Shown: one piece after another, positions 1 to 64,000 of the stretch
How the letters are laid out: each line of letters opens with the position of its first letter
Numbering within the stretch: the first letter of the stretch is position 1
NCBI GenBank assembly: GCA_002010065.2
Contig: MTMD02000002.1
Span: forward strand, 512,001-576,000
Source of the DNA: Candidatus Pyrohabitans jungbluthii
GTDB lineage: Archaea > Hydrothermarchaeota > Hydrothermarchaeia > Hydrothermarchaeales > BMS3B
Length of the DNA: 64,000 nt
Direction of reading: 5' to 3'
Notes under the pieces: model-generated
What the model was told of the DNA's origin: nothing
Databases searched by the model: none
What the model saw: only the letters and a program-made list of their open reading frames with translations
Made by a program: the position numbers and the translations under genes

Positions 1-1149
1 AAATGGCATGTCCTCCTGGGGCAGAATTAGGCCCATGACACCCTTCTGCCCGTGCCTCGAAGCGAATTTATCGCCCAGCTCAGGTATTCGCTGGTCGCGC
101 ACGCGTATCTTAACCAGGCGATTTCCATTGGTGTTCTCTGTGAGCATCACCATATCGACGACGCCATCCTCACCATGGCGCACTGTTATCGACGTCTCGC
201 GTCGCTTTTCGCGGATTAAGCCGTACTCGCTCACCTCCTCAAGGAAGCGTGGGGGCGAGGTCTTGCCTATGAGCACATGCCCCGAGCGTACCTCGCTCTC
301 GGGCTCGATTAAACCATCCTCACCCAGGTAGGCGTACGCCTCCTCGTCGCGGTAGCCGCGAATCTCGGGGTCTGGTATCTCAAACACATCCATCTGCCCG
401 CCTGGATAGCGCCGCTCCTCCGCCTCGTAGCTCCTGAAGAAGGTACTCCTAGCTAAGCCTCGCTCTATCGAGGCTTTGTTCATTATGAGCGCATCTTCCA
501 TGTTGTACCCGCAGTAAGAGAGCACAGCCACAACGAAATTCTGCCCTGCGGCACGGGCGTCGTAGCCAATTGCCTCCATTATATCCGTCTTAACCAGGGG
601 CGTCTGAGGGTAATGCAGAAGATGAGCTCGCGTATCTGTGCGGTACCTGAAGTTGGAGGCGTAGAACCCAAGAGCCTGCTTGCTCATACCAGCGCCCATG
701 GTATTTCTCGGAGAGGAGTTGTACTCTGGGAAAGGCAAAATCGAAGTGCAGACACCAAGCATGAGTAGCGGGTCGATTTCAAGGTGGGTGTGCTCCTCTG
801 TAACCTCCTCTGGGGTCATGGCTATGTAAGCGTTCTCCTCCTCCTCTGAGTCGAGGTACTCTATCTTGCCCTGCGCCACGAGGTCGTCGAAGGTGAGTTC
901 TCCCCTTCGAACAGCCTCTATATCCTCCTCTGTGACCAGGGGCTTGCCGTCTTCCACTACTATGAGAGGGCGCCTTGCTCTGCCCTCGTCGGTGTTTATG
1001 TATACCTCCTGAGTATCACTGTAAAAAGCTACATTTGTTTGAGGGGATATCTTACCTTCGCGCCTTGCGCGCTTTATCGCCTCAACCAGAGCAAGAGGGT
1101 CCTCGTGCTTGCCTATGAGGTTTCCATTAACGTAAACATTCGCTTCCAT
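1..1149 (-). CDS. rpoB1: DNA-directed RNA polymerase subunit B' (Rpo2C), N-terminal part, runs off window
   Basis: Not in ORF track. ATG at 1149 abuts the rpoB'' stop; reads [18 protein letters not shown]...[17 protein letters not shown]...[15 protein letters not shown]...[21 protein letters not shown], typical of RpoB'. Confidence 0.96.
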
Positions 1150-2634
1150 CTACAGCCCCTCCTTCTGTATTGGCTTTACCCCTAAATCATAGAGGAAGGG
1201 TATGAGCTCCTTTTCGGGGTAGCCTGTGGAGAACTCGCAGGCAAGGGCTAAGTTCTTCACCAGACCGCAGTTTGGTCCTTCTGGCGTCTCACTTGGGCAT
1301 ATCCTGCCAAACTGCGTTGGGTGCAGGTCTCGCGCCTCGAAGTGAGGCTGCGACCGCGAGAGCGGCGAAACAACGCGGCGAAGATGGGAGACAACGCTTA
1401 GATAATTTGTCCTGTCCAGAAGTTGGCTCACGCCGGCTCTGCCTCCCACCCAGTTTCCTGTAGCCAGAGCGTGGCGTATCCTCTCTGTTAGCACGTCCGC
1501 TCGCACTGCGGTGTGCACACTGGGCTCCTTCCCGCGCACGACTGCACGCTCTAACTGGTATTTTATGTCTCTGGTGAGGTTGTAAAATGCCACGCGGAAC
1601 AGGTCCTCCATTAAATCTCCCGCCAAGCGCAGGCGCTTGTTAGCGTAGTGGTCTTTATCGTCGGGGTCGCGCTTCCCCTGCGCCAGCTCAAGCACGCGCA
1701 GCACCATTCTTCCCAAGTAGTGCGCCTTTCTCAGTCTGTCCTCGGGCTCAACACCTATGTGCGGGAGCAGGTAGCGGTCTATTACCTGCTCCGCCCGCTT
1801 AAGGCGGTACTCCCTTGTTTGCCCGGCGGCGACCTTCTTGCCTATGTACTCCATTGCCATCTCCTTTGTTTTTATCTGGATGTGCTCCTCCAGGTTGAGC
1901 AGTATATCGTGAGTATACGCGGGGTCGTCAGAGATGGTCTCCATTATCTCCTTATCGGTTTCCACTCCCAGGGCGCGCATCAGTATCACCAGGGGGATAC
2001 TCCCAGGCACAGAGGGGAAATTCACCCCAATTAAGCCATCTCTGTCCCTCTCCACTGTCACAAGCGCCCTGAAGCCGCCCCGCCTCGAGAACACCTTCGC
2101 CACTTCTGTTATCTTGGAGTACTCCTCCCCCTTTTCCAGCATTATCTTGTTCGGGGCGAGGTCCTCTATTGTTACAAGCACCCTCTCGGAGCCGTTGACT
2201 ATGAAGTACCCACCAGGGTCGAGGGGGTCTTCGCCAAGAGCGATGAGCTCCTCGTCGCTCTTGCCATAGAGGTTGCATATCTTGGATTTTATCATCGTTG
2301 GAAGCATACCTATCTTAACCCTCTCAAACTCGCCCTCACGCTCCTCCTTGCGCAGCTTCATTTCCAGGTAAACGGGTGAGAAGTAGCTCAGGTTGCGCAG
2401 CCTCGCTTCCATAGGCGTGATCTTATTCCTGGAACCGTCTGCCTCGATAACCTCAGCGGTGTCTACAAAGATGTTACCCAGCTCCACCTCAACGCCCACG
2501 TCCGTCTCAATAATCTTAGTCTCATCCACTATCTCCTGCAGGCGGTTCTCTATGAAGTCGTTAAAGGAGTCTACGTGCTGCCTCACGAGTTCGCGCTTCA
2601 TCAAAAATGACTTTAAAACAGGCTTCCTGTCCAT
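1150..2634 (-). CDS. rpoB2: DNA-directed RNA polymerase subunit B'' (Rpo2N)
   Basis: Motifs DPGGYFIVNGSERV, DDKDHYANKRLRLAG, RDLHPTQFGRICPSETPEGPNCGLVKNLA. Confidence 0.97.
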   Translation of the reverse strand: MDRKPVLKSFLMKRELVRQHVDSFNDFIENRLQEIVDETKIIETDVGVEVELGNIFVDTAEVIEADGSRNKITPMEARLRNLSYFSPVYLEMKLRKEEREGEFERVKIGMLPTMIKSKICNLYGKSDEELIALGEDPLDPGGYFIVNGSERVLVTIEDLAPNKIMLEKGEEYSKITEVAKVFSRRGGFRALVTVERDRDGLIGVNFPSVPGSIPLVILMRALGVETDKEIMETISDDPAYTHDILLNLEEHIQIKTKEMAMEYIGKKVAAGQTREYRLKRAEQVIDRYLLPHIGVEPEDRLRKAHYLGRMVLRVLELAQGKRDPDDKDHYANKRLRLAGDLMEDLFRVAFYNLTRDIKYQLERAVVRGKEPSVHTAVRADVLTERIRHALATGNWVGGRAGVSQLLDRTNYLSVVSHLRRVVSPLSRSQPHFEARDLHPTQFGRICPSETPEGPNCGLVKNLALACEFSTGYPEKELIPFLYDLGVKPIQKEGL

Positions 2635-2646
2635 AACCTACGCCTC

Positions 2647-2886
2647 CTATTCATTAACAACCACGCGGTAGTAAACGCTTTCCCCGGCGGTCTTGCTCTT
2701 CCTGGTAATCTTAATTATGTCCCCTACCTTGGCTTTAATCTTCTGCACCATTGGATCATTCTTCAATATCTTCGGAAGCTGTCCCCTGCTTATGTTCAGC
2801 TCTTCCAAGAGCTTTTTCGCCTCCTCCTCACTCAACACCTCATGCTTTGGCACCAACTCATGCTTGGAAATATCTACCCTTCTCAC
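2647..2886 (-). CDS. rpoH: RNA polymerase subunit H (Rpo5)
   Basis: HELVPKHEVL...QLPKI...DP...GDIIKITRKSKTAGESVYYRVV; canonical position before rpoB''. Confidence 0.97.
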   Translation of the reverse strand: MRRVDISKHELVPKHEVLSEEEAKKLLEELNISRGQLPKILKNDPMVQKIKAKVGDIIKITRKSKTAGESVYYRVVVNE

Positions 2887-2925
2887 ACCACATCACCTTT
2901 TTTAGCAGTACCCCTCGACACCAGC

Positions 2926-3118
2926 CGTCACCCGCAGCAAAGCTGCGGACAACCATAGGTATACGGGCCCGACATGATTCAGAACGCAACCACAGTTGGT
3001 TGCATCCACATACTGCGGTATTTCCCTCCAGTCAATACCGCGATTATTCCCCTCGTGTTTACCCTCATATCCCCGTCGGGGGGGGGTATACCTAAGGGGA
3101 GGGGTATTCCCCTCTCCT
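2926..3118 (-). ncRNA. Putative structured RNA / leader between tRNA-Lys and rpoH
   Basis: Long-range stem 2956-2973 with 3075-3094 encloses hairpins 2986-3003 and 3015-3041; further hairpins at 2932-2948 and 3095-3118. Confidence 0.45.
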
Positions 3119-3125
3119 GGATATG

Positions 3126-3200
3126 CGGGCCCGACGGGATTTGAACCCGCGACTCTCGGCTTAAAAGGCCGATGCTCTAACCAGACTGAGCTACGGGCCC
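3126..3200 (-). tRNA. tRNA-Lys(UUU)
   Basis: Reverse complement GGGCCCGTAGCTCAGTCTGGTTAGAGCATCGGCCTTTTAAGCCGAGAGTCGCGGGTTCAAATCCCGTCGGGCCCG; cloverleaf, anticodon TTT. Confidence 0.96.
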
Positions 3201-3361
3201 TCTCAGCGTTACCCGGAAGCGGAGCTTCCAGTGTGACGTAGTTACCCGCAGCAAAGCTACGGGTGACTAAATTACCCGAAACATTACCAATAGAAAAATC
3301 GCTGTTCCGTGCAAATCTTCCCTCGCTCATTTCGTGCTACCTCATTTATGGAAAGGAAAAA

Positions 3362-3436
3362 CGCCCTGGTCGGGATTTGAACCCGAGTCACAGGAGTGAC
3401 AGTCCTGTATGATAGGCCGAGCTACACCACCAGGGC
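3362..3436 (-). tRNA. tRNA-Asp(GUC)
   Basis: Reverse complement GCCCTGGTGGTGTAGCTCGGCCTATCATACAGGACTGTCACTCCTGTGACTCGGGTTCAAATCCCGACCAGGGCG; anticodon GTC. Confidence 0.96.
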
Positions 3437-3494
3437 GTGGTGAGATTACATTCACTTTCACTCCTGCTGCTCTGTCAAAAGGGTGAGGATGAGT

Positions 3495-3619
3495 GGGCTG
3501 GCGGCGTCCCCGGCTTCCCGAGGGCTCTCGCACCTCAGTACCACCGGGATCGCTGGAGGACTTTACTTCCGTGTTCGGATGGGAACGGGTGTGGCCCCTC
3601 CGCTGTGGCCGCCATACCC
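3495..3619 (-). rRNA. rrf: 5S rRNA
   Basis: Reverse complement GGCGGCCACAGCGGAGGGGCCACACCCGTTCCCATCCGAACACGGAAGTAAAG...GTACTG...GGGAA...CGCCGCCA matches the archaeal 5S pattern; ends approximate. Confidence 0.95.
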
Positions 3620-3735
3620 TGTGCGATTGCTGTGCAATCGCCTCCGTGGTATTTAAATTTTGCGCTGACAAAATTTCCGATTATCCTTTACACGAGATAA
3701 CCTATGTAAATATTATGGTAATGCATTCGTGTGCA

Positions 3736-4284
3736 TCACAATATGAATACCGCTGCTGCTACCACGGTGGTCCACTTTCCGTCCTGAGCCACCACAGCGC
3801 TCTGGGTGACATTGAAGGTCTTGACAATCTTCCCGCTCATCATAAAGATATCCTTGCGTTCGTCGTAGTCCCTATCGGGGTCGAAGTCGATGCCCAGCGT
3901 CGTAGCCAGCATAGTCGCCGCCAAATCTTCGGCGTATTCGCCAGCCTCTTTCTCACTCTGCCCGAAGCTGTGGTGCTCGCTCAGGTAGCCGTACACGTTC
4001 CTGTCCTTTGGCACTGCGCATCCCACGGAGGCAGAGATCAAGCGGTGGGGTTCGTTGCTTGCATTCTCGCTCAGGACGCAGAAGACTATCTCACCTGGGC
4101 TCAACTCCTTTAACCCTTCTTCTCTGGGTACAATCTCGCAGTGAGGCGGGAGTATACTGGAGACGCGAACCAAATTGAACTTCTCTATGCCCGCGTCGCG
4201 AAGAGCCATCTCAAATGAAGAGAGCCTCTCCCTGTGTCTGCCCACGCCACTGGTGAAAAACACTTTACGAGGAATCATTCTCAT
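3736..4284 (-). CDS. pdaD: Pyruvoyl-dependent arginine decarboxylase
   Basis: [25 protein letters not shown] (SS self-cleavage site), [17 protein letters not shown]. Confidence 0.92.
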
Positions 4285-4353
4285 GCAGAGTCGCTTAGTT
4301 TTCTAACATGTGCAGAAATTTAAAATTGAAAAGTTTTTAAAATTGAAAAAGCG

Positions 4354-4782
4354 TTAAGGCACAGGATAGCCTGCGCGCTGCCAAGCTACTATTCCGCCTT
4401 TAAGGTAGTAAACGTTGGTGTAGCCGAGCTCATACAATGCTTTAATCGCCGGAAAGCTCATGGGGCCTGTTTTGCAGTACACCACTATCTTGGTTGACTT
4501 GTCCTTTGGCAGCCTATCTGCATAGCGCTTTATCTGGTTGTAGGGTATGAAGGCGTCTGTGCCCCGTATGTGGGTCTGCTCCGGTATGTGGACATCCAGC
4601 AGAAAGATATCCTCGCCGCTGTCCAGCATCGCCTTTAACTCCTGCGGGGTTATTCCCCGGTACTCTACCTTCACCACCTGGGGTGCCTGCGTCACCTGAA
4701 CTTGCGTGCTCGCCTCTTTCTGAGCGCAGCCCGCGAAGAGCAAAAGAGCCGCCAGCAGAATAATACCCACTATTCTGTTCAT
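4354..4782 (-). CDS. Rhodanese-domain lipoprotein
   Basis: Lipobox LFAGC; LLDV..PE..HI.G; active-site YCKTG; YLKGGIVAW. Confidence 0.85.
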   Translation of the reverse strand: MNRIVGIILLAALLLFAGCAQKEASTQVQVTQAPQVVKVEYRGITPQELKAMLDSGEDIFLLDVHIPEQTHIRGTDAFIPYNQIKRYADRLPKDKSTKIVVYCKTGPMSFPAIKALYELGYTNVYYLKGGIVAWQRAGYPVP

Positions 4783-4816
4783 ACCTGTGTATCACCTTTT
4801 AACATCATATGAATAT

Positions 4817-5488
4817 TTAGAAACCCCGCCTGTATATCTCCCTGCTCAGGTACATGAATGGCGTGTCGAGGGCGGCTATAGCTAGCTTGACCACATACTG
4901 CCCCAGAATCATACCAGAGATGGGAAAAACTCCGTAGAAGGCGATGGTTATGAAAAGCGAGGTGTCTATAAACTGCGACACCATTGTGGAGGCATTATTC
5001 CTGAGCCACAGGTACTTGCCACCTGTCTTCTGCTTCCAGAAGTGAAACGCAATGACGTCGAAGTGCTGCGAGACTAAATAGGCGAGCATTGAAGCTAAGA
5101 CTATCCGCGGCACAAGGGAGAAGAGCGTCTCGAAGGCTTCCTGATGCTGCCAGAAGGGCGCAGGAGGTAAGTGCACCGCAACAGCGATTACCGCCACTAG
5201 GATAACATTCGCATAGAAGCCTGCCCACACAGCGCGGTGCGCCTCGCGCTTTGAGTAGAACTCTGAGAGCATATCCGTCAGGAGGAAAGTTACGGAGTAG
5301 GCTACAACCGCCGCTGGTACAGCGAAGCCAGCGATGGTGGTTATCTTCACCGCAGTTATATTTGCGATAACCACAAGTGCCGCGAACGTCGCAACGAGAA
5401 AGTCGCTGCTCCTGGTGCGCTTGGCTATGTAGCTTGCCGCCACACAGAAAGAGAGGATGAGCAGAGCCCAGGCTGCGAAGACGAGCAT
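4817..5488 (-). CDS. Queuosine/archaeosine precursor (preQ0) transporter, YhhQ/VUT family
   Basis: ANITAVK, TFLLTDMLSEFY, RIVLASMLAYLVSQHFDV, LWLRNNASTMVSQFIDT. Confidence 0.88.
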   Translation of the reverse strand: MLVFAAWALLILSFCVAASYIAKRTRSSDFLVATFAALVVIANITAVKITTIAGFAVPAAVVAYSVTFLLTDMLSEFYSKREAHRAVWAGFYANVILVAVIAVAVHLPPAPFWQHQEAFETLFSLVPRIVLASMLAYLVSQHFDVIAFHFWKQKTGGKYLWLRNNASTMVSQFIDTSLFITIAFYGVFPISGMILGQYVVKLAIAALDTPFMYLSREIYRRGF

Positions 5489-5745
5489 GTGGAATATTCA
5501 ACGCTTGGAGGTTATATCTTTTACTGACGCTCCTGAGAAACAGGCTATGCACTATACAACGGCATAAATGCATCGCCTTCGAAAGAATCGTCAGCTTAAT
5601 TTCAGGGTTGTATGAAACTGCAGGAAAGCTGGAAAAATGGATAAAGAAGACATTAAAAGCTCCGAGAGGAGCTGAGCTCTCTCTGAGATAAAACGCTAGG
5701 CGTACTACTCTACGGCTCGGTGGCGAGGGGTGAATACTACTGACT

Positions 5746-6612
5746 TTATAGGGAGGAGAAGAGGAGGTAAGCTAAAAACACGCATGCCAAGTGGGCATTG
5801 CTGAGCCTGAACAGGCTAAGCTGTAGCGCGGGGGAATAGCTGCGATACGCTCGAAGGCACAGCCTGAGCAGTGGATAGGAGAGTAGCCCAAATATTGTAA
5901 GCGCAACAAGAGTTGCCTCGCTTGTGAGGAAGAGTAAAAGTGCATCGAAGAGGTAGAGGAGAGCGAAGAGAATTATGAGCTTGTGCACCCTCTGGCTCCT
6001 CTCCACCACCGGGAGCATGGGAACGCCAGCCCTGCGGTAGTCATTGCTGTAGAAAATCGCAAGACTCCATATGTGCACAGGAGTCCAGAAAATTATCAGC
6101 AGAGCAAGAAGTAAAGACTCAAGGGAGAGAAACTCACCTGTCATAGCTGAGTATGCCCCAAGCACCGGGGCAGCGCCTCCAGGCGAGGCGATGAGCACAT
6201 TCCATGGCGTCGCCCTCTTGAGCTTCCAGTTGTAGCTCAGTACCATTGCAGAGCCGAGCACGCCCCAGAAGGTGACGTATGGGTTTAGAAGGAAGGTTAT
6301 ACCCAAGCCAGAGAGAAGCAGCATAGCGCCAAAGTATAGAGCCTGCCTTTCACTCACCGTTCCGCGAGGTAAAGGTCTCTGCCTGGTACGCTTCATCACC
6401 CCGTCTATATCCCTGTCCAGATAGCAGGTTAGAGTGTTTGTTCCCGCGACAGTGAGGAGCACGCTGAGCAGGAGAATTAATAACGTTGAGAGCGAGGGCT
6501 GCTTGAGATGAAGGGCCAAGCCTTCAACAAGGGCTGTAAAAAAAAGCAAAAAGAGAAGCCTGGGCTTTGTTAGTTCAATGTAGCCCAGGAGCTTATTCGA
6601 GGTGGTGCCCAT
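5746..6612 (-). CDS. cyoE: Protoheme IX prenyltransferase (heme O synthase)
   Basis: LTKPR, DRDIDGVMKRTRQRPLP, FWTPVHIWSLA, DYRRAGVPMLPV; overlaps norB stop. Confidence 0.92.
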   Translation of the reverse strand: MGTTSNKLLGYIELTKPRLLFLLFFTALVEGLALHLKQPSLSTLLILLLSVLLTVAGTNTLTCYLDRDIDGVMKRTRQRPLPRGTVSERQALYFGAMLLLSGLGITFLLNPYVTFWGVLGSAMVLSYNWKLKRATPWNVLIASPGGAAPVLGAYSAMTGEFLSLESLLLALLIIFWTPVHIWSLAIFYSNDYRRAGVPMLPVVERSQRVHKLIILFALLYLFDALLLFLTSEATLVALTIFGLLSYPLLRLCLRAYRSYSPALQLSLFRLSNAHLACVFLAYLLFSSL

Positions 6613-8227
6613 ACTCTATGCCTCTTGCCAGCTTTCCTGCCATGAGCGTCGCTGTTATGGCTAAGCCTATGTATGCCACTGCAACCAGAGTGTAGGGTAT
6701 CCACAGCTTCTTGAACGTCAACACGCTCTCTGAGGAGAAGCTCCACAGCCCTGTGGTGCCAATGAGAGAGAGAAGCACTGATACAACGACGAGCGTCGAG
6801 AAGCCTTTGAAGGTGTTGAAGTAGCTCTTCTCTATCTTCGGCGGTGTGTATGGGTCCTCCGGTACTGGGAAGAGCAGGTGCCTGAACACGCTGGCTGCGA
6901 AGTATAGGTAGCCCACGAAGACTATCGCGCCGCCTATGATTATGCCCGGAACGAAGGGGAATCTTGCGGCAAGCACTGATTGCCAGGGTTCACCCAGTAT
7001 CCAATAGTGGTATATCTGCACAGTTCCTGCTAAGCCAAAGCTCGTAGCGAGGATCACCTGACCCACGAACATGAACCAGAAGGCTTTCTTGCCCCAGTCC
7101 ACGAAGGTCCTGTCTATGGGCTTGCCCACTAAGTCGGGAAGGGCGAAGTACAGCAGCGCTATGGCACCCATGGCGAATGCCATCATACACTCATGTCCGT
7201 GCGAAGGCGTAACCCAGGTGCCGTGCTCCCACCAGTTTGTCCACGGCCAGGTCTGCATCAAGCCAAGCAATGAGACGCCCACGAAGCCGAAGATGAGTAT
7301 GCCCACCATGAAGTACAGGCTTGGGATGTTGACAAAGGGTTGCTTGAGCTCCCTTGCTATCTTCAGCGACTCTATCGCCATTAACGCAAGAGGCACTATC
7401 TCCAGGACGCTGATTACACCGCCCAGCATTATCCAGAAAGTGGGCGTACCAATCCAGAAGTAGTGGTGTCCCTGACCTATTATGCCTGAGGTTGCAGCCA
7501 AGACAACGTCGTAGAAGATATACTTGTCCACTATCTTGCGCACCCTGGGATCTGGGATAATCAGCATCAGCACCAGGCCAATTGCTCCAGCGTAGGCTAT
7601 CTCCAGGCTTCCCTCAACCCAGTAGTGGACTGTCCACCACCTGAAGTACTCGCTGGTCGGGATGCTCTTGAAGAAGATATTCCCTGGAATGTACAGGAAG
7701 AAGGTTCCAGCGGCGCCTATCACCAGAGCCCACAGTGCCAAAGGCCACTTGCGCGGCGAGGGCAGCGTTTTCAGCACCACTAAAGCTACGATGAGGAAGC
7801 CCACGAAGACGAGCACGTCCCACAGTCTGCCCGCCTCAACGTACTCTTTACCCTCGTAGAGCAGCGGCTGATTAAAAGCCCAGATGTTGCTGCCGTTCTG
7901 CATTAAAGGCAGCGTGACGAATATGCCGATTACCACCAGCACCAGTACCGCGGCAAGGAACTTAACCAGGCCCTGACCCCAGAGTTCACGCTCACCCAGA
8001 ATTGGCGTTACATAGAACACCGCCGCGAAGGTGGCTGCGAAGAGCCAGAATATCAGCGCGTTGAGGTGGTAGGCTCTGATAAGGTTGAAGTTTGCTATGC
8101 CCGAGAGCACGTCCGGCGATATGTAGTACAGCGCCAGCAATCCGCCTGCGATGAGCTGCACCAGAAAGAGCACAAGCGCTACCGCCGCAAAGGGGAGGGC
8201 AAGCTTCTGACTCTGATATTTAACCAT
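6593..8227 (-). CDS. norB: Nitric oxide reductase large subunit (heme-copper oxidase superfamily, cNOR NorB-like)
   Basis: RAYHLN, GKEYVE, WWTVHYWVEGSLE, GHHYFWIG, SVLEIVP, HGH; NOR-type glutamates, no oxidase cross-link Tyr at H+4. Confidence 0.85.
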   Translation of the reverse strand: MVKYQSQKLALPFAAVALVLFLVQLIAGGLLALYYISPDVLSGIANFNLIRAYHLNALIFWLFAATFAAVFYVTPILGERELWGQGLVKFLAAVLVLVVIGIFVTLPLMQNGSNIWAFNQPLLYEGKEYVEAGRLWDVLVFVGFLIVALVVLKTLPSPRKWPLALWALVIGAAGTFFLYIPGNIFFKSIPTSEYFRWWTVHYWVEGSLEIAYAGAIGLVLMLIIPDPRVRKIVDKYIFYDVVLAATSGIIGQGHHYFWIGTPTFWIMLGGVISVLEIVPLALMAIESLKIARELKQPFVNIPSLYFMVGILIFGFVGVSLLGLMQTWPWTNWWEHGTWVTPSHGHECMMAFAMGAIALLYFALPDLVGKPIDRTFVDWGKKAFWFMFVGQVILATSFGLAGTVQIYHYWILGEPWQSVLAARFPFVPGIIIGGAIVFVGYLYFAASVFRHLLFPVPEDPYTPPKIEKSYFNTFKGFSTLVVVSVLLSLIGTTGLWSFSSESVLTFKKLWIPYTLVAVAYIGLAITATLMAGKLARGIEYGHHLE

Positions 8228-8232
8228 TCACA

Positions 8233-8898
8233 TCACCCCCTTGCATACCAGTACAGGAAGCTGTATACCAGGAAAACCGTGAAAACCATCGTAAGCACCC
8301 AGTACACTGCCCAGGCATCGAAGCTCTCGTACCAGCGCACAGTGTTCTTGTCGAAGCTGCTGGCAAAGCTGAAGTCGTTTGCCTTCATCGGGGGCCAGTT
8401 GTTGGTGTTGAGGTCGCGCAGGTACAGCATCCACGCTGTTAGCGCATCCTTCTGCCTGTCGCTGAGCTGGAATGGCATGAACTTCGTGCCCGTGTAGGCG
8501 TCTATGACACTCCTGATCTTATCTGCATCACCCGCCTTTCTGGCGCTGTAGACCAGCTCAGGGGCATAGTACGCTCCATTCCCTACGATAGTATGGCATC
8601 CCATGCAGTTGTAGTCTATGGCAACTCGCCACCCTTCGACGGCGTCAACGCCATTGTAGGTCACCTGCTCCGGCGAGGGATTGCGCTTGGCCTCTGTCAT
8701 GTCTATCGATAGTGGTGTTAAAATCACCACTATCGCTATGGAAAAAAGAACCATGAACTTCCCTAGCCGGGCGTAGGGTATCTCTTCCGCCTCTGCGCGC
8801 TTGGCTTTCCTTGCATAGTATGCATAGAGCGCAAGCGCCACTAAAATTCCTCCTATAAAGGAGGAGAAAAACAGTTTCTCATACATGAGGGCTGACAT
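8233..8898 (-). CDS. norC: Nitric oxide reductase cytochrome c subunit (NorC-like) with extra TM helices
   Basis: NCMGCHTIVGNGAYYAPEL, MP, NTNNWPP; probable ATG at 8898 after GGTGG. Confidence 0.85.
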   Translation of the reverse strand: MSALMYEKLFFSSFIGGILVALALYAYYARKAKRAEAEEIPYARLGKFMVLFSIAIVVILTPLSIDMTEAKRNPSPEQVTYNGVDAVEGWRVAIDYNCMGCHTIVGNGAYYAPELVYSARKAGDADKIRSVIDAYTGTKFMPFQLSDRQKDALTAWMLYLRDLNTNNWPPMKANDFSFASSFDKNTVRWYESFDAWAVYWVLTMVFTVFLVYSFLYWYARG

Positions 8899-9310
8899 TT
8901 TACCACCCAAGTCTTCATATAGAAGATAAACTTAAGTCTTTTATTGCGAACATGTTCAAAAATTAAATTTATTTATACAATATTATAAAATTAAATTGAA
9001 AAGTTAGAAATATACCTAACATTTTTCTATAATAATTTGCTAAGATATATAATACTGCCTTTTTCAAAAGTGTTGTAAATGTAAACGTGTGTCAGGCCAC
9101 ATCTTCTTTATCAAGGTGTCTAGCTGCGTCTCTTTCAGGCTATTAAATAAAATTAAATTATAAATAAATTCAACCACTTTTTATAACACTGAGATATAAG
9201 GCTTCTCACTTTGTTTGCGTGCGAAACCATTTTCTGCCTCTCAGGCTATATACTGTCTGGCAGTAGGAGATGCTATGCGCATCTAAGCAACAATCAACCC
9301 TTTACTAGGA

Positions 9311-10600
9311 ATGGAGAGCATGCAGGGGCTTAGGAGAGAGGTAAGCCTGGGAGAGGCTGTGGTGTATGGCGTCGGCATAATTATAGGCGCCGGGATATAC
9401 TCCCTCATAGGCGAAGCTGCGGCAACCACAGGAAATGCGTTGTGGCTTGCATTTCTCATAGCTGCTTTTATAAGCGCCTTCACTGCACTGAGCTACGCCG
9501 AGCTAAGCACCATGTTCCCCAGAAGTGGGGCGGAGTACTTCTATGTTAAAAACGCCTTCAGAAGCGAGGCTCTGGCTTTTATAACCGGCTGGCTCATAAT
9601 ACTCGTGGAGATAATCGCGGGTGCGACGGTGGCTCTGGGCTTTGGGGGTTACCTCCACGAGCTTACCGGCGTGGGGAGGGTGACCTCGGCTTTAATCCTC
9701 CTGGCGGCGCTTGCAGTGGTGAACTACGCCGGCATAAAGCAGAGCGTGCGCCTTAATGTGCTCATGACGTTGGCGGCGGTGCTGGGCTTGCTGATGGTTG
9801 TCTTTATAGGGCTGCCAAGGTTGGGAAGCGTCGATTACCTGGAAGCGAGCTTCGGGGGATGGGGCATACTCACCGCAGTAACTGTTATTTTCTTTGCCTA
9901 CCTGGGCTTTGAGGACCTGGCAAACCTCGCAGAAGAGGTTAAGCAACCCCAGCGTAACCTGCCCAGAGCGATTCTCCTTGCCCTTGCCATAACCACTGTG
10001 CTCTACGTGCTAGTTTCCCTCGTCGTCGTCTCCCTGGCGCCGTGGCAGGAGTTTGCAGCCAGCGAGGCTCCCCTCGCAGTGGTGGCGGCACACGCGGGCT
10101 TGCCCCAGGAGATAATAATCCTCATCGCCCTTTCTGCGACTGCGAGCACAGTGCTCATATTTCAGATAGCCAGCTCCAGAATGCTCTACGGCGTCGCCAG
10201 GGATGGGGCACTTCCCGGCGTTCTCGCGAGGGTGCATCCCAGGAGGTACACCCCCTATGTAGCTATAGCCTTTGCTACTCTCCTCAGCATAGCCTTTGTG
10301 CTACCTGGCGAGATTCGCTTGGTGGCGCTGCTCACCGACTTCTGCGCTTTTGTGATTTTTGCGCTGGTGAACCTCTCGGCGATTGCACTCAGGCTGCGTC
10401 ACCCCGAGCTTGAAAGACCCTTCAGAGCTCCTCTGAATGTGCGTAACATCCCTCTGGTTAGCGTGCTTGGCCTGCTCTCCTGCATGGCGATGCTTCTCAC
10501 CTTCGAGGCGGAGATAATCGCTACCTTTGTAGGCCTCACCTTAGCTGGCTTCGCGGCACATGCACTGCGCAGGCGAAGGGATTATAAGCTCCAAAGCTGA
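9311..10600 (+). CDS. APC-family amino acid permease
   Basis: GIIIGAGIYSL, SYAELSTMFPRSGAEYFYV, FFAYLGFE, AEEVKQPQRNLPRAI; about 12 TM. Confidence 0.92.
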   Translation: MESMQGLRREVSLGEAVVYGVGIIIGAGIYSLIGEAAATTGNALWLAFLIAAFISAFTALSYAELSTMFPRSGAEYFYVKNAFRSEALAFITGWLIILVEIIAGATVALGFGGYLHELTGVGRVTSALILLAALAVVNYAGIKQSVRLNVLMTLAAVLGLLMVVFIGLPRLGSVDYLEASFGGWGILTAVTVIFFAYLGFEDLANLAEEVKQPQRNLPRAILLALAITTVLYVLVSLVVVSLAPWQEFAASEAPLAVVAAHAGLPQEIIILIALSATASTVLIFQIASSRMLYGVARDGALPGVLARVHPRRYTPYVAIAFATLLSIAFVLPGEIRLVALLTDFCAFVIFALVNLSAIALRLRHPELERPFRAPLNVRNIPLVSVLGLLSCMAMLLTFEAEIIATFVGLTLAGFAAHALRRRRDYKLQS

Positions 10601-10618
10601 GTTTTACCTGGTGATGCC

Positions 10619-10945
10619 ATGTTAATCTCAACCACATGTGAAATCCCGGGGAAGAGGGTTGTAAAAACGCTGGGCGTGGCGATGGGGAATACGGTAAGGG
10701 CGAGGTTCATAGGCAGAGATATAATCGCAGGGATAAGGAACATTATCGGGGGCGAGCTGAAGGAGTACACAAAGATGATGGAAGATGCAAGGGAAGAGGC
10801 GATTAAGAGGATGCTGGAAAATGCGGAGCAGCTTGGTGCAAACGCCGTGGTGAATGTGCGCTTTGTTACGTCGCAGATTGCTCAGGGGGCAGCAGAACTC
10901 CTCGCCTACGGAACCGCTGTAGTGGTGGAAGACGTGGAGGAGTAG
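10619..10945 (+). CDS. YbjQ/UPF0145 family protein
   Basis: RDIIAGIRNIIGGELKEYT...GANAVVNVRF...ELLAYGTAV. Confidence 0.92.
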   Translation: MLISTTCEIPGKRVVKTLGVAMGNTVRARFIGRDIIAGIRNIIGGELKEYTKMMEDAREEAIKRMLENAEQLGANAVVNVRFVTSQIAQGAAELLAYGTAVVVEDVEE

Positions 10946-10976
10946 CTTTTCCATTGTTATTCTAACCAGAGAAGGC

Positions 10977-12233
10977 ATGCGCTTGCTTCTGGTGCACCCG
11001 CACTTCCCCTACCTGGGCAAGGACCTTTTTCCTCTGGGGCTTGGTTACCTCGCGGCGAGCGTTGAAGACATCACCGAGGTAAGGGTTATAGATGAAAGTG
11101 TGGAGAGGGTAACCCCTGAAAAGCTCAGGGAATTTAATCCGGAGTTTGTCGGTATAACCGCAACCACGCCGTCCTTTGCCAGAGCGAAGGAGATAATCTC
11201 GCTGGTCAGGCAGACTTTACCTAAGGCGACGGTTATTATGGGCGGCACCCATGCCACTTTCCGTCCGGAGGAGGCACTCGCAGCGGGGGCAAGCGTTGTG
11301 GTGCGAGGCGAAGGTGAGGAGACGCTTAAGGAAATTCTTCTGGGCAGAGACTGGGGAAAAATAAAGGGTATATCCTACCTCGAAGAGGGTAAGGTAGTTC
11401 ACAATCCGGAGCGGGAGCTGATTCGCGACCTTGATGCTTTGCCCTTCCCCGCGTGGCATTATTTTCCTCTGCACGCATACAGGATAATGAGCCTGGTCTC
11501 CGCGCGAGGTTGCGTCTATCGCTGCGCCTACTGCAGCGCCGCGCAGTTCTGGCACCGCCGGGTACGCTTCCGCTCTCCACGAAATGTCGTTGAAGAGGTG
11601 GAGAAGCTCTATTCGCTGGGCTTTAGAAGGCTGCGCTTTATGGACTCCACCTTCACCCTGGATAAAAAGCGCGCCCTGGAGATTTGCTCCCTCATAGAGG
11701 AGCTTGGTTACAGCGATTTAAGCTGGAGCTGCGAGACTAGGGCAGACCACTTAGACGAGGAGCTCTTAGAGGCGCTGAAGAGTGCGGGCTGCAACTTAAT
11801 CTGCCTGGGCGTGGACTCGGGCTCGCAGGAGGTGCTGGACGCGTGCAGGCGGAGCATAACTGTGGAGCAGGTTAAGCAGGCGATTATGGCTGCAAAGGAG
11901 AAGGGAATTAAAGTTAGAGCCTACGTCACCTTTGGCTTCCCGGGCGAAACCGCGCAGAGTGTGCACGCTACGGTTAAACTGCTGGAGGAGACGAAGCCGG
12001 AGCAGATCCTCCTAAGCCTTGCCACCGCTTACCCGGGCACTGAACTGGAAAAGGGACGGAGCATACAGGTGCATGAGAACTGGGTTAAAAAATTTCACGG
12101 GCATGGGCTGGGGGCAAAGCTGTACTTCCCGGAAACGCTTTCGCGAAAAGAGTACACAAAGCTTGGAGATTATATTTACCGTGAGATTCGCAGGATAAAC
12201 CGCGAGGTGAGGCGGAGCGCTGCGGTTTCGTGA
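10977..12233 (+). CDS. B12-binding radical SAM protein
   Basis: PLGLGYLAA, GGTHAT, RGEGE, RGCVYRCAYC (CxxxCxxC). Confidence 0.9.
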   Translation: MRLLLVHPHFPYLGKDLFPLGLGYLAASVEDITEVRVIDESVERVTPEKLREFNPEFVGITATTPSFARAKEIISLVRQTLPKATVIMGGTHATFRPEEALAAGASVVVRGEGEETLKEILLGRDWGKIKGISYLEEGKVVHNPERELIRDLDALPFPAWHYFPLHAYRIMSLVSARGCVYRCAYCSAAQFWHRRVRFRSPRNVVEEVEKLYSLGFRRLRFMDSTFTLDKKRALEICSLIEELGYSDLSWSCETRADHLDEELLEALKSAGCNLICLGVDSGSQEVLDACRRSITVEQVKQAIMAAKEKGIKVRAYVTFGFPGETAQSVHATVKLLEETKPEQILLSLATAYPGTELEKGRSIQVHENWVKKFHGHGLGAKLYFPETLSRKEYTKLGDYIYREIRRINREVRRSAAVS

Positions 12234-12276
12234 GTTTAAAATCCCCCCTGTGTCGTTAATCTGCCAGCTTAATTAT

Positions 12277-12474
12277 ATGCGAAGGCGGGACAAAGAGGTG
12301 CGCTGCCCTGCCTGTGGACACCCTCGCGAAGAGGCAAGCGTGGTGGGAAAGACCTCCACGATTAAGCGAGGGGTGAAGACGGTGTATGAGGTGCTCCGCT
12401 GCAGGTGTGGCAAGATATACCGCGGTGAGATAATTGAAAAGAGGGAGCTTCCAAAGCGGGTTACAGGCGGGTAA
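12277..12474 (+). CDS. Small zinc-ribbon protein
   Basis: CPACG ... CRCG; probable ATG at 12277. Confidence 0.55.
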   Translation: MRRRDKEVRCPACGHPREEASVVGKTSTIKRGVKTVYEVLRCRCGKIYRGEIIEKRELPKRVTGG

Positions 12475-12524
12475 GTGCACTATGCTAACCCTGCAGAAAG
12501 GCAGGAGGAGAAAGATACCAAGGG

Positions 12525-13970
12525 TTAGTTTGGGCTCTTTTTGGTTATAAACTCCACTACCCGCTTCGCAGCCTCTTTCGCTTGACGCACGCAGTCGTTT
12601 ATTCCAACGCCGCGATAGGCGTTGCCCGTGAGCACCACACCAGGAAAATCGCGCAGCCTTGCCTCAATGCGCTCAAGGCGAGCTGCGTGTCCTACCAGGT
12701 ACTGAGGAATTGCCCGCTGATGGCGGTATATCCGCACCATCTCAGGCTCGGCGTCTATGCCCATGGTATCGCGAAGGTCTCGCCTGCACGCCTCGATGAG
12801 TTCCTCGTCGCTGAGCAGCGCCTTCTCCTCGGCGCGAGCGCCGCCCACCATCATGCGCAACAGCGCCTTGCCCTCAGGCGCACGGTGGTCGAACATGCTG
12901 GAATCCCACAGACAACCGAGTATGGTCTTGCCCTCCTCGTGGGGCACAAGGAATCCAAAGCCATTGAGGTCGTGCTTAATCTCGCTGCGCTCGTAGCCAA
13001 AGGCCACGACGGCGAGCTTTGTGTATGGAATACCACGTAGCTCCTCCGCAACTTTTGCGTCCAGGCTCTCAAGCATGGATGCGGCGGCATAGGCTGGAGC
13101 TGCCACAACCACGGCATCGCATGCTACACTTCCCCTCTTAGCGAGGTGCACTACGTAGCCGTCTTCTGAGCGCTCTATGCTCGCTGCCTCCTTACCCAGG
13201 AGGAGCTTATCCTCCAAGCGAGAGGCGAGGGTCTGGGTCAAGTACTCTATGCCCTCAGGGAATGAGGTGAGCACACCTCCGGGACCAGCGGCGCTTCCTG
13301 GCTTGTAGACCCGCTTTCCCTGCTTCTCGAGCTCAGCCAGCTTCTTCTTCATCTCCTTTGCCTTCTTCATGCGCTTGAGTGCAGCGCGCATCAGGCTTCC
13401 GTTGCCCTCCTTCTCAAGCGCAGCCATCACAGGGAAGGCGCTCTTCAGGCTCATTTTATATGGGTCGCCAGCGAAGACGCCGCTCACCATCGGCGCAACC
13501 AGCTTGCGCAGCGCTTCCTCGCCCAGGTGGCGCCTGACAAAGCTTGCAATGGTCTCATCCTCCTCCTTCGCTGGCTTTGTAAAGGGCTCAAGCGCCATGC
13601 GGAGCTTCCCCTTCCAGGAAAGTATGTCGGAGAAGAGGAAGCCCACAGCGCTCGCTGGTAGCTCACGCAGCCTGCCATCAAGGTATATGAAGCGTCTGCG
13701 CGCAATATCCTTGCTGGGCATTAAGCGAGAGCTTATCCCCAGGTCATCGCACAGCTCCAGAGTCCAGGGCTTGTTGTCCAGAAAGCCGTTGCTCCCGGCT
13801 TCTATCACATACCCCTTATAATGCTCACTCCTTATCTTCCCACCAGTGCGATTGGAAGCCTCCAGAAGGGTTACATCAACCTCTTCCCCAGCCTCTTGAG
13901 CGAACTTCCTAACATAAAAGGCGGCAGTTAAGCCTGATATTCCTGCGCCTATTACTGCAACGCTTTTCAT
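12525..13970 (-). CDS. hemY: Protoporphyrinogen/coproporphyrinogen oxidase (HemY family)
   Basis: FAD motif VIGAGISGL, GGKIRS, GVFAGDP, GFGFLVP, AIPQYLVGH, YRGVGINDCV. Confidence 0.92.
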   Translation of the reverse strand: MKSVAVIGAGISGLTAAFYVRKFAQEAGEEVDVTLLEASNRTGGKIRSEHYKGYVIEAGSNGFLDNKPWTLELCDDLGISSRLMPSKDIARRRFIYLDGRLRELPASAVGFLFSDILSWKGKLRMALEPFTKPAKEEDETIASFVRRHLGEEALRKLVAPMVSGVFAGDPYKMSLKSAFPVMAALEKEGNGSLMRAALKRMKKAKEMKKKLAELEKQGKRVYKPGSAAGPGGVLTSFPEGIEYLTQTLASRLEDKLLLGKEAASIERSEDGYVVHLAKRGSVACDAVVVAAPAYAAASMLESLDAKVAEELRGIPYTKLAVVAFGYERSEIKHDLNGFGFLVPHEEGKTILGCLWDSSMFDHRAPEGKALLRMMVGGARAEEKALLSDEELIEACRRDLRDTMGIDAEPEMVRIYRHQRAIPQYLVGHAARLERIEARLRDFPGVVLTGNAYRGVGINDCVRQAKEAAKRVVEFITKKSPN

Positions 13971-14099
13971 AAACTCACCTACTTTATTTTTCTTTAACTA
14001 TTTAAAAAGTCTTACCATAAAGGTTGTTCGGCTTGGGGGTGAACAAAATCATAAATTTTTTCAAATCTTTATATTCAGATATGACAGCAGGGAGGTGAC

Positions 14100-14225
14100 A
14101 TGAAGAAGGCGGAGGAAACTCCTCAAGCCACAGGCGCACAGCCCAAGGAAGCATGCGGCCCAACTGCTCTGCTCCTGCTTGTGCTACTTCCCCTAATTCC
14201 CAGGCTCAGGAGGGTGGTAGGATGA
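14100..14225 (+). CDS. 41-aa mini-protein consisting almost only of a CGP-CTERM sorting signal
   Basis: Below the ORF-track cutoff. GGAGGTGA RBS, then MKKAEETPQATGAQPKEACGPTALLLLVLLPLIPRLRRVVG*. Confidence 0.6.
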   Translation: MKKAEETPQATGAQPKEACGPTALLLLVLLPLIPRLRRVVG

Positions 14226-14265
14226 AGTATGAAATAGGCCCGTAACCCCCAGCTGAGCTAGGGGA

Positions 14266-15204
14266 TTAATGTCTGGTCACCAGCTCAGCCAGCGCTTCTA
14301 TGAACTTTGGCGATGTGTTAAGGGACTCACTCCTTCTGAAGTGCTCTATCCCCAGCTTCCTCGCAAGGGCAGAGTACTGGAAGTCTATCTCATAAAGCGT
14401 CTCTATGTGGTCTGAGACGAAGCTCACGGGCACAATCAAAACGCTTTTTTTGCCCTCTTTTGCCAGCTGACGAAGTACCTCCTCTACGCTTGGGGAGAGC
14501 CACTTTCCGAAGCGAAGACCGCTCTGATACGCTAAGCGATAGCTCTCCAGCTTGGCTCGCTCAGCAACGCCCTCGCAGGTGGCCAGCACCTGCTCCTCAT
14601 ACGCATCTCGCTTGGCCATGCTCTCTGGCAGAGAGTGAGCCGAGAATATAACCTCCACCTCCTCGCCCCGCGGAAACCTTTCAATGGCTGCAGTCACCTT
14701 CTCCGCCAAGGCGTCGAGGTAGGGCGGAAAATCTCCCCATCTCTCAATATAGCTCACCTCAAGCTCTGCATTTAGCTCGGCGATGGCGCGCTCCATCTCT
14801 TTTATGCACGTGCCCGTCGTTGCGCCAGCGTAGTGGGGGTATAAGCTCAGCCCTACCACATCCCGTATCCCGGCTTTAAGCACATTCTCAATAGCTTCGC
14901 TGATGAAAGGCTTGGTATAGCGCATGCCCAGAAAAACCTCATAGCTTGAGCCAAGCCTTTTCTTGAGCGCTGAAGCCTGGGCTTGAGTAATCGCTGGCAG
15001 AGGTGAGCACCCGCCTATTAAAGCGTAGCGCTTTTTCACCTTCGGCGCGCGCAGGGTGGAGATTAACCAAGCAAGGGGCTTCTGGAGGGGCTTTGGGAAG
15101 GGCACAACCTCCGGGTCTGAGAAAAGGTTGTAGAGGAATGGCTTAACCGCCTCCAGCGAGTCGGGTCCACCCATGTAGAGAAGCACCACTGCCTTCTTGT
15201 ACAT
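14266..15204 (-). CDS. hemH: Ferrochelatase
   Basis: MGGP...FLYNLFSD, GMRYTKP, LYPHY, FSAHSLP, AYQS, FVSDHIETLYEID. Confidence 0.95.
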   Translation of the reverse strand: MYKKAVVLLYMGGPDSLEAVKPFLYNLFSDPEVVPFPKPLQKPLAWLISTLRAPKVKKRYALIGGCSPLPAITQAQASALKKRLGSSYEVFLGMRYTKPFISEAIENVLKAGIRDVVGLSLYPHYAGATTGTCIKEMERAIAELNAELEVSYIERWGDFPPYLDALAEKVTAAIERFPRGEEVEVIFSAHSLPESMAKRDAYEEQVLATCEGVAERAKLESYRLAYQSGLRFGKWLSPSVEEVLRQLAKEGKKSVLIVPVSFVSDHIETLYEIDFQYSALARKLGIEHFRRSESLNTSPKFIEALAELVTRH

Positions 15205-15234
15205 GGGTAAAACTCGCTCTACGGTAATAAAAAG

Positions 15235-15963
15235 TTACGGCAGGGGCGTAAGTATATACCCCTCGGCTACGCTACCAATTACAGCGCAGCTTCCGTGATG
15301 CCAGCAGTAACTCGCCACGTATGCGCAGGTTACGGCGTCGAGGAGATCCTCGTAGCGCTTAAGCGCTTTACCGCGCAACTTATCCACCTTTACCCCGAGA
15401 ATCTCCTCAGGTATATGCAGCGGCGGCTTGGCTTTGGCTAAAGAGCTGAGAAGCTCCTGATATCGCCTGAACTCGCGATAGCGCTGCTCGTAGCTTCTCC
15501 CTGGGCGAGCCTTGTACTTCAGGGTCTTATCCAAGCCAAAGATTGCCACCATCGCAGAGTGGGGAAAAACCTCGGCAAAAGCTCTCCCCACCAACGGCGC
15601 GGCAAGCTTGGGATTGTTCACGAAGCCAGCGTTTTCCAGAAGCTTTGCAAGCCTCTCACCACGAATCTCGCCGTAGCGCTCAAGCAGTCGACGATTGACA
15701 GGATAAACCCCTGCTTCGTAGCGCCTGAATAGCTTGGCTATGCGGCGATCGCATTCTCTGCTCCCGCTGGGGTTGGGCACCACCAGCGGAGCATCTATGG
15801 CGACAAAAACCGGAGCCTCGCCTACCGCAGAGAGGATGTAGGAGGTGATTTCCTCGACGCTGCGAAGCTCCTGCTCCCACCTCACAAGTTCACCGCCGCA
15901 GGCTATGGCCACCGCCGTAGTATTGCGGGGCGACCAAGCTAAATCAACGCCCACGAAGAACAT
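15235..15963 (-). CDS. DUF429 family protein (RNase H-like predicted nuclease)
   Basis: FVGVDLAWS, AIDAPL, EVFPH, EDLLDAVTCA. Confidence 0.8.
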   Translation of the reverse strand: MFFVGVDLAWSPRNTTAVAIACGGELVRWEQELRSVEEITSYILSAVGEAPVFVAIDAPLVVPNPSGSRECDRRIAKLFRRYEAGVYPVNRRLLERYGEIRGERLAKLLENAGFVNNPKLAAPLVGRAFAEVFPHSAMVAIFGLDKTLKYKARPGRSYEQRYREFRRYQELLSSLAKAKPPLHIPEEILGVKVDKLRGKALKRYEDLLDAVTCAYVASYCWHHGSCAVIGSVAEGYILTPLP

Positions 15964-15993
15964 GGGTATAAATAGCAGGGGAGCAAATATAAA

Positions 15994-16695
15994 GTGATGC
16001 GCACCGCTGAGGTTGAGGCGAAGCTTGCAACACTTGAGAAAACACTCAATGAAGCTGAGTTCTGGAGGCTGGTCTCCAGGGTAAAGCGCAGCAGACCTCT
16101 CGCAGAGAAATATGCAGAGCGCATCGCACGCATAGATGCTGATATATTCATGCGACGCGCCAAGCTCAGGGTAGGCATAGCTACAGGAAGCGCTGCAATG
16201 CTCCTCTTAGCTGCGATTGCTGCGCTTCTCCTACTTTTCGCCCCTTCTCTAGGAGCTAACCTCCATGGCTTAATCATACTCCTCGCCACATTCCTGCTTA
16301 TGACTGCACTTCACCCCCTTGCCCACCTCGCCGCTGGAAGAGCGCTGGGGATTCGCTTCCTATTCTACTTCCCTAACGGACCAGCGAAGATAGAGCCCAC
16401 GCTTAAGGTAGACTACGCAAGCTACCTCAGAGCATCGCCTCAAGCGAGGGCAGCCATGCACCTCGCCGGCATAGGTGCAAGCATCCTTGCTACGCTCGTG
16501 GGTTTCCTCGCCGCGTATAGCACGCAGGCGCCAAGCTTCGCTACCATCACCTTAGCGGCGCTGCTCCTCCTCAACACCCTCTTTGAATTTTCGCCATCGT
16601 TGCTCGTGAAGCTGGGCTTCAAGATATTCAGGAAATCCGACGCCTACCGCGCCTTTCGAGAGCTCAGGCTGAGAAAGGAGCAGAGCCGCGCATGA
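15994..16695 (+). CDS. Hypothetical membrane protein (M50-like HxxxH helix)
   Basis: Several TM segments; ALHPLAHLAAG (no catalytic Glu). Confidence 0.6.
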   Translation: MMRTAEVEAKLATLEKTLNEAEFWRLVSRVKRSRPLAEKYAERIARIDADIFMRRAKLRVGIATGSAAMLLLAAIAALLLLFAPSLGANLHGLIILLATFLLMTALHPLAHLAAGRALGIRFLFYFPNGPAKIEPTLKVDYASYLRASPQARAAMHLAGIGASILATLVGFLAAYSTQAPSFATITLAALLLLNTLFEFSPSLLVKLGFKIFRKSDAYRAFRELRLRKEQSRA

Positions 16696-16883
16696 TGCAC
16701 CCGATACCTGTAGCTACCCAGGCGATGAGAGGTTTTGGATTGGATGAAAATTTAAATAAATAAAAATATTTTCAAATAACATAATACAGTTAACATAGAT
16801 ATACACTAATACGCTATAACGAATTGAATAGAAGCACCTTTGCAAAAGGGCCGAGAAGATAGATATTGAAGAGGGATGAAATT

Positions 16884-18833
16884 ATGGATATAGGAGAGTC
16901 AAAAATTGCAGTTTGTGCAGCAATATTGCTCCTGCTCATGCCTCAAGTCTTTGCTGTGAGCTTTGATGAGATACGCAGCGCAGGCGAGAAGTACTCTAAG
17001 GGCGAGGCTATTATGGTGGACGGCCCCTTCTACGTTGAGGGCAAGCCCTACTACGTTGTTGAGTACATGTTTCAGCGGGAGAGGCGAGCGGCACTAGTTT
17101 ATGACCCCTCGACGGGGGACTTTGTAAAAGACCGCGAAACCATGCGGCGCGTCTTCGCCACCAAGGATTTAAAGTTATTAACGCTCATGGACCCGCTTTT
17201 TTACGCTATTGGAAACAGCTCAAAGATTCCACTTGCTGCCAAGTACGAAACCCAGAACGTGAGAAATTTTGCCTCCTTTTCAAGCATAACTCCCGAGGAG
17301 AGGGTGCTCCTTGAGAGGTTTCTCAGCGCCTATGAGCGTGTGATGGAGGACGTTAAGGAGGTCACAGAGCTTACAAATCAGATGCTTTACCCGGGCGATG
17401 CCTATCACTTCGAGTTCTCCCGCAGGGAGCCCAACATCGTGATTGAGGTTTACAACACCTCAGCGGAAGGCAACTACTCCTATGAGGGTTTCCAGAGGCT
17501 CATAGAAGCCTACGAAAGACTTTATGAAGACTACCTTGCCATGGCAGTGGCACTTAACCATTTTGCAGGCGGACTGGAAGACTACCCTCCAGGGGCGACG
17601 ATACGCGAAAAGTGGGGGGTAATTATTACAAGGGAGGATATAATTGAGGAAATCAGACTGATTAAGAAGAATGCGGATCACATACAGGCTGAAATTGAGC
17701 TGAGAAGGGGCATCCTTGAGTACGACTATGCAGACCTGATCTCCAAAGCATACGAGAGACTGGGCGTTGGCGAGAAAGAGGCTCCCAGAAAAGCTGTGTG
17801 TGGCCCCACTTTCATCTCCCTTTTACCTCTCCTTGCCCTAGCTCTTCGAAAGAGTAATGCAAGGCGCACTGCATTGGTTCTCCTCATTCTTCTGACGCTT
17901 ATCTCGGGCTATGCAGGTGCCTTTGAAGTTCCCTCTGCAGAGGAGCTCATATCCCAGAAGATTTCGCTGGAAGAAGTGAAGAATGTTTCGATCAAGATTG
18001 AGGCGCGCGGCATAACAGAAGCCGAAGCACGGGAGATTCTAGCAGGCTATCCGCTACTTCTCCGCGGGGAGAGCGTTGTGGTTAAAGGTCCCTTCTATGA
18101 AGGCGGCGTGCCCAACTATCTCTTCGAAATTTACCGCGGCGATGCTCCTACTGGCTACGCATTTATGGTTAACTGGGAAACAAAGCTTCTGGTAAGCAGC
18201 CAGCGCGACGCTTACCGTTTGCAGAAGGCGCATTTCCTTGCAGACCTGGTTAGGAGGCACCCTCTCTATGCGCAGGCAAACGCAGAAGCGATAGAAAGCG
18301 CTGCGCACAACGCAACTCTACCGCCTCTTGAGATTTTCCTCATGAATCTCTCTGAGAACATCAAGCTCGGAAAGAAGCTGGAAGAGGAGCTAATAAGGGA
18401 GCCGAGTTTTGACAAGGTGGTCAACCTTACTCAGGTCTACCTCCAGGGCTTCATTCTCATACACAACATAGAAGCCTTAACTTCGCCAGAAGAGGCATTA
18501 AACCTCACCTCAGGCTTCTCAGCAAATAAGCTTTACCTTGAAGCTTATGCGAGGGCTATGCGCGGTTTAAGCGCTGACGAGTACTTTGAGGCAAGGAGGG
18601 CGATGTACAGAGGGAGAACTCTAAACAGGATACCGCTGATGTATAAGCTTAGCGCCCTCGGCTTAAGGCCGTCGAAGGCGCAGGTGGTGCACGACCTTAC
18701 CAGCGACCTCATTTATGACAACATCTTTTTGTGGCGTCTTGGCAAAAAGGTAGACCCACGGCTATTTGCCAGACTTGCCTATAAAGAAGGCACTGCTTCA
18801 CTCCCCTCGGTGCTGGAGGAGGAGAGGGGGTGA
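16884..18833 (+). CDS. Secreted two-domain protein with an internal CGP-CTERM and second signal peptide
   Basis: N-terminal signal peptide; mid-protein VCGPTFISLLPLLALALRKS, then RRTALVLLILLTLISGYAGA; halves share a GE-x(4)-GPFY motif. Confidence 0.75.
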   Translation: MDIGESKIAVCAAILLLLMPQVFAVSFDEIRSAGEKYSKGEAIMVDGPFYVEGKPYYVVEYMFQRERRAALVYDPSTGDFVKDRETMRRVFATKDLKLLTLMDPLFYAIGNSSKIPLAAKYETQNVRNFASFSSITPEERVLLERFLSAYERVMEDVKEVTELTNQMLYPGDAYHFEFSRREPNIVIEVYNTSAEGNYSYEGFQRLIEAYERLYEDYLAMAVALNHFAGGLEDYPPGATIREKWGVIITREDIIEEIRLIKKNADHIQAEIELRRGILEYDYADLISKAYERLGVGEKEAPRKAVCGPTFISLLPLLALALRKSNARRTALVLLILLTLISGYAGAFEVPSAEELISQKISLEEVKNVSIKIEARGITEAEAREILAGYPLLLRGESVVVKGPFYEGGVPNYLFEIYRGDAPTGYAFMVNWETKLLVSSQRDAYRLQKAHFLADLVRRHPLYAQANAEAIESAAHNATLPPLEIFLMNLSENIKLGKKLEEELIREPSFDKVVNLTQVYLQGFILIHNIEALTSPEEALNLTSGFSANKLYLEAYARAMRGLSADEYFEARRAMYRGRTLNRIPLMYKLSALGLRPSKAQVVHDLTSDLIYDNIFLWRLGKKVDPRLFARLAYKEGTASLPSVLEEERG

Positions 18834-18837
18834 AACC

Positions 18838-21417
18838 TTGAATAAGCCCTATCTTTTCTCCCTGAGCTTTGCAGCGGGTGCATTGCTAATAGCCTCGGCA
18901 AGGAAGCTCTCCTTTGTATTGCCCTATGAGGATCTCTCTTTGGCTCTGCTTTTGTTCCTCACCGCCCTTGGCTTTTTGTGTGGCTACTACCCAGGCGGGA
19001 CGATTTCAAAAAGAGGCTTGGCGTTCCTTTTTTTTGCAGCCTCTGCAGCACCTCTGGCTCTTGCAAGTCTTCCCAGCTTTATCGCGGACGGTTACTTAGG
19101 CTTGCTTACGGTGCTCTTCTTCTCAGCCATAGTGGGAAAACTCTTCCGCTTGCATATCTTCTCTGGCTCAGATGCAGAGGCTGTGCTCTGGGGCATAGCC
19201 TTAGCCTTTCTTGCATCGCTCTTTCTTCTGCCAAAGCCGGGTTTGGATACTCTTCTCATATTCGCCTCCATCGCCCTTGCATCCTCAGGTGCGTACCTGC
19301 TGTACTCCGGCAGGTATGAGGATGTGAAATTTGAAAGAGCCAGTTTTTCAGCAGAGGCGATGTCTGCCTTCCTCGTTGCGATGCTTTTCTCAACCTTTGC
19401 ATTCTCTTATTCAAGGGCTGCGGCATGGCTCATCGGCTACACCGGCATTACCTTCTTAAGTGCAGGTGTGGCATTTTTTATTGCAATAGCCGCCGGATAT
19501 TTCCTCGCCGCAAGGAGGCTGGGTTCCCTATCCATAACTGTAGCCCTCTCCGTCCTTCCTGCGGCACTCTTCGTGAGCCTTTTAGCCTTGCCGTACTTAT
19601 CGTCTGCCTTCTCTGGAGGCTCGGTGCTTCGTCTTCTTCCCCTTTTCCTGCTATCCTCCCTCCCAGCCGGAGTGGCTTTCGGGATTCTGACGTGCTCAAT
19701 TCCGGAGAGAATCCCAGACTCGCGTTTTGTGGTTATCTCCCTTGCCCTTCCATTTGGTTTGCTTCTGGACCTGCTCTTAGCTTCGTTTTTGGGTACTAAA
19801 ACAGAATTCTTCTTTATTCCCCTTGCTGCTCTTTCTCTAGCCTTTTTCACCGCCTTTAAGCGAGCGGCGCTCGGCTCACGCAGCGTGGTCACCTTCCTTG
19901 CCCTGAGCCTCCTTGCCGGAGGGGGCGCAGGTATTGTAGCCAGCGACGCTTTTGCCCAGCCGCCCCAGTTAGCCTACCAGCACGAAAGCATGGGTGAGCT
20001 GCTCCAGGTTTTCAGGGAAGACGGAGTAACCAGCCTTAAGATAAATGGATATGAGGCTGCGAGTGATAGGGAGGCTCAGCGGGAAGCAGAAGCTTTCGCG
20101 GGATACGCTGCGATGTTTCTCCATGGTGGCGAGGCTGAGAAGGTGCTTATGCTTGGTATAGGCGGCGGCTTTGCTTTGCGGGCGGTGGAGTATTTTGATG
20201 TTGAAGAGATACATGCGGTAACCAGCGCCGCGCAGGCTGAGGCGGTGGCAGCTTTCTTCTCAGCAAAGAATGAGCTAGCCCTTGAGGATGAAAGGCTTTC
20301 CTTCAGAAAGGGAAGCGCCCTGAGATACCTCCTGCGCACTCCCGAAAGCTATGACGTAATCATCTCCCTGCCTCCCCCTCCTTGGAATTCTAACAACCCT
20401 GCCTACACCAGAGAGTTCTATCTCCTTGCAGCGCAGCATCTCAAGCAAGAGGGAGTCTTTGTCACGAGGCTTCGAAACCTTGAGTATGGGGAGGAGGAGT
20501 TCAAGGTTGCGATAAGAACCTTTATGGATATCTTTCCCCACTCCAGCATGTGGTATGCCGATGGTGATGTAATTCTCGTTGGAAGCGAGGCACCAATGAA
20601 TATAAACTACACGCACATTCGGAAGGTTATTGTTAACAGCCCAGCGAAGCCCGGTTACAGGACCCTATTTAAGGGTGCAACTTATACAGATTCAAACCTT
20701 GTGGATGAGTTCCTGAGCAATCTTTTAATGAGTGCCTCGGAGCTTTATGATTACTCCTATGAGGCGGAGGTAAATACCATATCATCGCCGGTACTTGAAT
20801 TTTCAACCGTGCGCAACCTTTATGTCAAGCCAAATAAAACGCTGGTGGGCAACGTACTCCTCTACAAACTTTCGAGGCAGGGAAATCCCCTTATCTACCC
20901 TGCCCTTGAGGGGCTCTACTCGCGGGATGGCTATAATATAAGGCTCCACTTCCTTAGCCTTGAGGCGAGCTTTGACGAGGACTGGAGTGAAGATTTTGTT
21001 GGCTACGTTTTCCGCTACCGGCCTTTAGCCACCCCTAAGGGTGTAAAGTACCTAAAGTCCTACACGAAGCGAGCCACTTTTGTGAGAGGCAATGAAAGCC
21101 TCAGATTCTACGCCTTCGAGTCCCGTGCATATTCCCTCAGCCGCGGTATGGCAACTCGGGAGGAGATACAGCAGGAGGTTAGGCAAATCCTTGAGGACAG
21201 ACTTTCCTTTCTGAACCAGAGGAAGACAAAGGAAAGTGTGGTTCTGGTTGGCGAGGAGGAGGGCATACTCATGCACGGCGCGCGGGAGGCTTCGCAGGAG
21301 AAGAGCATTCTTCTGGGGTGGTTCTGCAGAGAAAACAAGGAGATATACGTGGTGAGCTACGAGTATTCTGGGAAGGAAAAGCAGGTGATACCTGCAAGCA
21401 TTGCCTGCGTGCATTAA
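18838..21417 (+). CDS. Multi-TM protein fused to spermidine-synthase-like SAM-binding domain
   Basis: About 12 TM, then KVLMLGIGGG, YDVIIS, YTREFY; probable TTG start at 18838 after GGGGTGA. Confidence 0.75.
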   Translation: MNKPYLFSLSFAAGALLIASARKLSFVLPYEDLSLALLLFLTALGFLCGYYPGGTISKRGLAFLFFAASAAPLALASLPSFIADGYLGLLTVLFFSAIVGKLFRLHIFSGSDAEAVLWGIALAFLASLFLLPKPGLDTLLIFASIALASSGAYLLYSGRYEDVKFERASFSAEAMSAFLVAMLFSTFAFSYSRAAAWLIGYTGITFLSAGVAFFIAIAAGYFLAARRLGSLSITVALSVLPAALFVSLLALPYLSSAFSGGSVLRLLPLFLLSSLPAGVAFGILTCSIPERIPDSRFVVISLALPFGLLLDLLLASFLGTKTEFFFIPLAALSLAFFTAFKRAALGSRSVVTFLALSLLAGGGAGIVASDAFAQPPQLAYQHESMGELLQVFREDGVTSLKINGYEAASDREAQREAEAFAGYAAMFLHGGEAEKVLMLGIGGGFALRAVEYFDVEEIHAVTSAAQAEAVAAFFSAKNELALEDERLSFRKGSALRYLLRTPESYDVIISLPPPPWNSNNPAYTREFYLLAAQHLKQEGVFVTRLRNLEYGEEEFKVAIRTFMDIFPHSSMWYADGDVILVGSEAPMNINYTHIRKVIVNSPAKPGYRTLFKGATYTDSNLVDEFLSNLLMSASELYDYSYEAEVNTISSPVLEFSTVRNLYVKPNKTLVGNVLLYKLSRQGNPLIYPALEGLYSRDGYNIRLHFLSLEASFDEDWSEDFVGYVFRYRPLATPKGVKYLKSYTKRATFVRGNESLRFYAFESRAYSLSRGMATREEIQQEVRQILEDRLSFLNQRKTKESVVLVGEEEGILMHGAREASQEKSILLGWFCRENKEIYVVSYEYSGKEKQVIPASIACVH

Positions 21418-22806
21418 TTATTCTGCGAGGAGCTTGTCACCGAATAGTTTGCGGCTCTCCTCTCTTAGAAGCTTCCGGTGGCTTAGGTAAAGGAACTCTG
21501 CAGTATCGTCAGTTATAATCGGTGTGTCCTCCTCAACCTCAATGGGATAATGGGGTATGTAGAAGGGCTCGGGTGAGGCGTAAAGTATTGAGATGTCTTT
21601 TTGAGCAGGAAGCTGGGCATATACGTAGGGAAACACCTGCTTCAGAGTTTTGTAAACAGCCTTCGCCAGCTTTGCCCTGCGAGGATCTCCAGGAGTCACC
21701 ACCACAACCACGCCCTTTTCGCTTAGCTTGCCTTTCACATCCTCAAGGGCCTCTCTGCTTAAAAGATTAAAGGCGGGAGCAGAGAAGGTATCTATTACGA
21801 TAAGGTCGTACTTTTTCTGTGTACCCCTGATATAGCGTCTTCCGCTGTCTATGGTTACACTACCTGAGTAGCTGAAGTATTTTTTAGCGACCTCAGCTAA
21901 GCCTGCGTCAGCCTCAATCACATCAAGGGCTAAGCCTGCGTCTTGCAGGTTTCTCGCCAGGGTGCCACCCCCCAGGCCTATTAAAAGCCCTCGTTCCACA
22001 TCTGGAATCACATCCGTATATATTCTATTAGTATATTCAAAGCAGGAACCTCGGCTGGAGAGGTCCATGCAGGAGCGCACCTCCCCGTTGACCAGGAGGT
22101 AACGCTTTGCCTCCTGCTCAATCACCTTTATCTGTCCCACCGCACTTTCCTCCTCGTGGACTATCCGCGGGTCCTTCGCTGGCATTAAGTTGAAGGTGTA
22201 GTAGTTGTGGGCAACCAGAATAAAAAACAGGGCTACAGCAAGCTCAGCTTTTTTCATGGTAACATAACCAATAGCTGCAAGCACCATTAGCAAAATGGCA
22301 GAGAGTGTGAGTATGTGTGAAATATTTAGGGCAGGGAGGTAACCAATTACAATTGCAGCAGAGAGTGAGCCCACGCCAGCGATGCCCAAGAACCTTCCTG
22401 CAGCCTCACCCGCCTCTCCTTTGCTGAGCCTTATGCAGTAGGGCAAAACCATGGTGAGGAGGGTTATGGGCAGAGCGAAGAGGAGCAGAGAAGACATTAA
22501 AGCGCCTGCTCTAACTCCCAAAGGCGACGTCAGGAGAAGAACCTTTACCTTCACCAGAGGTATGAGCAGCACAAGTACGCCCGCCAGGAATACTATGAGG
22601 TAAAGCGCTCCCTCCCCGGGCAGGCGGCGGGCAAGCTTCCCTCCCACAAAGTAGCCTAGGGAGATTGAGGCCAGGGCTGCGTATAAAAAGGATGACCATA
22701 CATAAAGCGTAGCTCCATAGAAGGGTGCAAGTATGCGCATCCCCGCTATAGTGAGGGTTATTAGAACGGCGCCGGTGAAGAAGGCGGTAATGTAGAGTTT
22801 TTTCAT
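21418..22806 (-). CDS. Fused MFS-like/spermidine-synthase-like protein
   Basis: RILAPFYGATLYVWS, SLGYFVGG, LIGLGGGTL, YDLIVIDTF. Confidence 0.82.
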   Translation of the reverse strand: MKKLYITAFFTGAVLITLTIAGMRILAPFYGATLYVWSSFLYAALASISLGYFVGGKLARRLPGEGALYLIVFLAGVLVLLIPLVKVKVLLLTSPLGVRAGALMSSLLLFALPITLLTMVLPYCIRLSKGEAGEAAGRFLGIAGVGSLSAAIVIGYLPALNISHILTLSAILLMVLAAIGYVTMKKAELAVALFFILVAHNYYTFNLMPAKDPRIVHEEESAVGQIKVIEQEAKRYLLVNGEVRSCMDLSSRGSCFEYTNRIYTDVIPDVERGLLIGLGGGTLARNLQDAGLALDVIEADAGLAEVAKKYFSYSGSVTIDSGRRYIRGTQKKYDLIVIDTFSAPAFNLLSREALEDVKGKLSEKGVVVVVTPGDPRRAKLAKAVYKTLKQVFPYVYAQLPAQKDISILYASPEPFYIPHYPIEVEEDTPIITDDTAEFLYLSHRKLLREESRKLFGDKLLAE

Positions 22807-22859
22807 GACTTGGTTATTGCTATCGGAGTATTTAAAATTTCAAGTAAGCCACACGTTTT

Positions 22860-23218
22860 AACCGAATCTGAAGTTATAATGAGAGTCAACTCTGGGTCTT
22901 AGAGCAATGCTTAATGTTGCCTTTTGACACTACTAAGACTGTCGATGCTAAAGTACCTAATGGTGGCACGTACCTCCTACCAGCCGCCGCTCCTGAGCCA
23001 ATACTCGGGGTCCTGCATATACATTTCCGCTCTCCCACCCGTAATTGGTCCCATTATTATAGGGGGTGTAGTATTCAGAGAAACTCCAAGATTCGTTAAT
23101 ACCGGTCAGAAAGTCGTCTTGTAGCACCACAGTCTGCGCTTCGGCACTCACACACCCACCCAAAAACTGATAAAAACACAAGACATGCCAATGGAACTGG
23201 AATCAATGTGTTCCTCAT
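22860..23218 (-). pseudogene. Probable degraded gene for a secreted protein
   Basis: AGGAGGT RBS and ATG (MRNTLIPVPLACLVFLSV), frameshift into GCVSAEAQTVVLQDDFLTGINESWSF..., then further breaks. Confidence 0.35.
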
Positions 23219-23321
23219 ACTCAACCTCCTCCTTTTTCAATTTTTGTCATGACTAAAACCCAAGATTTTCCCTGAATCCCCATCTTTACCAACTCCAATT
23301 GTTAGTTAAAGTTTCTTTATA

Positions 23322-23343
23322 TTAAAGCTCGTTTAAAGCTCGT
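23322..23343. repeat. 11-bp perfect tandem repeat TTAAAGCTCGT x2 in the divergent promoter region
   Basis: Read directly at 23322-23332 and 23333-23343. Confidence 0.6.
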
Positions 23344-23539
23344 AAGGTGTATAAAAAGTTTACTACAGTTTGACAAAAATTTACATGGTAGAGAGGCGGT
23401 GCTACCTTAAAATAATTAGTAAATTTCTGGATCTTATAACGAGTCTTGAATATTCGTAAATTTTACTCGTCCAAGAAATCTATGGCTATGCCCTTAGAAA
23501 ATACCACTTAGCACCCAGTTAAATAATGGGGGGCTACAC

Positions 23540-23635
23540 CGAGAGAAAAACATTTAAAGGAGTTGGTACACACATACCACCACCCGGAGGTCGAGAAAAA
23601 TTTTAAGGCCGTGATAGAAAAGTTTATAAAAAAAA
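23540..23635 (+). promoter_or_regulatory. Several BRE/TATA-like elements upstream of the cytochrome locus
   Basis: GAGAAAAACATTTAAAGG, GAGAAAAATTTTAAGG, GAAAAGTTTATAAAA. Confidence 0.4.
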
Positions 23636-23691
23636 AGTTTAATAATATTTAATCATATTAGCAAAGTGTGTATAGGATAGGTGTGGGCCAC

Positions 23692-24693
23692 ATGTCGTTG
23701 TCATGGAATAAAGGCATTGTACTGATAGTGTTGCTTCTAAGCATCTCAGTGGTTTATGCAGCTGACCAGTTCTATTCGATTAAAGGTGGCCCCACTTACA
23801 ACGGCTCAAGCGATGGCTGGGTTATGGTTTGGGATGCAGGAGCAACTCAGGACAGCTACCTTAGAGTTGCCTTCTCTGTTAACCGCCCAGCCTACAAGCT
23901 TGGAAAGACTGTTTCGGTAATGATACGTACCGACGGCTATTACTCCAGAGACTCTGGCTGGTGGTATACAGAGGGTGGCGCAAGTGTTGATTATGTAAAG
24001 TTTTACTATCCGAACGGCACACTTATAAAGCAGCTCAGCGGTACCACTGGCAGCGACGGCGTGTGGAAGGACGACACCGCCTTAATGCTCACAAAAGACA
24101 TGCCCATGGGCACCTACAAGGTGGAGGCGAGCGTAACTAAAGGCACGACAACTGTGGGGGATGATGCTGGAGGCTACATGACCATCTACTTCGACGTCGG
24201 AGGAGAGCTTCACCTCACGGTTAATACAAATGCAAGCACAGATAGCAGAGGAAGGTTTGTAGCAGCAAACGGCTCGGTGGTTAGAATTTATGGGCAAATC
24301 CTTCAGCCCAATGGCGACGTGTTCAGCAGCACCACAGTACCTTCGGGAAGTGCTGTTACTGTAAGGCTTGGAATAGTTAAGCCCGACGAGAGCTATACAT
24401 ACATGACCCAAACAACAACCACTGGCGACTATTCCTTTGATGTTCTCCTTGACCAAGTGGGACATTACTTCTTTGTTGTTACCGCCAACTGCACAGTAGG
24501 CGGTCCGATTACTGGCATCAAGTACGTTGTATGTGAGGGAAGAAATCAGACAAATATTATTTCAACGGGAGAGTGGCCAGCGGCGGGGGGCTCCTTCGCA
24601 TCCTCTCCTCTCGCAATTAGCGTGGCGGTGATTCTTGCAATAATATCAGCTTACTACCCAGGGGGTATGCTGTATAGGCGGCTCAGGAAGTAA
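23692..24693 (+). CDS. Secreted Ig/MG2-like protein with C-terminal membrane anchor
   Basis: Signal peptide; RPAYKLGKTVSV...YPNG...GTTGSDG...GTYKVEA; C-terminal TM plus RRLRK. Confidence 0.75.
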   Translation: MSLSWNKGIVLIVLLLSISVVYAADQFYSIKGGPTYNGSSDGWVMVWDAGATQDSYLRVAFSVNRPAYKLGKTVSVMIRTDGYYSRDSGWWYTEGGASVDYVKFYYPNGTLIKQLSGTTGSDGVWKDDTALMLTKDMPMGTYKVEASVTKGTTTVGDDAGGYMTIYFDVGGELHLTVNTNASTDSRGRFVAANGSVVRIYGQILQPNGDVFSSTTVPSGSAVTVRLGIVKPDESYTYMTQTTTTGDYSFDVLLDQVGHYFFVVTANCTVGGPITGIKYVVCEGRNQTNIISTGEWPAAGGSFASSPLAISVAVILAIISAYYPGGMLYRRLRK

Positions 24694-24715
24694 TCACGGT
24701 AAGTGCAGAGGCAGC

Positions 24716-27700
24716 ATGAGAAGAGGGCTGGTGTTAGTCTTTACTTTAGCTGTGCTTTTCTCAGTTTCGCCTGTGCATGCCAAGGTTACAAACTGGAACG
24801 TCAACATAGAGTTCAGAGATACCGCCAACAATATAATAACAAGCATACAGCCCGGGCAGACCTTCTATGTGAACATAAGCGTCACCGCCTCCAGCGACAC
24901 CGGCGAAACCTATCCCATGGCGAAGCTGAGCATCCCCCCGGGCTTTACCATAATACCCAAAAAGATAAACGACGGCACCTACGACATTGAAGAACACAGC
25001 GTTCATTTTTACAGTCTTGAAGCAGATGGAGACTGGTATGTTACCGGCTCCAGCCTGGCAGATGGCACAAACTGGAACACAGGCTGGGTTGTTAAGGCTG
25101 ACGACTACTTAATTCCCGGGAAAAACTACACCTTCTTTATTGCGATGTATGACGAGGACACCACAGGCGGTACCAAAACGAGTTACTATGAAAACTTCCC
25201 TGCCTACTACCAAGGCTGGGGTAATAAGTTTTACAAGGATATTTACGTCCAGCCCACTATTTCCACCCTAACGGTAAGTGTGAACTCGACCACCTACGAC
25301 ATAGGTGGAGGCGTAACCGTAGAGGGCTTCAAGATAGGCGACACCGTGCTCATAAGCGGCACCACTGAACCTAACGCTAATGTAAACATTACTATTTGGA
25401 AGCCCCAGTACACCATTGGCGCAAAAATCACAACCACAGCGGATGGTAGTGGGAACTTCCAGGCAACCTACACCCTGACGGAAAACTGGGACAGGCGCGG
25501 TATATATACCGTTGAAGTGATAGCCTACAAGGCTCCCAACCTCATAGCAAGAACCAAAATAAACTTCTACGTTGGCGACAACATAGCTCAGAACGATAAA
25601 GCTTTCAGAAGCAAAAGGGTTTCCCCTCCTGACATAAGCTACTCCTGCGGCGATTGTCATACCGCCGTATTCTTCAACTACAGCGTTATGAGCCAGGCAG
25701 ACCAGATTAATCCTGGCAGTGAAGGGACACCTGATCCACATAAGGAGCATCCTTACCGCTCACCCCCAACAGAGAATTGCGACTGGATTCATTGGATTCA
25801 CGACCCTCTGCCGGAATTTAATGAAAGCAGACTGGCTTCCGGTGTGTTGTTAAAGCAGGATCGCGTTACTGCTGGAAGAAGCTACACACAGCCTGGAGAG
25901 ATTACCCACCTTGCCGAGTGGGAGAGGGATGATGACATACCTCCACCCTATGCGATTACCGAGTTTTATGCAGAGCCATTAAATTATCCTGACTCCGCTG
26001 GTGAGTGGACTGCTTGCAGTATGTGCCACCTGAATGTTCGTGGCTACTCTTACGTGAGGACTGACAACACTCTCACTTGCACACCAAAGGGCAACAACCG
26101 TCCGGGATGTCACGTTGTTGAGAGGGAGGGAACCCATAAATACACACCTTCCTGCCAGAACTGCCACGTTCCTTCGGGAAAGAGCTTGAAGGATGTTGAG
26201 CTTCCCAACTGCCTCAAGTGCCATGCTATTAAAAACTATTGGGAATATGGCGTAGGCACTTCCCACGCCACTGACAGTAGTGGCAGTGATATTACAGATG
26301 CTGTAATGGCAGATGATGAGAATGTTTTTAGATTGGATACTTCGGGGCAGTATGTTGAGGCAAATATCTCCGCTCCCTTCAGAGAGAAAGCCCTTCAGGT
26401 TATAAAAATCGGAGTGAACTGGAACGGCACAACCAGCGGAGGTGCGGGCAATCAGCAGATAGAGCTTCAGTACCTCGACGTAAATGGTATATGGCAGTCC
26501 GCAGGGTTATCTCCTGCTCGGACTACGCCTTTTGAAGCGACAGATTACTTCATTATTAAGAACACCTCAGACCCGAGCTTAACAAATCCCGCCGGGCTGA
26601 ATGAGCACGGTGAGATTGTGGTAAGGGTTGTATATCCAACCGATGGCAATTCTAAAGAATTTGCTGATATTGATTATATCTTCATGGACATTCTAGCGGA
26701 TGATTCAATTGCCCTCGAAGGTGCCCACGAGGGTGTGGAGTGCCTCAACTGCCACGGGCACAGCCACAACGCAACCAGGCAAATCTACTGTACCTCCTGC
26801 AAGGGTCAGAAGCTTGCCCCCGAGGGTGAGCACGTGTGGCAGAAGAAGAACGCCACCGGCGGGGATATAATAGAGGGGGTGAACACCTCCCTGTGGTGTA
26901 CAGAGTGCCACGGTGGATATGGGCACACCTCAATAACAAATACGCCTTCCTGCGCCAAGTGCCACAATCCGAGCGTTGCCAACAAGTCTTGGAAGCGGTA
27001 TTCTTATACCGAAATTCCGCCGTGGGGTCTGGACAACATCCATGGCAGAGCTAACCTCTTCTGCGAGGATTGTCACATTGATAATCACAACGTCACATTG
27101 CCCAGCTGCAACGCAGAGGGCTGCCATATCGCCAATATTTCTGATACTGTACCCAGCTCGGGCTACTACGCCACCTGGGACGACTCCACAAAGACTCACG
27201 ACCCGAGCCACAGCAGCGGTACAAACTATACCATAGAGATGCACGCATACAATGCCAGTGGTTGGTATGGCAAGAGTGACAAGAAATGGGGTGCCACCTG
27301 CGATGAGTGTCACAACAACCATACAAGTGAGGTTTACCTCAAGCTTGAGAACAAGTGGATAAATGCGAGCACCGATTCTATGGTACACTCCACCAACAGA
27401 AGTATAGCCGAGATGGTGCCCTACAATGAGAGTTATGCTTCCTACGATGCAAAGTGGTGTGTTGACTGCCATCAGGATAGAGGAAGCCACTATGGGTGGA
27501 GTTGTCTTGACTGCCACTATCGTGATGACGGCGACGACACGTTTAAGGAGCCTGCCTTCCACAGCGCTAAAATCGCAAAGTCTGGTGGGGGCGGCCCCAA
27601 CTGTATAGGTTGCCACGACATTGGAGGCAGCGCCACCCACATTATAAACGTCACCGCCTTAAATCTGAGCGTTCATGGCGGAATAGTTACCAATTCAAGT

Positions 27701-30700
27701 ACTTATTCCACGTATGGCTTGAATCAGAGCTGCTACGCGTGCCACACCAGTGATGGTCAGGCACCTGATGACATGGGCGACCGTTACAACAACCCGTGGA
27801 CATGTGTTGACTGCCATACCAGCGGAGGTGCAAAGGCTGGTGCCTATGGTGCGCCCATAGTTAGTGAGCACTATCGCAGTGGAGATAATATAACTGCTGT
27901 TGGTTATGCCAGCACCGACGTACTCAGCTGCCTTGCATGCCACCAGAATGCCACTGATGCCAGCCTGAGGGACTTCATGCTCATCCCTGCCAACGATCCA
28001 AATGAGGGTAGCTCCGTCTCAGATGTTGATGGAGATGGGATTAAGGGTGGCAACATAAGCTTCTACCACTATGGTAAGGATAACAGCTGGTTGAGAACAG
28101 GGCCTGGTGGCAGCACTTCCTGTCAGTTCTGCCATCAGAACAACAGCATCTTCACTGCAGTAATGAGCGATTCCACTCACAACAGCATGCAGAACCACAC
28201 TGACAATGCTGTTGTAGACTGTACTGACTGTCATGGTACTGGCTGGATACACAATGCATCGCTCACCAAGCCTGTGCTTACTGCGAGTGATGACAGCGTA
28301 TGTACAAGCTGTCATACAACCAAGAGCCGGCACAACAGCGCTGGCAACCGCGCCAATGCTGAGGAGGTAAAGTGTATTGCCTGCCACACTGGTGATGTAA
28401 ACACCTACCAGCCTAGAGACATCCACGGCATAAAGATTATTAACTCCTCGGGTGGTTATGAACAGTGGGGCACCTCTTCTCCAGCGACCTGTGTCACCTG
28501 CCACCAGAGCAACCTTGGTGGCAAATTTGCGAACGCTTCGCAGGTACCTTCACCGCTCAATCACAGCCAGGATCCCATTGCTGGGCAGAAGTGGAACAAG
28601 ACTTCGCAGGCTTACTGGACTCCTGGCGATGATCAGGAGGCGTGCAACTACTGCCATGGCGATTCCAGGCACGAGGCTAATGCACTGGGCAATGCCTCAG
28701 CTATAGAGGATTCGCTGAGCAGGAACGCCACTGACCTCAGCACCACCAGCTGGTGTGCTGGTTGCCACTACTCGGAGGCGAGCAACTACAACGGCACTGC
28801 CTTCTCGCCTCAGCCGCCCGAGATAATCACCTGGGGTGGCACAGCCAATGATGGCACAAGCTTCCAGAACCACAGCGGCTACCTCTCCAGTGGATACGAC
28901 GATAGTGTGTGCACCTCCTGCCACAGTGGTAGCACCTCTTCGACTGCGCTGTATCCGCACAACGTTTACGAGGGCGTCGCAGGCGGTCCCAACTGCATAA
29001 GCTGCCACGACATAGGTCAGAGTGGTGCTCCCAAGCACATCAACTTCACCGCTGTAAATTCAAGCGAGAATATTCACTTTAATCTGAACAATGCCACTCC
29101 TGTGAGTTATGATCCTGTTAACAGGATTTGCCTTGGCTGTCACAGCAGCGATGGAAGCGAGCCTGCGAGTGGACATCCCACAGGCTACAAGTCGCCTTAT
29201 ACCTGCGTAGACTGCCACGTTAACTCGCCACCTGCCCATGCAAGCAATGCTCCGCAGGTAAGGGAGCACTACCGCAATGGCAGCGAGGTGAAGGCGGTTA
29301 CGGACGCAGCCAGCGACGTGCTCAGCTGCATTGCGTGCCACCAGAACTCTACCACAGCAAATACAATGCTAATACCAGCCAACGATCCTGACTATGGCAG
29401 CTTTGATGCCGATGGAGACGGAGTTAGTGGCGGCAACATAAGCGCCTCTCACTATGGCAAGAAGCGCACTGATATTGTCAGTGGAGGCGTAACAAGCTGC
29501 GCCTACTGCCACCAGAACGCTGGAAGCGAGTTCGCTGGTGTGTTCAACAAGAGCGGTAATGCAGACATGCTTAACCATACTGACAACACCGTGGTAGACT
29601 GCACAGACAGTAACTGCCACTCCTCTGGCAGAATTCACGACTCTGCCTTAACCAAGCCGCCTACGATGTACAACAACACCTACTGTACCACATGCCACAC
29701 TGGCAAGGAGCTTCACGGCAGTAATACCATAACAGGAATAAGTCCACAGGGCAGCGGAGTCAACTGCTATGATTGCCATGCCGATGAAAACAAAGAGGTT
29801 GCTCCCATTCACGGCATAAGCTACATAAACACCACAGGCGGCTTCACAGTTTGGGATAACTCCAGTGCAGCCACCTGCAAGACCTGCCACCAGAGCAGCG
29901 TTGCTGATGCTGCTATAGGAGCAACTGCGCCCAAGATACGCTCACCGCTTCACCACAGCGATGATCCCATAGCCGGATGGAAGTGGAACGCCTCTGGGTA
30001 CTGGAATGACACCAACAGTGTTGAGTACGATGACTCCTGCTACTTCTGCCATGGCAGCGTGAAGCACAGCGCCAACGCCATGGGCTTAATAGTTACCAAC
30101 AACGTGACTGGGAGCAACTCCTACAACACCTCCAGCTTCGACACAAGCTACTGGTGCGCCAACTGCCACTACAGCAACAGCGCTGACAACTATGCAGGCG
30201 ACCTCTTCACGCCTAAAGTGGTTGAGATAACCTCCTGGCCAGTGAACTCAAGCGATGGGCAGCAGGAGTTTGTGAACCATACCAGTTACATCTCATCAGG
30301 TCATACTGATAGCGTTTGTAAGGGCTGCCACGGTGGCTTTGCACCTGAAACCACGGGCGACTTTGCCCACGACGTGGCTATAGGTGCAGCCGGCGGCCCC
30401 AACTGCATAAGCTGCCACGATATTGGCGCCAACCCAAGTGTAACCCACGTGATTAATGTCTCGGCCCTGCAGCAGGGTGTGCACGGCAATATTGATACCC
30501 CAGCGGATGACGCTACATATGGCTTGAATCAGAGCTGCTACGCGTGTCACACCAGTAATGGTCAGGCACCTCCAGAAGGAGATATGGGCGACCGGGCCTT
30601 TAACCCGTGGACATGTGTTGACTGCCATACCAGCGGAGGTGCAAAGGCTGGTGCCTATGGTGCGCCCATAGTTAGTGAGCACTATCGCAGTGGAGATAAT

Positions 30701-33700
30701 ATAACTGCTGTTGGTTATGCCAGCACCGACGTACTCAGCTGCCTTGCATGCCACCAGAATGCCACTGATGCCAGCCTGAGGGACTTCATGCTCATCCCTG
30801 CCAACGATCCAAATGAGGGTAGCTCCGTCTCAGATGTTGATGGAGATGGGATTAAGGGTGGCAACATAAGCTTCTACCACTATGGTAAGGATAACAGCTG
30901 GTTGAGAACAGGGCCTGGTGGCAGCACTTCCTGTCAGTTCTGCCATCAGAACAACAGCATCTTCACTGCAGTAATGAGCGATTCCACTCACAACAGCATG
31001 CAGAACCACACTGACAATGCTGTTGTAGACTGTACTGACTGTCATGGTACTGGCTGGATACACAATGCATCGCTCACCAAGCCTGTGCTTACTGCGAGTG
31101 ATGACAGCGTATGTACAAGCTGTCATACAACCAAGAGCCGGCACAACAGCGCTGGCAACCGCGCCAATGCTGAGGAGGTAAAGTGTATTGCCTGCCACAC
31201 TGGTGATGTAAACACCTACCAGCCTAGAGACATCCACGGCATAAAGATTATTAACTCCTCGGGTGGTTATGAACAGTGGGGCACCTCTTCTCCAGCGACC
31301 TGTGTCACCTGCCACCAGAGCAACCTTGGTGGCAAATTTGCGAACGCTTCGCAGGTACCTTCACCGCTCAATCACAGCCAGGATCCCATTGCTGGGCAGA
31401 AGTGGAACAAGACTTCGCAGGCTTACTGGACTCCTGGCGATGATCAGGAGGCGTGCAACTACTGCCATGGCGATTCCAGGCACGAGGCTAATGCACTGGG
31501 CAATGCCTCAGCTATAGAGGATTCGCTGAGCAGGAACGCCACTGACCTCAGCACCACCAGCTGGTGTGCTGGTTGCCACTACTCGGAGGCGAGCAACTAC
31601 AACGGCACTGCCTTCTCGCCTCAGCCGCCCGAGATAATCACCTGGGGTGGCACAGCCAATGATGGTACCACCTTCAAGAATCACAGTGAATTTGGCATTT
31701 CGCCGTCATCATATACTGACGATAAGTGCACCTCTTGCCACAGTGGTAGCACTTCTTCGACTGCGCTGTATCCGCACAACGTTTACGAGGGCGTCGCAGG
31801 CGGTCCCGAATGTACCACCTGTCACTATATAGGCAGCGCCAATCCCAACATCAACGTCACCGCCTTCTCTCTGGGTGTGCACGGCAAGATAGTTACCAAC
31901 TCCAGCACCTTCTCCACCTATGGCTACAACCAGAGCTGCTGGGCGTGCCATGCCACAGATGGTAGTGTAACTCCCAGTGGTCATCCTGATAGGCAGAAGA
32001 ACCCGTGGACCTGCGTTGACTGCCACACCTCTGGTGGAGCCAAGGCGGGTGCTTATGGCGCTCCAATAGTGAGCGAGCACTACCGCAATGGCAGCGAGGT
32101 GAAGGCGGTTACGGACGCAGCCAGTGACGTGCTCAGCTGCATTGCGTGCCACCAGAACTCTACCACAGCAAATACCATGATAATCCCGGCAAACGACCCG
32201 GATGAGGGCAGCGCTGACATGATTGATGTTGACGGCGACGGCACCAAGGGTGGTAACCTAAGCTTCTACCACTATGGTAAGAATCGTACTGATTTAATCA
32301 CAGGAGGAATAACCAGCTGTGAATACTGCCACGTGGGCGGTGGCAATGAGTTTGCCTCGCTCTTCAACAATACTCTAAATACCAACATAACCAACCACAC
32401 CGATAACAACAACCCCTACTGCACAGGCTGCCACGGCAGCGGAAGGATTCACGACGCAGCCATCTTCAAGACCAGCGTTACCAACAGCACCTTCTGCGTA
32501 AGCTGCCACGGCAGCGATGCTGTGCCAAAGCAAGCTCACGCAACAGACACCAGCGAGAACACTCTCGGTAGCGGTGTGCCCTGCGCCGACTGTCACACCT
32601 CAGTGCCCAGAGATATCCATGCAGCGAGGTACATCCTTGCAAATGGCAGCTACTCTGCGCCCTACGATAACTCTACCTATGCGGTTGCCAACTGCGTAGA
32701 TTGCCACCAGCCTGGTGGGGTGCCCTCAGCCAACTCCAAGTTCTCCAGTGCACCCATAATTTCCAAGCCCATGAACCACAGCGATAGCAACCTCTCTGGT
32801 CAGAAGTGGGGCAACTACTGGGCTCATGGCGATGATCAGAGCACGTGCAACTTCTGTCACGGTGACACCAGACACAACTCCTCTGGCCTGGGCAAGGCGA
32901 GAGTGGTTATGGGAAGCAACTCCCTCAACCAGAGCCTTGACGCTGGCATATGGTGTGCAAATTGCCACTACAAGGTTTCGTCCGAGTACAACGAAACTAA
33001 GCTCCTTAACACCTTTGGTGTGCTTCCGCCCGAAATTACCAACTACTCCACGGGTGAGATAAACTTCAGCGATGGTTCAACTTCGCAGAACCATTCTGAG
33101 CTCAACCTGGATAGCAACTATAAGGATTCTCAGTGCGACGGCTGCCACGGCTATAACAACCCGATCAAGACCTCTGGTAGCTTTGTGCACCAGGTTGCGG
33201 TTGGTAACGTGGGTGCCGAGCCCGGCGGTCCTGACTGCGTGAGCTGCCACAAGCCAGGTGGCTATGCAGAAACCTATAACCACTCCATAGATACTGATGT
33301 TATGGAGAGCAGCAGCTACATCCACCGCTACCTCAACAAGGACGCCACCGCAAGCACTTCGCTGAGCACAACCCTCAACAAAGCCTGCTGGGCATGTCAC
33401 GATCCCAAGGGTCAGGGCGTGGAGCCGGGTGCTAAGGAGCACTACAACACCACCACAACGGCGAAGCGCTGCACCGACTGCCACCTGAGCGGTGCCTTTG
33501 GCGCTCCCGTGGTGAGCGAGCACTTCTGGAATGCTCAGGAGATAAAGCTAAATAAGACAACTGCATGTGAGGACTGCCATGCAAGAGCTGAGATGGTGCT
33601 CAACCACACCGACCCCTCACCAAGTATAGCCGAGAATGCCACAATGAACGCTTCCCACTACGGCACGAAGCGCAACGATGTCAAGGCAAAGACAGGCAAC

Positions 33701-34600
33701 GGCTACTGTGGCTACTGTCACCAGCAGCAGCATAGCGACTCAACCGCAGCGTTTAACGACCTCTTCAACGATCCGGCGAAGCAGCGCATACCCAGGCACA
33801 GCAACGGCACGAGGCACAACTACGATACCTGCGTGAGGTGTCACAACGCTTACAACAGGAATCTACATGATATAACAGTTATAAAGAACAATATAAACAC
33901 CATAAATTGCTATCTGTGCCATTCTGTAACAGAGGGATGGGCTTATGTCCATGGCTTTGAAAAGAGTAAAACGTTAGACTGCCAGGATTGCCACGTGGGC
34001 GACACAGGTACAATCCATCCGATATCCTACATACGCAGCGACGGTACCTATAAGAACTACTCTGTAACCACGCCGAAGAAGGCTGATTGCGTGGACTGCC
34101 ACCTTGGTTCAAATTCCGCCATAGATACTGCGATGCAGACCTACTATGGTAAGGTTCCGCCAAGATTTGCAACCTTCAAGCACAACCTCTCCACCACCTA
34201 CTGGAGCACAACAAAGCAGGCATGTCTGTACTGCCACAACCCCGTGCACTGGGAGGCGGTTGGTGTTTCCCGCATTGCTGCAGCCAAGGCTGGAACGAAG
34301 TATCGGCAGATAAGGGATGACCACAAGCCTCTCAACAACACCCTCTGGAACACCACATGGTGTGCCTCTTGCCACTACAGCGGCGATAGTGATTACGACG
34401 ACGTACAATACGTCTTAACCAAATCCAGCCTCTACGGGCGCTCACCTCTGCCACCTGTCATAAGCACACCTTCAAGCCACTATGGCGCAGATATTACTGT
34501 AAACTACACCGACGCTAAGTGTGGCGAAAGTACCTGCCATGGTGGAAGCTACACCCCGAGCGACGGGCTTACCCCATTCATGCACAACATAACCAACTGA
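24716..34600 (+). CDS. Giant secreted multiheme c-type cytochrome (3294 aa)
   Basis: Signal peptide, N-terminal Ig-like region, about 69 CxxCH plus 3 CX4CH, 1 CX9CH and 1 CxxCK (hand count); five tandem 12-heme modules; many N-x-S/T sequons. Confidence 0.95.
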   Translation: MRRGLVLVFTLAVLFSVSPVHAKVTNWNVNIEFRDTANNIITSIQPGQTFYVNISVTASSDTGETYPMAKLSIPPGFTIIPKKINDGTYDIEEHSVHFYSLEADGDWYVTGSSLADGTNWNTGWVVKADDYLIPGKNYTFFIAMYDEDTTGGTKTSYYENFPAYYQGWGNKFYKDIYVQPTISTLTVSVNSTTYDIGGGVTVEGFKIGDTVLISGTTEPNANVNITIWKPQYTIGAKITTTADGSGNFQATYTLTENWDRRGIYTVEVIAYKAPNLIARTKINFYVGDNIAQNDKAFRSKRVSPPDISYSCGDCHTAVFFNYSVMSQADQINPGSEGTPDPHKEHPYRSPPTENCDWIHWIHDPLPEFNESRLASGVLLKQDRVTAGRSYTQPGEITHLAEWERDDDIPPPYAITEFYAEPLNYPDSAGEWTACSMCHLNVRGYSYVRTDNTLTCTPKGNNRPGCHVVEREGTHKYTPSCQNCHVPSGKSLKDVELPNCLKCHAIKNYWEYGVGTSHATDSSGSDITDAVMADDENVFRLDTSGQYVEANISAPFREKALQVIKIGVNWNGTTSGGAGNQQIELQYLDVNGIWQSAGLSPARTTPFEATDYFIIKNTSDPSLTNPAGLNEHGEIVVRVVYPTDGNSKEFADIDYIFMDILADDSIALEGAHEGVECLNCHGHSHNATRQIYCTSCKGQKLAPEGEHVWQKKNATGGDIIEGVNTSLWCTECHGGYGHTSITNTPSCAKCHNPSVANKSWKRYSYTEIPPWGLDNIHGRANLFCEDCHIDNHNVTLPSCNAEGCHIANISDTVPSSGYYATWDDSTKTHDPSHSSGTNYTIEMHAYNASGWYGKSDKKWGATCDECHNNHTSEVYLKLENKWINASTDSMVHSTNRSIAEMVPYNESYASYDAKWCVDCHQDRGSHYGWSCLDCHYRDDGDDTFKEPAFHSAKIAKSGGGGPNCIGCHDIGGSATHIINVTALNLSVHGGIVTNSSTYSTYGLNQSCYACHTSDGQAPDDMGDRYNNPWTCVDCHTSGGAKAGAYGAPIVSEHYRSGDNITAVGYASTDVLSCLACHQNATDASLRDFMLIPANDPNEGSSVSDVDGDGIKGGNISFYHYGKDNSWLRTGPGGSTSCQFCHQNNSIFTAVMSDSTHNSMQNHTDNAVVDCTDCHGTGWIHNASLTKPVLTASDDSVCTSCHTTKSRHNSAGNRANAEEVKCIACHTGDVNTYQPRDIHGIKIINSSGGYEQWGTSSPATCVTCHQSNLGGKFANASQVPSPLNHSQDPIAGQKWNKTSQAYWTPGDDQEACNYCHGDSRHEANALGNASAIEDSLSRNATDLSTTSWCAGCHYSEASNYNGTAFSPQPPEIITWGGTANDGTSFQNHSGYLSSGYDDSVCTSCHSGSTSSTALYPHNVYEGVAGGPNCISCHDIGQSGAPKHINFTAVNSSENIHFNLNNATPVSYDPVNRICLGCHSSDGSEPASGHPTGYKSPYTCVDCHVNSPPAHASNAPQVREHYRNGSEVKAVTDAASDVLSCIACHQNSTTANTMLIPANDPDYGSFDADGDGVSGGNISASHYGKKRTDIVSGGVTSCAYCHQNAGSEFAGVFNKSGNADMLNHTDNTVVDCTDSNCHSSGRIHDSALTKPPTMYNNTYCTTCHTGKELHGSNTITGISPQGSGVNCYDCHADENKEVAPIHGISYINTTGGFTVWDNSSAATCKTCHQSSVADAAIGATAPKIRSPLHHSDDPIAGWKWNASGYWNDTNSVEYDDSCYFCHGSVKHSANAMGLIVTNNVTGSNSYNTSSFDTSYWCANCHYSNSADNYAGDLFTPKVVEITSWPVNSSDGQQEFVNHTSYISSGHTDSVCKGCHGGFAPETTGDFAHDVAIGAAGGPNCISCHDIGANPSVTHVINVSALQQGVHGNIDTPADDATYGLNQSCYACHTSNGQAPPEGDMGDRAFNPWTCVDCHTSGGAKAGAYGAPIVSEHYRSGDNITAVGYASTDVLSCLACHQNATDASLRDFMLIPANDPNEGSSVSDVDGDGIKGGNISFYHYGKDNSWLRTGPGGSTSCQFCHQNNSIFTAVMSDSTHNSMQNHTDNAVVDCTDCHGTGWIHNASLTKPVLTASDDSVCTSCHTTKSRHNSAGNRANAEEVKCIACHTGDVNTYQPRDIHGIKIINSSGGYEQWGTSSPATCVTCHQSNLGGKFANASQVPSPLNHSQDPIAGQKWNKTSQAYWTPGDDQEACNYCHGDSRHEANALGNASAIEDSLSRNATDLSTTSWCAGCHYSEASNYNGTAFSPQPPEIITWGGTANDGTTFKNHSEFGISPSSYTDDKCTSCHSGSTSSTALYPHNVYEGVAGGPECTTCHYIGSANPNINVTAFSLGVHGKIVTNSSTFSTYGYNQSCWACHATDGSVTPSGHPDRQKNPWTCVDCHTSGGAKAGAYGAPIVSEHYRNGSEVKAVTDAASDVLSCIACHQNSTTANTMIIPANDPDEGSADMIDVDGDGTKGGNLSFYHYGKNRTDLITGGITSCEYCHVGGGNEFASLFNNTLNTNITNHTDNNNPYCTGCHGSGRIHDAAIFKTSVTNSTFCVSCHGSDAVPKQAHATDTSENTLGSGVPCADCHTSVPRDIHAARYILANGSYSAPYDNSTYAVANCVDCHQPGGVPSANSKFSSAPIISKPMNHSDSNLSGQKWGNYWAHGDDQSTCNFCHGDTRHNSSGLGKARVVMGSNSLNQSLDAGIWCANCHYKVSSEYNETKLLNTFGVLPPEITNYSTGEINFSDGSTSQNHSELNLDSNYKDSQCDGCHGYNNPIKTSGSFVHQVAVGNVGAEPGGPDCVSCHKPGGYAETYNHSIDTDVMESSSYIHRYLNKDATASTSLSTTLNKACWACHDPKGQGVEPGAKEHYNTTTTAKRCTDCHLSGAFGAPVVSEHFWNAQEIKLNKTTACEDCHARAEMVLNHTDPSPSIAENATMNASHYGTKRNDVKAKTGNGYCGYCHQQQHSDSTAAFNDLFNDPAKQRIPRHSNGTRHNYDTCVRCHNAYNRNLHDITVIKNNINTINCYLCHSVTEGWAYVHGFEKSKTLDCQDCHVGDTGTIHPISYIRSDGTYKNYSVTTPKKADCVDCHLGSNSAIDTAMQTYYGKVPPRFATFKHNLSTTYWSTTKQACLYCHNPVHWEAVGVSRIAAAKAGTKYRQIRDDHKPLNNTLWNTTWCASCHYSGDSDYDDVQYVLTKSSLYGRSPLPPVISTPSSHYGADITVNYTDAKCGESTCHGGSYTPSDGLTPFMHNITN
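27791..28854 (+). repeat. ~1064-bp direct repeat, copy 1
   Basis: Appears identical to 30602-31665 (offset 2811); alternative-frame ORFs 28019-28504 and 30830-31315 translate identically. Confidence 0.92.
30602..31665 (+). repeat. ~1064-bp direct repeat, copy 2
   Basis: See copy 1. Confidence 0.92.
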
Positions 34601-34666
34601 TGAGCAAAAAAGTTAAATATAAAAAAATCTAAAAAATGTTAAAAAACATTAAATATATAGGGTGAA

Positions 34667-35215
34667 GTGATGAGCGGCCTGCGTATGATGGTGCTGACGC
34701 TGGGATTGATGGCTTTGCTAACCTTAGTCATGCCCACAGCGATGGCTAAGTTCAGCGGCCAGCACCAGTTCGTGAATGGAAGTGAGGTGGATTGCGCAAA
34801 GTGCCATATTGATGTTTATGATGAGCTTACCGCTAACCCCGATGCGCCTCATGCAAACCGGAGCTGTAAGTTCTGCCATACGTGGGGTAATGAGAGTGCC
34901 CCCGGATTCTGGAAGGACCCATTGGGTTTGGATCTTAAATTTCATGCGGCTGCTACTATAGCTTGCGACAATGAATACTGCCATGGCAAGGCAGGAGCTA
35001 ACGTCACCGCTGAAATAACCAACACCTCCGCGGCGCATACGCCCTTCTACGAGAGCATGCACAACGAGCCATACCTCCAGGGCGGCAATGAAGCCTGCGT
35101 TGGCTGCCACACTCAGGTGAAGGTGAACGTCACCATATCTGAAGCCAAGGGCTTCAACATCACTGCAACGAGCAACGGTACCGACTGGAACATAACCTTC
35201 AGCATAGTACCTTAA
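34667..35215 (+). CDS. Secreted tetraheme cytochrome c, archaeal nanowire (ECN)-like subunit 1
   Basis: Signal ...MPTAMA|KFSGQHQF; CAKCH, CKFCH, CDNEYCH, NEACVGCHT; C-terminal beta-strands. Confidence 0.85.
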   Translation: MMSGLRMMVLTLGLMALLTLVMPTAMAKFSGQHQFVNGSEVDCAKCHIDVYDELTANPDAPHANRSCKFCHTWGNESAPGFWKDPLGLDLKFHAAATIACDNEYCHGKAGANVTAEITNTSAAHTPFYESMHNEPYLQGGNEACVGCHTQVKVNVTISEAKGFNITATSNGTDWNITFSIVP

Positions 35216-35284
35216 ATAAAATTTAAAGGTAATCGAAAAATATTTAAATAAGTATAAACAAAAACAAAATGGAGGTGAAAACAC

Positions 35285-35827
35285 ATGAGGAGAGTACTAC
35301 TCTTGGTGGGTGTGCTGGCACTGATGATGCTGGTGATGCCCACAGCGATGGCAAAATTCCAGAACCAGCACAGCTTCCTGAACGGCAGCAGCGTAGACTG
35401 TACCAAGTGCCACTCGGACGTCAACACGGAACTTCAGGGAAGTGACGTGAGTGTGCACAAAAATCTTGACTGCAAGGACTGCCACATAGCTCTGGGTCCG
35501 CAGGCAGCGGGCAAGGGATACCACGCTGCCGAGCTGGTGGAGTGTCTCTACTGCCACGATACCAACGCTGGTCAGAATACCACCTGGACTAATCGTCCGA
35601 TACCATCCAACAACGTTACCGCCGAGATAACCCAGACCACGGCAGCGCATAAGCCCTTCTATGAGGCGATGCTCACAGAGACCACGCTCCAGGGTGCCAA
35701 CGAAGCTTGTATAGGCTGCCACACCAATGTGCAGGTGGACGTTGCCATAACCGAACAGACCGGCTACAACATTAGCGCCACCTACGACGGTACCGGCTGG
35801 ACTGTGAGCCTGACAGGCACATTCTAA
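35285..35827 (+). CDS. Secreted tetraheme cytochrome c, ECN-like subunit 2
   Basis: GGAGGTGA RBS; ...MPTAMA|KFQNQHSF; CTKCH, CKDCH, CLYCH, NEACIGCHT; paralog of the upstream gene. Confidence 0.87.
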   Translation: MRRVLLLVGVLALMMLVMPTAMAKFQNQHSFLNGSSVDCTKCHSDVNTELQGSDVSVHKNLDCKDCHIALGPQAAGKGYHAAELVECLYCHDTNAGQNTTWTNRPIPSNNVTAEITQTTAAHKPFYEAMLTETTLQGANEACIGCHTNVQVDVAITEQTGYNISATYDGTGWTVSLTGTF

Positions 35828-35829
35828 GC

Positions 35830-35876
35830 AGGGTTAGCATAACTGCTGCTACCCTTCCCCTCTTTTTTTTATTTTC
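35830..35876 (+). terminator. Putative terminator after tetraheme gene 2
   Basis: Imperfect hairpin AGGGTTAGC...GCTACCCT followed by a T8 run. Confidence 0.55.
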
Positions 35877-35896
35877 GTTAAATTTTTGCGAGGGAA

Positions 35897-36631
35897 TTGA
35901 TGAATGCCCTTGATATAGTTGTGCTGTTTTACCTTTTGACAATGAGTTTCACCTTCCTAGTGTTCCTGCTCAGTGATAAGTTGTCCCTCCTATTCAAACG
36001 TCTTGTTACTTATGGAAAGCAGCGCAGCTTCCAGAGAAAGGTGGAGAAAAGGTATAGGGAGATGGTGGGTCTGGATAGAATACGCAAACCCACCTTTTCA
36101 GGTGCGATGCTGATAATAATCTTCTACCTCATCTTTGGCGTTTTTGCCATGAACAAGTACCTCTACTTCGCCGCCGTTGCGTCGTACAGCATGTACCCCA
36201 CCCTTGATAAGGGAGACCTTATACTTGTGCAGAGCTTTCACCTTGAGCCCGAAGTTGGAGACATTATCCTCTTCAGCGGTATAGAGGTTGGCGATGAGGA
36301 GAGGCGCGAATTCGTGAGCCACCGGGTTAAGAAAATAGAGGGTGAGAAAATATATACGGGCGGAGATGCTAGAGGTGGTCTTGACCCGTGGGTGGTGCAC
36401 CGGGAGCAGATAGTGGGCAAGGTGGTAACTCTCTTCGGTCAGCCTGTAAAAATCCCCAAGATTGGCGAGTATCTTATTATGGAAGAGGGCAAATCCATGA
36501 GAAACATCCTCCTGCTCCAGTACTTCCTCAATATGAGCAGAATTTACGGTTTTCTGATATTTATCACCGCAATGCTGCTCTACCTCTACCTCACTGCCCG
36601 TGAAGCGAGAAGGCGGGAGGTTAGTATATGA
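35897..36631 (+). CDS. Signal peptidase I (S26, ER/SipW-type Ser-His)
   Basis: VASYSMYPTLDKGDLILV, VGDIILF, VSHRV, TGGDA...DPW, IVGKV. Confidence 0.88.
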   Translation: MMNALDIVVLFYLLTMSFTFLVFLLSDKLSLLFKRLVTYGKQRSFQRKVEKRYREMVGLDRIRKPTFSGAMLIIIFYLIFGVFAMNKYLYFAAVASYSMYPTLDKGDLILVQSFHLEPEVGDIILFSGIEVGDEERREFVSHRVKKIEGEKIYTGGDARGGLDPWVVHREQIVGKVVTLFGQPVKIPKIGEYLIMEEGKSMRNILLLQYFLNMSRIYGFLIFITAMLLYLYLTAREARRREVSI

Positions 36632-37776
36632 AAACAAAGCACAAGGTCTTGCTTCTTGGTATCATCGCCATAGGCTACTACATGTTCACACTCTCCGTAG
36701 CAGAATTTAGAGGTCAGCACTCCTTCATAGCGGGTGTCCAGGTAAACTGCACCTCCTGCCATGAAAACGCTGCCTCCAACCTCTCCGCCTCTGCCTACCA
36801 CTCCAGCAAGAGCTGCACCTTCTGCCACAGCGTAACCTTTGTAAACAACTCAGCCCACGGTGCCACCACCACCATCGCCTGTACAGACTCGCTCTGCCAT
36901 GCCAACGTCACCGCTAACCTAACCTCCCCCTACGAGGCGCACAGAGACCTGTACCTTAAAGCGGAGGACTACTTCACCGGCACCTACACCTATGGTCCCA
37001 ACGAAGCGTGCATCTTCTGCCATACTAAGTATCGCAAAGAGATAACATTTTACCATCCAGAGTACATCAACTTTACCATTACAACCAACCACACATCCAA
37101 CTCCTCCTGCGACAGTGGCACCGTTAAGACCTTCAACATCACCCGCTTTGTGGTTGGACCACAGGCAACCAGACCACCCGAACTGTTTACCGACACCGGG
37201 AATCTCCACTACTTTATAAACGTTACTCAGATAAGCTGTTCCGCCAGCCCGTGCCATAAACCGATTCAAGACGCTTTAACTTATAGTATACAATATAGAG
37301 CTCACATAAGCGATGTGGAGGACGAAGGTACAGACGTGGGTCACGCTACTTCAAGCTACGACGACTCCTACTGCAAGGACTGCCACTACAACACAGCCTA
37401 TGCCTTTTTATACCCAGGCTTTGTGCACGCCGACGAGGTGCATGCTGCAGAGAAAATAAAATGCACCTCCTGCCACAGCGCTAATTTGAGTGCTCCTTTT
37501 CCCGCGTCGAATCAGGACAACAACGGCACCGAGCACGGGTGCTCCACTCTATACTATGACATAGAGAAGATTCCAATACACTACCAGGCAGATGTTTGTA
37601 TTGCCTGCCACTACCGGTATGTTCACCTGGATACAAATACTGACACATCAGCCTGCGATGCTTGCCATGTCAACAGCAACAATACCGCCTTTAACCTAAC
37701 AGTAGTTTACTATTCGGAATATTCATCAGACCCAGGTTATGTCACCATATCCGTGGTCAATCTGTCAGGCCTATAA
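36628..37776 (+). CDS. Secreted ~9-heme cytochrome with a tandem ECN-like domain pair
   Basis: A|EFRGQHSF N-terminus like the tetrahemes; 7 CxxCH and 2 CX4CH; NEACIFCHT; repeated H-(G/A)-A-x(3)-I-x-C. Confidence 0.85.
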   Translation: MKTKHKVLLLGIIAIGYYMFTLSVAEFRGQHSFIAGVQVNCTSCHENAASNLSASAYHSSKSCTFCHSVTFVNNSAHGATTTIACTDSLCHANVTANLTSPYEAHRDLYLKAEDYFTGTYTYGPNEACIFCHTKYRKEITFYHPEYINFTITTNHTSNSSCDSGTVKTFNITRFVVGPQATRPPELFTDTGNLHYFINVTQISCSASPCHKPIQDALTYSIQYRAHISDVEDEGTDVGHATSSYDDSYCKDCHYNTAYAFLYPGFVHADEVHAAEKIKCTSCHSANLSAPFPASNQDNNGTEHGCSTLYYDIEKIPIHYQADVCIACHYRYVHLDTNTDTSACDACHVNSNNTAFNLTVVYYSEYSSDPGYVTISVVNLSGL

Positions 37777-37853
37777 AAAGAGTAACTATTAAGCGGAATG
37801 TAACATTTATTAGACAGGTTAATTAATTAAAATTAATTAGAGGTGAAAAAAGA

Positions 37854-38696
37854 TTGTATGACATGGAAGTAAGGCTTGAGGAGAAGTTTGCCCTCAGTTT
37901 GTTATTTATCGCACCTTTGCTCATGGTTTATTTTCCACTCTATTTCTACTATCACGGCTTCAAACATGGGGACATGGATTTATCACATATAATACTCTCC
38001 GCCCTCCTGTTTTCTCTTGGATTTTATGCTCTTTCAGGCTCGTTCAGGATATATAGTAAAGTTAAAAAACATCTCCACCTTGAGGGAGCCTTTAAAACTC
38101 TAATATTACCTGCAGTGGAGCCCCTTCTCAGGCAGATAGCTCTTCAAACAGTGTCCATGCAGGAACTTGAGAATAAAATCTCGCAAGTCAACCGTTTTCT
38201 GGACAAAATTTCTCCAACTGATAAACCAGCCACATCCAGGGTGCAGTCAGCAGCTTTCCAGAGGAACTCCATAGCTCTCGGCATTTTAACCCTCGCCATT
38301 GCTACCTTCCTGCATCTTACCTCCAGCACCTTCCTCCAGGCTTACATAACCTTTCTACTCTTCTTCGGCTGGTGGCATCTAATAACCTCAGAATTCAACC
38401 TCCACTACTCCATCCGCTCCTACATCACCCTGGCGATTTTCGCCATAGGTGAACTCTTAATACTCTTCTTTCTCCCAACCAAAGGAGTATTCACCAACCT
38501 GTTCTACACCTACCTGAACCTTACCATTATTGTGTATGCCTACTATCGCCTGGCTTTCATAGACTCACCTCGGGTCATTATAGAAAGAAGTTTCATCGCC
38601 TACAGAACTGTTCGACACTTTCTCTCGTTACTTATCCGGGACTTCGTAGGTAGCCACTTTGAATATGGCAAAAAATTTTTAAATAATAAAAAATAA
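37854..38696 (+). CDS. Membrane protein with central coiled coil (paralog A)
   Basis: 2 TM, helical linker, 4 TM; FFGWWHLITSEF. Confidence 0.75.
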   Translation: MYDMEVRLEEKFALSLLFIAPLLMVYFPLYFYYHGFKHGDMDLSHIILSALLFSLGFYALSGSFRIYSKVKKHLHLEGAFKTLILPAVEPLLRQIALQTVSMQELENKISQVNRFLDKISPTDKPATSRVQSAAFQRNSIALGILTLAIATFLHLTSSTFLQAYITFLLFFGWWHLITSEFNLHYSIRSYITLAIFAIGELLILFFLPTKGVFTNLFYTYLNLTIIVYAYYRLAFIDSPRVIIERSFIAYRTVRHFLSLLIRDFVGSHFEYGKKFLNNKK

Positions 38697-38714
38697 TTTC
38701 ATAAAGGTGTCCTT

Positions 38715-39608
38715 ATGCGGGAGCGCATAGAACTCAACGAGAAGATTTCCCTTGCCATAGCGGGTTTTGTAGCAGTAGGTATGTTTTTACTATCCATATA
38801 TTCCCTCTTCAAGGATATCTTTATCTCCTTCTCTGCACCTGGGATTCTCTTGGACATAGCCTTTATATTCCTTTCTCTATATCTCGGAAGCGGTATACTG
38901 AAAACTTACAACAGAATTACATACTCTGCCGCTATAGACAGGGAATTCAGAGAGGCTCTTCTAAAGAGGCTTGAGCCTGCCCTCAAAGAGGTTGCAAAGA
39001 GTCATGTGTACCTCCAGGAGCTTGACAAAAAGGTGACACTTCTCTCAAAAAGGGTCTCTACTATAAGTGCCGCATACCCCGCCAGGCCTGCCCGAGCAGC
39101 GCCTGGAGAATTTTCCCCCTTCTTCCAGAGGGCGGTATTCATGAGCCTCCTCACCCTTGGGTCACTGATTTTTGTAAACCTTCGCATAAGCCAGACCGGT
39201 GCTTATGTGGTACTTGTTCTTTTCTTCCTGTGGTGGCTCATAATTACTGATGAATTTGGGCTTTTCGCAGATTTTGGTGCCTATATGTTCATAATAGGCC
39301 CTCTGCTTGTCGTTCCCATAGCTTCAATAATCCTCCTTGCCTATCTTGATGTATTTTACATGCTCATGATTCTTTATCTTGCTCTGGTAATATACGTCTT
39401 ACTTTATTACTCTGCGGCCAGCTATCAGGTTACTGGCAGAATACCCCTGCTTGAGAGAAGCAACTACAACATGTACAGAAATGGCGGTGCTAAGGGTGCA
39501 AACGCTCGCGAGAGGGATGGCGGCTCTCTAATTAACGATAACGGTAGAAAACCCTCCTTCACCAGACGTGTTGTGGAACTTTTGCTGGAAAGGTTAAAGC
39601 ATGGTTAG
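38715..39608 (+). CDS. Membrane protein with central coiled coil (paralog B)
   Basis: Same layout; LEPALKEVA...QELDKKV; FFLWWLIITDEF. Confidence 0.75.
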   Translation: MRERIELNEKISLAIAGFVAVGMFLLSIYSLFKDIFISFSAPGILLDIAFIFLSLYLGSGILKTYNRITYSAAIDREFREALLKRLEPALKEVAKSHVYLQELDKKVTLLSKRVSTISAAYPARPARAAPGEFSPFFQRAVFMSLLTLGSLIFVNLRISQTGAYVVLVLFFLWWLIITDEFGLFADFGAYMFIIGPLLVVPIASIILLAYLDVFYMLMILYLALVIYVLLYYSAASYQVTGRIPLLERSNYNMYRNGGAKGANARERDGGSLINDNGRKPSFTRRVVELLLERLKHG

Positions 39609-39656
39609 GGCAGAAAAATCACCAGTTTTAAAATTAAAAAGAGGAGCAGGCAGTGT

Positions 39657-40322
39657 ATGAAGGGCGTAATACTTACGGTGGTGATTATGTTAATGATACT
39701 GGCAGCATCTCTGTATGCTCAGGAGGTAGTGGAGATAAGGGAGGAGCAAGCGAAGCTGCTGAAGAGATACACCGCCTTCTCAACCCACTCCGGCTGGATA
39801 TGCAATAAGTGTCATCTTCAGATAATGGGAGAACAGAGGTTCAGGGAGGTGACAGGTGGGTGTTTGTGCCATCGCAGTCCCTATGGTAAACCCGCCAAAG
39901 TTACAATAGAGAATGTCCAGAAATATGCCCACGACGCAAACCACTGCATGCTGTGCCATGCGGGGACAAAGAATGTGAATACTGATGTCTATCACAAAAT
40001 TGTACACTACAACGTATCCTGCAGCAAATGTCACGATATAAGGAAAAAAAATGATGAGTTCGATATAATAAAGCCGAAAAGTACATATTGCAGAGGATGC
40101 CATTCAGAGGATGTGCATGTGGTGCATGGTCTTAGACTGGACAGGCTCTGCGAATACTGCCATGGAAAAGAATTTGCAAGAAAGTATGTGTCCGTGGGGC
40201 TTGAACCACCTGAGGTGAAGTTAGAGAAGAATCAAACCCTGGTAAAACCAAAGGAGGAAGAGAGAGGTGGTATACCATCCATCAGCGAACTCATATTCAA
40301 GATTTTGGACATTATTTTCTGA
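39657..40322 (+). CDS. Multiheme cytochrome c (5 CxxCH plus one CxCH)
   Basis: N-terminal hydrophobic segment; CNKCH, CLCH, CMLCH, CSKCH, CRGCH, CEYCH; amphipathic tail SISELIFKILDIIF. Confidence 0.85.
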   Translation: MKGVILTVVIMLMILAASLYAQEVVEIREEQAKLLKRYTAFSTHSGWICNKCHLQIMGEQRFREVTGGCLCHRSPYGKPAKVTIENVQKYAHDANHCMLCHAGTKNVNTDVYHKIVHYNVSCSKCHDIRKKNDEFDIIKPKSTYCRGCHSEDVHVVHGLRLDRLCEYCHGKEFARKYVSVGLEPPEVKLEKNQTLVKPKEEERGGIPSISELIFKILDIIF

Positions 40323-40764
40323 GGTAGCCGCTATTCTCGCGATAATTGCCTTGGTGGCAGGATGCACTCTACCGAAGCAGGAGGAGGTGATTGTGTATAA
40401 GGTTATCGCAGAGATAAATGAGAGTCATCAGATAACCAATGTAACCTGCTACCAGGAGAAACTACCGATAAACAAGGTAAAAATAACCACTGGTGAAGGG
40501 GAACCACCTATGGTTGGAATGAAGGTTTTTGTTGTGGACAATGTCAACAAGAAAATTCACGGCTCCAACTGGGCGCTTATTGCCTATGAAGGACCTGGCA
40601 AATATGAAGCTACATTGTATGTAGAAGACGGATACATTCCGAGTGAGGTAGATGTGGTAGGCTGTTATGTAAAATTGTTGGATAGGTATCTTAAGCCGGT
40701 TTCAATGAGTGGAGGGGAAGCAGAGATAGTATATCCAAGAGAGAAACTGGAGGAGAGCAAATGA
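40267..40764 (+). CDS. Putative lipoprotein
   Basis: Lipobox-like IIALVAGC; start uncertain. Confidence 0.6.
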   Translation: MVYHPSANSYSRFWTLFSEVAAILAIIALVAGCTLPKQEEVIVYKVIAEINESHQITNVTCYQEKLPINKVKITTGEGEPPMVGMKVFVVDNVNKKIHGSNWALIAYEGPGKYEATLYVEDGYIPSEVDVVGCYVKLLDRYLKPVSMSGGEAEIVYPREKLEESK

Positions 40765-42470
40765 GGTATGCTCTTGCTTTCGTGGTTTTCCTAATATTAA
40801 TCTCAGGTGTTGCTCATGCTCAGTCGGAAATAGTACTCGTTGACAGTGTCTTAGGCTTGGGAAATTATGAAGCAAGATCTACCAACATCTTCAAGCCGGG
40901 GGATACCGTAAAAGTCTACATGGAAGCGGACGACGTAAACCACCGCGGCCTTGTGGCGGTGAATTTTGTGGTGTTCCTGTACAACACCTATAGTGGTCAT
41001 TATGAGCTTTGGGATTTTCAGAGGCTCAGGGTGAGGTACCTCAACTACAGGGAAAAGGATACATATGCGGTTTACGAATTCAAAATACCTGAAGACTTCA
41101 ATCCCGGGGAATATACAATAAAGATTGCAGCCTACGACGTTGCAAATGAAGAGAATTTAAACGAGGTTTTCGCACAAATGCAAAACTTTTTTGAACCTGA
41201 TTTCTCAAAACCCAACACCTATGTGAATGCTCCGCAGGGTGAGGATGCAGCGGACGCGTACTATGGAAACCTGGGATTAATTAAATCAGAGGACTGGAGA
41301 ACGCTGAAGTTCATAAAAACTCTCAGCTTTAAGGTGGTTACTTCCCCGCGGGAGGTGGAGGAGCTTGCCAGCAAGGTCAATTTTACAAATAAGATAAACA
41401 TAACTGCCACCTATCTGGGGTTGTTAAACGGCTCCCATCAAAACGGCATTTTTAAACAGGGAGGAGAAATGGCAATAAATGTCACAGCCAGAGGGATAAA
41501 CCACCAGGGGCTTGTGGCACTTGACTTTATTTTTACAATAGTGGATAAAGACCTCTTGCCTTTGGCGAAGCCTGAGACTTACAGGGTACGCTTCAAGACA
41601 TATAAGGAAAGGGACTTCACCTTTACCTACAACTTCACAGATAAAAAACTTGAACCCGGTGAATACTACCTTGATATCAAAATTTATGACAGAGCAAATC
41701 CAGATTACATTGAAGATGTGCTGAATGCATTGAAGTTCACGTCTGATTTCGACACCTCAAAGATAACCACATACCTTAACATGCCCGAAGGGGTTAATGT
41801 GAATGACAACACCTACTCATCTATTGGCGCTCTAAAGGCGATGGACTACACCACCCTTGTATTTTCCTCTAAGATACCATTTAAAGTGATTAAAGAGGAA
41901 GAGGTTCCCATAGAAGTCCTGGAGGAGCTGAAGCCAGAGATTGAGGTGCTTGAGCTTGAGACAAGCAAATATCTGCTAAAGCCAAACGAACCCTTTAGGG
42001 TGATCCTTACTGTCAAGAATCACGGAGGCAGCGGGAGGGCTTCCATAACCGTTACTCTGTCAGGCGAGACTCGTGAATATCGCCTGCCAAAAGACTTTTT
42101 ATTTGAGGCGAATGAGACCAGAAAGGTATCTTTTGAGATAAATCTGCCCATGGAGGAAGGAGTCTGGCGAGTAGGCGTTGTGAACACCACAATCATTCGC
42201 CCTGTTTTCGTCTTTGCAGGTGAGCTGGGCAAGAAGGAGGAGGTGCCTGAGGAGGAACTGGAAGAGCGGCTCAAGCCGCAAAAGAGGGAGAGGAACCCCT
42301 ACCCAATGGCCATCCTTGCAGCAGTTCTGTTGCCTCTCTTAATTCTCAAGCTGGTTATTAAGGGCTTGAAGATACCGGTGAGTGAATGGACCGGATTGGG
42401 TCTAAACTTTACAATAGCTGTTGTTCTTATCCTCTTTGCCGCTTATGCCGTCTATTATTTCATTTTATGA
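40761..42470 (+). CDS. Secreted, C-terminally anchored protein with duplicated Ig-like domain
   Basis: Signal peptide; repeats IFKPGD..VNHRGLVAVNF..PGEY..YD / IFKQGG..INHQGLVALDF..PGEY..YD; CARDB-like domain; two C-terminal TM. Confidence 0.78.
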   Translation: MRYALAFVVFLILISGVAHAQSEIVLVDSVLGLGNYEARSTNIFKPGDTVKVYMEADDVNHRGLVAVNFVVFLYNTYSGHYELWDFQRLRVRYLNYREKDTYAVYEFKIPEDFNPGEYTIKIAAYDVANEENLNEVFAQMQNFFEPDFSKPNTYVNAPQGEDAADAYYGNLGLIKSEDWRTLKFIKTLSFKVVTSPREVEELASKVNFTNKINITATYLGLLNGSHQNGIFKQGGEMAINVTARGINHQGLVALDFIFTIVDKDLLPLAKPETYRVRFKTYKERDFTFTYNFTDKKLEPGEYYLDIKIYDRANPDYIEDVLNALKFTSDFDTSKITTYLNMPEGVNVNDNTYSSIGALKAMDYTTLVFSSKIPFKVIKEEEVPIEVLEELKPEIEVLELETSKYLLKPNEPFRVILTVKNHGGSGRASITVTLSGETREYRLPKDFLFEANETRKVSFEINLPMEEGVWRVGVVNTTIIRPVFVFAGELGKKEEVPEEELEERLKPQKRERNPYPMAILAAVLLPLLILKLVIKGLKIPVSEWTGLGLNFTIAVVLILFAAYAVYYFIL

Positions 42471-42483
42471 TAATGGGGTAAGG

Positions 42484-42939
42484 CGGTATTGGGACAAAAC
42501 TCCTCTAGGCTGGATTCTCACCCTCACCGTAAACAGGTTATGCAGCACAGCGATGACAAAGATAGCCATCTCCTGTCTATCTTCTCTTCTCTGCCTGAAA
42601 AACCAGCTTCACTCAGGTTGCGTTTGAAATACCTCTTCAGGTAGCTGAGAGGCGAGCATCTTCAGGATAATCCTGCTTAGAAATATTCTTCTTAGGGATA
42701 ACGTATACTGCCACTTCCTTTCCCAAAAGCTTAAGCACTTTCTCGAGCTATAGTATTTATCCAGTGAAATTGAATCAACCTTAGCCCCGAGTTTTTCAGC
42801 AATTTCATTGCCTTATGAAAAACCTCCATCTCAGATTTATTTGGAATAACCAGGTAGGAAACGGAGCTAAGAAGTTCCTGGTAAAAGAGCTCACGTGATA
42901 ATAGTGGATGAGTAACTATCCAATTTTGTCCCAAAGCCG
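42484..42939 (-). mobile_element. Internally deleted, frameshifted IS remnant with terminal inverted repeats (archaeal ISNCY-like transposase fragments)
   Basis: TIRs CGGTATTGGGACAAAA / CGGCTTTGGGACAAAA (14/16); flanks GGTAAGG / GATAAGG; fragments KSEMEVFHKAM, LDKYYSSRK, VYVIPKKN, YLKRYFKRNLSEAGFS, VLHNLF in shifting frames. Confidence 0.75.
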
Positions 42940-42963
42940 GATAAGGCACAAAAATTAGGAGAG

Positions 42964-45900
42964 CTATCCAAAAATTTTTACAAATCGCCGGTTAATGTAC
43001 AATAAGATTACAGCCAGTAAAAGGATGAAGTTTGGTCCACACAGATATTTCTTATTACCAGCTTCTAAATCCTCATGGGCTATATTTTCTTTTTTCATAA
43101 TAATTCTTCCTTTTCCTTTTTGTCGTGTTTTATCCACCATTTCCGCAACCGCGAATTCTGATTCATTGAATGTGGTTTCTTTAAAAGCTTTTTCTAGGTA
43201 TTTTGAGACGAATACATTTAATGGCTTTCTTTCCACATCAAACCAGCTTTTTACAACCAGTACAAGCTCATAACTCTTATTTGCAGTAGCGCTGGTGGGT
43301 ATTGTTAGGGTGATGAGGTGTTCGCTTATTCCTGGGAGGATATACCCCCTGAAGGATGGGCTGCTCCACCCATGGGGCAGATTTTCGAGATACACTTCTA
43401 CGCCAGGTTCAGCATAGTTGCTGCTCAATTTTACCCTGATGGGCACTGAATCTCCTGGGTAGATAGTCTTCGTGGGCAGAGCTACTTCGAGAATAGTAAT
43501 TCTGTGAGACATGCCATCTCCGTCTGAAACTTCATAGGAACTGCCTGTGTTACTCTGCTTGCCCATCACACCCCAAAGGGAGAGCCCACTAACCCTTGCC
43601 CAGACATAATGTGAGGATGTATCAACTCCAGAGTCAAAGAGAGTAACATTACCCAGAGGCGCTGGGCACGCGAGAACTTCGCAATCGGCCCTTATCCAGC
43701 CTTCCTTGGTGAACCTTGCAACTCTCAGGGATTCCTCTTTTATATCCTGAGGTATATCACTCTGGTTGTAGTATATTTTTAGGATGATGTACTCCATGTC
43801 AGAAAGCCAGGTTGAGTTATCTTCAGAAAAGTTGAGGAAGATGGGCAGGGTTAGATTTTCTTCTACGCTTTCTGGTAAGGAGGTGGAAATGTTTACGGTT
43901 ATATTACCACCAGTCGTTGTGTTGCCTGCTTTGAAAACCACCTCATAGCTGCCCAGCAGAGTGTTCACCACACCAGTGCTGTAGTTCTCACCCCCAGCGA
44001 GGTGAGGAATCGTATGGTGTTTTATGAGGGTTGTGATCACTGTAAGATTTCTCACACCTGTGGAAATAACATTCTGAGCAAGGTCGTTCACTACCAACTC
44101 CCAGGTGTGGTTTCCATCAGCAAGCTGCACTTTTTTCACGACCTGGCTACCATTGGTGAAGGTGCCAAAGTACTGCTGGGCGCCACCGTCTATGATCAGC
44201 CTGTATGCCAGAGTTTCATCCACGTCATCGCCTGCTTCAAACTTAAAGGATACCTCTGCTCTGGTGGAGATGTAATTGTTTACCGGTTCAACCCCTTGCA
44301 GGTATGGCGCCTGAGAGTCCACCCTAACCTCTATGGCTTCGCTTTCATTGCTGTTGCCAGCTTTGTCATACACTTCCACAGGGAGATAATATACTCCAGA
44401 CGTTATATTCCCCACAACAACTGAGTCGTTGATGTAAAAGCCGTTGTTCTCGCTGAGGAGCACTATACCCGCTCCGATTGTGGAGGCATTTACCACCACT
44501 CTGTCTACCTTTTCATCGAAGGCGGTGATGTTAAGTGTTATGACATCCCCGGGCTTTGCGACGCTCTTTCCACTTGGATATATGGTAGGGTTCACCGTAA
44601 CGCTGGGCGGGGTGTTGTCCACGATAATTGTAAAGCTCTGAGTACTGTTCTCATTTCCTACGCGGTCTTTGGCAGAAACATTAAAGGTGTAGGAACCCTC
44701 CGGGTATTCGATGGAAAACGAAGCCCCAAAAGCCCCCGGGCTGACCTCCACCATTGTGCTAATGGGGCTTCCATTTTCATTGAGTATTTTTATGGAACTG
44801 GTGTTAACACCTGAGAGAAGGTCAGCAATGGAAGCGTTTACCCATAGTGAAGCGCCTGTGGTGAGATACTCGCTGCTAATGCTGATGTTCTCTACTCGTG
44901 GAGGTGTCACATCCAGTGCGGCAAAGCTGTGTTTTATGCTCTCTGCGTTACCTGCCCTATCCACAGAATAGTATTCTATTGTGTGGTTTCCTTCAGTATC
45001 GATAAAAATCTGGTTCCCCTCCTGCCATGAGGAGTTGTCTATCCTGTAATATGTATAATTGCAGCCCGATAGGTTATCGGTGCAGCTCAGATTTACCGTA
45101 AACTCTGACCTCTGCCATTCTGAGGGTGCATCGTCGCTGGTTGAGGGAGCGCTAAGGTCTACGGTGAAGTTCCAGGATTCTGAGCTCTTTGAGTTTCCTG
45201 CGGAATCTGTACAGTTTGCATACCAGGTATAGACACCTTCAGAAAGCTCTATGTAAGTCTGATTTGAAGAGTTGCCGGGCAGGTTAGAGAAGTTAAGCCT
45301 CAGGTTTTTCTCCCCGTTTATGTAAACATCGCAGTAGGAAAAGTTGCTCAGATTCTCCTCTATGCTCAATCTGAAGAGTATGGAGCTTATATTGAAGATT
45401 TCCTCGCTCCTGGGAGTCTCTCTGTGCAGCGTGGGTGGTGTGTTGTCCACCACAATTGTGAGCTGCTGGCTACTATTTACATTCCCGGCCACATCTCTTG
45501 CTGAGAAGTTGTAGGTGTGGAGCCCTTCGAGATAATCCACTGTAATCTCTGCCATAAAGGAACTTTGGCTTATGTTGTGCATCTGTGCCAAGACTGTGCC
45601 GTTTTCATAGAGGATGAAAACTGAGCTGTTATCCACGCCAGAAGCTGCATCGTATACCTCGACAGTGACAGTGATAGTATCGCCCGTTCTTAAGTATGTT
45701 CTGCTTGCAATGGGATTCTCAAACTTAGGGGCCTGGTTATCCAGCCTGTCCGTTAGAGGGAGATAATCTATGTTTGTTCCGCCTGAGATGTTGTAGGGTT
45801 GTTCTCCTATCCCGTCCCCATCTGTATCCCAGCCTTCGTAGCCAGAGTAGAAGTTGCCTCCTGTAGAGGAGTTCCAGTAGTTGGTGCCGCTGTCGTAGAC

Positions 45901-48402
45901 GCTGCCGTATATAAAGTTACTGTAGATGAGGTTATTAAAACACGCCAGCACTTTTAATCCATAATCCTGGTTTCCTGTGATGTTGTTTGAGCTAATGGTA
46001 TTGCCGTGGCTTTTCTCCAGTGTTATGCCAAGGTAATTTTGCTCAACCTTTATATCCTGTATGCTCGAGCCGTTGGTGTTATACAGGTAGATTCCAGAGG
46101 CACCGCTTGCGTTTGCTCCCCTTATGGTGAACCCTGAGATATTTACAGCAGAGGTGTTGCTAATTAGCAGGGCATGCGCTGAGGGATCAGCGGCTACGAT
46201 AAATGTTGAAGTGTTCCCTCCGCCGATAAGGTTTATGCTCTTGTTCACGAATACGTTTTCAGTATAGGTGCCAGGGGCTACATACACCGTCTCTGCTGGT
46301 GTGGCATAATCTATGCCCGCCTGAATTGTAGGTACTTCCTCGGGCACTCTAATAACTGAGGCGTTTACCGTGAAGCTCACCGCTGAAGCATTTAGATTGC
46401 CCCAGCTGTCGTTGGCATACACAGTTAAGTTATGGAGACCATTGCTCAGGAAAGAGAGGTTAAGTAGCAGTGTGTTGCCAGCAAAGGGGGTGCTGTTATC
46501 TCCGTCGTCCACCGAGTACCATATAAAGGTGGTGCTCTCATCGGAGATACTAACGTTGAGTAGTGGTGTGTGGTCCCCCTGTACTGAGCCATTCGCTGGG
46601 GAATGTATTTGAATCTCTGGCGGAGCTATATCCACAGGATTTACCCTTACGGTGAAGTTCTCAAAGCTTGAGGTGTAGTTCTCGTTTCCTTCAAAGGTGG
46701 CATTGAAGTAAAAGACTCCGCTGGTGTTCATTTGTATGATAACCTCAAGGGGTGATGAGCCTGAAACCAGGACTTTGTCAACGCCATCGGAGTAGTTGGT
46801 AGTAACGGTGACATTTCCTGAGTCCGGCACCACCAAGACGGCTGTAAAGTTCAGGGTATCAAACTGGTTCACAACCGCATCGCTACGGGTACCATTTATG
46901 TAGAGGTGAACCGAGGAGTCAGCCTTTAAAACCTCAAGCGCTTGGGAAACACTTCCGCTGGTGTAGTTCTGTCCGCCTGAGGTGTTGAATACGTAAATGT
47001 AAACCCCCGCAGCTAAGGTTGAGATATCAGGGTTCGCCACTGGCGTGCCATTCCTGTATAAGGTGTATGTAACGTCCTCATCGCCTAAGTTGGTTTCCAT
47101 GCCGGTTATGTTCGTCTCGCTCCCGTAGGTAACGCTCCACCCTGGCGAAGCGGTTAGGTTGAGGGTAGGCGAGGCTTTGGAAACAGTGTAATAAAAGATG
47201 TCGGTGGCGTTGACCAGACCTTCGGTGTTGTTGGCATACATTCGCCACTGATAAACCCCTGCGGCAAGGGAGGGATAGGTGTAGGAGTAGGTTGACCCGG
47301 AGTAGCTGCTCACAGTGTAGTTGACCAAGCTTCCTGTGAAGTTGTGCTCTATTAACACGGTGTCAATTGCAGAATCCGGCTCGCTCCATGTTACATTGAA
47401 CTGGTAGGTTTGGGAAAAAGAGTAGCTAACAGGCGCTGGAGGCGAAGCTGAGGGGTTGCTCCAGAGGGGAGGAGTGGTGTCTGCAGGTGCTGCTATCTCA
47501 ATCGTCCTGGTCTCACTTACGTTGAGATTCCCTGCACTGTCATTAGCCCACACGCGATAGGTGTAATTCCCATTCGCCAGGTTGGTCTTGTTTATATACC
47601 AGTTCGTCCCGCTCCCGCTCATGCTCTCGTTGGTGCCGTTCCACTCTAACCAGGCTGTTCCAGGTTCGCTCAGAGTGACGTTTATGAAAGTGTATCTGCG
47701 GTCTGTTATTGTAGCTCCATCAGGGTCAGTTGGTGGGACGAAGGTTATAGTGGGGGGTGTATTGTCGGGCGGTTGCCACGGCCAGACCACTAGAGGGTAG
47801 GGGTCCTCGTTGTTGGAATCTATGATGTAGGAACTGTCGCAGATGTTGTCCCCGTCCGAGTCAGTGCAGTCAGTGTTCTTCTCCCACTTATTGCCCACAT
47901 TGTAGCCGTCGATGGTGGAGTACCAGGTGTTTGTAACTAAAAAAGTTAGAGAAATAGTTTCGTGATAATCTTCTTGGGTATTGTTGAGGTAGTTGTTGTA
48001 GTATGTAGCACCATTCCCGGTATTTTCAATACCATAGTAATTGGAGGATATATTATTTCCTGTTATCACAGCGCTGGACCCTACTTGAATTCCTCCCTCC
48101 CAGTCGGTTATGACGCAGTTTCTTACCGTAACATTGACCAAGTCGGTGGGTATAGAAATTCCTATACTATTAGAATTATCAGTCCCATCTATTCTGTAAC
48201 CCTGACAGTCAAGCACAACGTCACTTGCGGAGATAGTTATGCAGGTGGAAGCGTAAGAGTCGATTATGTCACCTATTAGATAGTAAACACCTGAAGTGTC
48301 AATGTTAACCCCACATGAACTAATCGTCGCAGCACTACCCTCTCCAACAAGGGCAACAAAAGCTACCACCAAGCACAGGAGGAGTTGTCTTATTTTTTCC
48401 AT
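42964..48402 (-). CDS. Large cell-surface protein (NosD/CASH beta-helix and Ig-like repeats, CGP-CTERM)
   Basis: Signal peptide; two parallel beta-helix regions with DxDGDxI motifs; many D-x-AGN Ig repeats; LCGPNFILLLAVILLYINRR. Confidence 0.85.
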   Translation of the reverse strand: MEKIRQLLLCLVVAFVALVGEGSAATISSCGVNIDTSGVYYLIGDIIDSYASTCITISASDVVLDCQGYRIDGTDNSNSIGISIPTDLVNVTVRNCVITDWEGGIQVGSSAVITGNNISSNYYGIENTGNGATYYNNYLNNTQEDYHETISLTFLVTNTWYSTIDGYNVGNKWEKNTDCTDSDGDNICDSSYIIDSNNEDPYPLVVWPWQPPDNTPPTITFVPPTDPDGATITDRRYTFINVTLSEPGTAWLEWNGTNESMSGSGTNWYINKTNLANGNYTYRVWANDSAGNLNVSETRTIEIAAPADTTPPLWSNPSASPPAPVSYSFSQTYQFNVTWSEPDSAIDTVLIEHNFTGSLVNYTVSSYSGSTYSYTYPSLAAGVYQWRMYANNTEGLVNATDIFYYTVSKASPTLNLTASPGWSVTYGSETNITGMETNLGDEDVTYTLYRNGTPVANPDISTLAAGVYIYVFNTSGGQNYTSGSVSQALEVLKADSSVHLYINGTRSDAVVNQFDTLNFTAVLVVPDSGNVTVTTNYSDGVDKVLVSGSSPLEVIIQMNTSGVFYFNATFEGNENYTSSFENFTVRVNPVDIAPPEIQIHSPANGSVQGDHTPLLNVSISDESTTFIWYSVDDGDNSTPFAGNTLLLNLSFLSNGLHNLTVYANDSWGNLNASAVSFTVNASVIRVPEEVPTIQAGIDYATPAETVYVAPGTYTENVFVNKSINLIGGGNTSTFIVAADPSAHALLISNTSAVNISGFTIRGANASGASGIYLYNTNGSSIQDIKVEQNYLGITLEKSHGNTISSNNITGNQDYGLKVLACFNNLIYSNFIYGSVYDSGTNYWNSSTGGNFYSGYEGWDTDGDGIGEQPYNISGGTNIDYLPLTDRLDNQAPKFENPIASRTYLRTGDTITVTVEVYDAASGVDNSSVFILYENGTVLAQMHNISQSSFMAEITVDYLEGLHTYNFSARDVAGNVNSSQQLTIVVDNTPPTLHRETPRSEEIFNISSILFRLSIEENLSNFSYCDVYINGEKNLRLNFSNLPGNSSNQTYIELSEGVYTWYANCTDSAGNSKSSESWNFTVDLSAPSTSDDAPSEWQRSEFTVNLSCTDNLSGCNYTYYRIDNSSWQEGNQIFIDTEGNHTIEYYSVDRAGNAESIKHSFAALDVTPPRVENISISSEYLTTGASLWVNASIADLLSGVNTSSIKILNENGSPISTMVEVSPGAFGASFSIEYPEGSYTFNVSAKDRVGNENSTQSFTIIVDNTPPSVTVNPTIYPSGKSVAKPGDVITLNITAFDEKVDRVVVNASTIGAGIVLLSENNGFYINDSVVVGNITSGVYYLPVEVYDKAGNSNESEAIEVRVDSQAPYLQGVEPVNNYISTRAEVSFKFEAGDDVDETLAYRLIIDGGAQQYFGTFTNGSQVVKKVQLADGNHTWELVVNDLAQNVISTGVRNLTVITTLIKHHTIPHLAGGENYSTGVVNTLLGSYEVVFKAGNTTTGGNITVNISTSLPESVEENLTLPIFLNFSEDNSTWLSDMEYIILKIYYNQSDIPQDIKEESLRVARFTKEGWIRADCEVLACPAPLGNVTLFDSGVDTSSHYVWARVSGLSLWGVMGKQSNTGSSYEVSDGDGMSHRITILEVALPTKTIYPGDSVPIRVKLSSNYAEPGVEVYLENLPHGWSSPSFRGYILPGISEHLITLTIPTSATANKSYELVLVVKSWFDVERKPLNVFVSKYLEKAFKETTFNESEFAVAEMVDKTRQKGKGRIIMKKENIAHEDLEAGNKKYLCGPNFILLLAVILLYINRRFVKIFG

Positions 48403-50978
48403 GGCACCCAAGCCTTAAACAGAGCTAATACTACTATAGAGATTAAAATAACCAGGTTAGGCCCGCAGATGCCCTTCTTCTCTGGTGATTCTCCTTCTTC
48501 AACGATTTCCTCTTTGACAACCTCCTCTTTTTTCTCAGGTGGTTGAGAATAATCTTTACCGGAAGAGGCGGCTTTCTTCTTTGCCTCTTTCACCTGCTTT
48601 TCGCTGAACATCATAATTCCAAACTCTTCAAATGGAACAATGCTTCGGGTTTCCTGTACACTGTAGCCAGAGTTAGGGCTGCCTGAGATTGCGAAGAAAC
48701 CAAACCTATCGGTTTTCACAATAAAGTAAACATATTCGTAATCCTCTGAATAGGGCATGGTTTCAAGCTCTATCCAGACATTATCTTCTTTTATGTAACC
48801 CTTGATAGTATTAACGCTTACATCATTATTTTCCAGCCATGACTTTGCTATTCTGAATTTTATCTCTGCACTTGCAACATATGCATCAGGTTTATCAAAG
48901 TGTATTTTATAGTACCCATATACCTTTCCAGAAGGTTCCTCAAAAATGAAAGCTGGTTTTTCTTTGTGGGTATCCACACAGATCTTCGTATAGTACATAT
49001 CCTGGGCTCCAATAATGCCTATTGAAGCCACATCCGGCACTGCTTCGGGATCGAAAATCGCAGTGCCAGTGCTCCCAGCAAGTATCTTGGGAATTTCCAT
49101 ACAGTTCTCCGCAAGCCCGCCACCTCCACCGCCGCCCGCCGCTGGTGGAGGCGTCTCGCCCGGAGGTAGAGAAATCTCAGTAACGTTAATTGTCACCTCA
49201 TCGCTCGCCACGTTCCCTGCTGTATCGCTGGCTTCCAGTTTGTAGCTCCTCAGCCCCACACTGGAGGTATCAACAGACCATTCTATTGTGCTGCCGGATG
49301 CATAGACCCCACTAACTAAGAGGGTTTCGTTTAGATATATTCTGAAGTCTTTCGGGTGCTCCTCGGTAATTGTCCAAGTGATTGTTGTGGCGGTTCCCTG
49401 TTCAACTTCTGTTCCCGGACTAACGCTTCTGGTTATCTCAGGAGCCTCCAGATCTATCTCTATTGTTCTGCTCTCGCTGCTCCCCCAGTTTCCTGCGAGG
49501 TCTCTGCCATAAACCCTGTAGGTGTGTGTGCCGTGGGTAATCCCAGACTTTGTCCCAGACCAGCTATCCCCAGAGCCGCTCATCGAGATATTTTCTACTC
49601 CATCCCACTCCAGCAACGCCTCGCTCAAATCTTCGGTGGCGGTTATGGCAACTGTAATACTGGTGTCAGAAGTTACTGCTCTGTCCTGAGGCGTGGGTGA
49701 AACAAAGCTTATACTTGGTGGAGAGGTGTCAGGAAGCTCAACAGTAAAACTCACAGAAGCCTCGGCGATGTTGTTCGCCAAGTCGACGGCTATAATTTTA
49801 ATAGTGTGGCTACCCTCTGAGGCGTTGATGGTAATGGGCGGGCTGAAGGGCAGGTAGGCACCCCCATCTAGGGAGTAGAACCACCTTGCCACACCCTCGT
49901 CGGCGCTTACGTCGAGAGAAACCTCTGTGGAGGGGTATGTTATACTCTGGGGCGAGTTAATTGTTATCTGAGGCGGAGCTAGGTCCTTAAGTTCCTCTGG
50001 CGATGAAGTGGAATAGAGGGGTAGATTGTCACTTCCCAGAAGGCGGGTATAGGCATTGTAAGCAGAGTCTCCTATTCCATCGTTGTTGTTGTCGGTGCCG
50101 GTGTAGTCCCACCAGTAGTTGCCACCTATGTACTGCCCGCCGATGATATTTTCCCCCGAAGTTTTTGCGGTATTCCAGGTATTTGATGTATCTTCGCTTG
50201 CGGTGTTGTCCACGTATACGAAATTGTTGTAGAATAAGTTGTTTGAGGAGGAGGTTATAAAGATACCAACGGCATTCTCAACAGAAGAGTAGATAACATT
50301 GCTTTTAACAGTATTGGAGTTTGAAGAACTCTCCAAGACTATGCCGCCATTTGATACCCCTCCCTTTATATCGTTGCCTTCTATTGTATTGGAAGAGGAG
50401 GAGCGCAGGTATATTCCCATGGATGAGCTTCCTATAATGCCGTTGTTTTTTACAATGTTTCCATCGGAATTCTTTATTCTTAGGGCCTCTCTGCTGTAGA
50501 TAATCAAATTGTTTTCAACCGTCACGCTTGAAGCGTCTTCTAGCAGAATTGGATATGGGACTCCTATAAAAGCTGAATTTTTAATTGAAAATCCCTGCCC
50601 TGAAACTTTTATTCCAAATTTGGCTCCCTGGAAGACAAAATTTGACACCTCTGCGTTGTCTGCGGTTACTGTAATCAGCGTGTCAGTTGTCCTGGGTAAA
50701 AGTATGGGGTTGTTTTTACCTAGAAGCTTTAGACTCTTGGATAGAAAAATCCCAGCCTCTTCCTCATATATACCATCGCACACCACAATCGCGTCATTGT
50801 TCGCAGCCTCGGCAACCGCCTTTCTAATAGGATTTGGGTACTCGGAGGATGAGTAATAGCTATCTCCGTTTTCACAGGGGGCGGTCCCCTGGTAAACTAC
50901 CAGAGTTGCTGCATTTACTAAAGAAAAACTCAGCATTACAACAGCAAGCACCCACAGTTTCTCTGAATATCTATTCAT
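48390..50978 (-). CDS. Cell-surface protein (NosD beta-helix, Ig-like, PGF-pre-PGF-like, CGP-CTERM)
   Basis: GGNYWWDYTGTDNNNDGIGD; Gly linker; TDRFGFFAISG; GICGPNLVILISIVVLALFK. Confidence 0.85.
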   Translation of the reverse strand: MNRYSEKLWVLAVVMLSFSLVNAATLVVYQGTAPCENGDSYYSSSEYPNPIRKAVAEAANNDAIVVCDGIYEEEAGIFLSKSLKLLGKNNPILLPRTTDTLITVTADNAEVSNFVFQGAKFGIKVSGQGFSIKNSAFIGVPYPILLEDASSVTVENNLIIYSREALRIKNSDGNIVKNNGIIGSSSMGIYLRSSSSNTIEGNDIKGGVSNGGIVLESSSNSNTVKSNVIYSSVENAVGIFITSSSNNLFYNNFVYVDNTASEDTSNTWNTAKTSGENIIGGQYIGGNYWWDYTGTDNNNDGIGDSAYNAYTRLLGSDNLPLYSTSSPEELKDLAPPQITINSPQSITYPSTEVSLDVSADEGVARWFYSLDGGAYLPFSPPITINASEGSHTIKIIAVDLANNIAEASVSFTVELPDTSPPSISFVSPTPQDRAVTSDTSITVAITATEDLSEALLEWDGVENISMSGSGDSWSGTKSGITHGTHTYRVYGRDLAGNWGSSESRTIEIDLEAPEITRSVSPGTEVEQGTATTITWTITEEHPKDFRIYLNETLLVSGVYASGSTIEWSVDTSSVGLRSYKLEASDTAGNVASDEVTINVTEISLPPGETPPPAAGGGGGGGLAENCMEIPKILAGSTGTAIFDPEAVPDVASIGIIGAQDMYYTKICVDTHKEKPAFIFEEPSGKVYGYYKIHFDKPDAYVASAEIKFRIAKSWLENNDVSVNTIKGYIKEDNVWIELETMPYSEDYEYVYFIVKTDRFGFFAISGSPNSGYSVQETRSIVPFEEFGIMMFSEKQVKEAKKKAASSGKDYSQPPEKKEEVVKEEIVEEGESPEKKGICGPNLVILISIVVLALFKAWVPWKK

Positions 50979-51101
50979 TCCACAGTCCCTCAAAACACTG
51001 GCACAACCTTTGAGACAAACCTAACCAGTTAAAACTTTATCTTAAAAATTTTCATCATGATTAAAATAATTTTTTATTTTGGCAGTTTGTCAATTTAACA
51101 T

Positions 51102-51716
51102 TTATCCCTTCTTTCCCAGGTTTTTCAATCGGTTAAATAACTTTTTCATCAATCTTACTTCATTTTTACCATTTGCAGCATATATATTTTGGTTTTCAGG
51201 TATTACATAATTAAAAACTTTAGCAAGGCAGTCATCACAGAAATATAGTGACTTTTTGTCTATTTCATAAACGCTGCTGGAGAACTTCATGTTGCAGTTC
51301 TCATTTGAGCAATGGTTTAATCCGAAGGTATGTCCCAGCTCATGAAGAGCCTCCTTCAGCAACCTTTCAAGGAAAATCTTAGAGTGGTATCCCCGGTAGT
51401 AACCCTCCATTAAGCGAACAGGTGAAATCACGGCGCACCTCCCTCCCAGGGAAGCTAATCCAAAAATATAGTCAAAGTTCGCAACTGTTATGTCCCTACT
51501 AATAACACCAAGCACTTTATCAGCTTTTGTGAATCGTATAGTGAGGTCGTCTAAAAGGATATCTGCAAGCACCTGCCCCCTTTCATTAAACCAAAGAGGC
51601 AGTTCTTCCGGCGGAGAAATCAAAACATTTTCAAAATACTCCTTCAACCTTAATTTCAGGTACTCAAGCCAGAACTTATTCACGTCACCAATTGGAAGAA
51701 TTTCAAGAGCTACCAC
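51102..51716 (-). CDS. amzA: Archaemetzincin zinc metalloprotease
   Basis: YIFGLA, KEALHELGHTFGLNHC..NCNMKFS...IDKK...FCDDC. Confidence 0.9.
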   Translation of the reverse strand: MVALEILPIGDVNKFWLEYLKLRLKEYFENVLISPPEELPLWFNERGQVLADILLDDLTIRFTKADKVLGVISRDITVANFDYIFGLASLGGRCAVISPVRLMEGYYRGYHSKIFLERLLKEALHELGHTFGLNHCSNENCNMKFSSSVYEIDKKSLYFCDDCLAKVFNYVIPENQNIYAANGKNEVRLMKKLFNRLKNLGKKG

Positions 51717-51818
51717 GCCTAAACCCTGTGAGAGTAACCCGTTAAAATTTTTTTATACTAATATAAAATCAGCCCAATATATGCCCTATTGCGCCGGTCA
51801 GAGGGTAAAAATTCTAGG

Positions 51819-53117
51819 CTAAGAGAAGCCCCACTTCCTCAGCTCTGCCTTCGCTTTCCTCCTTTTACCTTCTAATCTCGCTATCTTCTCCTCTGTCAGG
51901 GCGATGTAATCCTTAAGCTGCTTCTCAAGTTTTTCCACTTTCGCCAGCTCTATGCGTGACCTCTCATCGCTGCTCTCTCCAGAGAGTGAGTCTTTAAAAT
52001 CGTAATACTTCTCCAGGCACTTCTCCATTATTCTGCGCAGACTGAAGCCGCCTAGGAGAATCATGGCATCAACGCTCTTACTCTCGGGAGAGGTGATCAA
52101 GCTGGTGTACCTCAGAATCCCTCCTCGCCCGCCTGCCAGGTGCTTCACAGCCCACTCGCGGGAGATGTCCTCTAAATCTTCCTGGGTAATCTCACCCTTC
52201 AGCACCTTCTCTTCAGGGGCGATAACTATTATGTAGGCCATTGTGGCGGTGCCCTTGTCCAGGGGTACCATTGCGTTGTTGGAAGCGCTCTCTAGGATTG
52301 CGTCCAGGCTGAGCACATCTGGGTCATTCCCAAGGCTCAGGCAAGGGGTGAAATGGATTGTCCCTAAATTGCTGGGGAGCTGATAGTAGTCTGCGATATC
52401 TATCGTTGCCTTCGAGGCATAGGTGCTGGGCGCAATCAGCATGTGTATCGCCCTTATAATCTCCTCGTTTATCCTCTGGTAGCGCTCCTCCTTCTGCCCC
52501 CGCCCTAGGTCGAGAATATGCTCCACCTGTGAGTTGTCCACAAGGATTACCAACGCAGCGTTCTGCTCGCCGTTATAGCGCAACAACCTTGAGAGGCCAC
52601 AGATGGCGTTGAAATGCCTCTGCGGAGCCTCAAAGTCATAGGGAAAGATGCCCAGCGCTATGAAGTTGTTTATCCTCTCCATGCCGAAGCCAGGGTTCCT
52701 CCTAACTCTGTGGATGATGTAGGGTAGCGACCCGTTGCCTGTGCCTCCTCCCAGGGTAGCGATACCAAGGAGCACATCGCTGCTCCGAAGCCTTAAGCTT
52801 GCGATGTATCTTCGTATGTTCTCGTAATCCTCAATTGCTTCTCTTTCGCCAAGAACCCAGTTGTTACCCGCGCCGCTTGGAGCCCTGCCAAAAATGCAAA
52901 CCCGCTCGCGTTTTATCTTCTCGTACTTTTCCCTCAGCTCGGGGCTCTGCGCAAAGATGTGCTCCAGCGGCTTCTCGGGCTTAACGTCCGCCGGCGTTGT
53001 ATTGAGGAGAAGCACTCTATCGCCGATGCTCGGATTTTTATACTTCGCGTAGTAAAGAAAGGCTATGCGGTTTGCGCCCTGTCCGCTCGCTATTATACCC
53101 CATCTTGTAGCTTGCAT
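51819..53117 (-). CDS. Divergent tubulin/FtsZ-family GTPase B
   Basis: ASGQGANRI, LLNTT, GAGNN, TLGGGTGNG, ILVDN, T7-like IDIADY; C-terminal coiled coil. Confidence 0.88.
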   Translation of the reverse strand: MQATRWGIIASGQGANRIAFLYYAKYKNPSIGDRVLLLNTTPADVKPEKPLEHIFAQSPELREKYEKIKRERVCIFGRAPSGAGNNWVLGEREAIEDYENIRRYIASLRLRSSDVLLGIATLGGGTGNGSLPYIIHRVRRNPGFGMERINNFIALGIFPYDFEAPQRHFNAICGLSRLLRYNGEQNAALVILVDNSQVEHILDLGRGQKEERYQRINEEIIRAIHMLIAPSTYASKATIDIADYYQLPSNLGTIHFTPCLSLGNDPDVLSLDAILESASNNAMVPLDKGTATMAYIIVIAPEEKVLKGEITQEDLEDISREWAVKHLAGGRGGILRYTSLITSPESKSVDAMILLGGFSLRRIMEKCLEKYYDFKDSLSGESSDERSRIELAKVEKLEKQLKDYIALTEEKIARLEGKRRKAKAELRKWGFS

Positions 53118-53121
53118 GCTT

Positions 53122-54495
53122 TCAACCTTTGAGCTTTAATGTTTTCTTCTCAAATTTAACCTCTGGATGTGTTTCGCTATAGCGTTTGAGGAAATCCTCG
53201 GCATAGCGCACCTTGAGTTCCTCTGCACTCACCTCGCCATTCTCCCTGAGCTTCTGCTCTATAATCTTTTCTATCGCCGGGTAGTTTTTAGCTATCTTCA
53301 CAGTCTTATATCTGGTGTCAAATTCGCCAGATAGGGTCTTAAGCACATCAAGCGCTTCCTTTGAAAACTTGGAGAAATCCTTTCTGGGGTCAAGCTTTGA
53401 GACGTACCTCTCAACCCCCTTCCTTCTTACCCCAGCCACCTCCAGCTTTTTCAGCTCTTCTTCTAGGGCTACAATCTCCCTTGCGAGGGCTCTAGCAACC
53501 TCAAGCGTGAGCCTCTTTGCTTCTTCCCTGAGGGTGCTTAGTTCGCTGAGGTAGCCAGGGTCATCATAGCTCAGCACCTTCTCCCTAAGGCTTAAAACTG
53601 CGCGCTCCTCCTTTACAAAGTCCTCCTTGATAAACTTGAGAAGGCGCTCCAGGTAGCTAATTATCTCCTTCTTTTCCTGCAGGAAGGGCTTTGTAAGGTA
53701 GCTTGCAGCCTCGCTTCGCACCTTCTGAAGCTTGGGTATAACCTCTACGCTATGTCGGCGCTCCTTAACTATCTCAAGCTCCTTTCTCAGGTGAACAACC
53801 TCAGCAGAGATGCTTTCGGCTGTATCTAGGAGAAACTCCGCTTCGCTGATGCACTTCTGAATTATCTTCAGATATACCTCCTCGCTTCGTCTGCGCTTTT
53901 CAAGTAGCTCTCCCAGCGTAGCGGAGGGCATCTTCACTATTCGTCTCAGCTCTTCGTACTCCTCGCCCACAGAGAATCCGCTCTCAACCAAAGCTTTCGC
54001 GGCGCTGAGCAACTCTTCCATCCTCTTCGCTGCTGCTTCACCATAGCTCGCAGCAGCCAGCGACTCCAGGCTGCGAAGCTGCTGCTCAACTTTCCTGCTC
54101 TCCAGCTCAATCGCGGTGAGCGTCACCTTTTCAATTTTCTTCTCGTTTACCTCAAAGTCCTTCGTGAAGAATCCTTTTGATATAAGCTCCTTCCTTATCC
54201 TCTTCAAATCCCTCATAAAGGGCTCAATGTCGATAAACTCAGAGGCTTCTTTTATGTTATCTTCTATCTTATCCAGCGCACTCCTAATTTTGTTCAGAAT
54301 TTCAATTTTAAGAAGCATTACGGTCTTGTCGGTCTTGCTCTTCCACCAGGTGTAAATTAGGCTAGCAATGAGCACGGATACTATTACTCCAACCGCAAGG
54401 TAGGATACAAAGTTTATTCCAAATGTGAGGAGCAGGAACAAGCCTGCACCCAGCGTGGCAAGGACTACCAGGGCGGTTATCACATATTCGTTCAT
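53122..54495 (-). CDS. Membrane-anchored long coiled-coil protein
   Basis: Two N-terminal TM, then ~400 aa of E/K-rich heptad helix; possible small winged-helix-like end. Confidence 0.75.
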   Translation of the reverse strand: MNEYVITALVVLATLGAGLFLLLTFGINFVSYLAVGVIVSVLIASLIYTWWKSKTDKTVMLLKIEILNKIRSALDKIEDNIKEASEFIDIEPFMRDLKRIRKELISKGFFTKDFEVNEKKIEKVTLTAIELESRKVEQQLRSLESLAAASYGEAAAKRMEELLSAAKALVESGFSVGEEYEELRRIVKMPSATLGELLEKRRRSEEVYLKIIQKCISEAEFLLDTAESISAEVVHLRKELEIVKERRHSVEVIPKLQKVRSEAASYLTKPFLQEKKEIISYLERLLKFIKEDFVKEERAVLSLREKVLSYDDPGYLSELSTLREEAKRLTLEVARALAREIVALEEELKKLEVAGVRRKGVERYVSKLDPRKDFSKFSKEALDVLKTLSGEFDTRYKTVKIAKNYPAIEKIIEQKLRENGEVSAEELKVRYAEDFLKRYSETHPEVKFEKKTLKLKG

Positions 54496-54497
54496 TT

Positions 54498-55697
54498 TTA
54501 AGCCTCGCTCTCAAGGAAATCTTTCTCGTATTCCTCAAGTACGCGCAGGGAGATATCTTTGTACTGGCTTGCAAGCTGGCTCAACGTCTTCAGGCGAGAA
54601 ATCTGATTTGGGCGGTAGGTTAGCAACACAGTCGCCGTCGCTAGGTTGCGCTTTGTCAGGGCGACGCCGAAGTGGGTCTCTCCAAGGCGAGAGTGCTCCT
54701 CCATCACCTGCTTAGCCATGCTGGTGTTTATCCTGCCGCGCTTTGTCAGGTAAACAGGGGGGATGCGCAGCAGCACAAGGTTCTTCTCCGCGTGCTCTGG
54801 TCTAACGTCGGCGAGGGTGAGCTTCATGAAGCTCCTGTAGAGCAGGGAGATGACATCTATCTCCTTATACCCGCCGAAGGGGAAGATATAGTGCAGAAAG
54901 TTTCTCGTTCTCTCAGAAGCTCTGCCTAGGGCTGCGAAGCCAGGACGAGTGCGCTTTCCAAAGGAGAAGCTTGTCGCGGCTATCATGTCCTTGAGGTCAA
55001 TCACAGGAGCGTAGCCCTCGTACTGCGATGGGTCCACACGTTCTATCACAGTGCCTATGAGAATGTCCCGTATGCTCCTAGCAACGTACTCATTGTACCT
55101 CTGGAACAAGCTCTCGGCACTTTCTGCGTACGCAAGCTTCTGGTTGTCTACCAGAATCACAGAGTCCACGTGCTCTATGATCAGGTTTAAGCTTTCCACC
55201 GCATTTTTCGCTGTAAGACCGCCCTCATGCGTTGCTGGCAGCACAACTATGGCGATAACCGGAATTCTCATCTCCTTCAAAACGCTCGCAACCACAGGTC
55301 CAGCCCCACTCCCGGTGCCACCACCCAGAGCAAAGGCAACAAAAGCCACGGGCACGCCTATACCCGAGCCCTCCTCGCTCTCGATGCTTAACCTCTCCAC
55401 AATCGCCTCCTTCAGGTTGTCCCTGAAGCGCATGGCATCTTCCTCTGCCTTTGCGCGGTTCTTCCCGTAGCCCCCGCTCACAAAGTGCTCAAAGCCGTGG
55501 AGTGTGCCCGGGATGAACCCTCTATCCCTTGACATTCCAATCCAGTGCTCTCGCTTTATGTTTTTGAGTGTCTGCAGGTCTAGGGTAGCCGAGTTTATGG
55601 CTATGGGCACGGCTATTTTGAACATTATCTCATCATAAAAAGCAGCGTCTATTATTGCTCCGCCGCACTGTCCCACACCTATAAAAGCGTATGGCAT
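54498..55697 (-). CDS. Divergent tubulin/FtsZ-family GTPase A (CetZ-like)
   Basis: ATG at 55697 after GGTGA; FIGVGQCGG, AINSA..DL, GYGKN, ALGGGTGSG, ILVDNQ, IDLKDM. Confidence 0.9.
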   Translation of the reverse strand: MPYAFIGVGQCGGAIIDAAFYDEIMFKIAVPIAINSATLDLQTLKNIKREHWIGMSRDRGFIPGTLHGFEHFVSGGYGKNRAKAEEDAMRFRDNLKEAIVERLSIESEEGSGIGVPVAFVAFALGGGTGSGAGPVVASVLKEMRIPVIAIVVLPATHEGGLTAKNAVESLNLIIEHVDSVILVDNQKLAYAESAESLFQRYNEYVARSIRDILIGTVIERVDPSQYEGYAPVIDLKDMIAATSFSFGKRTRPGFAALGRASERTRNFLHYIFPFGGYKEIDVISLLYRSFMKLTLADVRPEHAEKNLVLLRIPPVYLTKRGRINTSMAKQVMEEHSRLGETHFGVALTKRNLATATVLLTYRPNQISRLKTLSQLASQYKDISLRVLEEYEKDFLESEA

Positions 55698-55777
55698 GAT
55701 TTCACCAGCTTGCTCTGAGGTAACCTCGCTGTTCGCTTTTATATTTATTTCAAAGGTCAAATATAAAATATTATTGC

Positions 55778-56728
55778 ATGGGCTCAAGGGTGCTTCTTCT
55801 CATTCTGTTCACGATTTCGTTGATTCCCAGTGTTCATTCTCTGGACTGTGGAGATGTCCTCGCGGAGCTTCGTGGCTTCACTTCGTCAGCCTTCGCTGCC
55901 TATCCAGAGCTTAGGCAGGTGAAGCAGGATACCTTGCTTCTGCTCTACTCCCAGCAACGCACAGCATGCGACATTCAGCTTTTGAACTTTGCCTCCTCTT
56001 CCATGGAGTATCTCAAAAGCATGGATGCCGCCTACCTTCTTGTAAGCAGCGCTGAGCTGGAGTCTCAGAGGGAGGGGGTGAAGAAGGCGATAGAGGCTGA
56101 GAGGTTTATCTCTGAGATGCGCTCAGATAGCACTGAGCTGGGAATCCTCGCTCAAGATGCGGTGCAAGAGGCTGAACAGGGGAGGGAGAACTTCCTACTT
56201 TCGCAGGCTCTGACCTTCGAGAGTAGGGCTGAGAAGGCTGAGAGCACAAGGGATAAGCTGGCAAACTTTGAGCTCGCCATAGCTTGCTACGAGGCGGCAG
56301 ACGCTCTTCAGGCGAATAGCTTGAAGGTCAGAAAGCAGAGCTTAGAGGAGAAGTACATAGCTGACATAGTGGCAGCGCAGGAGTACCTGAGCGAAGCAAT
56401 AGCTTTGCTCACGCGCGCAGAAAAGCTTGAGGTCGCCTTCCTCGGCTTTGTGGACGCGTACACCTTAGCAAGGGAAGCAAAGATGAGCCTTGTCAGGGCT
56501 AAAGAACTTTACCAGCTTCATCACGAGAAGGAGAAGCTGGCGGAGGTTGAGGAGGTCTCTATTAATGCTGAAGAAGTCTACTCCTCAACCAGAAAGAGGA
56601 TTCTGATGCTATTTGCCATTGTTTCTCTAACTCTCACCTCGCTTTCGGTGTACATCCACAGCATAATTCTAAGCTGGGAAAGGGATACCTATGACTGCTA
56701 TCTTGGTAACGAGCTTGTGGGGGCATAG
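55778..56728 (+). CDS. Secreted helical protein with C-terminal TM
   Basis: Signal peptide, TPR-like helices, TM, tail WERDTYDCYLGNELVGA. Confidence 0.7.
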   Translation: MGSRVLLLILFTISLIPSVHSLDCGDVLAELRGFTSSAFAAYPELRQVKQDTLLLLYSQQRTACDIQLLNFASSSMEYLKSMDAAYLLVSSAELESQREGVKKAIEAERFISEMRSDSTELGILAQDAVQEAEQGRENFLLSQALTFESRAEKAESTRDKLANFELAIACYEAADALQANSLKVRKQSLEEKYIADIVAAQEYLSEAIALLTRAEKLEVAFLGFVDAYTLAREAKMSLVRAKELYQLHHEKEKLAEVEEVSINAEEVYSSTRKRILMLFAIVSLTLTSLSVYIHSIILSWERDTYDCYLGNELVGA

Positions 56729-56729
56729 C

Positions 56730-58760
56730 ATGCGCTTCTTGAGTATTCTTCTTGTTACGCTCTTACTCTTCGCCTCACCTGTGAGCGCCCAGGTTACGGC
56801 AAGCTTTGACTATGATGAGGTGGACTTTTACTTCGACAAGCCCAAAAATGAGGTCTCCTATTTTGAGGAGAACTTAACCTTGGAGTTCTTCAATGCAGAC
56901 AATGAGAGCGCAGCGATACTCTCTGGTCTTGAGGCAACGCTCTCTGGCGAGGCGAAGGATAAGGGCATGAGTGTTGTCCTCGAGAAGAGCTATCTTCGGG
57001 TTGAACCCAACGATAAATCTTACCTCACCATTTCCTTCCGTGCACCCCCAAGCGTGCCTGAGGGCAGGTATGAAGCGAAGCTTGAGGTTAAGGGCAACTA
57101 CACTTACATTACCAAGCAGGGTGTCCACACCCTACTCCATGAATTCTACATCACAGTAAATGTTGACCACCCACCTGCGACGCTTGCGGCGAGCTGGGAC
57201 CTTGCGGAATGGGGAAAGCTCAGAGCAGGGCAGAGCTTTGAGCGCACCCTCACCGTGAGGGAGGTTTATGGGTACGCTGGGGCAAGCAACGTTACGCTCT
57301 ATCTCTCAAGAACAGGACCCGTGAACCTCACCTACACCTCGAGCTTAGGGGATATACCCGCAGGAGGGTCAAAGAGCATTAAGGTTAAGGTTCAGGTACC
57401 TGAGAGGTACCTTAGGCCGGGAGACTACAAAGTTGTTCCAAAGATTGTGAAAGATTACAAAACGCAGGTGTCAACGCTTGAGCAGGCTAACTATACCATC
57501 CCAAAGCCAGAGATGGCGATTTCCACCACTAAGTTAAATTTCGGCAGGCTCACCTTTGAGGTTGGCAAGGATACAGCGACAGCAAGCATAACTGTCAGCG
57601 AGGTTGGTGGCTACACTCCAATCGAGGGTTTGAGCATCTCTCTGGTTAAGGGGGAGGAGGGGTGGGTGGGCTACACCCAGGTTAACTACATTCCCCCAGG
57701 GAGGAATGCAACAGTAAACTTTACCCTTATCCTGCCCCCGGATGCAAGCCTCGGAAAAAAAAGCTGGATTTTTGAAATAACTACTGTGCATGCCGGGAGT
57801 GTGGAGATTCTTGGGGAGGCTATAGTGTATTTCCCAGGTTTGGATGAGGCGGAGCGTTCCCTCGCTGCCCTGCCCTCGCTGCCCTCTCATCCAGAGGTCA
57901 AAGAGGCGGTGCAGAACCTGCGGGAGATGATAGCAGCCTCTAGGGATGTAACCGAACTCAGGGAGATAGCAATGGTCATGTCGGTGTACAGCGGCGTTAG
58001 CTCTTTTGTGAATATCCTAGCAGGTGCTGAAGGTAAGCCCCTTGAGGAACGCGTTGAGAGCATTATACTTGCAAAGAGGAGTCTCAACAGAGCAAAGATA
58101 GGAAGCGAGAACCTGGAGGACAGGAACTTAAAGAAGTACGCTATACCCGCGGTTGAAGCCTTAGAGAACGTGTGGAAAAGGGAGGCAGGCTCAGCAGCAG
58201 AGGCTCTTGAGGCTGTGGTAAAGCAGAAGGAGGAAAGCGATTACCGTGGCGCAGCGCTGGACTACAAGAGGCTTAAGACGCTTTATTCGCTGCTCGGTGA
58301 AGCTGAGAGTGCGAAGGAGTACGCCTCAAAGCAGGAGGAGATGGAGCGTGCCTATTTCAACTCCCTATCTGAGGCGATGTCCCTCCTCAGGCTTGCGGAG
58401 GAAAATGTAAGCGCAGCTAGAAGGCTCACCTTCAATATAAAGGAAGCCTCCTTTGTTATCAACCCCTTCCATTACGAGGCGGTTATGGCTTACTACGATG
58501 ATGCTCTCTCCAGCGTTGAGAGGGCAAGGCTTCTTCTTGACAGGGCGGGCGAAGATGAGGAGGCGAAGCTGCTTCAGAGGAGGATGAAAGAGCTCAAAGA
58601 CAGGAAGCGCACCATTGAGAGAACCTTCAGGGTCTACCTTGCCTTCCTCACCCTCTTCTTCCTGTGGTTTGTGGCGAGGGTGACTCTGGGTCTGCTGCGC
58701 TGGATTCGTGACTCGGAGGCTCTTGCAGAGGGCGACGTGCTCCTTGGGGCCGAGGGTTAA
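56730..58760 (+). CDS. Secreted Ig-like and helical protein with C-terminal TM
   Basis: Signal peptide; three beta-sandwich repeats; helical region; tail WIRDSEALAEGDVLLGA. Confidence 0.72.
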   Translation: MRFLSILLVTLLLFASPVSAQVTASFDYDEVDFYFDKPKNEVSYFEENLTLEFFNADNESAAILSGLEATLSGEAKDKGMSVVLEKSYLRVEPNDKSYLTISFRAPPSVPEGRYEAKLEVKGNYTYITKQGVHTLLHEFYITVNVDHPPATLAASWDLAEWGKLRAGQSFERTLTVREVYGYAGASNVTLYLSRTGPVNLTYTSSLGDIPAGGSKSIKVKVQVPERYLRPGDYKVVPKIVKDYKTQVSTLEQANYTIPKPEMAISTTKLNFGRLTFEVGKDTATASITVSEVGGYTPIEGLSISLVKGEEGWVGYTQVNYIPPGRNATVNFTLILPPDASLGKKSWIFEITTVHAGSVEILGEAIVYFPGLDEAERSLAALPSLPSHPEVKEAVQNLREMIAASRDVTELREIAMVMSVYSGVSSFVNILAGAEGKPLEERVESIILAKRSLNRAKIGSENLEDRNLKKYAIPAVEALENVWKREAGSAAEALEAVVKQKEESDYRGAALDYKRLKTLYSLLGEAESAKEYASKQEEMERAYFNSLSEAMSLLRLAEENVSAARRLTFNIKEASFVINPFHYEAVMAYYDDALSSVERARLLLDRAGEDEEAKLLQRRMKELKDRKRTIERTFRVYLAFLTLFFLWFVARVTLGLLRWIRDSEALAEGDVLLGAEG

Positions 58761-61300
58761 ATTATGCTTGCTTTGAGCCTTGAGAGCACCTCATCGTTGC
58801 GAAGCATGTCCTCTATGCACAGGAGGAGGTAATGGGAAAGGGCGAAAAATGCCCGAGCTTCGAGGTGGCTCCTCCTCCCGCCCTTCTCAAAGAGCTTCCT
58901 TGAAATCTGCCAGAGGGAAGCAAGAGGATAGGTGGAAATCTCCTTTATTAGTGAGGTGATTTTCCTGTCCACTTCGAAAATCTCCCTCTCAAGCTCGTCC
59001 TTTGTCAGCTTTCCAAGAAGGAAGGCCACTGTTTCTTCTAAGGGTAGCGGAGGTGCACCGCAAGCTTCTGCTTTCTGCTTTGGCGAAGCTTGGTAGAGGG
59101 CGACATTCTTCCAGTCCTGCATGGCTTCGCAGAGCATTGGAACAGCCTTTTCTGCTGCACTTATAAGGGCATCCACGTGTGCCTTAGAATCACTAAATTC
59201 AGATGTCAGGGCAAGGACTTCGATGCCATCTATAATACCGTAGCCTATGCTTCTGAAGTAAGCTGGCAGGCATGGGTCGTGCTCGGCGACACGCTCATAG
59301 GCTTCGTCAAGGGAGCGGCGCAGCTCTTCAAGGCGCTCTTCTTCCTCCCTGCCAAGGCGAAGCGCAGGCTCAAGCTCCACCTCAAGCCTGTCTACTACGC
59401 TCTCTGGCGTGAATTTCTTGAATGCTGGTTTAAAGCCCTTCTTCTCCACAGAAATCGTCGTAGCTTCGGGCTTAATCCTGAGGGTGGCGAAGCCTTCTGC
59501 GTCGGTTGTAGCCTCAATGTTTCCGCTCTTTACCAGTGCTCCGGAGAGAGGCAGGCTGCTCTTTGAGCTTCTGACTCTTACCCGCAGGGTGCGAAGAGCC
59601 TCGCGAGGTTCTGTAACCTGTGCCTGAGGCTTAGCTGGCTTGCTCCTTTTAAGTAGGAAAAACAGTAGCGCAGCAAAAATTGCGAGGGCTGCAATCACAG
59701 CGGCTTTATTCCTGCTTGGCAGGCTTGTCCACCTCTCCTCGAAGAGAGGCACTGCCAAAATTTTTTCTCCAGATATTATGAAAATTCGGCTCGCGTCAGG
59801 GGAGATTGTGGCATACTTAACGCCCTTCTCAGGATAGTACCGCCATATAAGCCTGCCTTGTTCCGCGTCGTACAGTTCAACGCTCTCTTGAGAAGCTGCA
59901 AGCAGGTAACCCCTGGCTGAGTGGAGTGAACTCATGTTCTGCTCCAGGGTTATATTCCAGAGGTGCTCACCTTTAGCAAAGGCGTGGATCTCATCCTTGA
60001 GCAGAGCGAAGACCACATCCTCATCCATGGTGACAGCAAGAATTGTTTTTTCAAAGCTTGTATTCCACACCAAAGCGCCGTCGTAGGTGTATAGATAAAG
60101 GGTGTCGTTCCCTGCAATGGCTATGCTCTCATTGGATATCGCTAAGCTAGCTGGCTTGAACTCAAGCTGCTTTGTCCAGAGCAGCGCGCCCGCGGTGTTG
60201 AAGAGGTACAGAGTATTACCGGCAATCACGCTTGAGCCCCGAGGGGAAGCGGCGAGAAGCTCAGTATTCTTATCAATGCTCGCGTTCCACACCTTCTGAG
60301 TGCCCCTGTACATGGAGAGTAGGTTTTTCTCAGCCACTAAGGAGTACTCCTCCGAGGCTGCAATCATGGGTGAAGTTTTCAGTGTTATAGAGGCGAGCAT
60401 CTCTCCCGTGGGCTTGAGGATGTACACCTCATTTCCCGCGACGGCGATAAGGTTCTGCGAGGTGGCGTGAAGCTGGGCAGGTGAGCGTGGAAGCAGTATC
60501 TCATAGAACTCAAGCCCCGCCTGAGAGAGGTTTACAAGGCGAACCCTTCTCGAAGCCTTGAAGCTCTGATTTCCCAGCGATACCACAACCTCTATTGGAT
60601 ACTCACCAGGGGGCAAGCCCGAGGTGTTCCAGTTGTAGGGCAGAGTCTCCGCAGTCTGGGTGCCGTTGATAAGCACAGCCACTGTCGCATTCTCTGGCAC
60701 AATCGTGGCATTTATTGCAATGCTCTCGCCGGTGGTGAAAACCTCTCCAGGTTTGGGGGAAGTTATTTCCGCATAGAGCGCAGGTGTGGTGTTGAGTACC
60801 TTAACCTCTGCGAAGGCAAAGGCTACGGCACAGCGCCCAAGGGAGGAGCACTGCTGGGGTGAGCACAGGTTGCTCGCCTCGCTGTTTGAGGCAAAGCTGG
60901 TGTCGAAGGCAAACACAGCAGTGAGCCTGTAGCTTCCCGGCTTTCGTGGAGCAAAGAAGCTGAACTCCACTGAAACGCTCTGGTTGGGAAGGGCGCTACC
61001 TGAGTATAGCTTGGCTACCTCAGCTTTGCTCCAGTTTCCGAAGAGGTTGACCCTCGCTTCGCCGGTAGCGTAGTTTCCAAACTTCCATGAGAGAACACCC
61101 CTCACATGCTGCCCCGGAGCGACGCTTATGCTGCTCTGAACCCCCTTTGCATTAGGGTCAAGGTCAAAGGAGGAGAGGGTTATCACTTCGAGGTTTTTTC
61201 CAGGGGTGGCGTAGTAGACATCCTTGGGGCATAGAGAATAAGCCTGGGGAAGAGCAAAGGCTATGAGGATGAGAAGAACAACCTTCCTCAGCATGCACAT
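58757..61300 (-). CDS. Single-pass protein: extracellular Ig-like and PQQ/BamB-like beta-propeller, cytoplasmic transthyretin-like and helical domain
   Basis: Signal peptide; repeats G..LW/VW; TM AAVIAALAIFAALLFFLLKR; PLSGALV...TTDAEGFA...KKGF. Confidence 0.72.
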   Translation of the reverse strand: MCMLRKVVLLILIAFALPQAYSLCPKDVYYATPGKNLEVITLSSFDLDPNAKGVQSSISVAPGQHVRGVLSWKFGNYATGEARVNLFGNWSKAEVAKLYSGSALPNQSVSVEFSFFAPRKPGSYRLTAVFAFDTSFASNSEASNLCSPQQCSSLGRCAVAFAFAEVKVLNTTPALYAEITSPKPGEVFTTGESIAINATIVPENATVAVLINGTQTAETLPYNWNTSGLPPGEYPIEVVVSLGNQSFKASRRVRLVNLSQAGLEFYEILLPRSPAQLHATSQNLIAVAGNEVYILKPTGEMLASITLKTSPMIAASEEYSLVAEKNLLSMYRGTQKVWNASIDKNTELLAASPRGSSVIAGNTLYLFNTAGALLWTKQLEFKPASLAISNESIAIAGNDTLYLYTYDGALVWNTSFEKTILAVTMDEDVVFALLKDEIHAFAKGEHLWNITLEQNMSSLHSARGYLLAASQESVELYDAEQGRLIWRYYPEKGVKYATISPDASRIFIISGEKILAVPLFEERWTSLPSRNKAAVIAALAIFAALLFFLLKRSKPAKPQAQVTEPREALRTLRVRVRSSKSSLPLSGALVKSGNIEATTDAEGFATLRIKPEATTISVEKKGFKPAFKKFTPESVVDRLEVELEPALRLGREEEERLEELRRSLDEAYERVAEHDPCLPAYFRSIGYGIIDGIEVLALTSEFSDSKAHVDALISAAEKAVPMLCEAMQDWKNVALYQASPKQKAEACGAPPLPLEETVAFLLGKLTKDELEREIFEVDRKITSLIKEISTYPLASLWQISRKLFEKGGRRSHLEARAFFALSHYLLLCIEDMLRNDEVLSRLKASII

Positions 61301-61326
61301 ATCTTTTACCCCCTCATTTATGAATC

Positions 61327-62109
61327 TTAGCCAGCTATCGGTTCGGCTTCAGCAAAGCCCCTCTTCAGCGCCTTAATCTTCACCTTCAGCCTCTCTCCTT
61401 TGCTGGCACCTTTAACGAATACCTTAACTCCGGCGATATACGCTATACCCTCGCCACGCCTGCTCACGTCCTGAACCACAGCCTCGTAAACCTCGCCCTT
61501 CTTCACAGGGGAGAAGCCCTTCGCAACCAGGTATATCTCTGCACTCTCGCTGCGGCTCGCCTTTGGTTTTGAGAGCTTAACGAAGGAGAAGCTTCGTTTA
61601 ACCTTTTCAACAAACTCCTTAATGAGGTCACCCTGGAACACCTTGACCAGAAAGGCGCCCCCAGGGCTGAGATGCTCCTCTGCTATGCTCAGGGCTTCCT
61701 CGCAGAGCTCAACACTTCGAGCATGGTCGATGCTCCACACACCACTTATATCCGGCGAGGCGTCGCTTATTACAGCCTCGCAGCTTGCGATAATCTCCTT
61801 CAGCTTTTCTCTTACCTCTGGGGAGGTGAAGTCACCCTTTATAAACACCACATTATCGTAGGACAGGGGCTCTATCCTCTGCAGGTCTACACCAACCACG
61901 AAACCAGAGTCGCCTACAATTTCGCGGGCAGCCTGTGTCCAGCCCCCAGGCGCTGCACCAAGCTCCAGCACGCGATCGCCAGCTTTCAAAATTTTGAAGT
62001 GCCGATTGAGCTGGAGAAGCTTGTACGCCGCTCGGGAGCGGTACTTCTCAAGCTTTGCCTTCCTGTAGTAGTAGTCCCGTCTTTTCTCAACTAGCCAACG
62101 CTTTCCCAT
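61327..62109 (-). CDS. rlmE: 23S rRNA Um2552 methyltransferase with C-terminal TRAM domain
   Basis: YRSRAAYKL, LELGAAPGGW, VISDASP, FLVKVFQG, KPKASRSESAEIY; TRAM GEGIAY. Confidence 0.93.
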   Translation of the reverse strand: MGKRWLVEKRRDYYYRKAKLEKYRSRAAYKLLQLNRHFKILKAGDRVLELGAAPGGWTQAAREIVGDSGFVVGVDLQRIEPLSYDNVVFIKGDFTSPEVREKLKEIIASCEAVISDASPDISGVWSIDHARSVELCEEALSIAEEHLSPGGAFLVKVFQGDLIKEFVEKVKRSFSFVKLSKPKASRSESAEIYLVAKGFSPVKKGEVYEAVVQDVSRRGEGIAYIAGVKVFVKGASKGERLKVKIKALKRGFAEAEPIAG

Positions 62110-62155
62110 AAACTCTTTAATCAATGTTAATCATCGTGGGTATTATTGAAAGAAC

Positions 62156-62989
62156 ATGGAAAGGCTTCTCTACCTGGGATGCATGATTTACAACCGCTTT
62201 CCTGACTATGAGCTCTCAGCAAAAGCGGTGCTTTCAAAGCTTGGGGTCAAGCTCAGAGACTTTCACGAGTTTTCGTGCTGCTCCTCTACCTTCATACCTT
62301 CTGCAAGCGATGAGTGGATTTACCTCGCCGCTTACAACCTCGCCCTTGCGGAGAGACAGAACGCTGCGATAATCACCCTATGCGGAACCTGCACAAGCAC
62401 CTTCAAGCGGGCGAACCTTATGCTCCAGGACGAGAAGCTTCTGGAGAAGGTCAACTCTCGCCTGGGTGAGGTTGGACTCAGCTACTCTGGTAAGGTGAGT
62501 GTGAACCACCTGCTTGAGGTGCTGAAGGAGAAGGAGAATAAGATAAAGGTGCTTGTAAGACAACCTTTAAAGCTCAGGGTTGCGCTTCAGCACCCGTGCA
62601 ATGTCTTCCGCCCAAGCTACGTTGCTCGCTTCGACGACCCCGCGAAGCCACGAGCTATGAGGGAGATTGTCACCCTTACAGGAGCAGAGATTGTGGACTA
62701 CGCCGAGGAGTACGAATGCTGCGGCTCCACGCTGCTGCTGACCTCACAAGCCTTAGGGATTGGCGCGGGGGCAAGCAAGCTCGCCTCCGCTCAAAGGGCT
62801 GGGGCAGAGGCTATGGTGGTAGCCTGCGGCAACTGCGCCTATCTCTTTGACAGGCATAAGGAGGAGATAAAGAAGCGCAACCCAAGCGCAGAGCTTCCCA
62901 CCCTCTTTATCACGCAGCTTCTGGGGTTGGCTTTCGGGCTGAGCAGGGAGGAACTCGGCTTGGACATAAGGGGGGTTGAGCTTGGGTGA
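62156..62989 (+). CDS. hdrB: Heterodisulfide reductase subunit B-like (CCG domains)
   Basis: YLGC, SCCS, YNLALAE, CGTC, HPC, ECCG, ACGNC, TQLLGLAFG. Confidence 0.8.
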   Translation: MERLLYLGCMIYNRFPDYELSAKAVLSKLGVKLRDFHEFSCCSSTFIPSASDEWIYLAAYNLALAERQNAAIITLCGTCTSTFKRANLMLQDEKLLEKVNSRLGEVGLSYSGKVSVNHLLEVLKEKENKIKVLVRQPLKLRVALQHPCNVFRPSYVARFDDPAKPRAMREIVTLTGAEIVDYAEEYECCGSTLLLTSQALGIGAGASKLASAQRAGAEAMVVACGNCAYLFDRHKEEIKKRNPSAELPTLFITQLLGLAFGLSREELGLDIRGVELG

Positions 62990-63350
62990 GCAGAGCAAGG
63001 TCTGCACCCGCTGCTCCGCGTGTACGCGGGTGTGCATCGCCACAAGGCTGGGCGTTCCCACGGGTGCAAGCGTGCTTGAACGCGAAGATAAATTCACCTG
63101 TGCTGGCTGTTGGAAGTGCGCTGAGATTTGCCCTCAGGGCATAGACATCTACAAATTAATGATGGAGGCTCGTCGCAAGGGTGAGCTACCGGAAAGCTTC
63201 AGAATGGGCATAAGGAACATCCTGGAAACCGGATACGCCATGCCCATGCGGGGGGTAAATGCGATACGCGAGATGTATCGTCTGCCTCCAATTGAGAGGG
63301 TTAAACCAGAGGTGGTAAAAAAACTCCTGCGCGGAGTTAGCGTAGCCTGA
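62976..63350 (+). CDS. hdrC: Heterodisulfide reductase subunit C-like 2x[4Fe-4S] protein
   Basis: CTRCSACTRVC and CAGCWKCAEICPQGI. Confidence 0.75.
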   Translation: MSLGEQSKVCTRCSACTRVCIATRLGVPTGASVLEREDKFTCAGCWKCAEICPQGIDIYKLMMEARRKGELPESFRMGIRNILETGYAMPMRGVNAIREMYRLPPIERVKPEVVKKLLRGVSVA

Positions 63351-63351
63351 G

Positions 63352-63561
63352 CTAAGGCTGCTCCTCTATTAGCTTGATTGCCTCTTCAACCAGCTTTTTG
63401 TGGCGCTCCTCAGATTCTATAAGCTCTGAAATAAAATTTTTTAACTCCTCATCCTCAAGCTCATTAAAGAGTTCCCTGTACACCTCCCGTGCGTTCTTCT
63501 CTATGTCGGCGAGGTTTCGCAGGGTGCCTGGAATTACATCGCTAGAACTCATCCACATCAC
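63352..63561 (-). CDS. Small ferritin-like (two-helix) protein
   Basis: IEKNAREVY...ESEERHKKLVEE (ExxH). Confidence 0.65.
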   Translation of the reverse strand: MMWMSSSDVIPGTLRNLADIEKNAREVYRELFNELEDEELKNFISELIESEERHKKLVEEAIKLIEEQP

Positions 63562-63781
63562 GCCCCTTAATCTTCTCCATCATCTGAAGTATTGCTGTTT
63601 TGTGTCCTTCCGACTCCCTCCTAATTATCTCTGCTATCTCAAGGATACGTGCCTTTTTTTCCTCGGGTAGTTCACTCCTCTCAATAAATTTTATGAGAGA
63701 ATGGGTTATAAGTGCAACCCCCTCATCCTCCAACTTAGCGATGTTTTCAAGTTTCTTAAGCAGCCTGCTCTTTTGTATCAT
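63542..63781 (-). CDS. Small ferritin-like (two-helix) protein
   Basis: KLEDEG...RESEGHKTAI (ExxH). Confidence 0.6.
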   Translation of the reverse strand: MIQKSRLLKKLENIAKLEDEGVALITHSLIKFIERSELPEEKKARILEIAEIIRRESEGHKTAILQMMEKIKGRDVDEF

Positions 63782-63864
63782 GTCCTCTTCACCTAATTTA
63801 TAGTTTATAGAACCTTTAATATAACCAACCTTTATATAACCACGCCTTCCATACCATTAGCTTA

Positions 63865-64000
63865 ATGGTGGACACCGAGTTCATAAAGATGCTGTTGATC
63901 TCTGCGCTCGTTGGTGGACTTCTTGGCGTGGAGCGCGAGCTTAAGGTGCAGGTAATCGCAGGTACGCGCACCTTCATGCTGATTTCAATCACCGGAACCC
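63865..64000 (+). CDS. MgtC/SapB family membrane protein (partial)
   Basis: MVDTEFIKMLLISALVGGLLGVERE...AGTRTFMLISI; runs off window. Confidence 0.8.
   Translation, partial: MVDTEFIKMLLISALVGGLLGVERELKVQVIAGTRTFMLISITGT

Follow-up and report, generated by a model that had tools for sequence, protein, structure and literature searches.

An eleven-gene locus in the window analysed here (the whole 64,000-nt stretch of DNA) is, judging by its sequence, probably the form that a conserved archaeal cluster for extracellular cytochrome filaments of the AvECN/MmcX type takes in Hydrothermarchaeota, where lineage-specific surface genes enlarge it. A first-pass annotation had described the genes (g1–g11) as co-directional and as encoding about 95 haem motifs. 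All eleven (11/11) are present on the + strand within 23668–42470, and our recount likewise arrives at 95:

g1, 23668..24693, + strand: secreted, C-terminally anchored, beta-rich, haem-free protein of 341 aa
g2, 24716..34600, + strand: secreted giant multihaem cytochrome of 3294 aa with 73 motifs
g3, 34667..35215, + strand: ECN-type tetrahaem cytochrome, candidate filament subunit 1 (3 CXXCH, 1 CX4CH)
g4, 35285..35827, + strand: ECN-type tetrahaem cytochrome, candidate filament subunit 2 (4 CXXCH)
g5, 35897..36631, + strand: cluster-specific archaeal/ER-type signal peptidase I (S26), divergent Sec11/SipW-type
g6, 36628..37776, + strand: 9-haem protein with a tandem pair of ECN domains, possibly a minor subunit (starter, cap or adaptor)
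g7, 37854..38696, + strand: membrane protein, divergent paralogue of g8
g8, 38715..39608, + strand: orphan membrane protein (6 helices, long helical arm), conserved peptidase partner
g9, 39657..40322, + strand: secreted pentahaem cytochrome (c3/NrfB-like) that may relay electrons to or from the filament
g10, 40267..40764, + strand: small lipobox protein, lineage-restricted accessory, start codon uncertain
g11, 40761..42470, + strand: secreted beta-sandwich protein of 569 aa with C-terminal membrane helices, conserved last gene

Intergenic spacing is 18–77 nt, with 4-nt overlaps at g5/g6 and g10/g11 and a 56-nt overlap at g9/g10 if the listed GTG start of g10 is used. The haem motifs are distributed as 73 (g2), 4 (g3), 4 (g4), 9 (g6) and 5 (g9); the counts for g2 and g9 are 73 and five, against the ~74 and five to six haems announced before. 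The locus accounts for 88 of 162 CXXCH motifs counted over the genome's 17 ORFs with at least two motifs each, and single contigs cover 23600–27742 and 32146–42500 in two public runs.

The nanowire-like character ascribed to g3 and g4 is supported by sequence and, for g4, by a structural model: both are homologous to AvECN, the extracellular cytochrome nanowire subunit of Archaeoglobus veneficus solved as PDB 8E5G (Baquero et al. 2023, Cell). Using phmmer, g3 matched 8e5g_A at E 7.5e-12 and g4 at E 5.6e-14 (residues 4–174); g3 scored 189 bits on the ECN profile (residues 2–179). The AF2 model of g4 (pLDDT 75.8) had 8e5g_A as its sole match with Z ≥ 2 among 48,161 chains, a weak fold match (Z 4.5, rmsd 6.0 Å, 140 aligned), and a Foldseek search found no match for the fold. 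The two proteins are 51% identical, the third haem site of g3 being a CX4CH, and belong to a family of 416 representative clusters at E ≤ 1e-3 or 255 at E ≤ 1e-10. Among 48 family members, H29, the four CXXCH motifs and H122 (g4 numbering) never vary, and at least 90% retain H58 and H80. The N-terminus, which in g3 reads ...PTAMA|KFSGQH, is similarly constrained (P19 in 48/48, [T/A]21 in 45/48, [S/A]23 in 46/48, F25 in 44/48, G27 in 42/48, Q28 in 47/48, H29 in 48/48 and [F/W]31 in 48/48 members). The alignment spans positions 31–250 of the 8e5g chain, whose modelled length is 220, and the hydrophobic N-terminus therefore lies outside the filament model; read from the A. veneficus genome copy, whose AvECN gene product is identical to 8e5g_A, the chain would start at the Q of x-F-x-G-Q-H. 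One author states, in a preprint as well as in a paper, that 0, 1 or 3 His are donated to neighbouring subunits among known wires, and cites 8E5G there as an example of inter-chain ligation.

In g3 and g4, as in AvECN, x-F-x-G-Q-H comes after a signal peptide, the order of the four c-type haems is the same and the distal His is conserved; the similarity is significant over the full length. At 180–182 vs. 262 aa, g3 and g4 are ~80 residues shorter than AvECN, to which they are 28–31% identical (BLASTP), and here, unlike for AvECN, two paralogues adjoin a peptidase, a membrane protein and a giant cytochrome. A g9-like pentahaem gene, two genes downstream, is a feature of both A. veneficus and this organism. 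MmcX of 'Ca. Serpentinarchaeum aceticum' Met12 (Methanocellales) is placed in the same tetrahaem family by a tree and a comparison with 8E5G (PMC11176372). Expression and electrochemical data point to electron uptake for MmcX, whereas g3 and g4 are known from genes alone, and the available text of that study reports no giant cytochrome beside MmcX, unlike here. A block of ECN, S26 and membrane protein genes is present in a Methanocellales locus of our own set (L041). The tetrahaem ECN-Mv of 'Ca. Methanoperedens vercellensis', 29% identical to AvECN, is likewise encoded in a gene cluster and was abundant in electrode medium; a role of the peptidase or membrane protein is not discussed in the available text (PMC13748539).

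Rather than forming a wire, g3 and g4 might be small soluble or surface-bound c3/c7-like shuttles linking the membrane with the giant cytochrome, the latter giving reach; we regard this as decidedly unlikely. It would agree with their Pfam c7, c3 and NrfH-like matches, with MmcX having worked in Shewanella without evidence of a filament (PMC11176372), with the ECN-type filament of Methanoperedens not having been resolved by cryo-EM (PMC13748539), and with the physiological role of archaeal filaments being termed unresolved in the literature; by a rough estimate rather than a computation, the 73-haem chain alone could span tens of nm. Shuttling is, however, disfavoured by full-length homology to a polymerising protein, by the conserved N-terminal His arm, and by g4 possessing exactly eight His for its four haems and hence none to spare. 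Furthermore, natural tandem fusions of the ECN domain suggest head-to-tail contact between units. Such a fusion is g6, whose nine motifs (seven CXXCH, two CX4CH) are spread over a first ECN domain at residues 2–169 (97 bits, including signal peptide and EFRGQH arm) and a second at residues 193–356 (34 bits, from profile position 31); the Pro of the cleavage motif is absent from g6. Its homologues harbor two to three ECN domains with 7–11 haems and lie between peptidase and membrane protein in Methanoperedens-type loci or adjoin both in GoM-Arc1.

As claimed earlier, the locus encodes a dedicated S26 signal peptidase: g5 is a second, divergent copy in addition to a housekeeping one (G000:C2:135632-136105 in the same genome; 121 bits vs. 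51 bits for g5), with its catalytic Ser/His/Asp intact. It passes the cut-off for Peptidase_S26 (PF10502; 27.9 vs. 22.9 bits), falls slightly below that for TIGR02228 (50.6 vs. 51.85 bits), and carries extra N- and C-terminal membrane helices. S98, H142, D157 and D163 are invariant in an alignment of 28 cluster-type homologues. Across our comparison set of 77 related ECN loci, a g5-type peptidase was found in only 25, a point against the filament-cluster reading, although many of the others may be paralogous loci or short contigs. A parallel is known from Bacillus subtilis, where the fibre subunit TasA, with an aromatic P2′, is processed by SipW, a private peptidase of the ER/archaeal S26 type (PMC10269814). 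TasA itself is haem-free and unrelated to ECN in fold, g5 reaches 20.3 bits on the SipW model (cut-off 190), and a signal-peptide model cognate to SipW is absent from the NCBIfam matches listed for g3, g4 and g6. In the B. subtilis operon, SipW is encoded beside TasA.

The two membrane proteins are indeed paralogous (29% identity, E 2e-18). No family was matched in Pfam or NCBIfam by g7 or by g8, for which neither an Atlas lead nor a PDB fold match at E ≤ 0.001 emerged; its AF2 model (pLDDT 81) consists of helices at 7–36, 41–120, 135–156, 162–181, 187–210 and 213–240. Both proteins are free of haem motifs, and the 26 members of their family share no conserved His or Cys; nothing therefore suggests electron carriage, and their previous designation as a membrane conduit is not supported. 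The g8 family was detected in 22 of the 77 loci, each time together with a g5-type peptidase (22/22), and is single-copy while ECN genes are multi-copy. Within the phylum, only this genome and one other (G121) possess two copies.

An adjoining peptidase and membrane protein ('8x TMH') have been published as cytochrome-maturation genes of ANME, Syntrophoarchaeum, Argoarchaeum, Geoglobus and Ferroglobus (Chadwick et al. 2022, PMC9012536). Both that pair and g5/g8 couple a private signal peptidase to an adjacent membrane protein lacking annotation, are limited to cytochrome-rich archaea, and share taxa and neighbours, the published pair also occurring in the ANME-1 cytochrome cluster. By description, the published membrane protein has eight helices and a Trp-rich loop, compared with six helices and one invariant WW in the g8 model; it is encoded beside CcmF2/MHC-B, with maturation and haem handling proposed, while the pair here is embedded among ECN genes. 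On the published reading, the pair would serve all large secreted c-type cytochromes, the peptidase removing signal peptides and the membrane protein handling haem, with the tetrahaems as further clients and no tie to filament assembly. In ANME-2a/2b/3 it adjoins CcmF2 and the giant S-layer cytochrome MHC-B, which fits general cytochrome maturation as well as a wire-specific role, and it is absent from an ANME-1 subclade devoid of cytochromes (PMC9012536). In the present locus, too, the peptidase and membrane protein share an operon with a 73-haem protein. Nevertheless, we consider general maturation unlikely, as full CcmC/E/F genes and the housekeeping peptidase are encoded elsewhere in the genome, the signal peptides of g2, g9, g1 and g11 are ordinary and lack the F-x-G-Q-H arm, and the nearest neighbours of the pair are ECN-domain genes in 22 of the 77 loci. 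Haem-handling proteins of the CcmC/CcmF type need His for haem ligation; the membrane protein family conserves none, W173, W174 and Y231 being its sole invariants (26 members), and there is no PF01578 match.

A wire-specific reading is in line with gene order. The core of ECN tetrahaem(s), S26 peptidase, tandem-ECN, 6-helix membrane protein, (pentahaem) and anchored Ig-like protein recurs in this order in Hydrothermarchaeota, Methanoperedens, ANME-1 (Methanophagales), GoM-Arc1, Methanocellales and others, and is partly present in Syntrophoarchaeum and Archaeoglobi. Methanoperedens loci (order: pentahaem, ECN, S26, tandem-ECN, membrane protein, Ig protein) differ from the one studied here in their phylum, their tandem-ECN proteins of 7–11 haems and the leading position of the pentahaem. 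Of the synteny envisaged for all eleven genes, a core of about six holds across several archaeal orders and nine of eleven in a same-genus locus (L013), with g1, g2 and g10 outside the widely conserved unit. Comparing phyletic patterns by hand, we counted ECN in 29 of 81 Archaeoglobi genomes and the membrane protein in 29 (both in 28, a single one in 2, neither in 51), and ECN in 27 of 38 genomes of the organism's own phylum, where all 20 genomes with the membrane protein were also ECN-positive (20/20); this match overstates the evidence because kin are not independent. In five complete Archaeoglobi genomes, peptidase and membrane protein genes are 41–91 bp apart, and the pair lies within 1.5 kb of an ECN gene in three and 7.2 kb away in one; against the wire-specific reading, it is unlinked in A. 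veneficus, the sole organism with a solved filament, at 1.57 Mb from the AvECN gene.

The downstream genes are conserved to different extents. The pentahaem g9 (PF02085, 24.1 bits; also NrfB-like and c7 matches) has homologues in 18 of the 77 loci, and in A. veneficus a 5-haem ECN paralogue separates one such homologue (E 2e-14, 32% identity) from the AvECN gene upstream of it. The g10 protein, with a lipobox-like LVAGC, matched no Pfam or NCBIfam family; its homologues are confined to Hydrothermarchaeota-type loci, apart from a weak match (35 bits) in one ANME-1 locus at a laxer threshold. Homologues of g11 occur in 18/77 loci: those of Hydrothermarchaeota-type loci score 137–262 bits, and those of Methanoperedens, ANME-1, GoM-Arc1 and an Archaeoglobus MAG reach 55–68 bits, the similarity there lying mostly in the first ~150 residues. 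Both g1 and g11 had been called anchored Ig proteins. Anchoring is supported by a signal-type N-terminus and a hydrophobic helix at 310–328 followed by a basic tail in g1, and by a signal peptide and hydrophobic helices at 515–533 and 551–569 in g11, whereas the Ig label derives from weak MG2 matches (the only Pfam match of g1, E 0.021; E 1.9e-4 in g11) plus Wzt_C (E 1.8e-10) in g11.

The giant cytochrome g2 contains 69 CXXCH, 3 CX4CH and 1 CXXCK behind a haem-free N-terminal region of ~310 aa, as well as 106 N-x-S/T sequons, and matches Cytochrome_C7 (9 stretches), MtrC/MtrF domain II/IV (14 stretches) and c3_2 in Pfam. It is built from ~4.5 copies of a ~468-aa, 12-haem unit, including an internal duplication of ~2.8 kb (residues 1072–1538 vs. 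2009–2475, 86% identical); repeat number and the count of 73 derive from one assembly, since no independent contig in four public runs bridges 27.7–32.1 kb. With the giant multihaem cytochromes (MHCs) of other archaea, i.e. MHC-A/B/C of ANME and those of Ferroglobus, Geoglobus and Hydrothermarchaeota, g2 shares its dozens of motifs, an N-terminal domain devoid of haem and the presence of modified CX4CH sites. [quoted passage not shown] NosD-type beta-helix surface proteins are encoded by separate genes next door, on the opposite strand. The first-pass annotation knew of no comparable description in this lineage, yet MHCs with up to 67 motifs have been reported from Hydrothermarchaeota MAGs, with EET proposed (Kato et al. 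2019, PMC6759336).

With counterparts in 1, 9 and 6 of the 77 loci, respectively, g1, g2 and g10 are lineage add-ons. It is accordingly quite possible, though we lean against it, that g1–g2 and the ECN cluster g3–g11 are two merely adjacent modules and the eleven genes not one machine. The widely conserved block begins at the ECN genes, and the giants of same-genus relatives, at the same position, are much shorter (34 CXXCH in L013, 40 in L012), implying that the g1–g2 part evolves on its own. On the other hand, both parts share a strand across gaps of 22 and 66 nt, the order g1–giant–ECN is retained in L013 (g1 homologue of 45 bits, directly upstream of the giant) and giant–ECN in L012, and giant-like genes also adjoin ECN genes in two Methanoperedens loci (L022, 822 bits; L023, 669 bits). 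The only hint of a functional tie between giant cytochrome and wire is their adjacency, which occurs in 9 of the 77 loci.

In the mechanism that we propose for an enlarged filament cluster, sequence relationships alone are established; we infer the remaining steps, together with polymerisation of the tetrahaems, long-range electron transfer and an assembly role of the cluster's genes. The g3 and g4 proteins would be exported via Sec and loaded with four haems apiece by the Ccm system, their hydrophobic N-terminus serving as a tether until cleavage by g5 at the site common to the family, P-x-[T/A]-x-[S/A] / x-F-x-G-Q-H. Cleavage would release the N-terminal arm, whose invariant His may supply the missing ligand for bis-His coordination when subunits stack to form a haem wire, with g6 incorporated as a covalent double unit serving as starter, cap or adaptor. 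Single-copy g8, here duplicated as g7, could form with the peptidase a membrane platform for processing or assembly, g9 could pass electrons between cell surface and wire, and g11, g1 and g10 may hold the apparatus in the envelope, with the unanchored g2 as a putative second, very long redox element in the shared operon. Electrons might leave by this route for Fe(III) or a partner, or be taken up through it. Contrary to the earlier claim, the system is not self-contained, because the CcmC/E/F genes sit elsewhere in the genome, and the eleven genes include no membrane quinol or electron-input module. In this deep-subsurface archaeon, a conserved nanowire gene set of the Archaeoglobus type is joined to a giant 73-haem cytochrome, and the locus supplies testable candidates for how cytochrome nanowires are built.

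Eleven open reading frames (ORFs) lie on the plus strand between window positions 23668 and 42470, spaced by 18–77 nt or overlapping by 4 nt (g5/g6 and g10/g11), with g10, as listed, starting 56 nt inside g9. The locus is preceded by 862 nt without genes and followed by convergent genes; the window itself, G000:C2:512001–576000, belongs to a 1.99-Mb genome in 15 contigs with a completeness rating of 99.95%. A recount returned 95 haem motifs, in keeping with the roughly 95 over eleven co-directional genes reported in the first-pass annotation, and 88 of the 162 CXXCH motifs genome-wide fall within the locus (counted over the 17 ORFs with at least two motifs). We hold it to be moderately probable that these genes form a wire locus of the extracellular cytochrome nanowire (ECN) type, with g1–g11 in the roles proposed below.

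Genes of the locus (window 23668–42470, plus strand), their haem motifs, and matches to them in 77 distinct genomic loci encoding ECN-family members, annotated with the eleven window proteins
g1: anchored Ig-like protein; match in 1 of 77 loci
g2: giant cytochrome, 73 haem motifs; giant-like cytochrome in 9 of 77 loci
g3 and g4: ECN tetrahaems, 4 haem motifs each
g5: S26 peptidase; match in 25 of 77 loci
g6: tandem-ECN cytochrome, 9 haem motifs
g7: membrane protein, paralogue of g8
g8: membrane protein; g8-type protein in 22 of 77 loci, every one also with the peptidase
g9: pentahaem cytochrome, 5 haem motifs; match in 18 of 77 loci
g10: lipobox protein; match in 6 of 77 loci
g11: anchored beta-sandwich/Ig protein; match in 18 of 77 loci

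Both tetrahaems match in sequence the Archaeoglobus veneficus filament subunit AvECN (PDB 8E5G, chain 8e5g_A), the sole solved structure matched (g4, E 5.6e-14 over residues 4–174; g3, E 7.5e-12). When 1.84 billion representative proteins were searched with a profile, 416 ECN-family clusters passed E <= 1e-3 and 255 passed E <= 1e-10. The tetrahaem's best relatives among named genome records are Candidatus Hydrothermarchaeota MAGs, including 'Ca. Pyrohabitans sp. JdFR-17' (locus L013). Across a 48-member alignment, every sequence has the four haem motifs, H29 and H122, and H58 and H80 each reach at least 90% conservation; with four c-type haem sites and conserved distal histidines, g3 and g4 carry, as judged from sequence, the pattern predicted for bis-His ligation. 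The AF2 model of g4 (pLDDT 75.8, built without haems) gave a weak VIA-align match to 8e5g_A (Z 4.5, rmsd 6.0 Å), the only chain among 48,161 with Z >= 2, and Foldseek against the PDB returned nothing for this model at E <= 0.001. A rival reading takes the tetrahaems as non-polymerising shuttles.

Bearing on the reading of g3 and g4 as filament subunits, the family shares an N-terminal motif, P-x-[T/A]-x-[S/A]-x-F-x-G-Q-H-x-[F/W], in which 42–48 of the 48 sequences agree at each fixed position and which fits a signal-peptidase cut after the small residue, one position ahead of the Phe. A strict genome scan for P-x-[TAS]-x-[SAGT]-x-[FY]-x-x-Q-H-x-[FW] recovered g3 and g4 only; g6, without the Pro, misses the strict motif, and the NCBIfam matches listed for g3, g4 and g6 do not include a SipW-type signal-peptide model. 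A protein encoded by the A. veneficus genome (G019) is identical to 8e5g_A (611 bits, 262 residues). The 220 modelled residues of the 8e5g chain (VIA-align, aligned range 31–250) imply, as read from the G019 gene copy, a filament model that begins at Q-H in this motif and leaves out the hydrophobic N-terminus. Because g4 has exactly eight histidines for four haems, the histidine of its N-terminal arm is needed. In the available text on known wires, subunits donate 0, 1 or 3 histidines to their neighbours, and 8E5G is cited for inter-chain ligation.

The gene order around ECN genes recurs across archaea: ECN gene(s), S26 peptidase, tandem-ECN gene and membrane protein, then the pentahaem and the Ig protein. 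This order was found in loci titled Hydrothermarchaeota, Methanoperedens, Methanophagales (ANME-1), GoM-Arc1 and Methanocellales, and in part in Syntrophoarchaeum and one Archaeoglobus MAG. Synteny of all eleven genes, as the first-pass annotation envisaged it, holds for this core and not for g1, g10 and the giant cytochrome (1, 6 and 9 of the 77 loci). A second rival reading sees the locus as two merely adjacent modules; L013, from the same genus, keeps nine of the eleven genes in order (g1, giant, two ECNs, S26, membrane protein, pentahaem, lipoprotein, Ig protein), without g6 and the second membrane paralogue. Subunit genes number one to four depending on lineage, and g6 consists of two tandem ECN domains, of which Methanoperedens-type relatives carry two to three. 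For instance, the GoM-Arc1 record L027 (7447–12858) encodes four tandem ECN paralogues, a weakly ECN-like four-motif ORF and a nine-haem tandem-ECN gene, followed by the peptidase. As g1 and g11 share no similarity (best E 0.15), they are not paralogues.

In G019, a five-haem ECN paralogue and a g9-like pentahaem come after the AvECN gene, and the peptidase and membrane protein genes lie 1.57 Mb away. The two genes of this pair are 41–91 bp apart in five Archaeoglobi genomes: 91 bp in G019 and 41–72 bp in four other complete genomes, where the pair is no more than 1.5 kb from ECN genes in three cases and 7.2 kb from them in one. When presence tables for a sample of 81 Archaeoglobi were compared by hand, ECN and the membrane protein each occurred in 29 genomes, both in 28 and neither in 51, the exceptions being G058 (ECN alone) and G065 (membrane protein alone). 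Within the phylum of the window's own genome (n=38), 27 genomes encode ECN and 20 the membrane protein, all 20 together with ECN; the seven ECN-only genomes are 62–97% complete. Since relatives are not independent, these phyletic counts overstate the evidence.

The divergent peptidase g5 matches PF10502 above cut-off (27.9 bits vs. 22.9) and falls just under that of TIGR02228 (50.6 bits vs. 51.85), to which the standard archaeal copy elsewhere in the genome scores 121 bits. The catalytic residues S98, H142, D157 and D163 are shared by all 28 cluster-type peptidases compared and align with the housekeeping copy; extra terminal helices are common to the cluster type. Neither g7 nor g8 matched any family, PF01578 included, and for g8 the ESM Atlas gave no usable lead and Foldseek against the PDB no hit at E <= 0.001. 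In the AF2 model of g8 (pLDDT 81), a long helical arm accompanies six membrane helices. The predicted g5–g8 complex scored 0.03 against a mark of 0.32, which speaks neither for nor against such a pairing. Among 26 g8-family sequences, W173, W174 and Y231 are the sole invariant residues, with neither His nor Cys conserved at any position. This absence speaks against both an electron conduit and a haem-ligating role, and the suggestion that g7 and g8 form a membrane conduit was rejected on these grounds. The haem-handling proteins CcmC, CcmF and CcsBA are defined by a WWD-type motif plus conserved haem-ligating His; the 26 family sequences lack such a conserved His, and g7 and g8 gave no PF01578 match.

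A comparable pair has been described: in the available text of Chadwick et al. 2022 (PMC9012536), a signal peptidase and an unannotated '8x TMH' protein are limited to ANME, Syntrophoarchaeum, Argoarchaeum, Geoglobus and Ferroglobus, adjoin CcmF2/MHC-B, occur also in the ANME-1 cytochrome cluster, and are proposed to act in maturation and haem handling. Similarly, the peptidase in 22 of our 77 loci adjoins an unannotated membrane protein, or is separated from it by g6 alone, in cytochrome-rich archaea only. Compared by description with the part of that account available, the '8x TMH' protein has eight helices and a Trp-rich loop, whereas the g8 model has six helices, the long arm and an invariant WW at 173–174. 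A third rival reading, on this precedent, gives the pair a general role in cytochrome maturation; the lack of any conserved His or Cys in the g8 family speaks against haem ligation. In the literature compared, which for nanowires covered 2022 onwards except Baquero 2023, no cytochrome-nanowire paper connects the peptidase pair with the building of ECN filaments.

The giant cytochrome g2 consists of a haem-free N-terminal domain of ~310 aa followed by ~4.5 copies of a ~468-aa, 12-haem unit. Two copies are 86% identical, indicating a recent 2.8-kb duplication. Among the public contigs of four DNA runs, those of two (X4 and X5) carry each flank of the repeat region in a single piece, and no independent contig from the four bridges 27.7–32.1 kb, so that the count of 73 motifs rests on the present assembly. 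The Pfam matches of g2 are to cytochrome families only, with PF22113 (MtrC/OmcA-type domain II/IV-like haem modules) scoring 184 bits over 14 stretches, a likeness confined to the domain level. The N-terminal 315 aa gave weak Fn3/Big matches. No C-terminal hydrophobic helix was found. As far as described in the available text of Chadwick et al. 2022 (PMC9012536), ANME MHC-A/B have an S-layer domain and a C-terminal helix and MHC-C an N-terminal pectin-lyase domain; by Pfam and hydrophobicity, g2 has none of these. Within the haem-free domain, contigs from two public runs (X4, X5) revealed a strain-variable patch at window 24868–24970, with more than 30 substitutions plus small indels in ~100 bp; the rest of that 4-kb piece differs little (47 differences overall, patch included).

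The locus had also been called self-contained, which does not hold: haem attachment to its cytochromes would depend on Ccm genes elsewhere. The Ccm search of this genome (G000) found PF01578 (CcmC/CcmF type) four times and CcmE twice, the two CcmE matches scoring identically.

Ccm-type matches in G000
C2:98356–101422
C10:61554–62189
C3:1505–2152
C8:187153–187452

Maturation genes in G000 may be duplicated, as the available text of Chadwick et al. (PMC9012536) describes for ANME.

Further genes of the window
12525–15204 (minus) and 10977–12233 (plus): ferrochelatase (PF00762, 358 bits) and HemY-type flavin amine oxidoreductase (PF01593, 232 bits), beside a B12-binding radical SAM gene, 9–11 kb upstream of the 95-haem locus
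18766–22806: two large membrane proteins bearing spermidine-synthase-like domains, back to back and immediately upstream of the locus
42964–50993 (minus): two large surface proteins of NosD/parallel beta-helix plus Big_13 type, 1815 and 867 aa long, converging on the locus
51102–51716: M54 archaemetzincin-like peptidase
51819–55787 (minus): two tubulin/FtsZ-family genes (85 bits; weak, 32.5 bits) around an unannotated 457-aa gene

The ferrochelatase and HemY-type genes, of a type unusual for archaea, may provide haem. The first NosD-type protein ends in a CGP motif plus hydrophobic tail; in the second, a PGF-pre-PGF domain scores 75 bits. ANME MHC-C, as far as described (PMC9012536), has a pectin-lyase-type domain fused to the cytochrome, whereas the beta-helix protein here is a separate neighbouring gene.

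In the wire-locus reading, g3 and g4 would be the filament subunits, g5 their private processing enzyme, g8 with g7 its membrane platform, g6 a minor, covalently doubled subunit, g9 an electron relay, and g11, g1 and g10 envelope scaffolds, with g2 as a very long lineage-specific cytochrome within the same operon. Bolder, and in our estimate rather unlikely, is the joint proposal that the S26 peptidase and the six-helix protein are the missing nanowire assembly machine, cutting and polymerising in one step, with the tandem-ECN protein priming or capping and g2 docking as terminal contact. Cleavage between P-x-T-x-S and x-F-x-G-Q-H would then free an N-terminal His arm to ligate a neighbour's haem, and the 73-haem cytochrome on the wire would serve this lineage as an extended terminal contact.

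The lineage had been thought undescribed in this respect; in the available text of Kato et al. 2019 (PMC6759336), Hydrothermarchaeota MAGs already encode multihaem cytochromes bearing as many as 67 motifs, for which iron reduction or syntrophy is suggested, and it is therefore not blank for such proteins. The present analysis extends the ECN family to most Hydrothermarchaeota genomes examined (27/38), which are subseafloor archaea. The worth of the locus lies not in a new principle but in the candidates for wire assembly that it offers for testing. Three of them accompany the subunit genes from one archaeal order to another: the private signal peptidase, the orphan membrane protein present in single copy, and the subunit doubled or tripled covalently. 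Together with its relatives, the locus also predicts a precise cleavage site.

Follow-up and report, generated by a model that had tools for sequence, protein, structure and literature searches.

Giant multiheme c-type cytochromes are the main candidates for electron export in methane-oxidising and metal-respiring archaea, and to our knowledge none of them has been purified or solved. An extracellular cytochrome nanowire of Archaeoglobus veneficus, AvECN (PDB 8E5G), was reportedly described by Baquero et al. in 2023. The accessible portions of PMC12954529 and PMC11176372 identify entry 8e5g as AvECN, and how cytochrome nanowires are anchored and started is given as an unanswered question in the available part of a further study (10.1101/2025.10.22.684050). 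As far as its accessible text goes, Chadwick et al. 2022 (PMC9012536) divides the large multiheme cytochromes of ANME archaea into types A, B and C, with 20-86 heme motifs and a proposed role as extracellular or S-layer electron conduits, and names Geoglobus and Ferroglobus as the sole other archaea with cytochromes of comparable size. The 113-heme cytochrome of a manganese-reducing ‘Ca. Methanoperedens’ MAG is called the largest identified in the accessible text of Leu et al. 2020 (PMC7327174), and the same portions of both papers propose that giant archaeal multiheme cytochromes serve as extracellular electron conduits. The gene described here comes from the Hydrothermarchaeales, outside the two genera named in that part of PMC9012536.

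We analysed a 64,000-nucleotide stretch of the genome of Candidatus Pyrohabitans jungbluthii, an archaeon of the subsurface that is so far uncultured (the window), in which one gene encodes a giant cytochrome (Table 1). By regular-expression count, the protein carries 69 CXXCH and three CX4CH motifs, plus one CXXCK, and 60 of the 72 heme motifs lie within five tandem modules of 458-475 aa. Among the 16 multiheme frames of the genome, the next largest has 10 CXXCH. A first-pass annotation of this DNA had flagged 27590..34600, a span that does hold the five modules but misses the start of the gene, which lies 2.9 kb farther upstream at 24716. Its remark that a C-terminal anchor is missing stands: apart from the signal peptide at the N-terminus the protein has no hydrophobic segment, and a search along all 3294 aa for a C-terminal hydrophobic segment or anchor found none. 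Within the region that precedes the modules, two stretches are free of hemes (about aa 24-305 and 521-675) and match no significant Pfam or NCBIfam family, the only hints being Ig-like matches at E 0.014-0.03 and a SlaB score of 18.7 bits against a cut-off of 700. Weak relatives were obtained for aa 676-958 only, these being large cytochromes from same-genus and same-order genomes. A degenerate sixth module within the first 958 aa was considered and ruled out, with module-profile scores of about 0-2 bits, and the apparent sixth module that a MAFFT alignment displays in this part is a forced alignment. Pfam cytochrome families match the giant protein at E 1e-31 to 7e-63, among them Cytochrome_C7 (E 7e-63, nine stretches), MtrC/MtrF domain II/IV (PF22113, E 2e-54, 14 stretches, partial) and c3_2. 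A scan for bacterial promoters and terminators returned counts at or below shuffle expectation, with models that are bacterial and not applicable to archaea.

Table 1. Features of the giant cytochrome locus, in window coordinates.
Feature	Position	Strand	Remarks
341-aa protein, N-terminal signal-like segment and C-terminal TM helix	23668..24693	+	ends 22 nt before giant gene
Giant multiheme c-type cytochrome gene	24716..34600	+	3294 aa, 72 heme motifs
Signal peptide, residues 1-23 (...SPVHA/KV)	24716..24784	+	from sequence; sole hydrophobic segment
N-terminal region, aa 24-958, not a module copy	24785..27589	+	12 motifs (4 + 8)
Module 1	27590..28981	+	464 aa, 12 motifs
1064-nt identical tract, first copy	27791..28854	+	identical to 30602-31665
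Module 2	28982..30391	+	470 aa, 12 motifs, heme 6 = CX4CH (CTDSNCH)
Module 3	30392..31798	+	469 aa, 12 motifs, 94% identical to module 1
1064-nt identical tract, second copy	30602..31665	+	
Module 4	31799..33223	+	475 aa, 12 motifs
Module 5	33224..34597	+	458 aa, 12 motifs, last = CX4CH (CGESTCH)
Tetraheme cytochrome, AvECN homolog	34667..35215	+	182 aa; 8e5g_A E 7.5e-12
Second tetraheme AvECN-like cytochrome	35285..35827	+	180 aa; 8e5g_A E 5.6e-14, near full length
Archaeal-type signal peptidase I (S26)	35897..36631	+	PF10502
Cytochrome related to AvECN-like genes	36628..37776	+	382 aa, 9 motifs; ECN-like profile E 4e-23
Two paralogous polytopic membrane proteins	37854..39608	+	280 + 297 aa; no known family
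Pentaheme cytochrome, N-terminal hydrophobic segment	39657..40322	+	
165-aa and 569-aa proteins	40267..42470	+	close the conserved cluster

The motif GGPxC occurs exactly five times in the protein (aa 959, 1423, 1893, 2362 and 2837) and marks the module starts, which are 1392, 1410, 1407 and 1425 nt apart. Both these starts and their spacing of ~1.39-1.43 kb had been called in the first-pass annotation and are correct to the base; its count of 12 heme motifs in each module, CX4CH included, is reproduced by the regular expression. The periodicity that it proposed holds on alignment far beyond chance, as a profile of the five modules recovers each of them at 543-807 bits (E 1e-163 to 1e-243). 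Of the recurring landmarks that it listed, AP.V.EH, HYG and WCA.CHY stand at matching positions in all five modules; D.DGDG is confined to modules 1-4, NHT (at a shared position) and KW are present in modules 1-4, and NHS in modules 1, 3 and 4. Pairwise identity is 94% between modules 1 and 3, 46-51% for the other pairs among modules 1-4, and 30-32% between module 5 and the rest. Judging by a quick tree search, module 5 belongs to a divergent, ‘terminal’ type and is the ortholog of the module that ends the proteins of the congeners. Across the module junctions, neighbouring heme motifs are 23-29 aa apart, compared with 19-59 aa inside modules, and no linker intervenes; a continuous heme chain running through the junctions would be compatible with this arrangement. 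The 1064-nt tract common to modules 1 and 3 presumably reflects gene conversion or recent duplication, with a homogenisation that appears recent or ongoing, and the module array may be called evolutionarily active because the tract was homogenised recently or still is.

We defined a family of archaeal 12-heme-module giant cytochromes by module profiles, as proteins with at least one full copy of ~450 aa and its 12 motifs in the same order, and the present protein belongs to it with five full copies at the bit scores given above. The module was found in Methanoperedens, ANME-2, Methanocellales, Archaeoglobi and Hydrothermarchaeales, and 64 of its 69 public copies have exactly 12 motifs, the other five having 13. 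By these profile matches, the 12-heme module is not unique to the locus but is conserved as a building unit across the giant multiheme cytochromes of archaea. In the main texts of the literature searched, including the accessible text of PMC9012536, PMC7327174 and PMC10874420, we found neither a description of this module nor, within the same scope of full texts, one of giant cytochromes in Hydrothermarchaeota. The number of full modules per protein ranges from 0 to 6 among 232 retrieved homologs, and the syntenic orthologs in two congeners have two modules each versus five here; the earlier idea that length is set by module number is thereby partly supported, in that the count does vary. The Ca2+ loop that had been suggested for D.DGDG is a weak idea: no more than 6 of 73 aligned modules have this motif, which is thus specific to a lineage, and a family-wide Ca2+ loop can be ruled out.

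All 12 heme motifs are invariant across the 73 aligned modules, as are the non-motif histidines H29, H94, H160, H203, H221, H279, H325 and H457. Furthermore, H256, H361 and H428 are present in 90% or more of these modules, M126 in 84% and H62 in 79%, such that 12 non-motif histidines and one methionine are conserved in 79-100% of modules for 12 hemes. With about one conserved distal His or Met for each heme, a role in electron transfer is more likely than one in catalysis, and the hemes are expected to be six-coordinate electron-transfer centres because nearly every one has such a residue. Each 12-heme module, moreover, is an old duplication of a six-heme unit: its N- and C-terminal halves are colinear, heme 1 corresponding to 7 through 6 to 12, and align with a probability of 97.7% in hhalign (E 2.4e-12, 164 columns).

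A structure model of a single module reached a pLDDT of 81.8 and a pTM of 0.73, and AlphaFold2 prediction of modules 1 and 2 together, from a 30-row alignment, gave 45.4 and 0.31. For the single-module model, Foldseek against the PDB returned no match at E <= 0.001 and VIA-align against 48,161 chains no Z >= 2. The missing match does not argue for a new fold, given that the model was made without hemes and has little secondary structure. At the profile level, the best PDB matches of the module are cytochromes of extracellular electron transfer, 6qvm_A (E 4e-11), 6r2q_A (6e-10) and MtrF 3pmq (4.5e-8), with a further one to 3ouq_A, a ‘cytochrome c family protein’ (E 9e-5). A predicted complex of module 5, the first AvECN-like protein and four hemes scored 0.00 in two uncontrolled runs, a value that weighs neither for nor against an interaction.

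The genome has CcmC/CcmF-type and CcmE genes that score above their cut-offs, as well as two STT3/AglB genes. The giant cytochrome contains 106 sequons versus 46.7 +/- 6.0 in 1000 shuffles, placing it in the top 0.8% for sequon content among the 913 long frames of the genome; the heavy N-glycosylation suggested earlier is plausible on both counts. The protein would be exported by Sec, and the Ccm system would attach as many as 72 hemes to it covalently.

The giant gene is part of a twelve-gene, same-strand cluster that is conserved in comparison with the congeners. The 341-aa protein encoded just upstream has no significant Pfam or NCBIfam family; a weak homolog (27.5% over 178 aa, E 2.6e-8) occupies the corresponding place in a congener. 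It is a candidate for a partner or membrane anchor of the giant protein. In this genome and both congeners, the run of AvECN-like genes and signal peptidase starts ~66-68 nt after the giant gene. The four motifs of the AvECN-like proteins are invariant in nine aligned homologs, and their signal peptides have a conserved end, ..AMA/KF.GQH. The signal peptidase, which scores 50.6 bits against TIGR02228, just below the cut-off of 51.85, is kept in the clusters of the congeners, and the 382-aa cytochrome is an extra gene of this genome. Further downstream, the pentaheme cytochrome is a candidate membrane-proximal electron donor; neither it nor the nine-motif cytochrome has an informative solved relative. 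The 569-aa protein carries Wzt_C/MG2-like domains and C-terminal TM helices. A search of the cluster for a membrane partner that oxidises quinol found none, as its polytopic proteins match no family. Beyond it, Beta_helix/NosD domains occur in separate neighbouring genes at 42964-50993.

All three ECN-like frames of the 2.0-Mb genome are located in this cluster. Across the family, 8 of the 45 module-bearing ORFs with a visible 3’ end are followed on the same strand by an ECN-like ORF no more than 3 kb away, which is a lower bound obtained with a genus-derived profile, and these loci include Archaeoglobi, Methanoperedens and Methanosarcinales. Because the other 37 show no ECN-like neighbour with this profile, a link to nanowire subunits does not hold for the family as a whole.

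So what would be the role of this protein? We favour, with a probability of roughly 0.6, extracellular electron transfer: the product would be a secreted multiheme cytochrome made of a single chain, probably N-glycosylated, that works outside the cell as part of a multi-protein conduit. Its sixty module hemes would most likely form one long relay, since the modules follow each other without linkers, and the length of this relay would be set by module number. The giant protein would most likely be one element of a conduit that starts at membrane cytochromes and leads to minerals, to partner cells or to nanowires of the polymeric kind. The ‘wire’ may thus not be the giant protein alone, because the cluster holds homologs of nanowire subunits. 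We infer both the direction and the partner of electron flow, as well as the coupling to the AvECN-like proteins.

The foremost alternative, to which we give far lower odds, is a stand-alone ‘covalent nanowire’, in which the giant protein by itself, with no need of a polymeric partner, is the long-range wire and selection on module number sets its reach. Five uninterrupted modules without linkers would suit such a wire, as would a module number that varies between congeners and across the family, an evolutionarily active array with its homogenised tract, and the many related genes that lack an ECN-like neighbour, whose products may act alone. However, AvECN-like genes and a signal peptidase follow the gene here and in both congeners, and the low pLDDT of the two-module prediction leaves the rod shape and the continuous heme chain putative. 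Moreover, by analogy with other cytochromes, sixty hemes would span an estimated tens of nanometres at most, whereas cytochrome filaments are micrometres long in the literature as far as it was accessible.

Somewhat more doubtful still, the giant cytochrome could be the base, adaptor or tip of an archaeal cytochrome nanowire, on which AvECN-like subunits are nucleated or plugged and whose span is tuned by module number. It would then act as a covalent heme rod bridging the membrane cytochromes and the cell surface, with contact made for instance via an invariant His that the terminal module has 4-7 residues before its C-terminal end. Intragenic recombination would keep the module number variable, and the span would fit envelope thickness or mineral distance. 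If true, this would provide a genetic handle on how a cytochrome nanowire is anchored and started.

We regard it as unlikely that the protein is an extracellular redox capacitor or matrix cytochrome, the hemes of which would hold charge or surround the cell with a conductive coat. While a very high heme content, far above that of the next largest multiheme frame, the lack of an anchor and a glycosylation-rich sequence would all agree with such a function, the 12 hemes keep their order and their set of ligands in distant lineages, which, together with a conserved operon containing conduit-type partners, fits a defined relay better.

The modules themselves might be questioned, as modules 1 and 3 could represent a mis-assembled repeat and the true gene have fewer modules. 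An exact 1064-nt repeat with copies 2811 nt apart is a structure that short-read assemblers mishandle, and the whole array is not spanned by any contig from four public runs. Nevertheless, in these runs, which stem from four studies, the repeat contigs have about twice the depth of their unique flanks (X1 1671 vs 711-900; X2 519-527 vs 209-286; X3 1047-1113 vs 610-667; X4 779 vs 293-341), although depth on contigs does not translate into copy number and the source sample may be among the four runs. All four distinct flanks enter or leave the repeat on contigs, and among the four runs there is no joint that skips it. In addition, a 99.3%-identical variant protein in a public collection has the same 3294-aa length, and modules 2 and 4, which lie between and after the repeat copies, are only 50% identical, all of which makes an assembly artefact very improbable. 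It should be noted that, for genes with such near-identical modules, heme counts taken from short-read MAGs can be wrong. Just as improbable is a polyprotein cut at the module junctions into separate or polymerising 12-heme units, perhaps by the dedicated, conserved S26 peptidase of the cluster: small residues do occupy positions -1 and -3 of the junctions ahead of GGPxC (...GVA/GG.., ..GAA/GG..), but signal peptidase I cuts beside a membrane-embedded hydrophobic segment, of which the junctions have none, the junction motif beyond GG..C..CH is not conserved across the family, and the AvECN-like proteins, with their signal peptides, offer a simpler reason for having the peptidase.

As judged from its sequence, then, the giant cytochrome is real, and as a presumed extracellular electron wire it belongs to a kind already known. 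What the locus offers is a clean natural series, a 12-heme (2 x 6) block present in two copies in congeners and five here, in a small (2.0 Mb), non-methanotrophic genome of the Hydrothermarchaeales. A single block of ~450 aa is a realistic target for expression and structure determination, because it folds with fair confidence in silico. Furthermore, the conserved adjacency to AvECN-type genes leads to a testable idea, namely that single-chain and polymeric heme wires cooperate. The two downstream tetraheme proteins have four motifs and an N-terminal F-x-GQH in common with AvECN, a likeness at the level of sequence; the giant protein is a single covalent chain, whereas the AvECN nanowire is a polymer of small subunits.

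The best solved matches are decaheme and nonaheme cytochromes that metal reducers have at the cell surface or across the envelope, namely MtrF (3pmq), OmcA/MtrC (6qyc), 6r2q_A, which we take to be MtrA, and 6qvm_A, presumably OcwA, at E 4e-11 to 8e-4. These matches are partial, covering about 100-230 residues, and there is no fold match to solved chains. Likewise, the NCBIfam model of DmsE-family decaheme cytochromes (TIGR03508) matches part of a module at 52 bits against a cut-off of 192. The four-domain ten-heme architecture of MtrC/OmcA is not seen, as only the pentaheme-domain model matches, and the PDB matches extend over ~110-150 residues. Geobacter ‘c7-polymer’ cytochromes, such as the dodecaheme GSU1996, consist of repeated small multiheme units that form a linear heme array. 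The giant protein resembles GSU1996 in design, as one chain of repeated multiheme units with Pfam Cytochrome_C7 matches, but its repeat is a hexaheme of ~230 aa (~39 aa per heme) rather than a triheme c7, and it is archaeal, glycosylation-rich and five times larger.

With respect to the ANME types, it differs from A and B by having neither an S-layer domain (PF07752/DUF1608) nor a C-terminal TM helix (PF07752 is missing from both a Pfam scan and the precomputed domains), and from C by the absence of a pectin-lyase/beta-helix domain (no Beta_helix or NosD match within the protein); the peptidase-M6-like domain, another type-defining feature, is also absent. Some ANME clusters do resemble the present one in that they include a signal peptidase and a polytopic membrane protein, according to the accessible text of PMC9012536. 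The best-scoring relative is the 113-heme cytochrome of Methanoperedens (1878 bits, 33% identity, 99% of the query part), in which we counted exactly 113 CXXCH. It differs in its size of 5599 aa and in having S-layer (PF07752), MG2 and other domains, and its host is a methanotroph, whereas the Pyrohabitans genome lacks mcrA. It is, however, built from the same module, with partial copies as well as six full ones, of which five follow each other without interruption, a build not described in the accessible text of PMC7327174. The published record holder is thus made of the same 12-heme block, and module-built giant cytochromes extend beyond ANME and Archaeoglobi.

In this analysis, we find that the giant cytochrome carries five tandem 12-heme modules. 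GGPxC occurs exactly five times in its sequence, and the module starts proposed in the first-pass annotation match in all five cases, as does the proposed number of 12 heme motifs, counted in each of the five modules. The landmarks said to recur indeed do so at matching positions, AP.V.EH, HYG and WCA.CHY in 5/5 modules and D.DGDG, KW and a shared NHT in modules 1-4. A five-module profile recovers each module at 543-807 bits, with no further match anywhere else in the genome (1.99 Mb, 15 contigs, 99.95% complete, 51% GC). By regex count, the protein holds 69 CXXCH and 3 CX4CH (72 heme motifs) and one additional CXXCK, with 149 Cys and 170 His overall. Its aa 1-958, which lay outside the earlier description, hold 12 more motifs and two heme-free stretches; a sixth module in this part was ruled out by module-profile comparison. 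Across the genome, 16 stop-to-stop frames hold at least three CXXCH, the second-largest with 10 motifs. In an alignment of 58 modules, 25, module 2 among them, have CX4CH in place of CXXCH as heme motif 6; the variant thus recurs at this particular position.

Features of the giant cytochrome and its surroundings (window positions)
Feature	Position	Strand	Details
Oxidase genes	5746-8910	-	heme-copper oxidase subunit I (COX1 family, 544 aa), UbiA-family prenyltransferase, membrane c-type cytochrome
Ferrochelatase	14266-15204		near the oxidase genes
Polytopic membrane proteins	18766-22806	+ and -	883 aa (+) and 462 aa (-), each with fused spermine/spermidine-synthase-like domain
Cytochrome cluster	23668-42470		twelve consecutive same-strand genes
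Giant cytochrome ORF	24716-34600	+	3294 aa; encloses the whole flagged stretch
Module 1	starts 27590	+	GGPxC at aa 959; 464 aa
Module 2	starts 28982	+	GGPxC at aa 1423; 470 aa
Module 3	starts 30392	+	GGPxC at aa 1893; 469 aa
Module 4	starts 31799	+	GGPxC at aa 2362; 475 aa
Module 5	starts 33224	+	GGPxC at aa 2837; 458 aa
Identical tract, modules 1 and 3	27791-28854 = 30602-31665		1064 nt without mismatch
Divergent stretch in runs X2 and X3	32025-33469		ends 1444 nt apart, about one module
AvECN-like proteins	34667-35827		
Large surface proteins	42964-50993	-	1815 and 867 aa; NosD/right-handed beta-helix and Ig-like domains, C-terminal TM helices
Tubulin/FtsZ-type genes	51819-55787	-	three consecutive genes, two of them with the GTPase-domain match

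The protein opens with a typical signal peptide (MRRGLVLVFTLAVLFSVSPVHA/KV, the slash at its end). A hydropathy scan of the whole chain found no hydrophobic segment besides this N-terminal one, so that the claimed absence of a C-terminal anchor is borne out. N-glycosylation sequons number 106, against 46.7 +/- 6.0 in 1000 shuffles, and reach a density of 3.2 per 100 aa where the genome median is 0.25; this excess makes the heavy N-glycosylation suggested earlier a reasonable reading. The genome encodes CcmC/E/F for cytochrome c maturation and two STT3/AglB proteins. As for the possible Ca2+ loops, the D.DGDG motif is present in modules 1-4 but restricted to 6 of 73 aligned modules, those of the window's genus and one other, and is therefore not a family-wide trait.

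The genes of the cytochrome cluster are separated by at most 77 nt or overlap. In order, they include a 341-aa protein with a C-terminal TM helix, the giant cytochrome, two tetraheme cytochromes, an archaeal signal peptidase I, a 9-motif cytochrome, two polytopic membrane proteins, a pentaheme cytochrome with an N-terminal hydrophobic segment, and two further proteins. This order is kept in two congeners, at 26-56% identity, except that neither has a separate counterpart of the 9-motif cytochrome. Compared with solved structures, both tetraheme cytochromes match 8e5g_A (E 7.5e-12 and 5.6e-14), which PMC12954529 and PMC11176372 describe as the Archaeoglobus veneficus extracellular cytochrome nanowire (AvECN), and all three ECN-like frames of the genome lie inside the cluster. 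Among 45 module-bearing ORFs for which the 3' end plus 700 nt or more of downstream sequence is visible, eight have a same-strand ECN-like ORF within 3 kb downstream: those of two congeners and one same-class genome, and single loci bearing the labels Archaeoglobi, Methanoperedens, Methanosarcinales, 'Euryarchaeota archaeon' and 'uncultured archaeon'. Since the ECN profile was built from one genus, 8/45 is a lower bound; the other 37 ORFs indicate that the link is not universal.

We consider the giant cytochrome to be probably (roughly 0.62), as judged from sequence, a heme relay formed by one secreted and glycosylated chain, working within a conserved conduit of several proteins that includes AvECN-type subunits. 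Its relay would serve extracellular electron transfer, and module number would set its length. The first-pass interpretation of a covalent nanowire is partly supported: the single chain with length given by its modules is retained in our preferred reading, and a nanowire that stands alone, next to a gene order conserved with AvECN-like neighbours, appears rather unlikely.

In the AvECN-like proteins and their homologs, the signal-peptide end and mature N-terminus are conserved (..P.A.A/KF.GQH.F.NGS..C..CH), and the neighbouring conserved signal peptidase may be dedicated to them. Against four hemes, just three His outside the motifs are invariant in the nine aligned sequences.

Across a 73-row module alignment, all 12 heme motifs are invariant, as are eight non-motif His (H29, H94, H160, H203, H221, H279, H325 and H457); H256, H361 and H428 are conserved at 90% or more, M126 at 84% and H62 at 79%. 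About one conserved distal ligand per heme is the signature of six-coordinate hemes of the electron-transfer rather than the catalytic type. A redox capacitor or matrix cytochrome, likewise a secreted protein with many hemes, is an improbable description of a protein with this conserved ligand set and gene cluster. An AlphaFold2 model of module 1, built on the same alignment, reached pLDDT 81.8 and pTM 0.73, and neither Foldseek nor VIA-align matched it to a solved fold. The nearest solved proteins by sequence profile, all partial matches, are extracellular-electron-transfer cytochromes (6qvm_A, 4e-11; 6r2q_A, 6e-10; MtrF, 4.5e-8). At the module junctions, motif 12 and the next motif 1 are 23-29 aa apart, within the intra-module range of 19-59 aa; invariant His457 falls within this gap, and the sequence preceding module 1 closes with the same ..F-H-x(9-12)-GGPxC pattern. 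That the repeats are instead units of a processed polyprotein, cut apart at such junctions, seems very improbable.

The 12-heme module is, by its sequence distribution, a family building block and not peculiar to this protein. A word-indexed search limited to proteins of 1811-5765 aa yielded 108 matches, the best of which, leaving out a near-identical variant, are only 33-38% identical. Named sources are mostly Methanoperedens or ANME-2, with single matches labelled Hydrothermarchaeales, Methanocellales, Argoarchaeum, Methanogaster or 'uncultured archaeon'; mcrA was not found in the present genome. When 1.84 billion cluster representatives were searched exhaustively with the profile, 439 reached E <= 1e-3, and 177 of these also passed E <= 1e-30. 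Scanning one genome per species located 69 loci, again mostly Methanoperedens, the remainder from ANME-2, Methanocellales, two Archaeoglobi MAGs and one contig binned as Chloroflexota. This sole bacterial-labelled locus (L024, titled Chloroflexota bacterium MAG), which matches at 1941-3017 and is 39% identical over residues 1-380, lies on a contig of only 8.5 kb, so that a binning error or transfer is possible. Of 69 distinct full-length modules cut from the loci, 64 have exactly 12 motifs and five have 13. Moreover, the two halves of the module (N-half and C-half) align colinearly, from heme 1 with heme 7 to heme 6 with heme 12 (hhalign probability 97.7%, E 2.4e-12), and AP-x-[VI] and NHS/NHT contexts are common to both; the module is thus a hexaheme unit duplicated long ago. 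Arrays of the N-half alone in some homologs, e.g. P0020, agree with this.

Comparing module number among homologs, as the first-pass annotation had proposed, shows that it varies from 0 to 6: when a copy is required to span 90% or more of the profile, 122 of the 232 retrieved proteins have none, 72 one, 24 two, seven three, six four and one six. Within the window's genus, two of the four other genomes encode the module. Both orthologs are complete, contig-internal ORFs (1590 aa, 35 motifs; 1737 aa, 40 motifs) with two full modules each, and the gene order around them is that seen here. In a quick ML tree, module 5 clusters with the congeners' last module (SH-aLRT 98), and modules 1-4 form one clade with their first (SH-aLRT 99). 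As such, an internal module type was either expanded here or lost in the congeners, and a distinct terminal module was retained.

The identical tracts of modules 1 and 3, whose flanks and intervening modules have diverged, led us to consider the array's integrity, using Logan contigs from four public runs of four studies. Contig depth, which is not copy number, was 1671 over the repeat and 711-900 over unique flanks in X1, 519-527 and 209-286 in X2, 1047-1113 and 610-667 in X3, and 779 and 293-341 in X4, one of these runs possibly being the source sample. Contigs enter or leave the repeat via all four distinct flanks, no joint skipping it was reported, and no single contig of the four runs covers the whole array; a mis-assembled array is highly doubtful. 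Single contigs of X2 and X3 depart from the window sequence at the start of the divergent stretch and rejoin it at its end, with unlike sequence between; this may be an alternative module 4 of a co-occurring strain, or another organism. The public variant P0002 is of equal length and 99.3% identical (23 differences). Its substitutions at equivalent module 1/module 3 positions (aa 1285/2222 and 1308/2245) fit concerted evolution, a pattern that repeat consensus polishing could mimic. Sixteen of the 23 differences lie in the N-terminal 958 aa, mostly at aa 52-84.

Elsewhere in the window, the oxidase genes are of the oxygen- or NO-reductase type; the lineage is usually regarded as anaerobic. The two polytopic genes with synthase-like domains are convergent and directly upstream of the cytochrome cluster. 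In the tubulin/FtsZ group of three, the GTPase-domain match is strong in the 429-aa and weak in the 432-aa product, and the 457-aa gene between them matched no family. The 1815-aa surface protein has 88 N-glycosylation sequons.

How does the giant cytochrome compare with known systems? Our searches of main texts turned up no account of the 12-heme module or its hexaheme origin. An uninterrupted five-module run occurs elsewhere, among the 232 homologs, only in P0003, a protein with exactly 113 CXXCH from a Methanoperedens MAG labelled MnB_21; Leu et al. 2020 (PMC7327174) call this 113-heme cytochrome the largest identified. ANME cytochromes, as described by Chadwick et al. 2022 (PMC9012536), have 20-86 motifs and are classed by S-layer, TM, peptidase-M6-like or pectin-lyase domains. 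The giant cytochrome has none of these and so, by that classification, is not of type A, B or C. It has its heme module in common with many of the ANME proteins they treat. In type C, the heme part carries a fused pectin-lyase/beta-helix domain, whereas in the window the beta-helix proteins are separate genes adjoining the cytochrome cluster. Similarly large archaeal cytochromes are stated in the same paper to be otherwise restricted to Geoglobus and Ferroglobus, a range that the giant cytochrome widens.

Follow-up and report, generated by a model that had tools for sequence, protein, structure and literature searches.

Two tandem tetraheme cytochromes of the AvECN family in a Hydrothermarchaeota-type genome and the gene cluster around them

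Are two small tetraheme cytochromes, encoded in tandem directly behind the gene for a giant multiheme cytochrome, the subunits of an extracellular wire? Cytochrome nanowires are the present structural account of long-range extracellular electron transfer, and the preliminary description of the 64-kb stretch of DNA analysed here (the window) had suggested, from the sequence, a resemblance of the two products to the nanowire subunit of Archaeoglobus veneficus, AvECN. We call the two genes and their products ECN-A and ECN-B; their positions and those of their neighbours are collected in Table 1.

Table 1. Features of the cytochrome cluster, numbered from the first letter of the window.
Feature	Position	Strand	Description
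Giant multiheme cytochrome	24716..34600	+	3294 aa; directly upstream of the pair
Spacer before ECN-A	34601..34666	+	AT-rich, GC 0.17; contains boxes resembling TTAAATAT and may be an archaeal promoter region
ECN-A	34667 (GTG) or 34670 (ATG)..35215	+	Tetraheme c-type cytochrome of the AvECN family
Spacer before ECN-B	35216..35284	+	AT-rich, GC 0.20; contains the 8-nt Shine-Dalgarno sequence GGAGGTGA
ECN-B	35285..35827	+	Tetraheme c-type cytochrome of the AvECN family; 180 aa
Hairpin and T8 run	35830..35870	+	Weak imperfect hairpin (35830-35855), then T8 (35863-35870); putative archaeal oligo-T terminator/attenuator
Signal peptidase I	35897..36631	+	Sec11/archaeal type (S26); PF10502 above cut-off
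382-aa cytochrome	36628..37776	+	9 heme motifs; signal peptide; two ECN-like domains (1-169 and 193-353)
TM280	37854..38696	+	Polytopic membrane protein with WW motif; paralogue of TM297
TM297	38715..39608	+	Polytopic membrane protein; W173-W174 invariant in 26/26 sequences
Pentaheme cytochrome	39657..40322	+	221 aa; hydrophobic segment at the N-terminus; conserved cluster member
Conserved cluster protein	40267..40764	+	165 aa; one hydrophobic segment
Conserved cluster protein	40761..42470	+	569 aa; signal peptide

Family membership and heme ligands

By sequence comparison, ECN-A and ECN-B are paralogous members of the AvECN family in a Hydrothermarchaeota-type genome, and the suggested resemblance has turned out to be real homology. 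Searched singly against the PDB, ECN-A matched 8E5G with E 9e-12 and ECN-B matched it with E 5.6e-14 (residues 4-174 against 7-217 of 262); the available text of PMC12954529 (Fig. 2 legend) names this entry AvECN. A profile built from 94 family sequences matched 8E5G with E 7.2e-57 over residues 2-251, the runner-up PDB match standing at 8.4e-14, and ECN-A scored E 8e-56 against the family HMM. The homology to AvECN (F2KMU8) thus spans nearly the full length. An exhaustive search by profile yielded 416 cluster representatives with E <= 1e-3, 255 with E <= 1e-10 and 48 with E <= 1e-30, against only 5 homologous proteins from a word-index search, which underestimates the family's size.

The two proteins are 48% identical to each other (84/175 aligned, E 2e-51), and each has four heme motifs, as expected of the tetraheme paralogs first described. 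In ECN-A, which is 182 aa long from the GTG and 181 aa from the ATG (the public gene call, P0003, takes the latter), the motifs read in order CAKCH, CKFCH, C-DNEY-CH and CVGCH, so that the third site is CX4CH and the other three are CxxCH; all four sites of ECN-B are CxxCH, and its distal histidines are His29, 58, 80 and 122. ECN-B has exactly 8 histidines and ECN-A has 9. The four heme motifs and the four distal histidines all match up in the alignment with AvECN, and the 15 columns invariant in the 94 sequences comprise the four heme motifs with H29, H80 and H122, H58 being conserved in at least 90% of them. Four motif histidines and four distal histidines make eight, which is the number that four bis-His hemes would need, and we predict this ligation for both proteins. 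Every shared motif that had been named beforehand was found in both: LVMPTAMA/KF..QH.F (the slash marks the predicted cut), HAA, NVTAEIT, AAH.PFYE and NEAC.GCHT. Both precursors begin with a hydrophobic segment followed by A-M-A/K, which would suit export; cleavage is predicted at AMA/KF in ECN-A and at A23/K24 in ECN-B and would leave a mature subunit of about 156 aa with four heme motifs.

The likeness to AvECN takes in the order of the heme motifs, the four distal histidines, the signal sequence followed by F..QH, and the C-terminal beta hairpin region. The differences are substantial as well: AvECN is about 24-26% identical to the window's subunit in structural alignments; at 262 aa against 180 here, it has about 80 residues that ECN-A and ECN-B do not have, among them the last ~45 and several loops; and ECN-A has a CX4CH third motif, while the genes form a tandem pair of paralogues in a different, uncultured lineage. 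Two further four-heme homologues have been proposed as nanowires from sequence or predicted structure. According to the available text of PMC11176372, MmcX of the Methanocellales archaeon Met12 is a four-heme AvECN homologue; according to that of PMC13748539, ECN-Mv of 'Ca. Methanoperedens vercellensis' has 29% identity to AvECN (E 3e-12), and its filament was not resolved. The similarity of ECN-Mv to AvECN, as given there, is comparable with that of ECN-A and ECN-B. Both MmcX and ECN-Mv come from other lineages, and these sources report a filament structure for neither.

In our tree, ECN-A and ECN-B lie within a separate 24-row clade with 99/99 support, alongside sequences from Hydrothermarchaeota-type MAGs; they are mutually nearest rows, and the tree does not resolve their position at the clade's base. 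It lends no support to one-to-one orthology with the relatives' 207/225-aa pairs, which was considered. We rejected the idea that the subunits evolve faster than their neighbours on the identities to the relatives' copies, which are 36-46% for ECN-A and ECN-B, 37-49% for the peptidase and 26-42% for the other cluster proteins.

Predicted fold and head-to-tail contacts

An AF2 model of ECN-B (pLDDT 85.2, built without hemes) ends with strands at 161-167 and 172-179, in keeping with the terminal beta-strands described earlier. Compared with the PDB by Foldseek, it gave 58 matches with E <= 10, among which 8E5G alone had E <= 0.001 (E 2e-4, prob 1.00, TM 0.45, rmsd 9.4 Å over 204 columns), and in a VIA re-alignment of 57 chains 8E5G alone reached Z >= 2 (Z 5.4, rmsd 4.4 Å, 147 residues). 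The predicted fold thus singles out AvECN, the agreement being modest, with TM 0.45 and a Z of 5.4 that is under the tool's safe level. The preliminary description had suggested PcECN of P. calidifontis as a second structure for comparison, and no match to it was found: PcECN is absent from the Foldseek list for the ECN-B model, as are OmcE and OmcS of Geobacter, and all three are absent from the PDB matches of ECN-A and ECN-B with E <= 10. As far as the available accounts of OmcE, OmcS and PcECN go, ECN-A and ECN-B likely share with them the principle of a polymer of small multiheme subunits carrying a continuous bis-His heme chain; in OmcS and OmcE, by these accounts, the interfacial heme is ligated by a histidine of the neighbouring subunit.

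A head-to-tail interface, on which the wire hypothesis depends, was predicted by ESMFold2 for a homotrimer of ECN-B (residues 25-180, no hemes, custom alignment); the median ipSAE was 0.58, and the highest-scoring of 3 controls reached 0.00. Calibration used two copies where we used three; there, the ipSAE mark was reached by 20/30 solved one-chain pairs and by 1/23 solved single chains. Three runs had at least 81% of their contacts in common, with a partner pLDDT of at least 72, and the predicted assembly is open-ended: the middle copy uses both faces and each outer copy uses one. Residues 143-148, the heme-4 motif, would contact the next copy at residues 27-32, 37 and 41-42, so that the heme-4 motif faces the N-terminus and the heme-1 motif of the adjoining subunit. 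Since the AvECN filament has already been solved, the trimer score may reflect memory of that structure. When the predicted interface is mapped onto both paralogues, 39/77 positions (51%) are identical between ECN-A and ECN-B, versus 20/63 (32%) elsewhere, heme ligands excluded, and the indels between the two lie outside it.

Expression signals around the two genes

The preliminary description had regarded the two genes as highly expressed, each with its own promoter in an AT-rich spacer, the second with a perfect ribosome-binding site and a hairpin and T8 run behind it. The spacers are indeed exceptional: against a window GC of 0.505, they have the two lowest values (Table 1) among the 20 listed intergenic gaps of at least 30 nt. 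After merging, only 8 places in the 64 kb contain a 66-nt stretch with GC <= 0.20, and each of them begins inside a listed intergenic gap or at most about 25 nt from one. The ribosome-binding site of ECN-B is borne out too, as the 8-nt Shine-Dalgarno sequence (35271-35278, 6 nt 5' of the ATG) is complementary to the 3' end of the genome's own 16S rRNA, GGATCACCTCCT, and is the longest match among the 34 window gene starts examined. ECN-A has GGTGA only (5 nt, 34661-34665).

The terminator stood in part. The T8 run that separates the pair from the peptidase gene is present and is one of two plus-strand T runs of at least 8 in the window, whereas the hairpin 7 nt before it (-10.5 kcal/mol, z -1.62) is within chance, 15/200 shuffles folding equally well or better, and we dropped it as evidence for termination. 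The T8 run by itself is a plausible archaeal terminator, judging from its sequence. In relatives, 12/17 spacers between ECN and peptidase genes contain T runs of 5 or more, a count to be read in view of the fact that AT-rich spacers yield T runs by chance. No T run longer than 3 lies 3' of ECN-A, so the two genes may share one transcript; with its weaker Shine-Dalgarno sequence and no T-run terminator behind it, ECN-A does not bear out the picture of a highly expressed unit of its own. ECN-B, which has the strong ribosome-binding site and is followed by T8, is more likely the bulk subunit. Of 9 sequencing runs listed for the stretch, 8 contain part of it and none is recorded as RNA. A scan for sigma-70 promoters and intrinsic terminators, whose consensus is uninformative for archaeal promoters, found nothing on the plus strand here; its 4 promoter-like and 2 terminator-like sites are all on the minus strand and are not above shuffles.

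The conserved cluster and a proposed mechanism

The giant cytochrome upstream has 69 CxxCH, 3 CX4CH and 1 CxxCK motifs (about 72 heme motifs), a signal peptide, 106 N-x-S/T sequons and matches to MtrC/MtrF-like domains. Downstream, the cluster peptidase is the second and more divergent copy in the genome, and its 3' end, at the stop, overlaps the beginning of the gene that follows; it passes the Pfam model PF10502 with 27.9 bits (cut-off 22.9) and falls just below that of NCBIfam TIGR02228 with 50.6/51.1 bits (cut-off 51.85). Its residues S98-M99-x-P101-T102, H142-R143, G156-D157 and D163 are conserved in 24/24 cluster homologues, and we take S98 (in the S-M-x-P-T box), H142 (in the H-R box) and an Asp to be catalytic. 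The 382-aa cytochrome that follows matches ECN-B with E 9e-13, and its two domains match the family HMM with E 3e-33 and 4.5e-12; its single-sequence PDB search gave no match. Among the remaining proteins, the 165-aa protein found no match in a family-model search, and the 569-aa protein has beta-sandwich-like repeats (a Wzt_C match) and hydrophobic C-terminal helices. The genome also encodes CcmC/F-type proteins and CcmE.

Much of this arrangement recurs. An 18-row alignment gave 213 confirmed matches, and the best 80 of them, among which A. veneficus is absent, lie in 75 loci, to which the following counts apply. The module of ECN genes, peptidase, multi-domain ECN protein and WW membrane proteins is present in 24/75 loci, a longer multi-domain ECN protein in 18 of 75, and a TM297-like protein in all 24 of the 24 peptidase-bearing loci. 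Records with the module are labelled Hydrothermarchaeota, Methanoperedens, ANME-1, Methanocellales and Thermoplasmata, and an Archaeoglobus-labelled record holds most of it. Tandem small ECN genes, as many as 5 of them, occur in 30/75 loci. Of the 41 loci having at least 3 kb on each side, 26 have ECN genes but no peptidase, so the link between the two is not obligatory.

A pair of a signal peptidase and '8x TMH' was described by Chadwick and colleagues (2022, PMC9012536) in ANME, Syntrophoarchaeum, Geoglobus and Ferroglobus. In the available text of that paper, 8x TMH is an unannotated polytopic protein with conserved tryptophans, the pair adjoins multiheme cytochrome genes and is proposed to act in cytochrome maturation, it is linked both to CcmF2 and to MHC-B, an S-layer cytochrome, and homologues in other organisms are denied. 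TM297 is probably the 8x TMH gene, matched by its description in that text; a crude hydropathy scan of TM297 gave fewer than 8 segments. In contrast to that account, the pair here lies directly behind AvECN-type genes and, among the best 80 of 213 matches, also occurs in Hydrothermarchaeota-, Methanocellales- and Thermoplasmata-labelled records. Our literature search for signal peptidases together with multiheme cytochromes, ANME and nanowires listed this paper, whose S11 Fig and S2 Data may list the genes. No paper joining AvECN with a signal peptidase was found, a neighbourhood that the original AvECN paper may describe, and Hydrothermarchaeota with nanowire returned an unrelated review only; Table S2 of Kato 2019 may list the genes.

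Taking these findings together, we propose, as the probable though by no means assured reading, that ECN-A and ECN-B are subunits of the AvECN kind that are exported, loaded with heme, cleaved, and polymerised head-to-tail into an extracellular wire. The N-terminal signal peptide would direct the export of each precursor, and the genome's Ccm system would insert four bis-His c-type hemes. Cleavage at AMA/KF would follow, plausibly by the Sec11-type signal peptidase encoded directly downstream. In the resulting polymer, each subunit would place its heme 4 against heme 1 and the freshly exposed N-terminus of its neighbour, so that the hemes form an unbroken extracellular chain. This filament, the giant cytochrome and the other cytochromes of the cluster may cooperate in extracellular electron transfer, in whichever direction the electrons would flow. 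The T8 run ahead of the peptidase gene would hold the accessory genes at lower levels than the subunits.

It is unlikely, in our judgement, that the two proteins are instead non-polymerising tetraheme shuttles of the kind of STC, cytochrome c3 or PpcA, diffusing between membrane and S-layer and exchanging electrons between membrane complexes and the giant cytochrome. Such a role would suit the small size of the mature proteins for four hemes, the lack of the AvECN residues noted above, including its C-terminal part, the Pfam and NCBIfam matches, which are limited to generic c7, c3, NrfH and MtrC-domain models, and the several stand-alone copies away from the peptidase cluster in many genomes (the 26 of 41 complete loci among the best 80 of 213 matches). 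What argues against it is that the full-length homology is specific to a protein solved as a filament, with the next PDB chain far behind, that an open-ended head-to-tail interface is predicted where the controls score zero, and that this predicted interface is better conserved between ECN-A and ECN-B than the remainder. If the two do polymerise, they might co-polymerise in one mixed filament rather than form separate homopolymers or condition-specific alternatives. The frequency of tandem pairs and arrays among the best 80 of 213 matches, the higher identity of the predicted interface with indels placed outside it, and a shared transcript, which may exist since no T-run terminator follows ECN-A, are all compatible with such mixing. 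We nevertheless think it very unlikely: the solved cytochrome filaments are all described as homopolymers in the available part of 10.1101/2023.06.12.544705, the two are each other's nearest rows in the tree, which does not support one-to-one counterparts in the relatives' pairs, and a single ECN copy adjoins the peptidase in some relatives (L020, L033). Moreover, the tandem copies of other loci are in many cases near-identical (L035 is one), which suggests that duplication has been recent and repeated and speaks against an old two-subunit design.

Beyond the AvECN-type wire that we favour, the recurring module invites a wider scheme. In Bacillus, SipW, a dedicated ER/archaeal-type signal peptidase, is encoded beside TasA, the fibre subunit that it processes. 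The present cluster resembles this by analogy, the subunits being unrelated, and the cluster peptidase matches the SipW model weakly (E 3.3e-4, 20.3 bits, cut-off 190). With its one to several small AvECN-type genes, private Sec11-type peptidase, multi-domain ECN-like cytochrome and WW-motif membrane protein, the module might be an archaeal machinery dedicated to the building and anchoring of cytochrome nanowires: the AMA/K cut would create the N-terminus used at the interface, the two-domain 9-heme protein would, as a covalently joined 'dimer', prime the filament or link it to the cell, and ECN-A and ECN-B would mix in one heteropolymeric wire. As a whole, we regard this scheme as quite unlikely. 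To our knowledge, archaeal cytochrome filaments have no demonstrated assembly factor, and we know of no described heteropolymeric cytochrome filament.

According to the available text of PMC13748539, only two archaeal cytochrome filaments have been solved and their physiological role is unresolved; this lineage has so far been noted, in the available text of PMC6759336, for large multiheme cytochromes only. The pair described here puts compact subunits of the AvECN type into an uncultured hydrothermal lineage, and mature subunits of 156 aa would be small targets for the heterologous production of conductive protein filaments. The comparative result may outweigh the pair itself in usefulness: AvECN-type genes repeatedly accompany a peptidase module, whose genes are concrete candidates for the processing and anchoring of the filament.

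Family assignment of the two tetraheme cytochromes

ECN-A and ECN-B are tandem c-type cytochromes with 48% identity to each other (84/175 aligned residues, E 2e-51), and they almost certainly belong to the family of AvECN, the tetraheme subunit of the Archaeoglobus veneficus extracellular cytochrome filament. The public gene call (P0003) places the start of ECN-A at the ATG, giving 181 aa. In each protein, a hydrophobic signal-like segment runs up to LVMPTAMA and is followed by KF..QH.F; these and the other motifs listed for both in the preliminary description (HAA, NVTAEIT, AAH.PFYE and NEAC.GCHT) are all present. Four heme motifs each had also been claimed, and we find four CxxCH motifs in ECN-B; ECN-A has three, its third site being a CX4CH (C-DNEY-CH). 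Against the PDB, the specific match of both is chain 8E5G, named AvECN in the Fig. 2 legend of PMC12954529: E 5.6e-14 for ECN-B over residues 4-174 and 9e-12 for ECN-A, with every other chain at E ≥ 0.16. With a profile built from 94 single-domain family sequences, the E-value of 8E5G falls to 7.2e-57 (residues 2-251 of 262), the next PDB match being at 8.4e-14, so the likeness to the A. veneficus nanowire subunit, noted in the preliminary description, holds. Pfam and NCBIfam return just generic c7, c3, MtrC-domain and NrfH-like matches, none of them above cut-off. When 1.84 billion cluster representatives were searched exhaustively with a profile, 416 relatives came up at E ≤ 1e-3, of which 255 reach ≤ 1e-10 and 48 reach ≤ 1e-30.

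The 15 invariant columns of the 94-sequence alignment comprise the four CxxCH motifs together with H29, H80 and H122, and H58 is retained in at least 90% of the sequences; with the CxxCH histidines, these four residues give eight histidines for four bis-His hemes. ECN-B has exactly eight histidines. When the AF2 model of ECN-B (pLDDT 85.2) was compared with known structures by Foldseek, as had been suggested, 8E5G was the sole significant match among the 58 listed (E 2e-4, probability 1.00, TM 0.45), and upon re-alignment of 57 chains to the model it alone reached Z ≥ 2 (Z 5.4, rmsd 4.4 Å, 147 residues). These structural values are modest, and the AvECN assignment rests on the sequence evidence. 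Both proteins are about 80 residues shorter than AvECN, lacking its last ~45 residues and several loops; short members, of 159-181 aa, are common among the top profile matches of the family.

Sequence signals around the two genes

The spacers 5' of ECN-A and ECN-B, described earlier as AT-rich, have GC contents of 0.17 and 0.20, respectively, against 0.505 for the window, the lowest among the 20 listed intergenic gaps of at least 30 nt. Across the 64 kb, comparably AT-rich stretches merge into just 8 places, all of which begin inside or within about 25 nt of a listed intergenic gap. The perfect ribosome-binding site claimed for ECN-B is confirmed: GGAGGTGA, 6 nt 5' of its ATG, can pair with the 3' end of this genome's 16S rRNA, and of the 34 gene starts compared in the window no other has so long a Shine-Dalgarno match; that of ECN-A is only 5 nt. 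Of the hairpin and T8 run reported after ECN-B, the T8 run stands, as one of two + strand T runs of at least 8 in the window; the hairpin 5' of it folds no better than chance (z -1.62; 15 of 200 shuffles fold as well). Since no T run longer than 3 lies 3' of ECN-A, its transcription may read through into ECN-B. In relatives, T runs of at least 5 are found in 12 of the 17 spacers between an ECN gene and the peptidase gene and in 30 of the 43 between two ECN genes, as raw counts without a matched control.

Gene neighborhood and its counterparts in other archaea

The giant cytochrome 5' of ECN-A has 69 CxxCH, 3 CX4CH and 1 CxxCK motifs, 106 glycosylation sequons (N-x-S/T) and MtrC/MtrF-like domain matches. 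Multiheme cytochromes with up to 67 motifs are reported for Hydrothermarchaeota MAGs in a passage of Kato et al. 2019 (PMC6759336). The direct repeat inside the gene stems either from a module that was duplicated recently or from a problem in the assembly. An S26 signal peptidase gene lies 3' of the T8 run (Pfam score above cut-off, TIGR02228 just below); it is the genome's second, more divergent copy, a better match (121 bits) being found elsewhere on the contig. Its stop overlaps the start of the gene for the two-domain cytochrome, which might prime or anchor a filament. The WW motif of the membrane proteins TM280 and TM297, for which no family match was found, is invariant in 26 of 26 sequences. 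Three further genes follow them, for a pentaheme cytochrome, a protein of 165 aa and one of 569 aa that has membrane anchors.

Features of the cytochrome cluster and its surroundings (window coordinates)
Feature	Position	Strand
Divergent heme-copper oxidase subunit I and heme genes	5746-8910, 12525-15204	
Giant multiheme cytochrome, 3294 aa, about 72 heme motifs	24716-34600	
1.3-kb internal direct repeat in the giant cytochrome gene, 96.5% identity	27710-28990 vs 30515-31807	
ECN-A, 182 aa from GTG	34667 (GTG) or 34670 (ATG) to 35215	+
ECN-B, 180 aa	35285-35827	+
T8 run	35863-35870	+
382-aa cytochrome, 9 heme motifs, two ECN-like domains (E 3e-33, 4.5e-12)	36628-37776	
TM280 and TM297, paralogous polytopic membrane proteins with WW motif	37854-39608	
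1815- and 867-aa proteins, NosD/beta-helix and bacterial Ig-like domains	42964-50993	-
Three consecutive genes, two with tubulin/FtsZ-family GTPase matches (E 1e-7, 1e-23)	51819-55787	-

The genome also has CcmC/F-type and CcmE-type genes. Two CcmE matches with the same score and E-value lie on different contigs (G000:C2:99256-99555 and G000:C8:187153-187452). Long CcmF-type ORFs are likewise present twice (777 and 801 aa). This doubling may be a duplicated maturation system or assembly redundancy. The oxidase subunit I, which matches Pfam COX1 at E 6e-47 and nothing in NCBIfam, is encoded 26 kb upstream, along with heme o synthase, ferrochelatase and protoporphyrinogen oxidase. A passage of PMC6759336 sets oxidase genes of such MAGs aside as possible contamination; here, one contiguous stretch carries both the oxidase gene and the cytochrome cluster. 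The 1815- and 867-aa proteins directly after the cluster may be surface or adhesion proteins, and a 457-aa protein without a family match is encoded between the two tubulin/FtsZ-family genes.

ECN-B has a match at E ≤ 0.001 in 21 of 41 genomes (its own and 40 relatives). A scan of species-representative genomes gave 213 confirmed relatives, the best 80 of which make up 75 loci; the closest of these 80 carry Hydrothermarchaeota-type labels, and the others include Methanoperedens, Syntrophoarchaeum, Methanophagales/ANME-1, Methanocellales, Thermoplasmata and Archaeoglobi. Among the 75 loci, 30 have small ECN genes in tandem, up to 5 of them, 24 a signal peptidase, 18 a longer multi-domain ECN protein (330-600 aa, mostly directly 3' of the peptidase), 19 the pentaheme protein and 21 the 569-aa protein. 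All 24 peptidase loci encode a TM297-like protein, and all 24 homologues of the peptidase retain the catalytic-type residues S98, H142, D157 and D163. In close relatives, one protein of 373-411 aa takes the place of TM280 and TM297. Where at least 3 kb is available on both sides (41 loci from the same best 80), the peptidase module is present in 15 and absent from 26; thus, module loci and stand-alone ECN loci both exist.

In a 45-row ECN tree, ECN-A and ECN-B are mutual nearest rows at the unresolved base of a 24-row clade (99/99 support) with Hydrothermarchaeota-type sequences. The tree does not support one-to-one orthology with the pairs of relatives, and tandem copies elsewhere are often lineage-specific. 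The subunits do not evolve unusually fast, their identity to counterparts lying within the 26-49% range of the whole cluster.

A possible polymer and its assembly

What the data show is homology, ligand conservation, sequence signals and gene context; how the cluster might work is inference. The signal peptide would send each precursor to export, the Ccm system would attach four hemes per subunit, and cleavage after AMA, plausibly by the cluster peptidase, would free the N-terminus K-F-x-x-Q-H; this conserved end includes a heme-ligand histidine and falls within the predicted subunit interface. Head-to-tail stacking of the subunits would then give an insulated heme wire like that of AvECN. Such an interface, for which the preliminary description had proposed modeling, is predicted for three copies of mature ECN-B (residues 25-180, 94-row alignment, without hemes): the median ipSAE is 0.58, against 0.00 for the best of three controls, a score that can be memory of the solved homologous filament, as the tool itself warns. 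In calibration, 20 of 30 proteins solved as one-chain pairs attained this ipSAE mark, as did 1 of 23 solved as single chains; our job departs from that setting in its three copies and own alignment. The runs have at least 81% of contacts in common, with partner pLDDT of at least 72, and the assembly is open-ended: The middle copy is engaged on both faces and each outer copy on one. The heme-4 motif (residues 143-148) contacts residues 27-32, 37 and 41-42 of the next copy, which are the new N-terminus and the heme-1 motif. We take the model as plausible support for a head-to-tail polymer, short of proof, and consider it somewhat probable that ECN-A and ECN-B form extracellular filaments as described.

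The cytochrome filaments solved so far are all described as homopolymers in the accessible text of 10.1101/2023.06.12.544705. Because ECN-A and ECN-B are alike at the predicted interface (39/77 identical vs 20/63 elsewhere, heme ligands excluded) and their indels fall outside it, it is conceivable that they could mix in one polymer. With its stronger translation signal and the T8 run, ECN-B would be more likely than ECN-A to supply the bulk subunit. The accessory genes could be kept at lower levels by the T8 run, and priming, anchoring or maturation of the filament may fall to the 9-heme protein and the membrane proteins.

Homologues of AvECN are reported in diverse archaea in passages of PMC12954529, PMC13046784, PMC11176372 and PMC13748539. 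Our literature search found no link between AvECN and a signal peptidase, which the original AvECN description, outside this search, may cover, and none between Hydrothermarchaeota and nanowires apart from an unrelated review. A passage of Chadwick et al. 2022 (PMC9012536) describes a signal peptidase and an "8x TMH" protein with conserved tryptophans adjoining multiheme cytochrome genes in ANME, Syntrophoarchaeum, Geoglobus and Ferroglobus and proposes a maturation role for the pair; judged by that description, the peptidase and WW-motif proteins here are probably the same pair. The preliminary description is confirmed in what it observed, right on the family and plausible on polymerization, and a useful by-product is the recurrent module of ECN genes, signal peptidase, WW-motif protein and multi-domain ECN protein.
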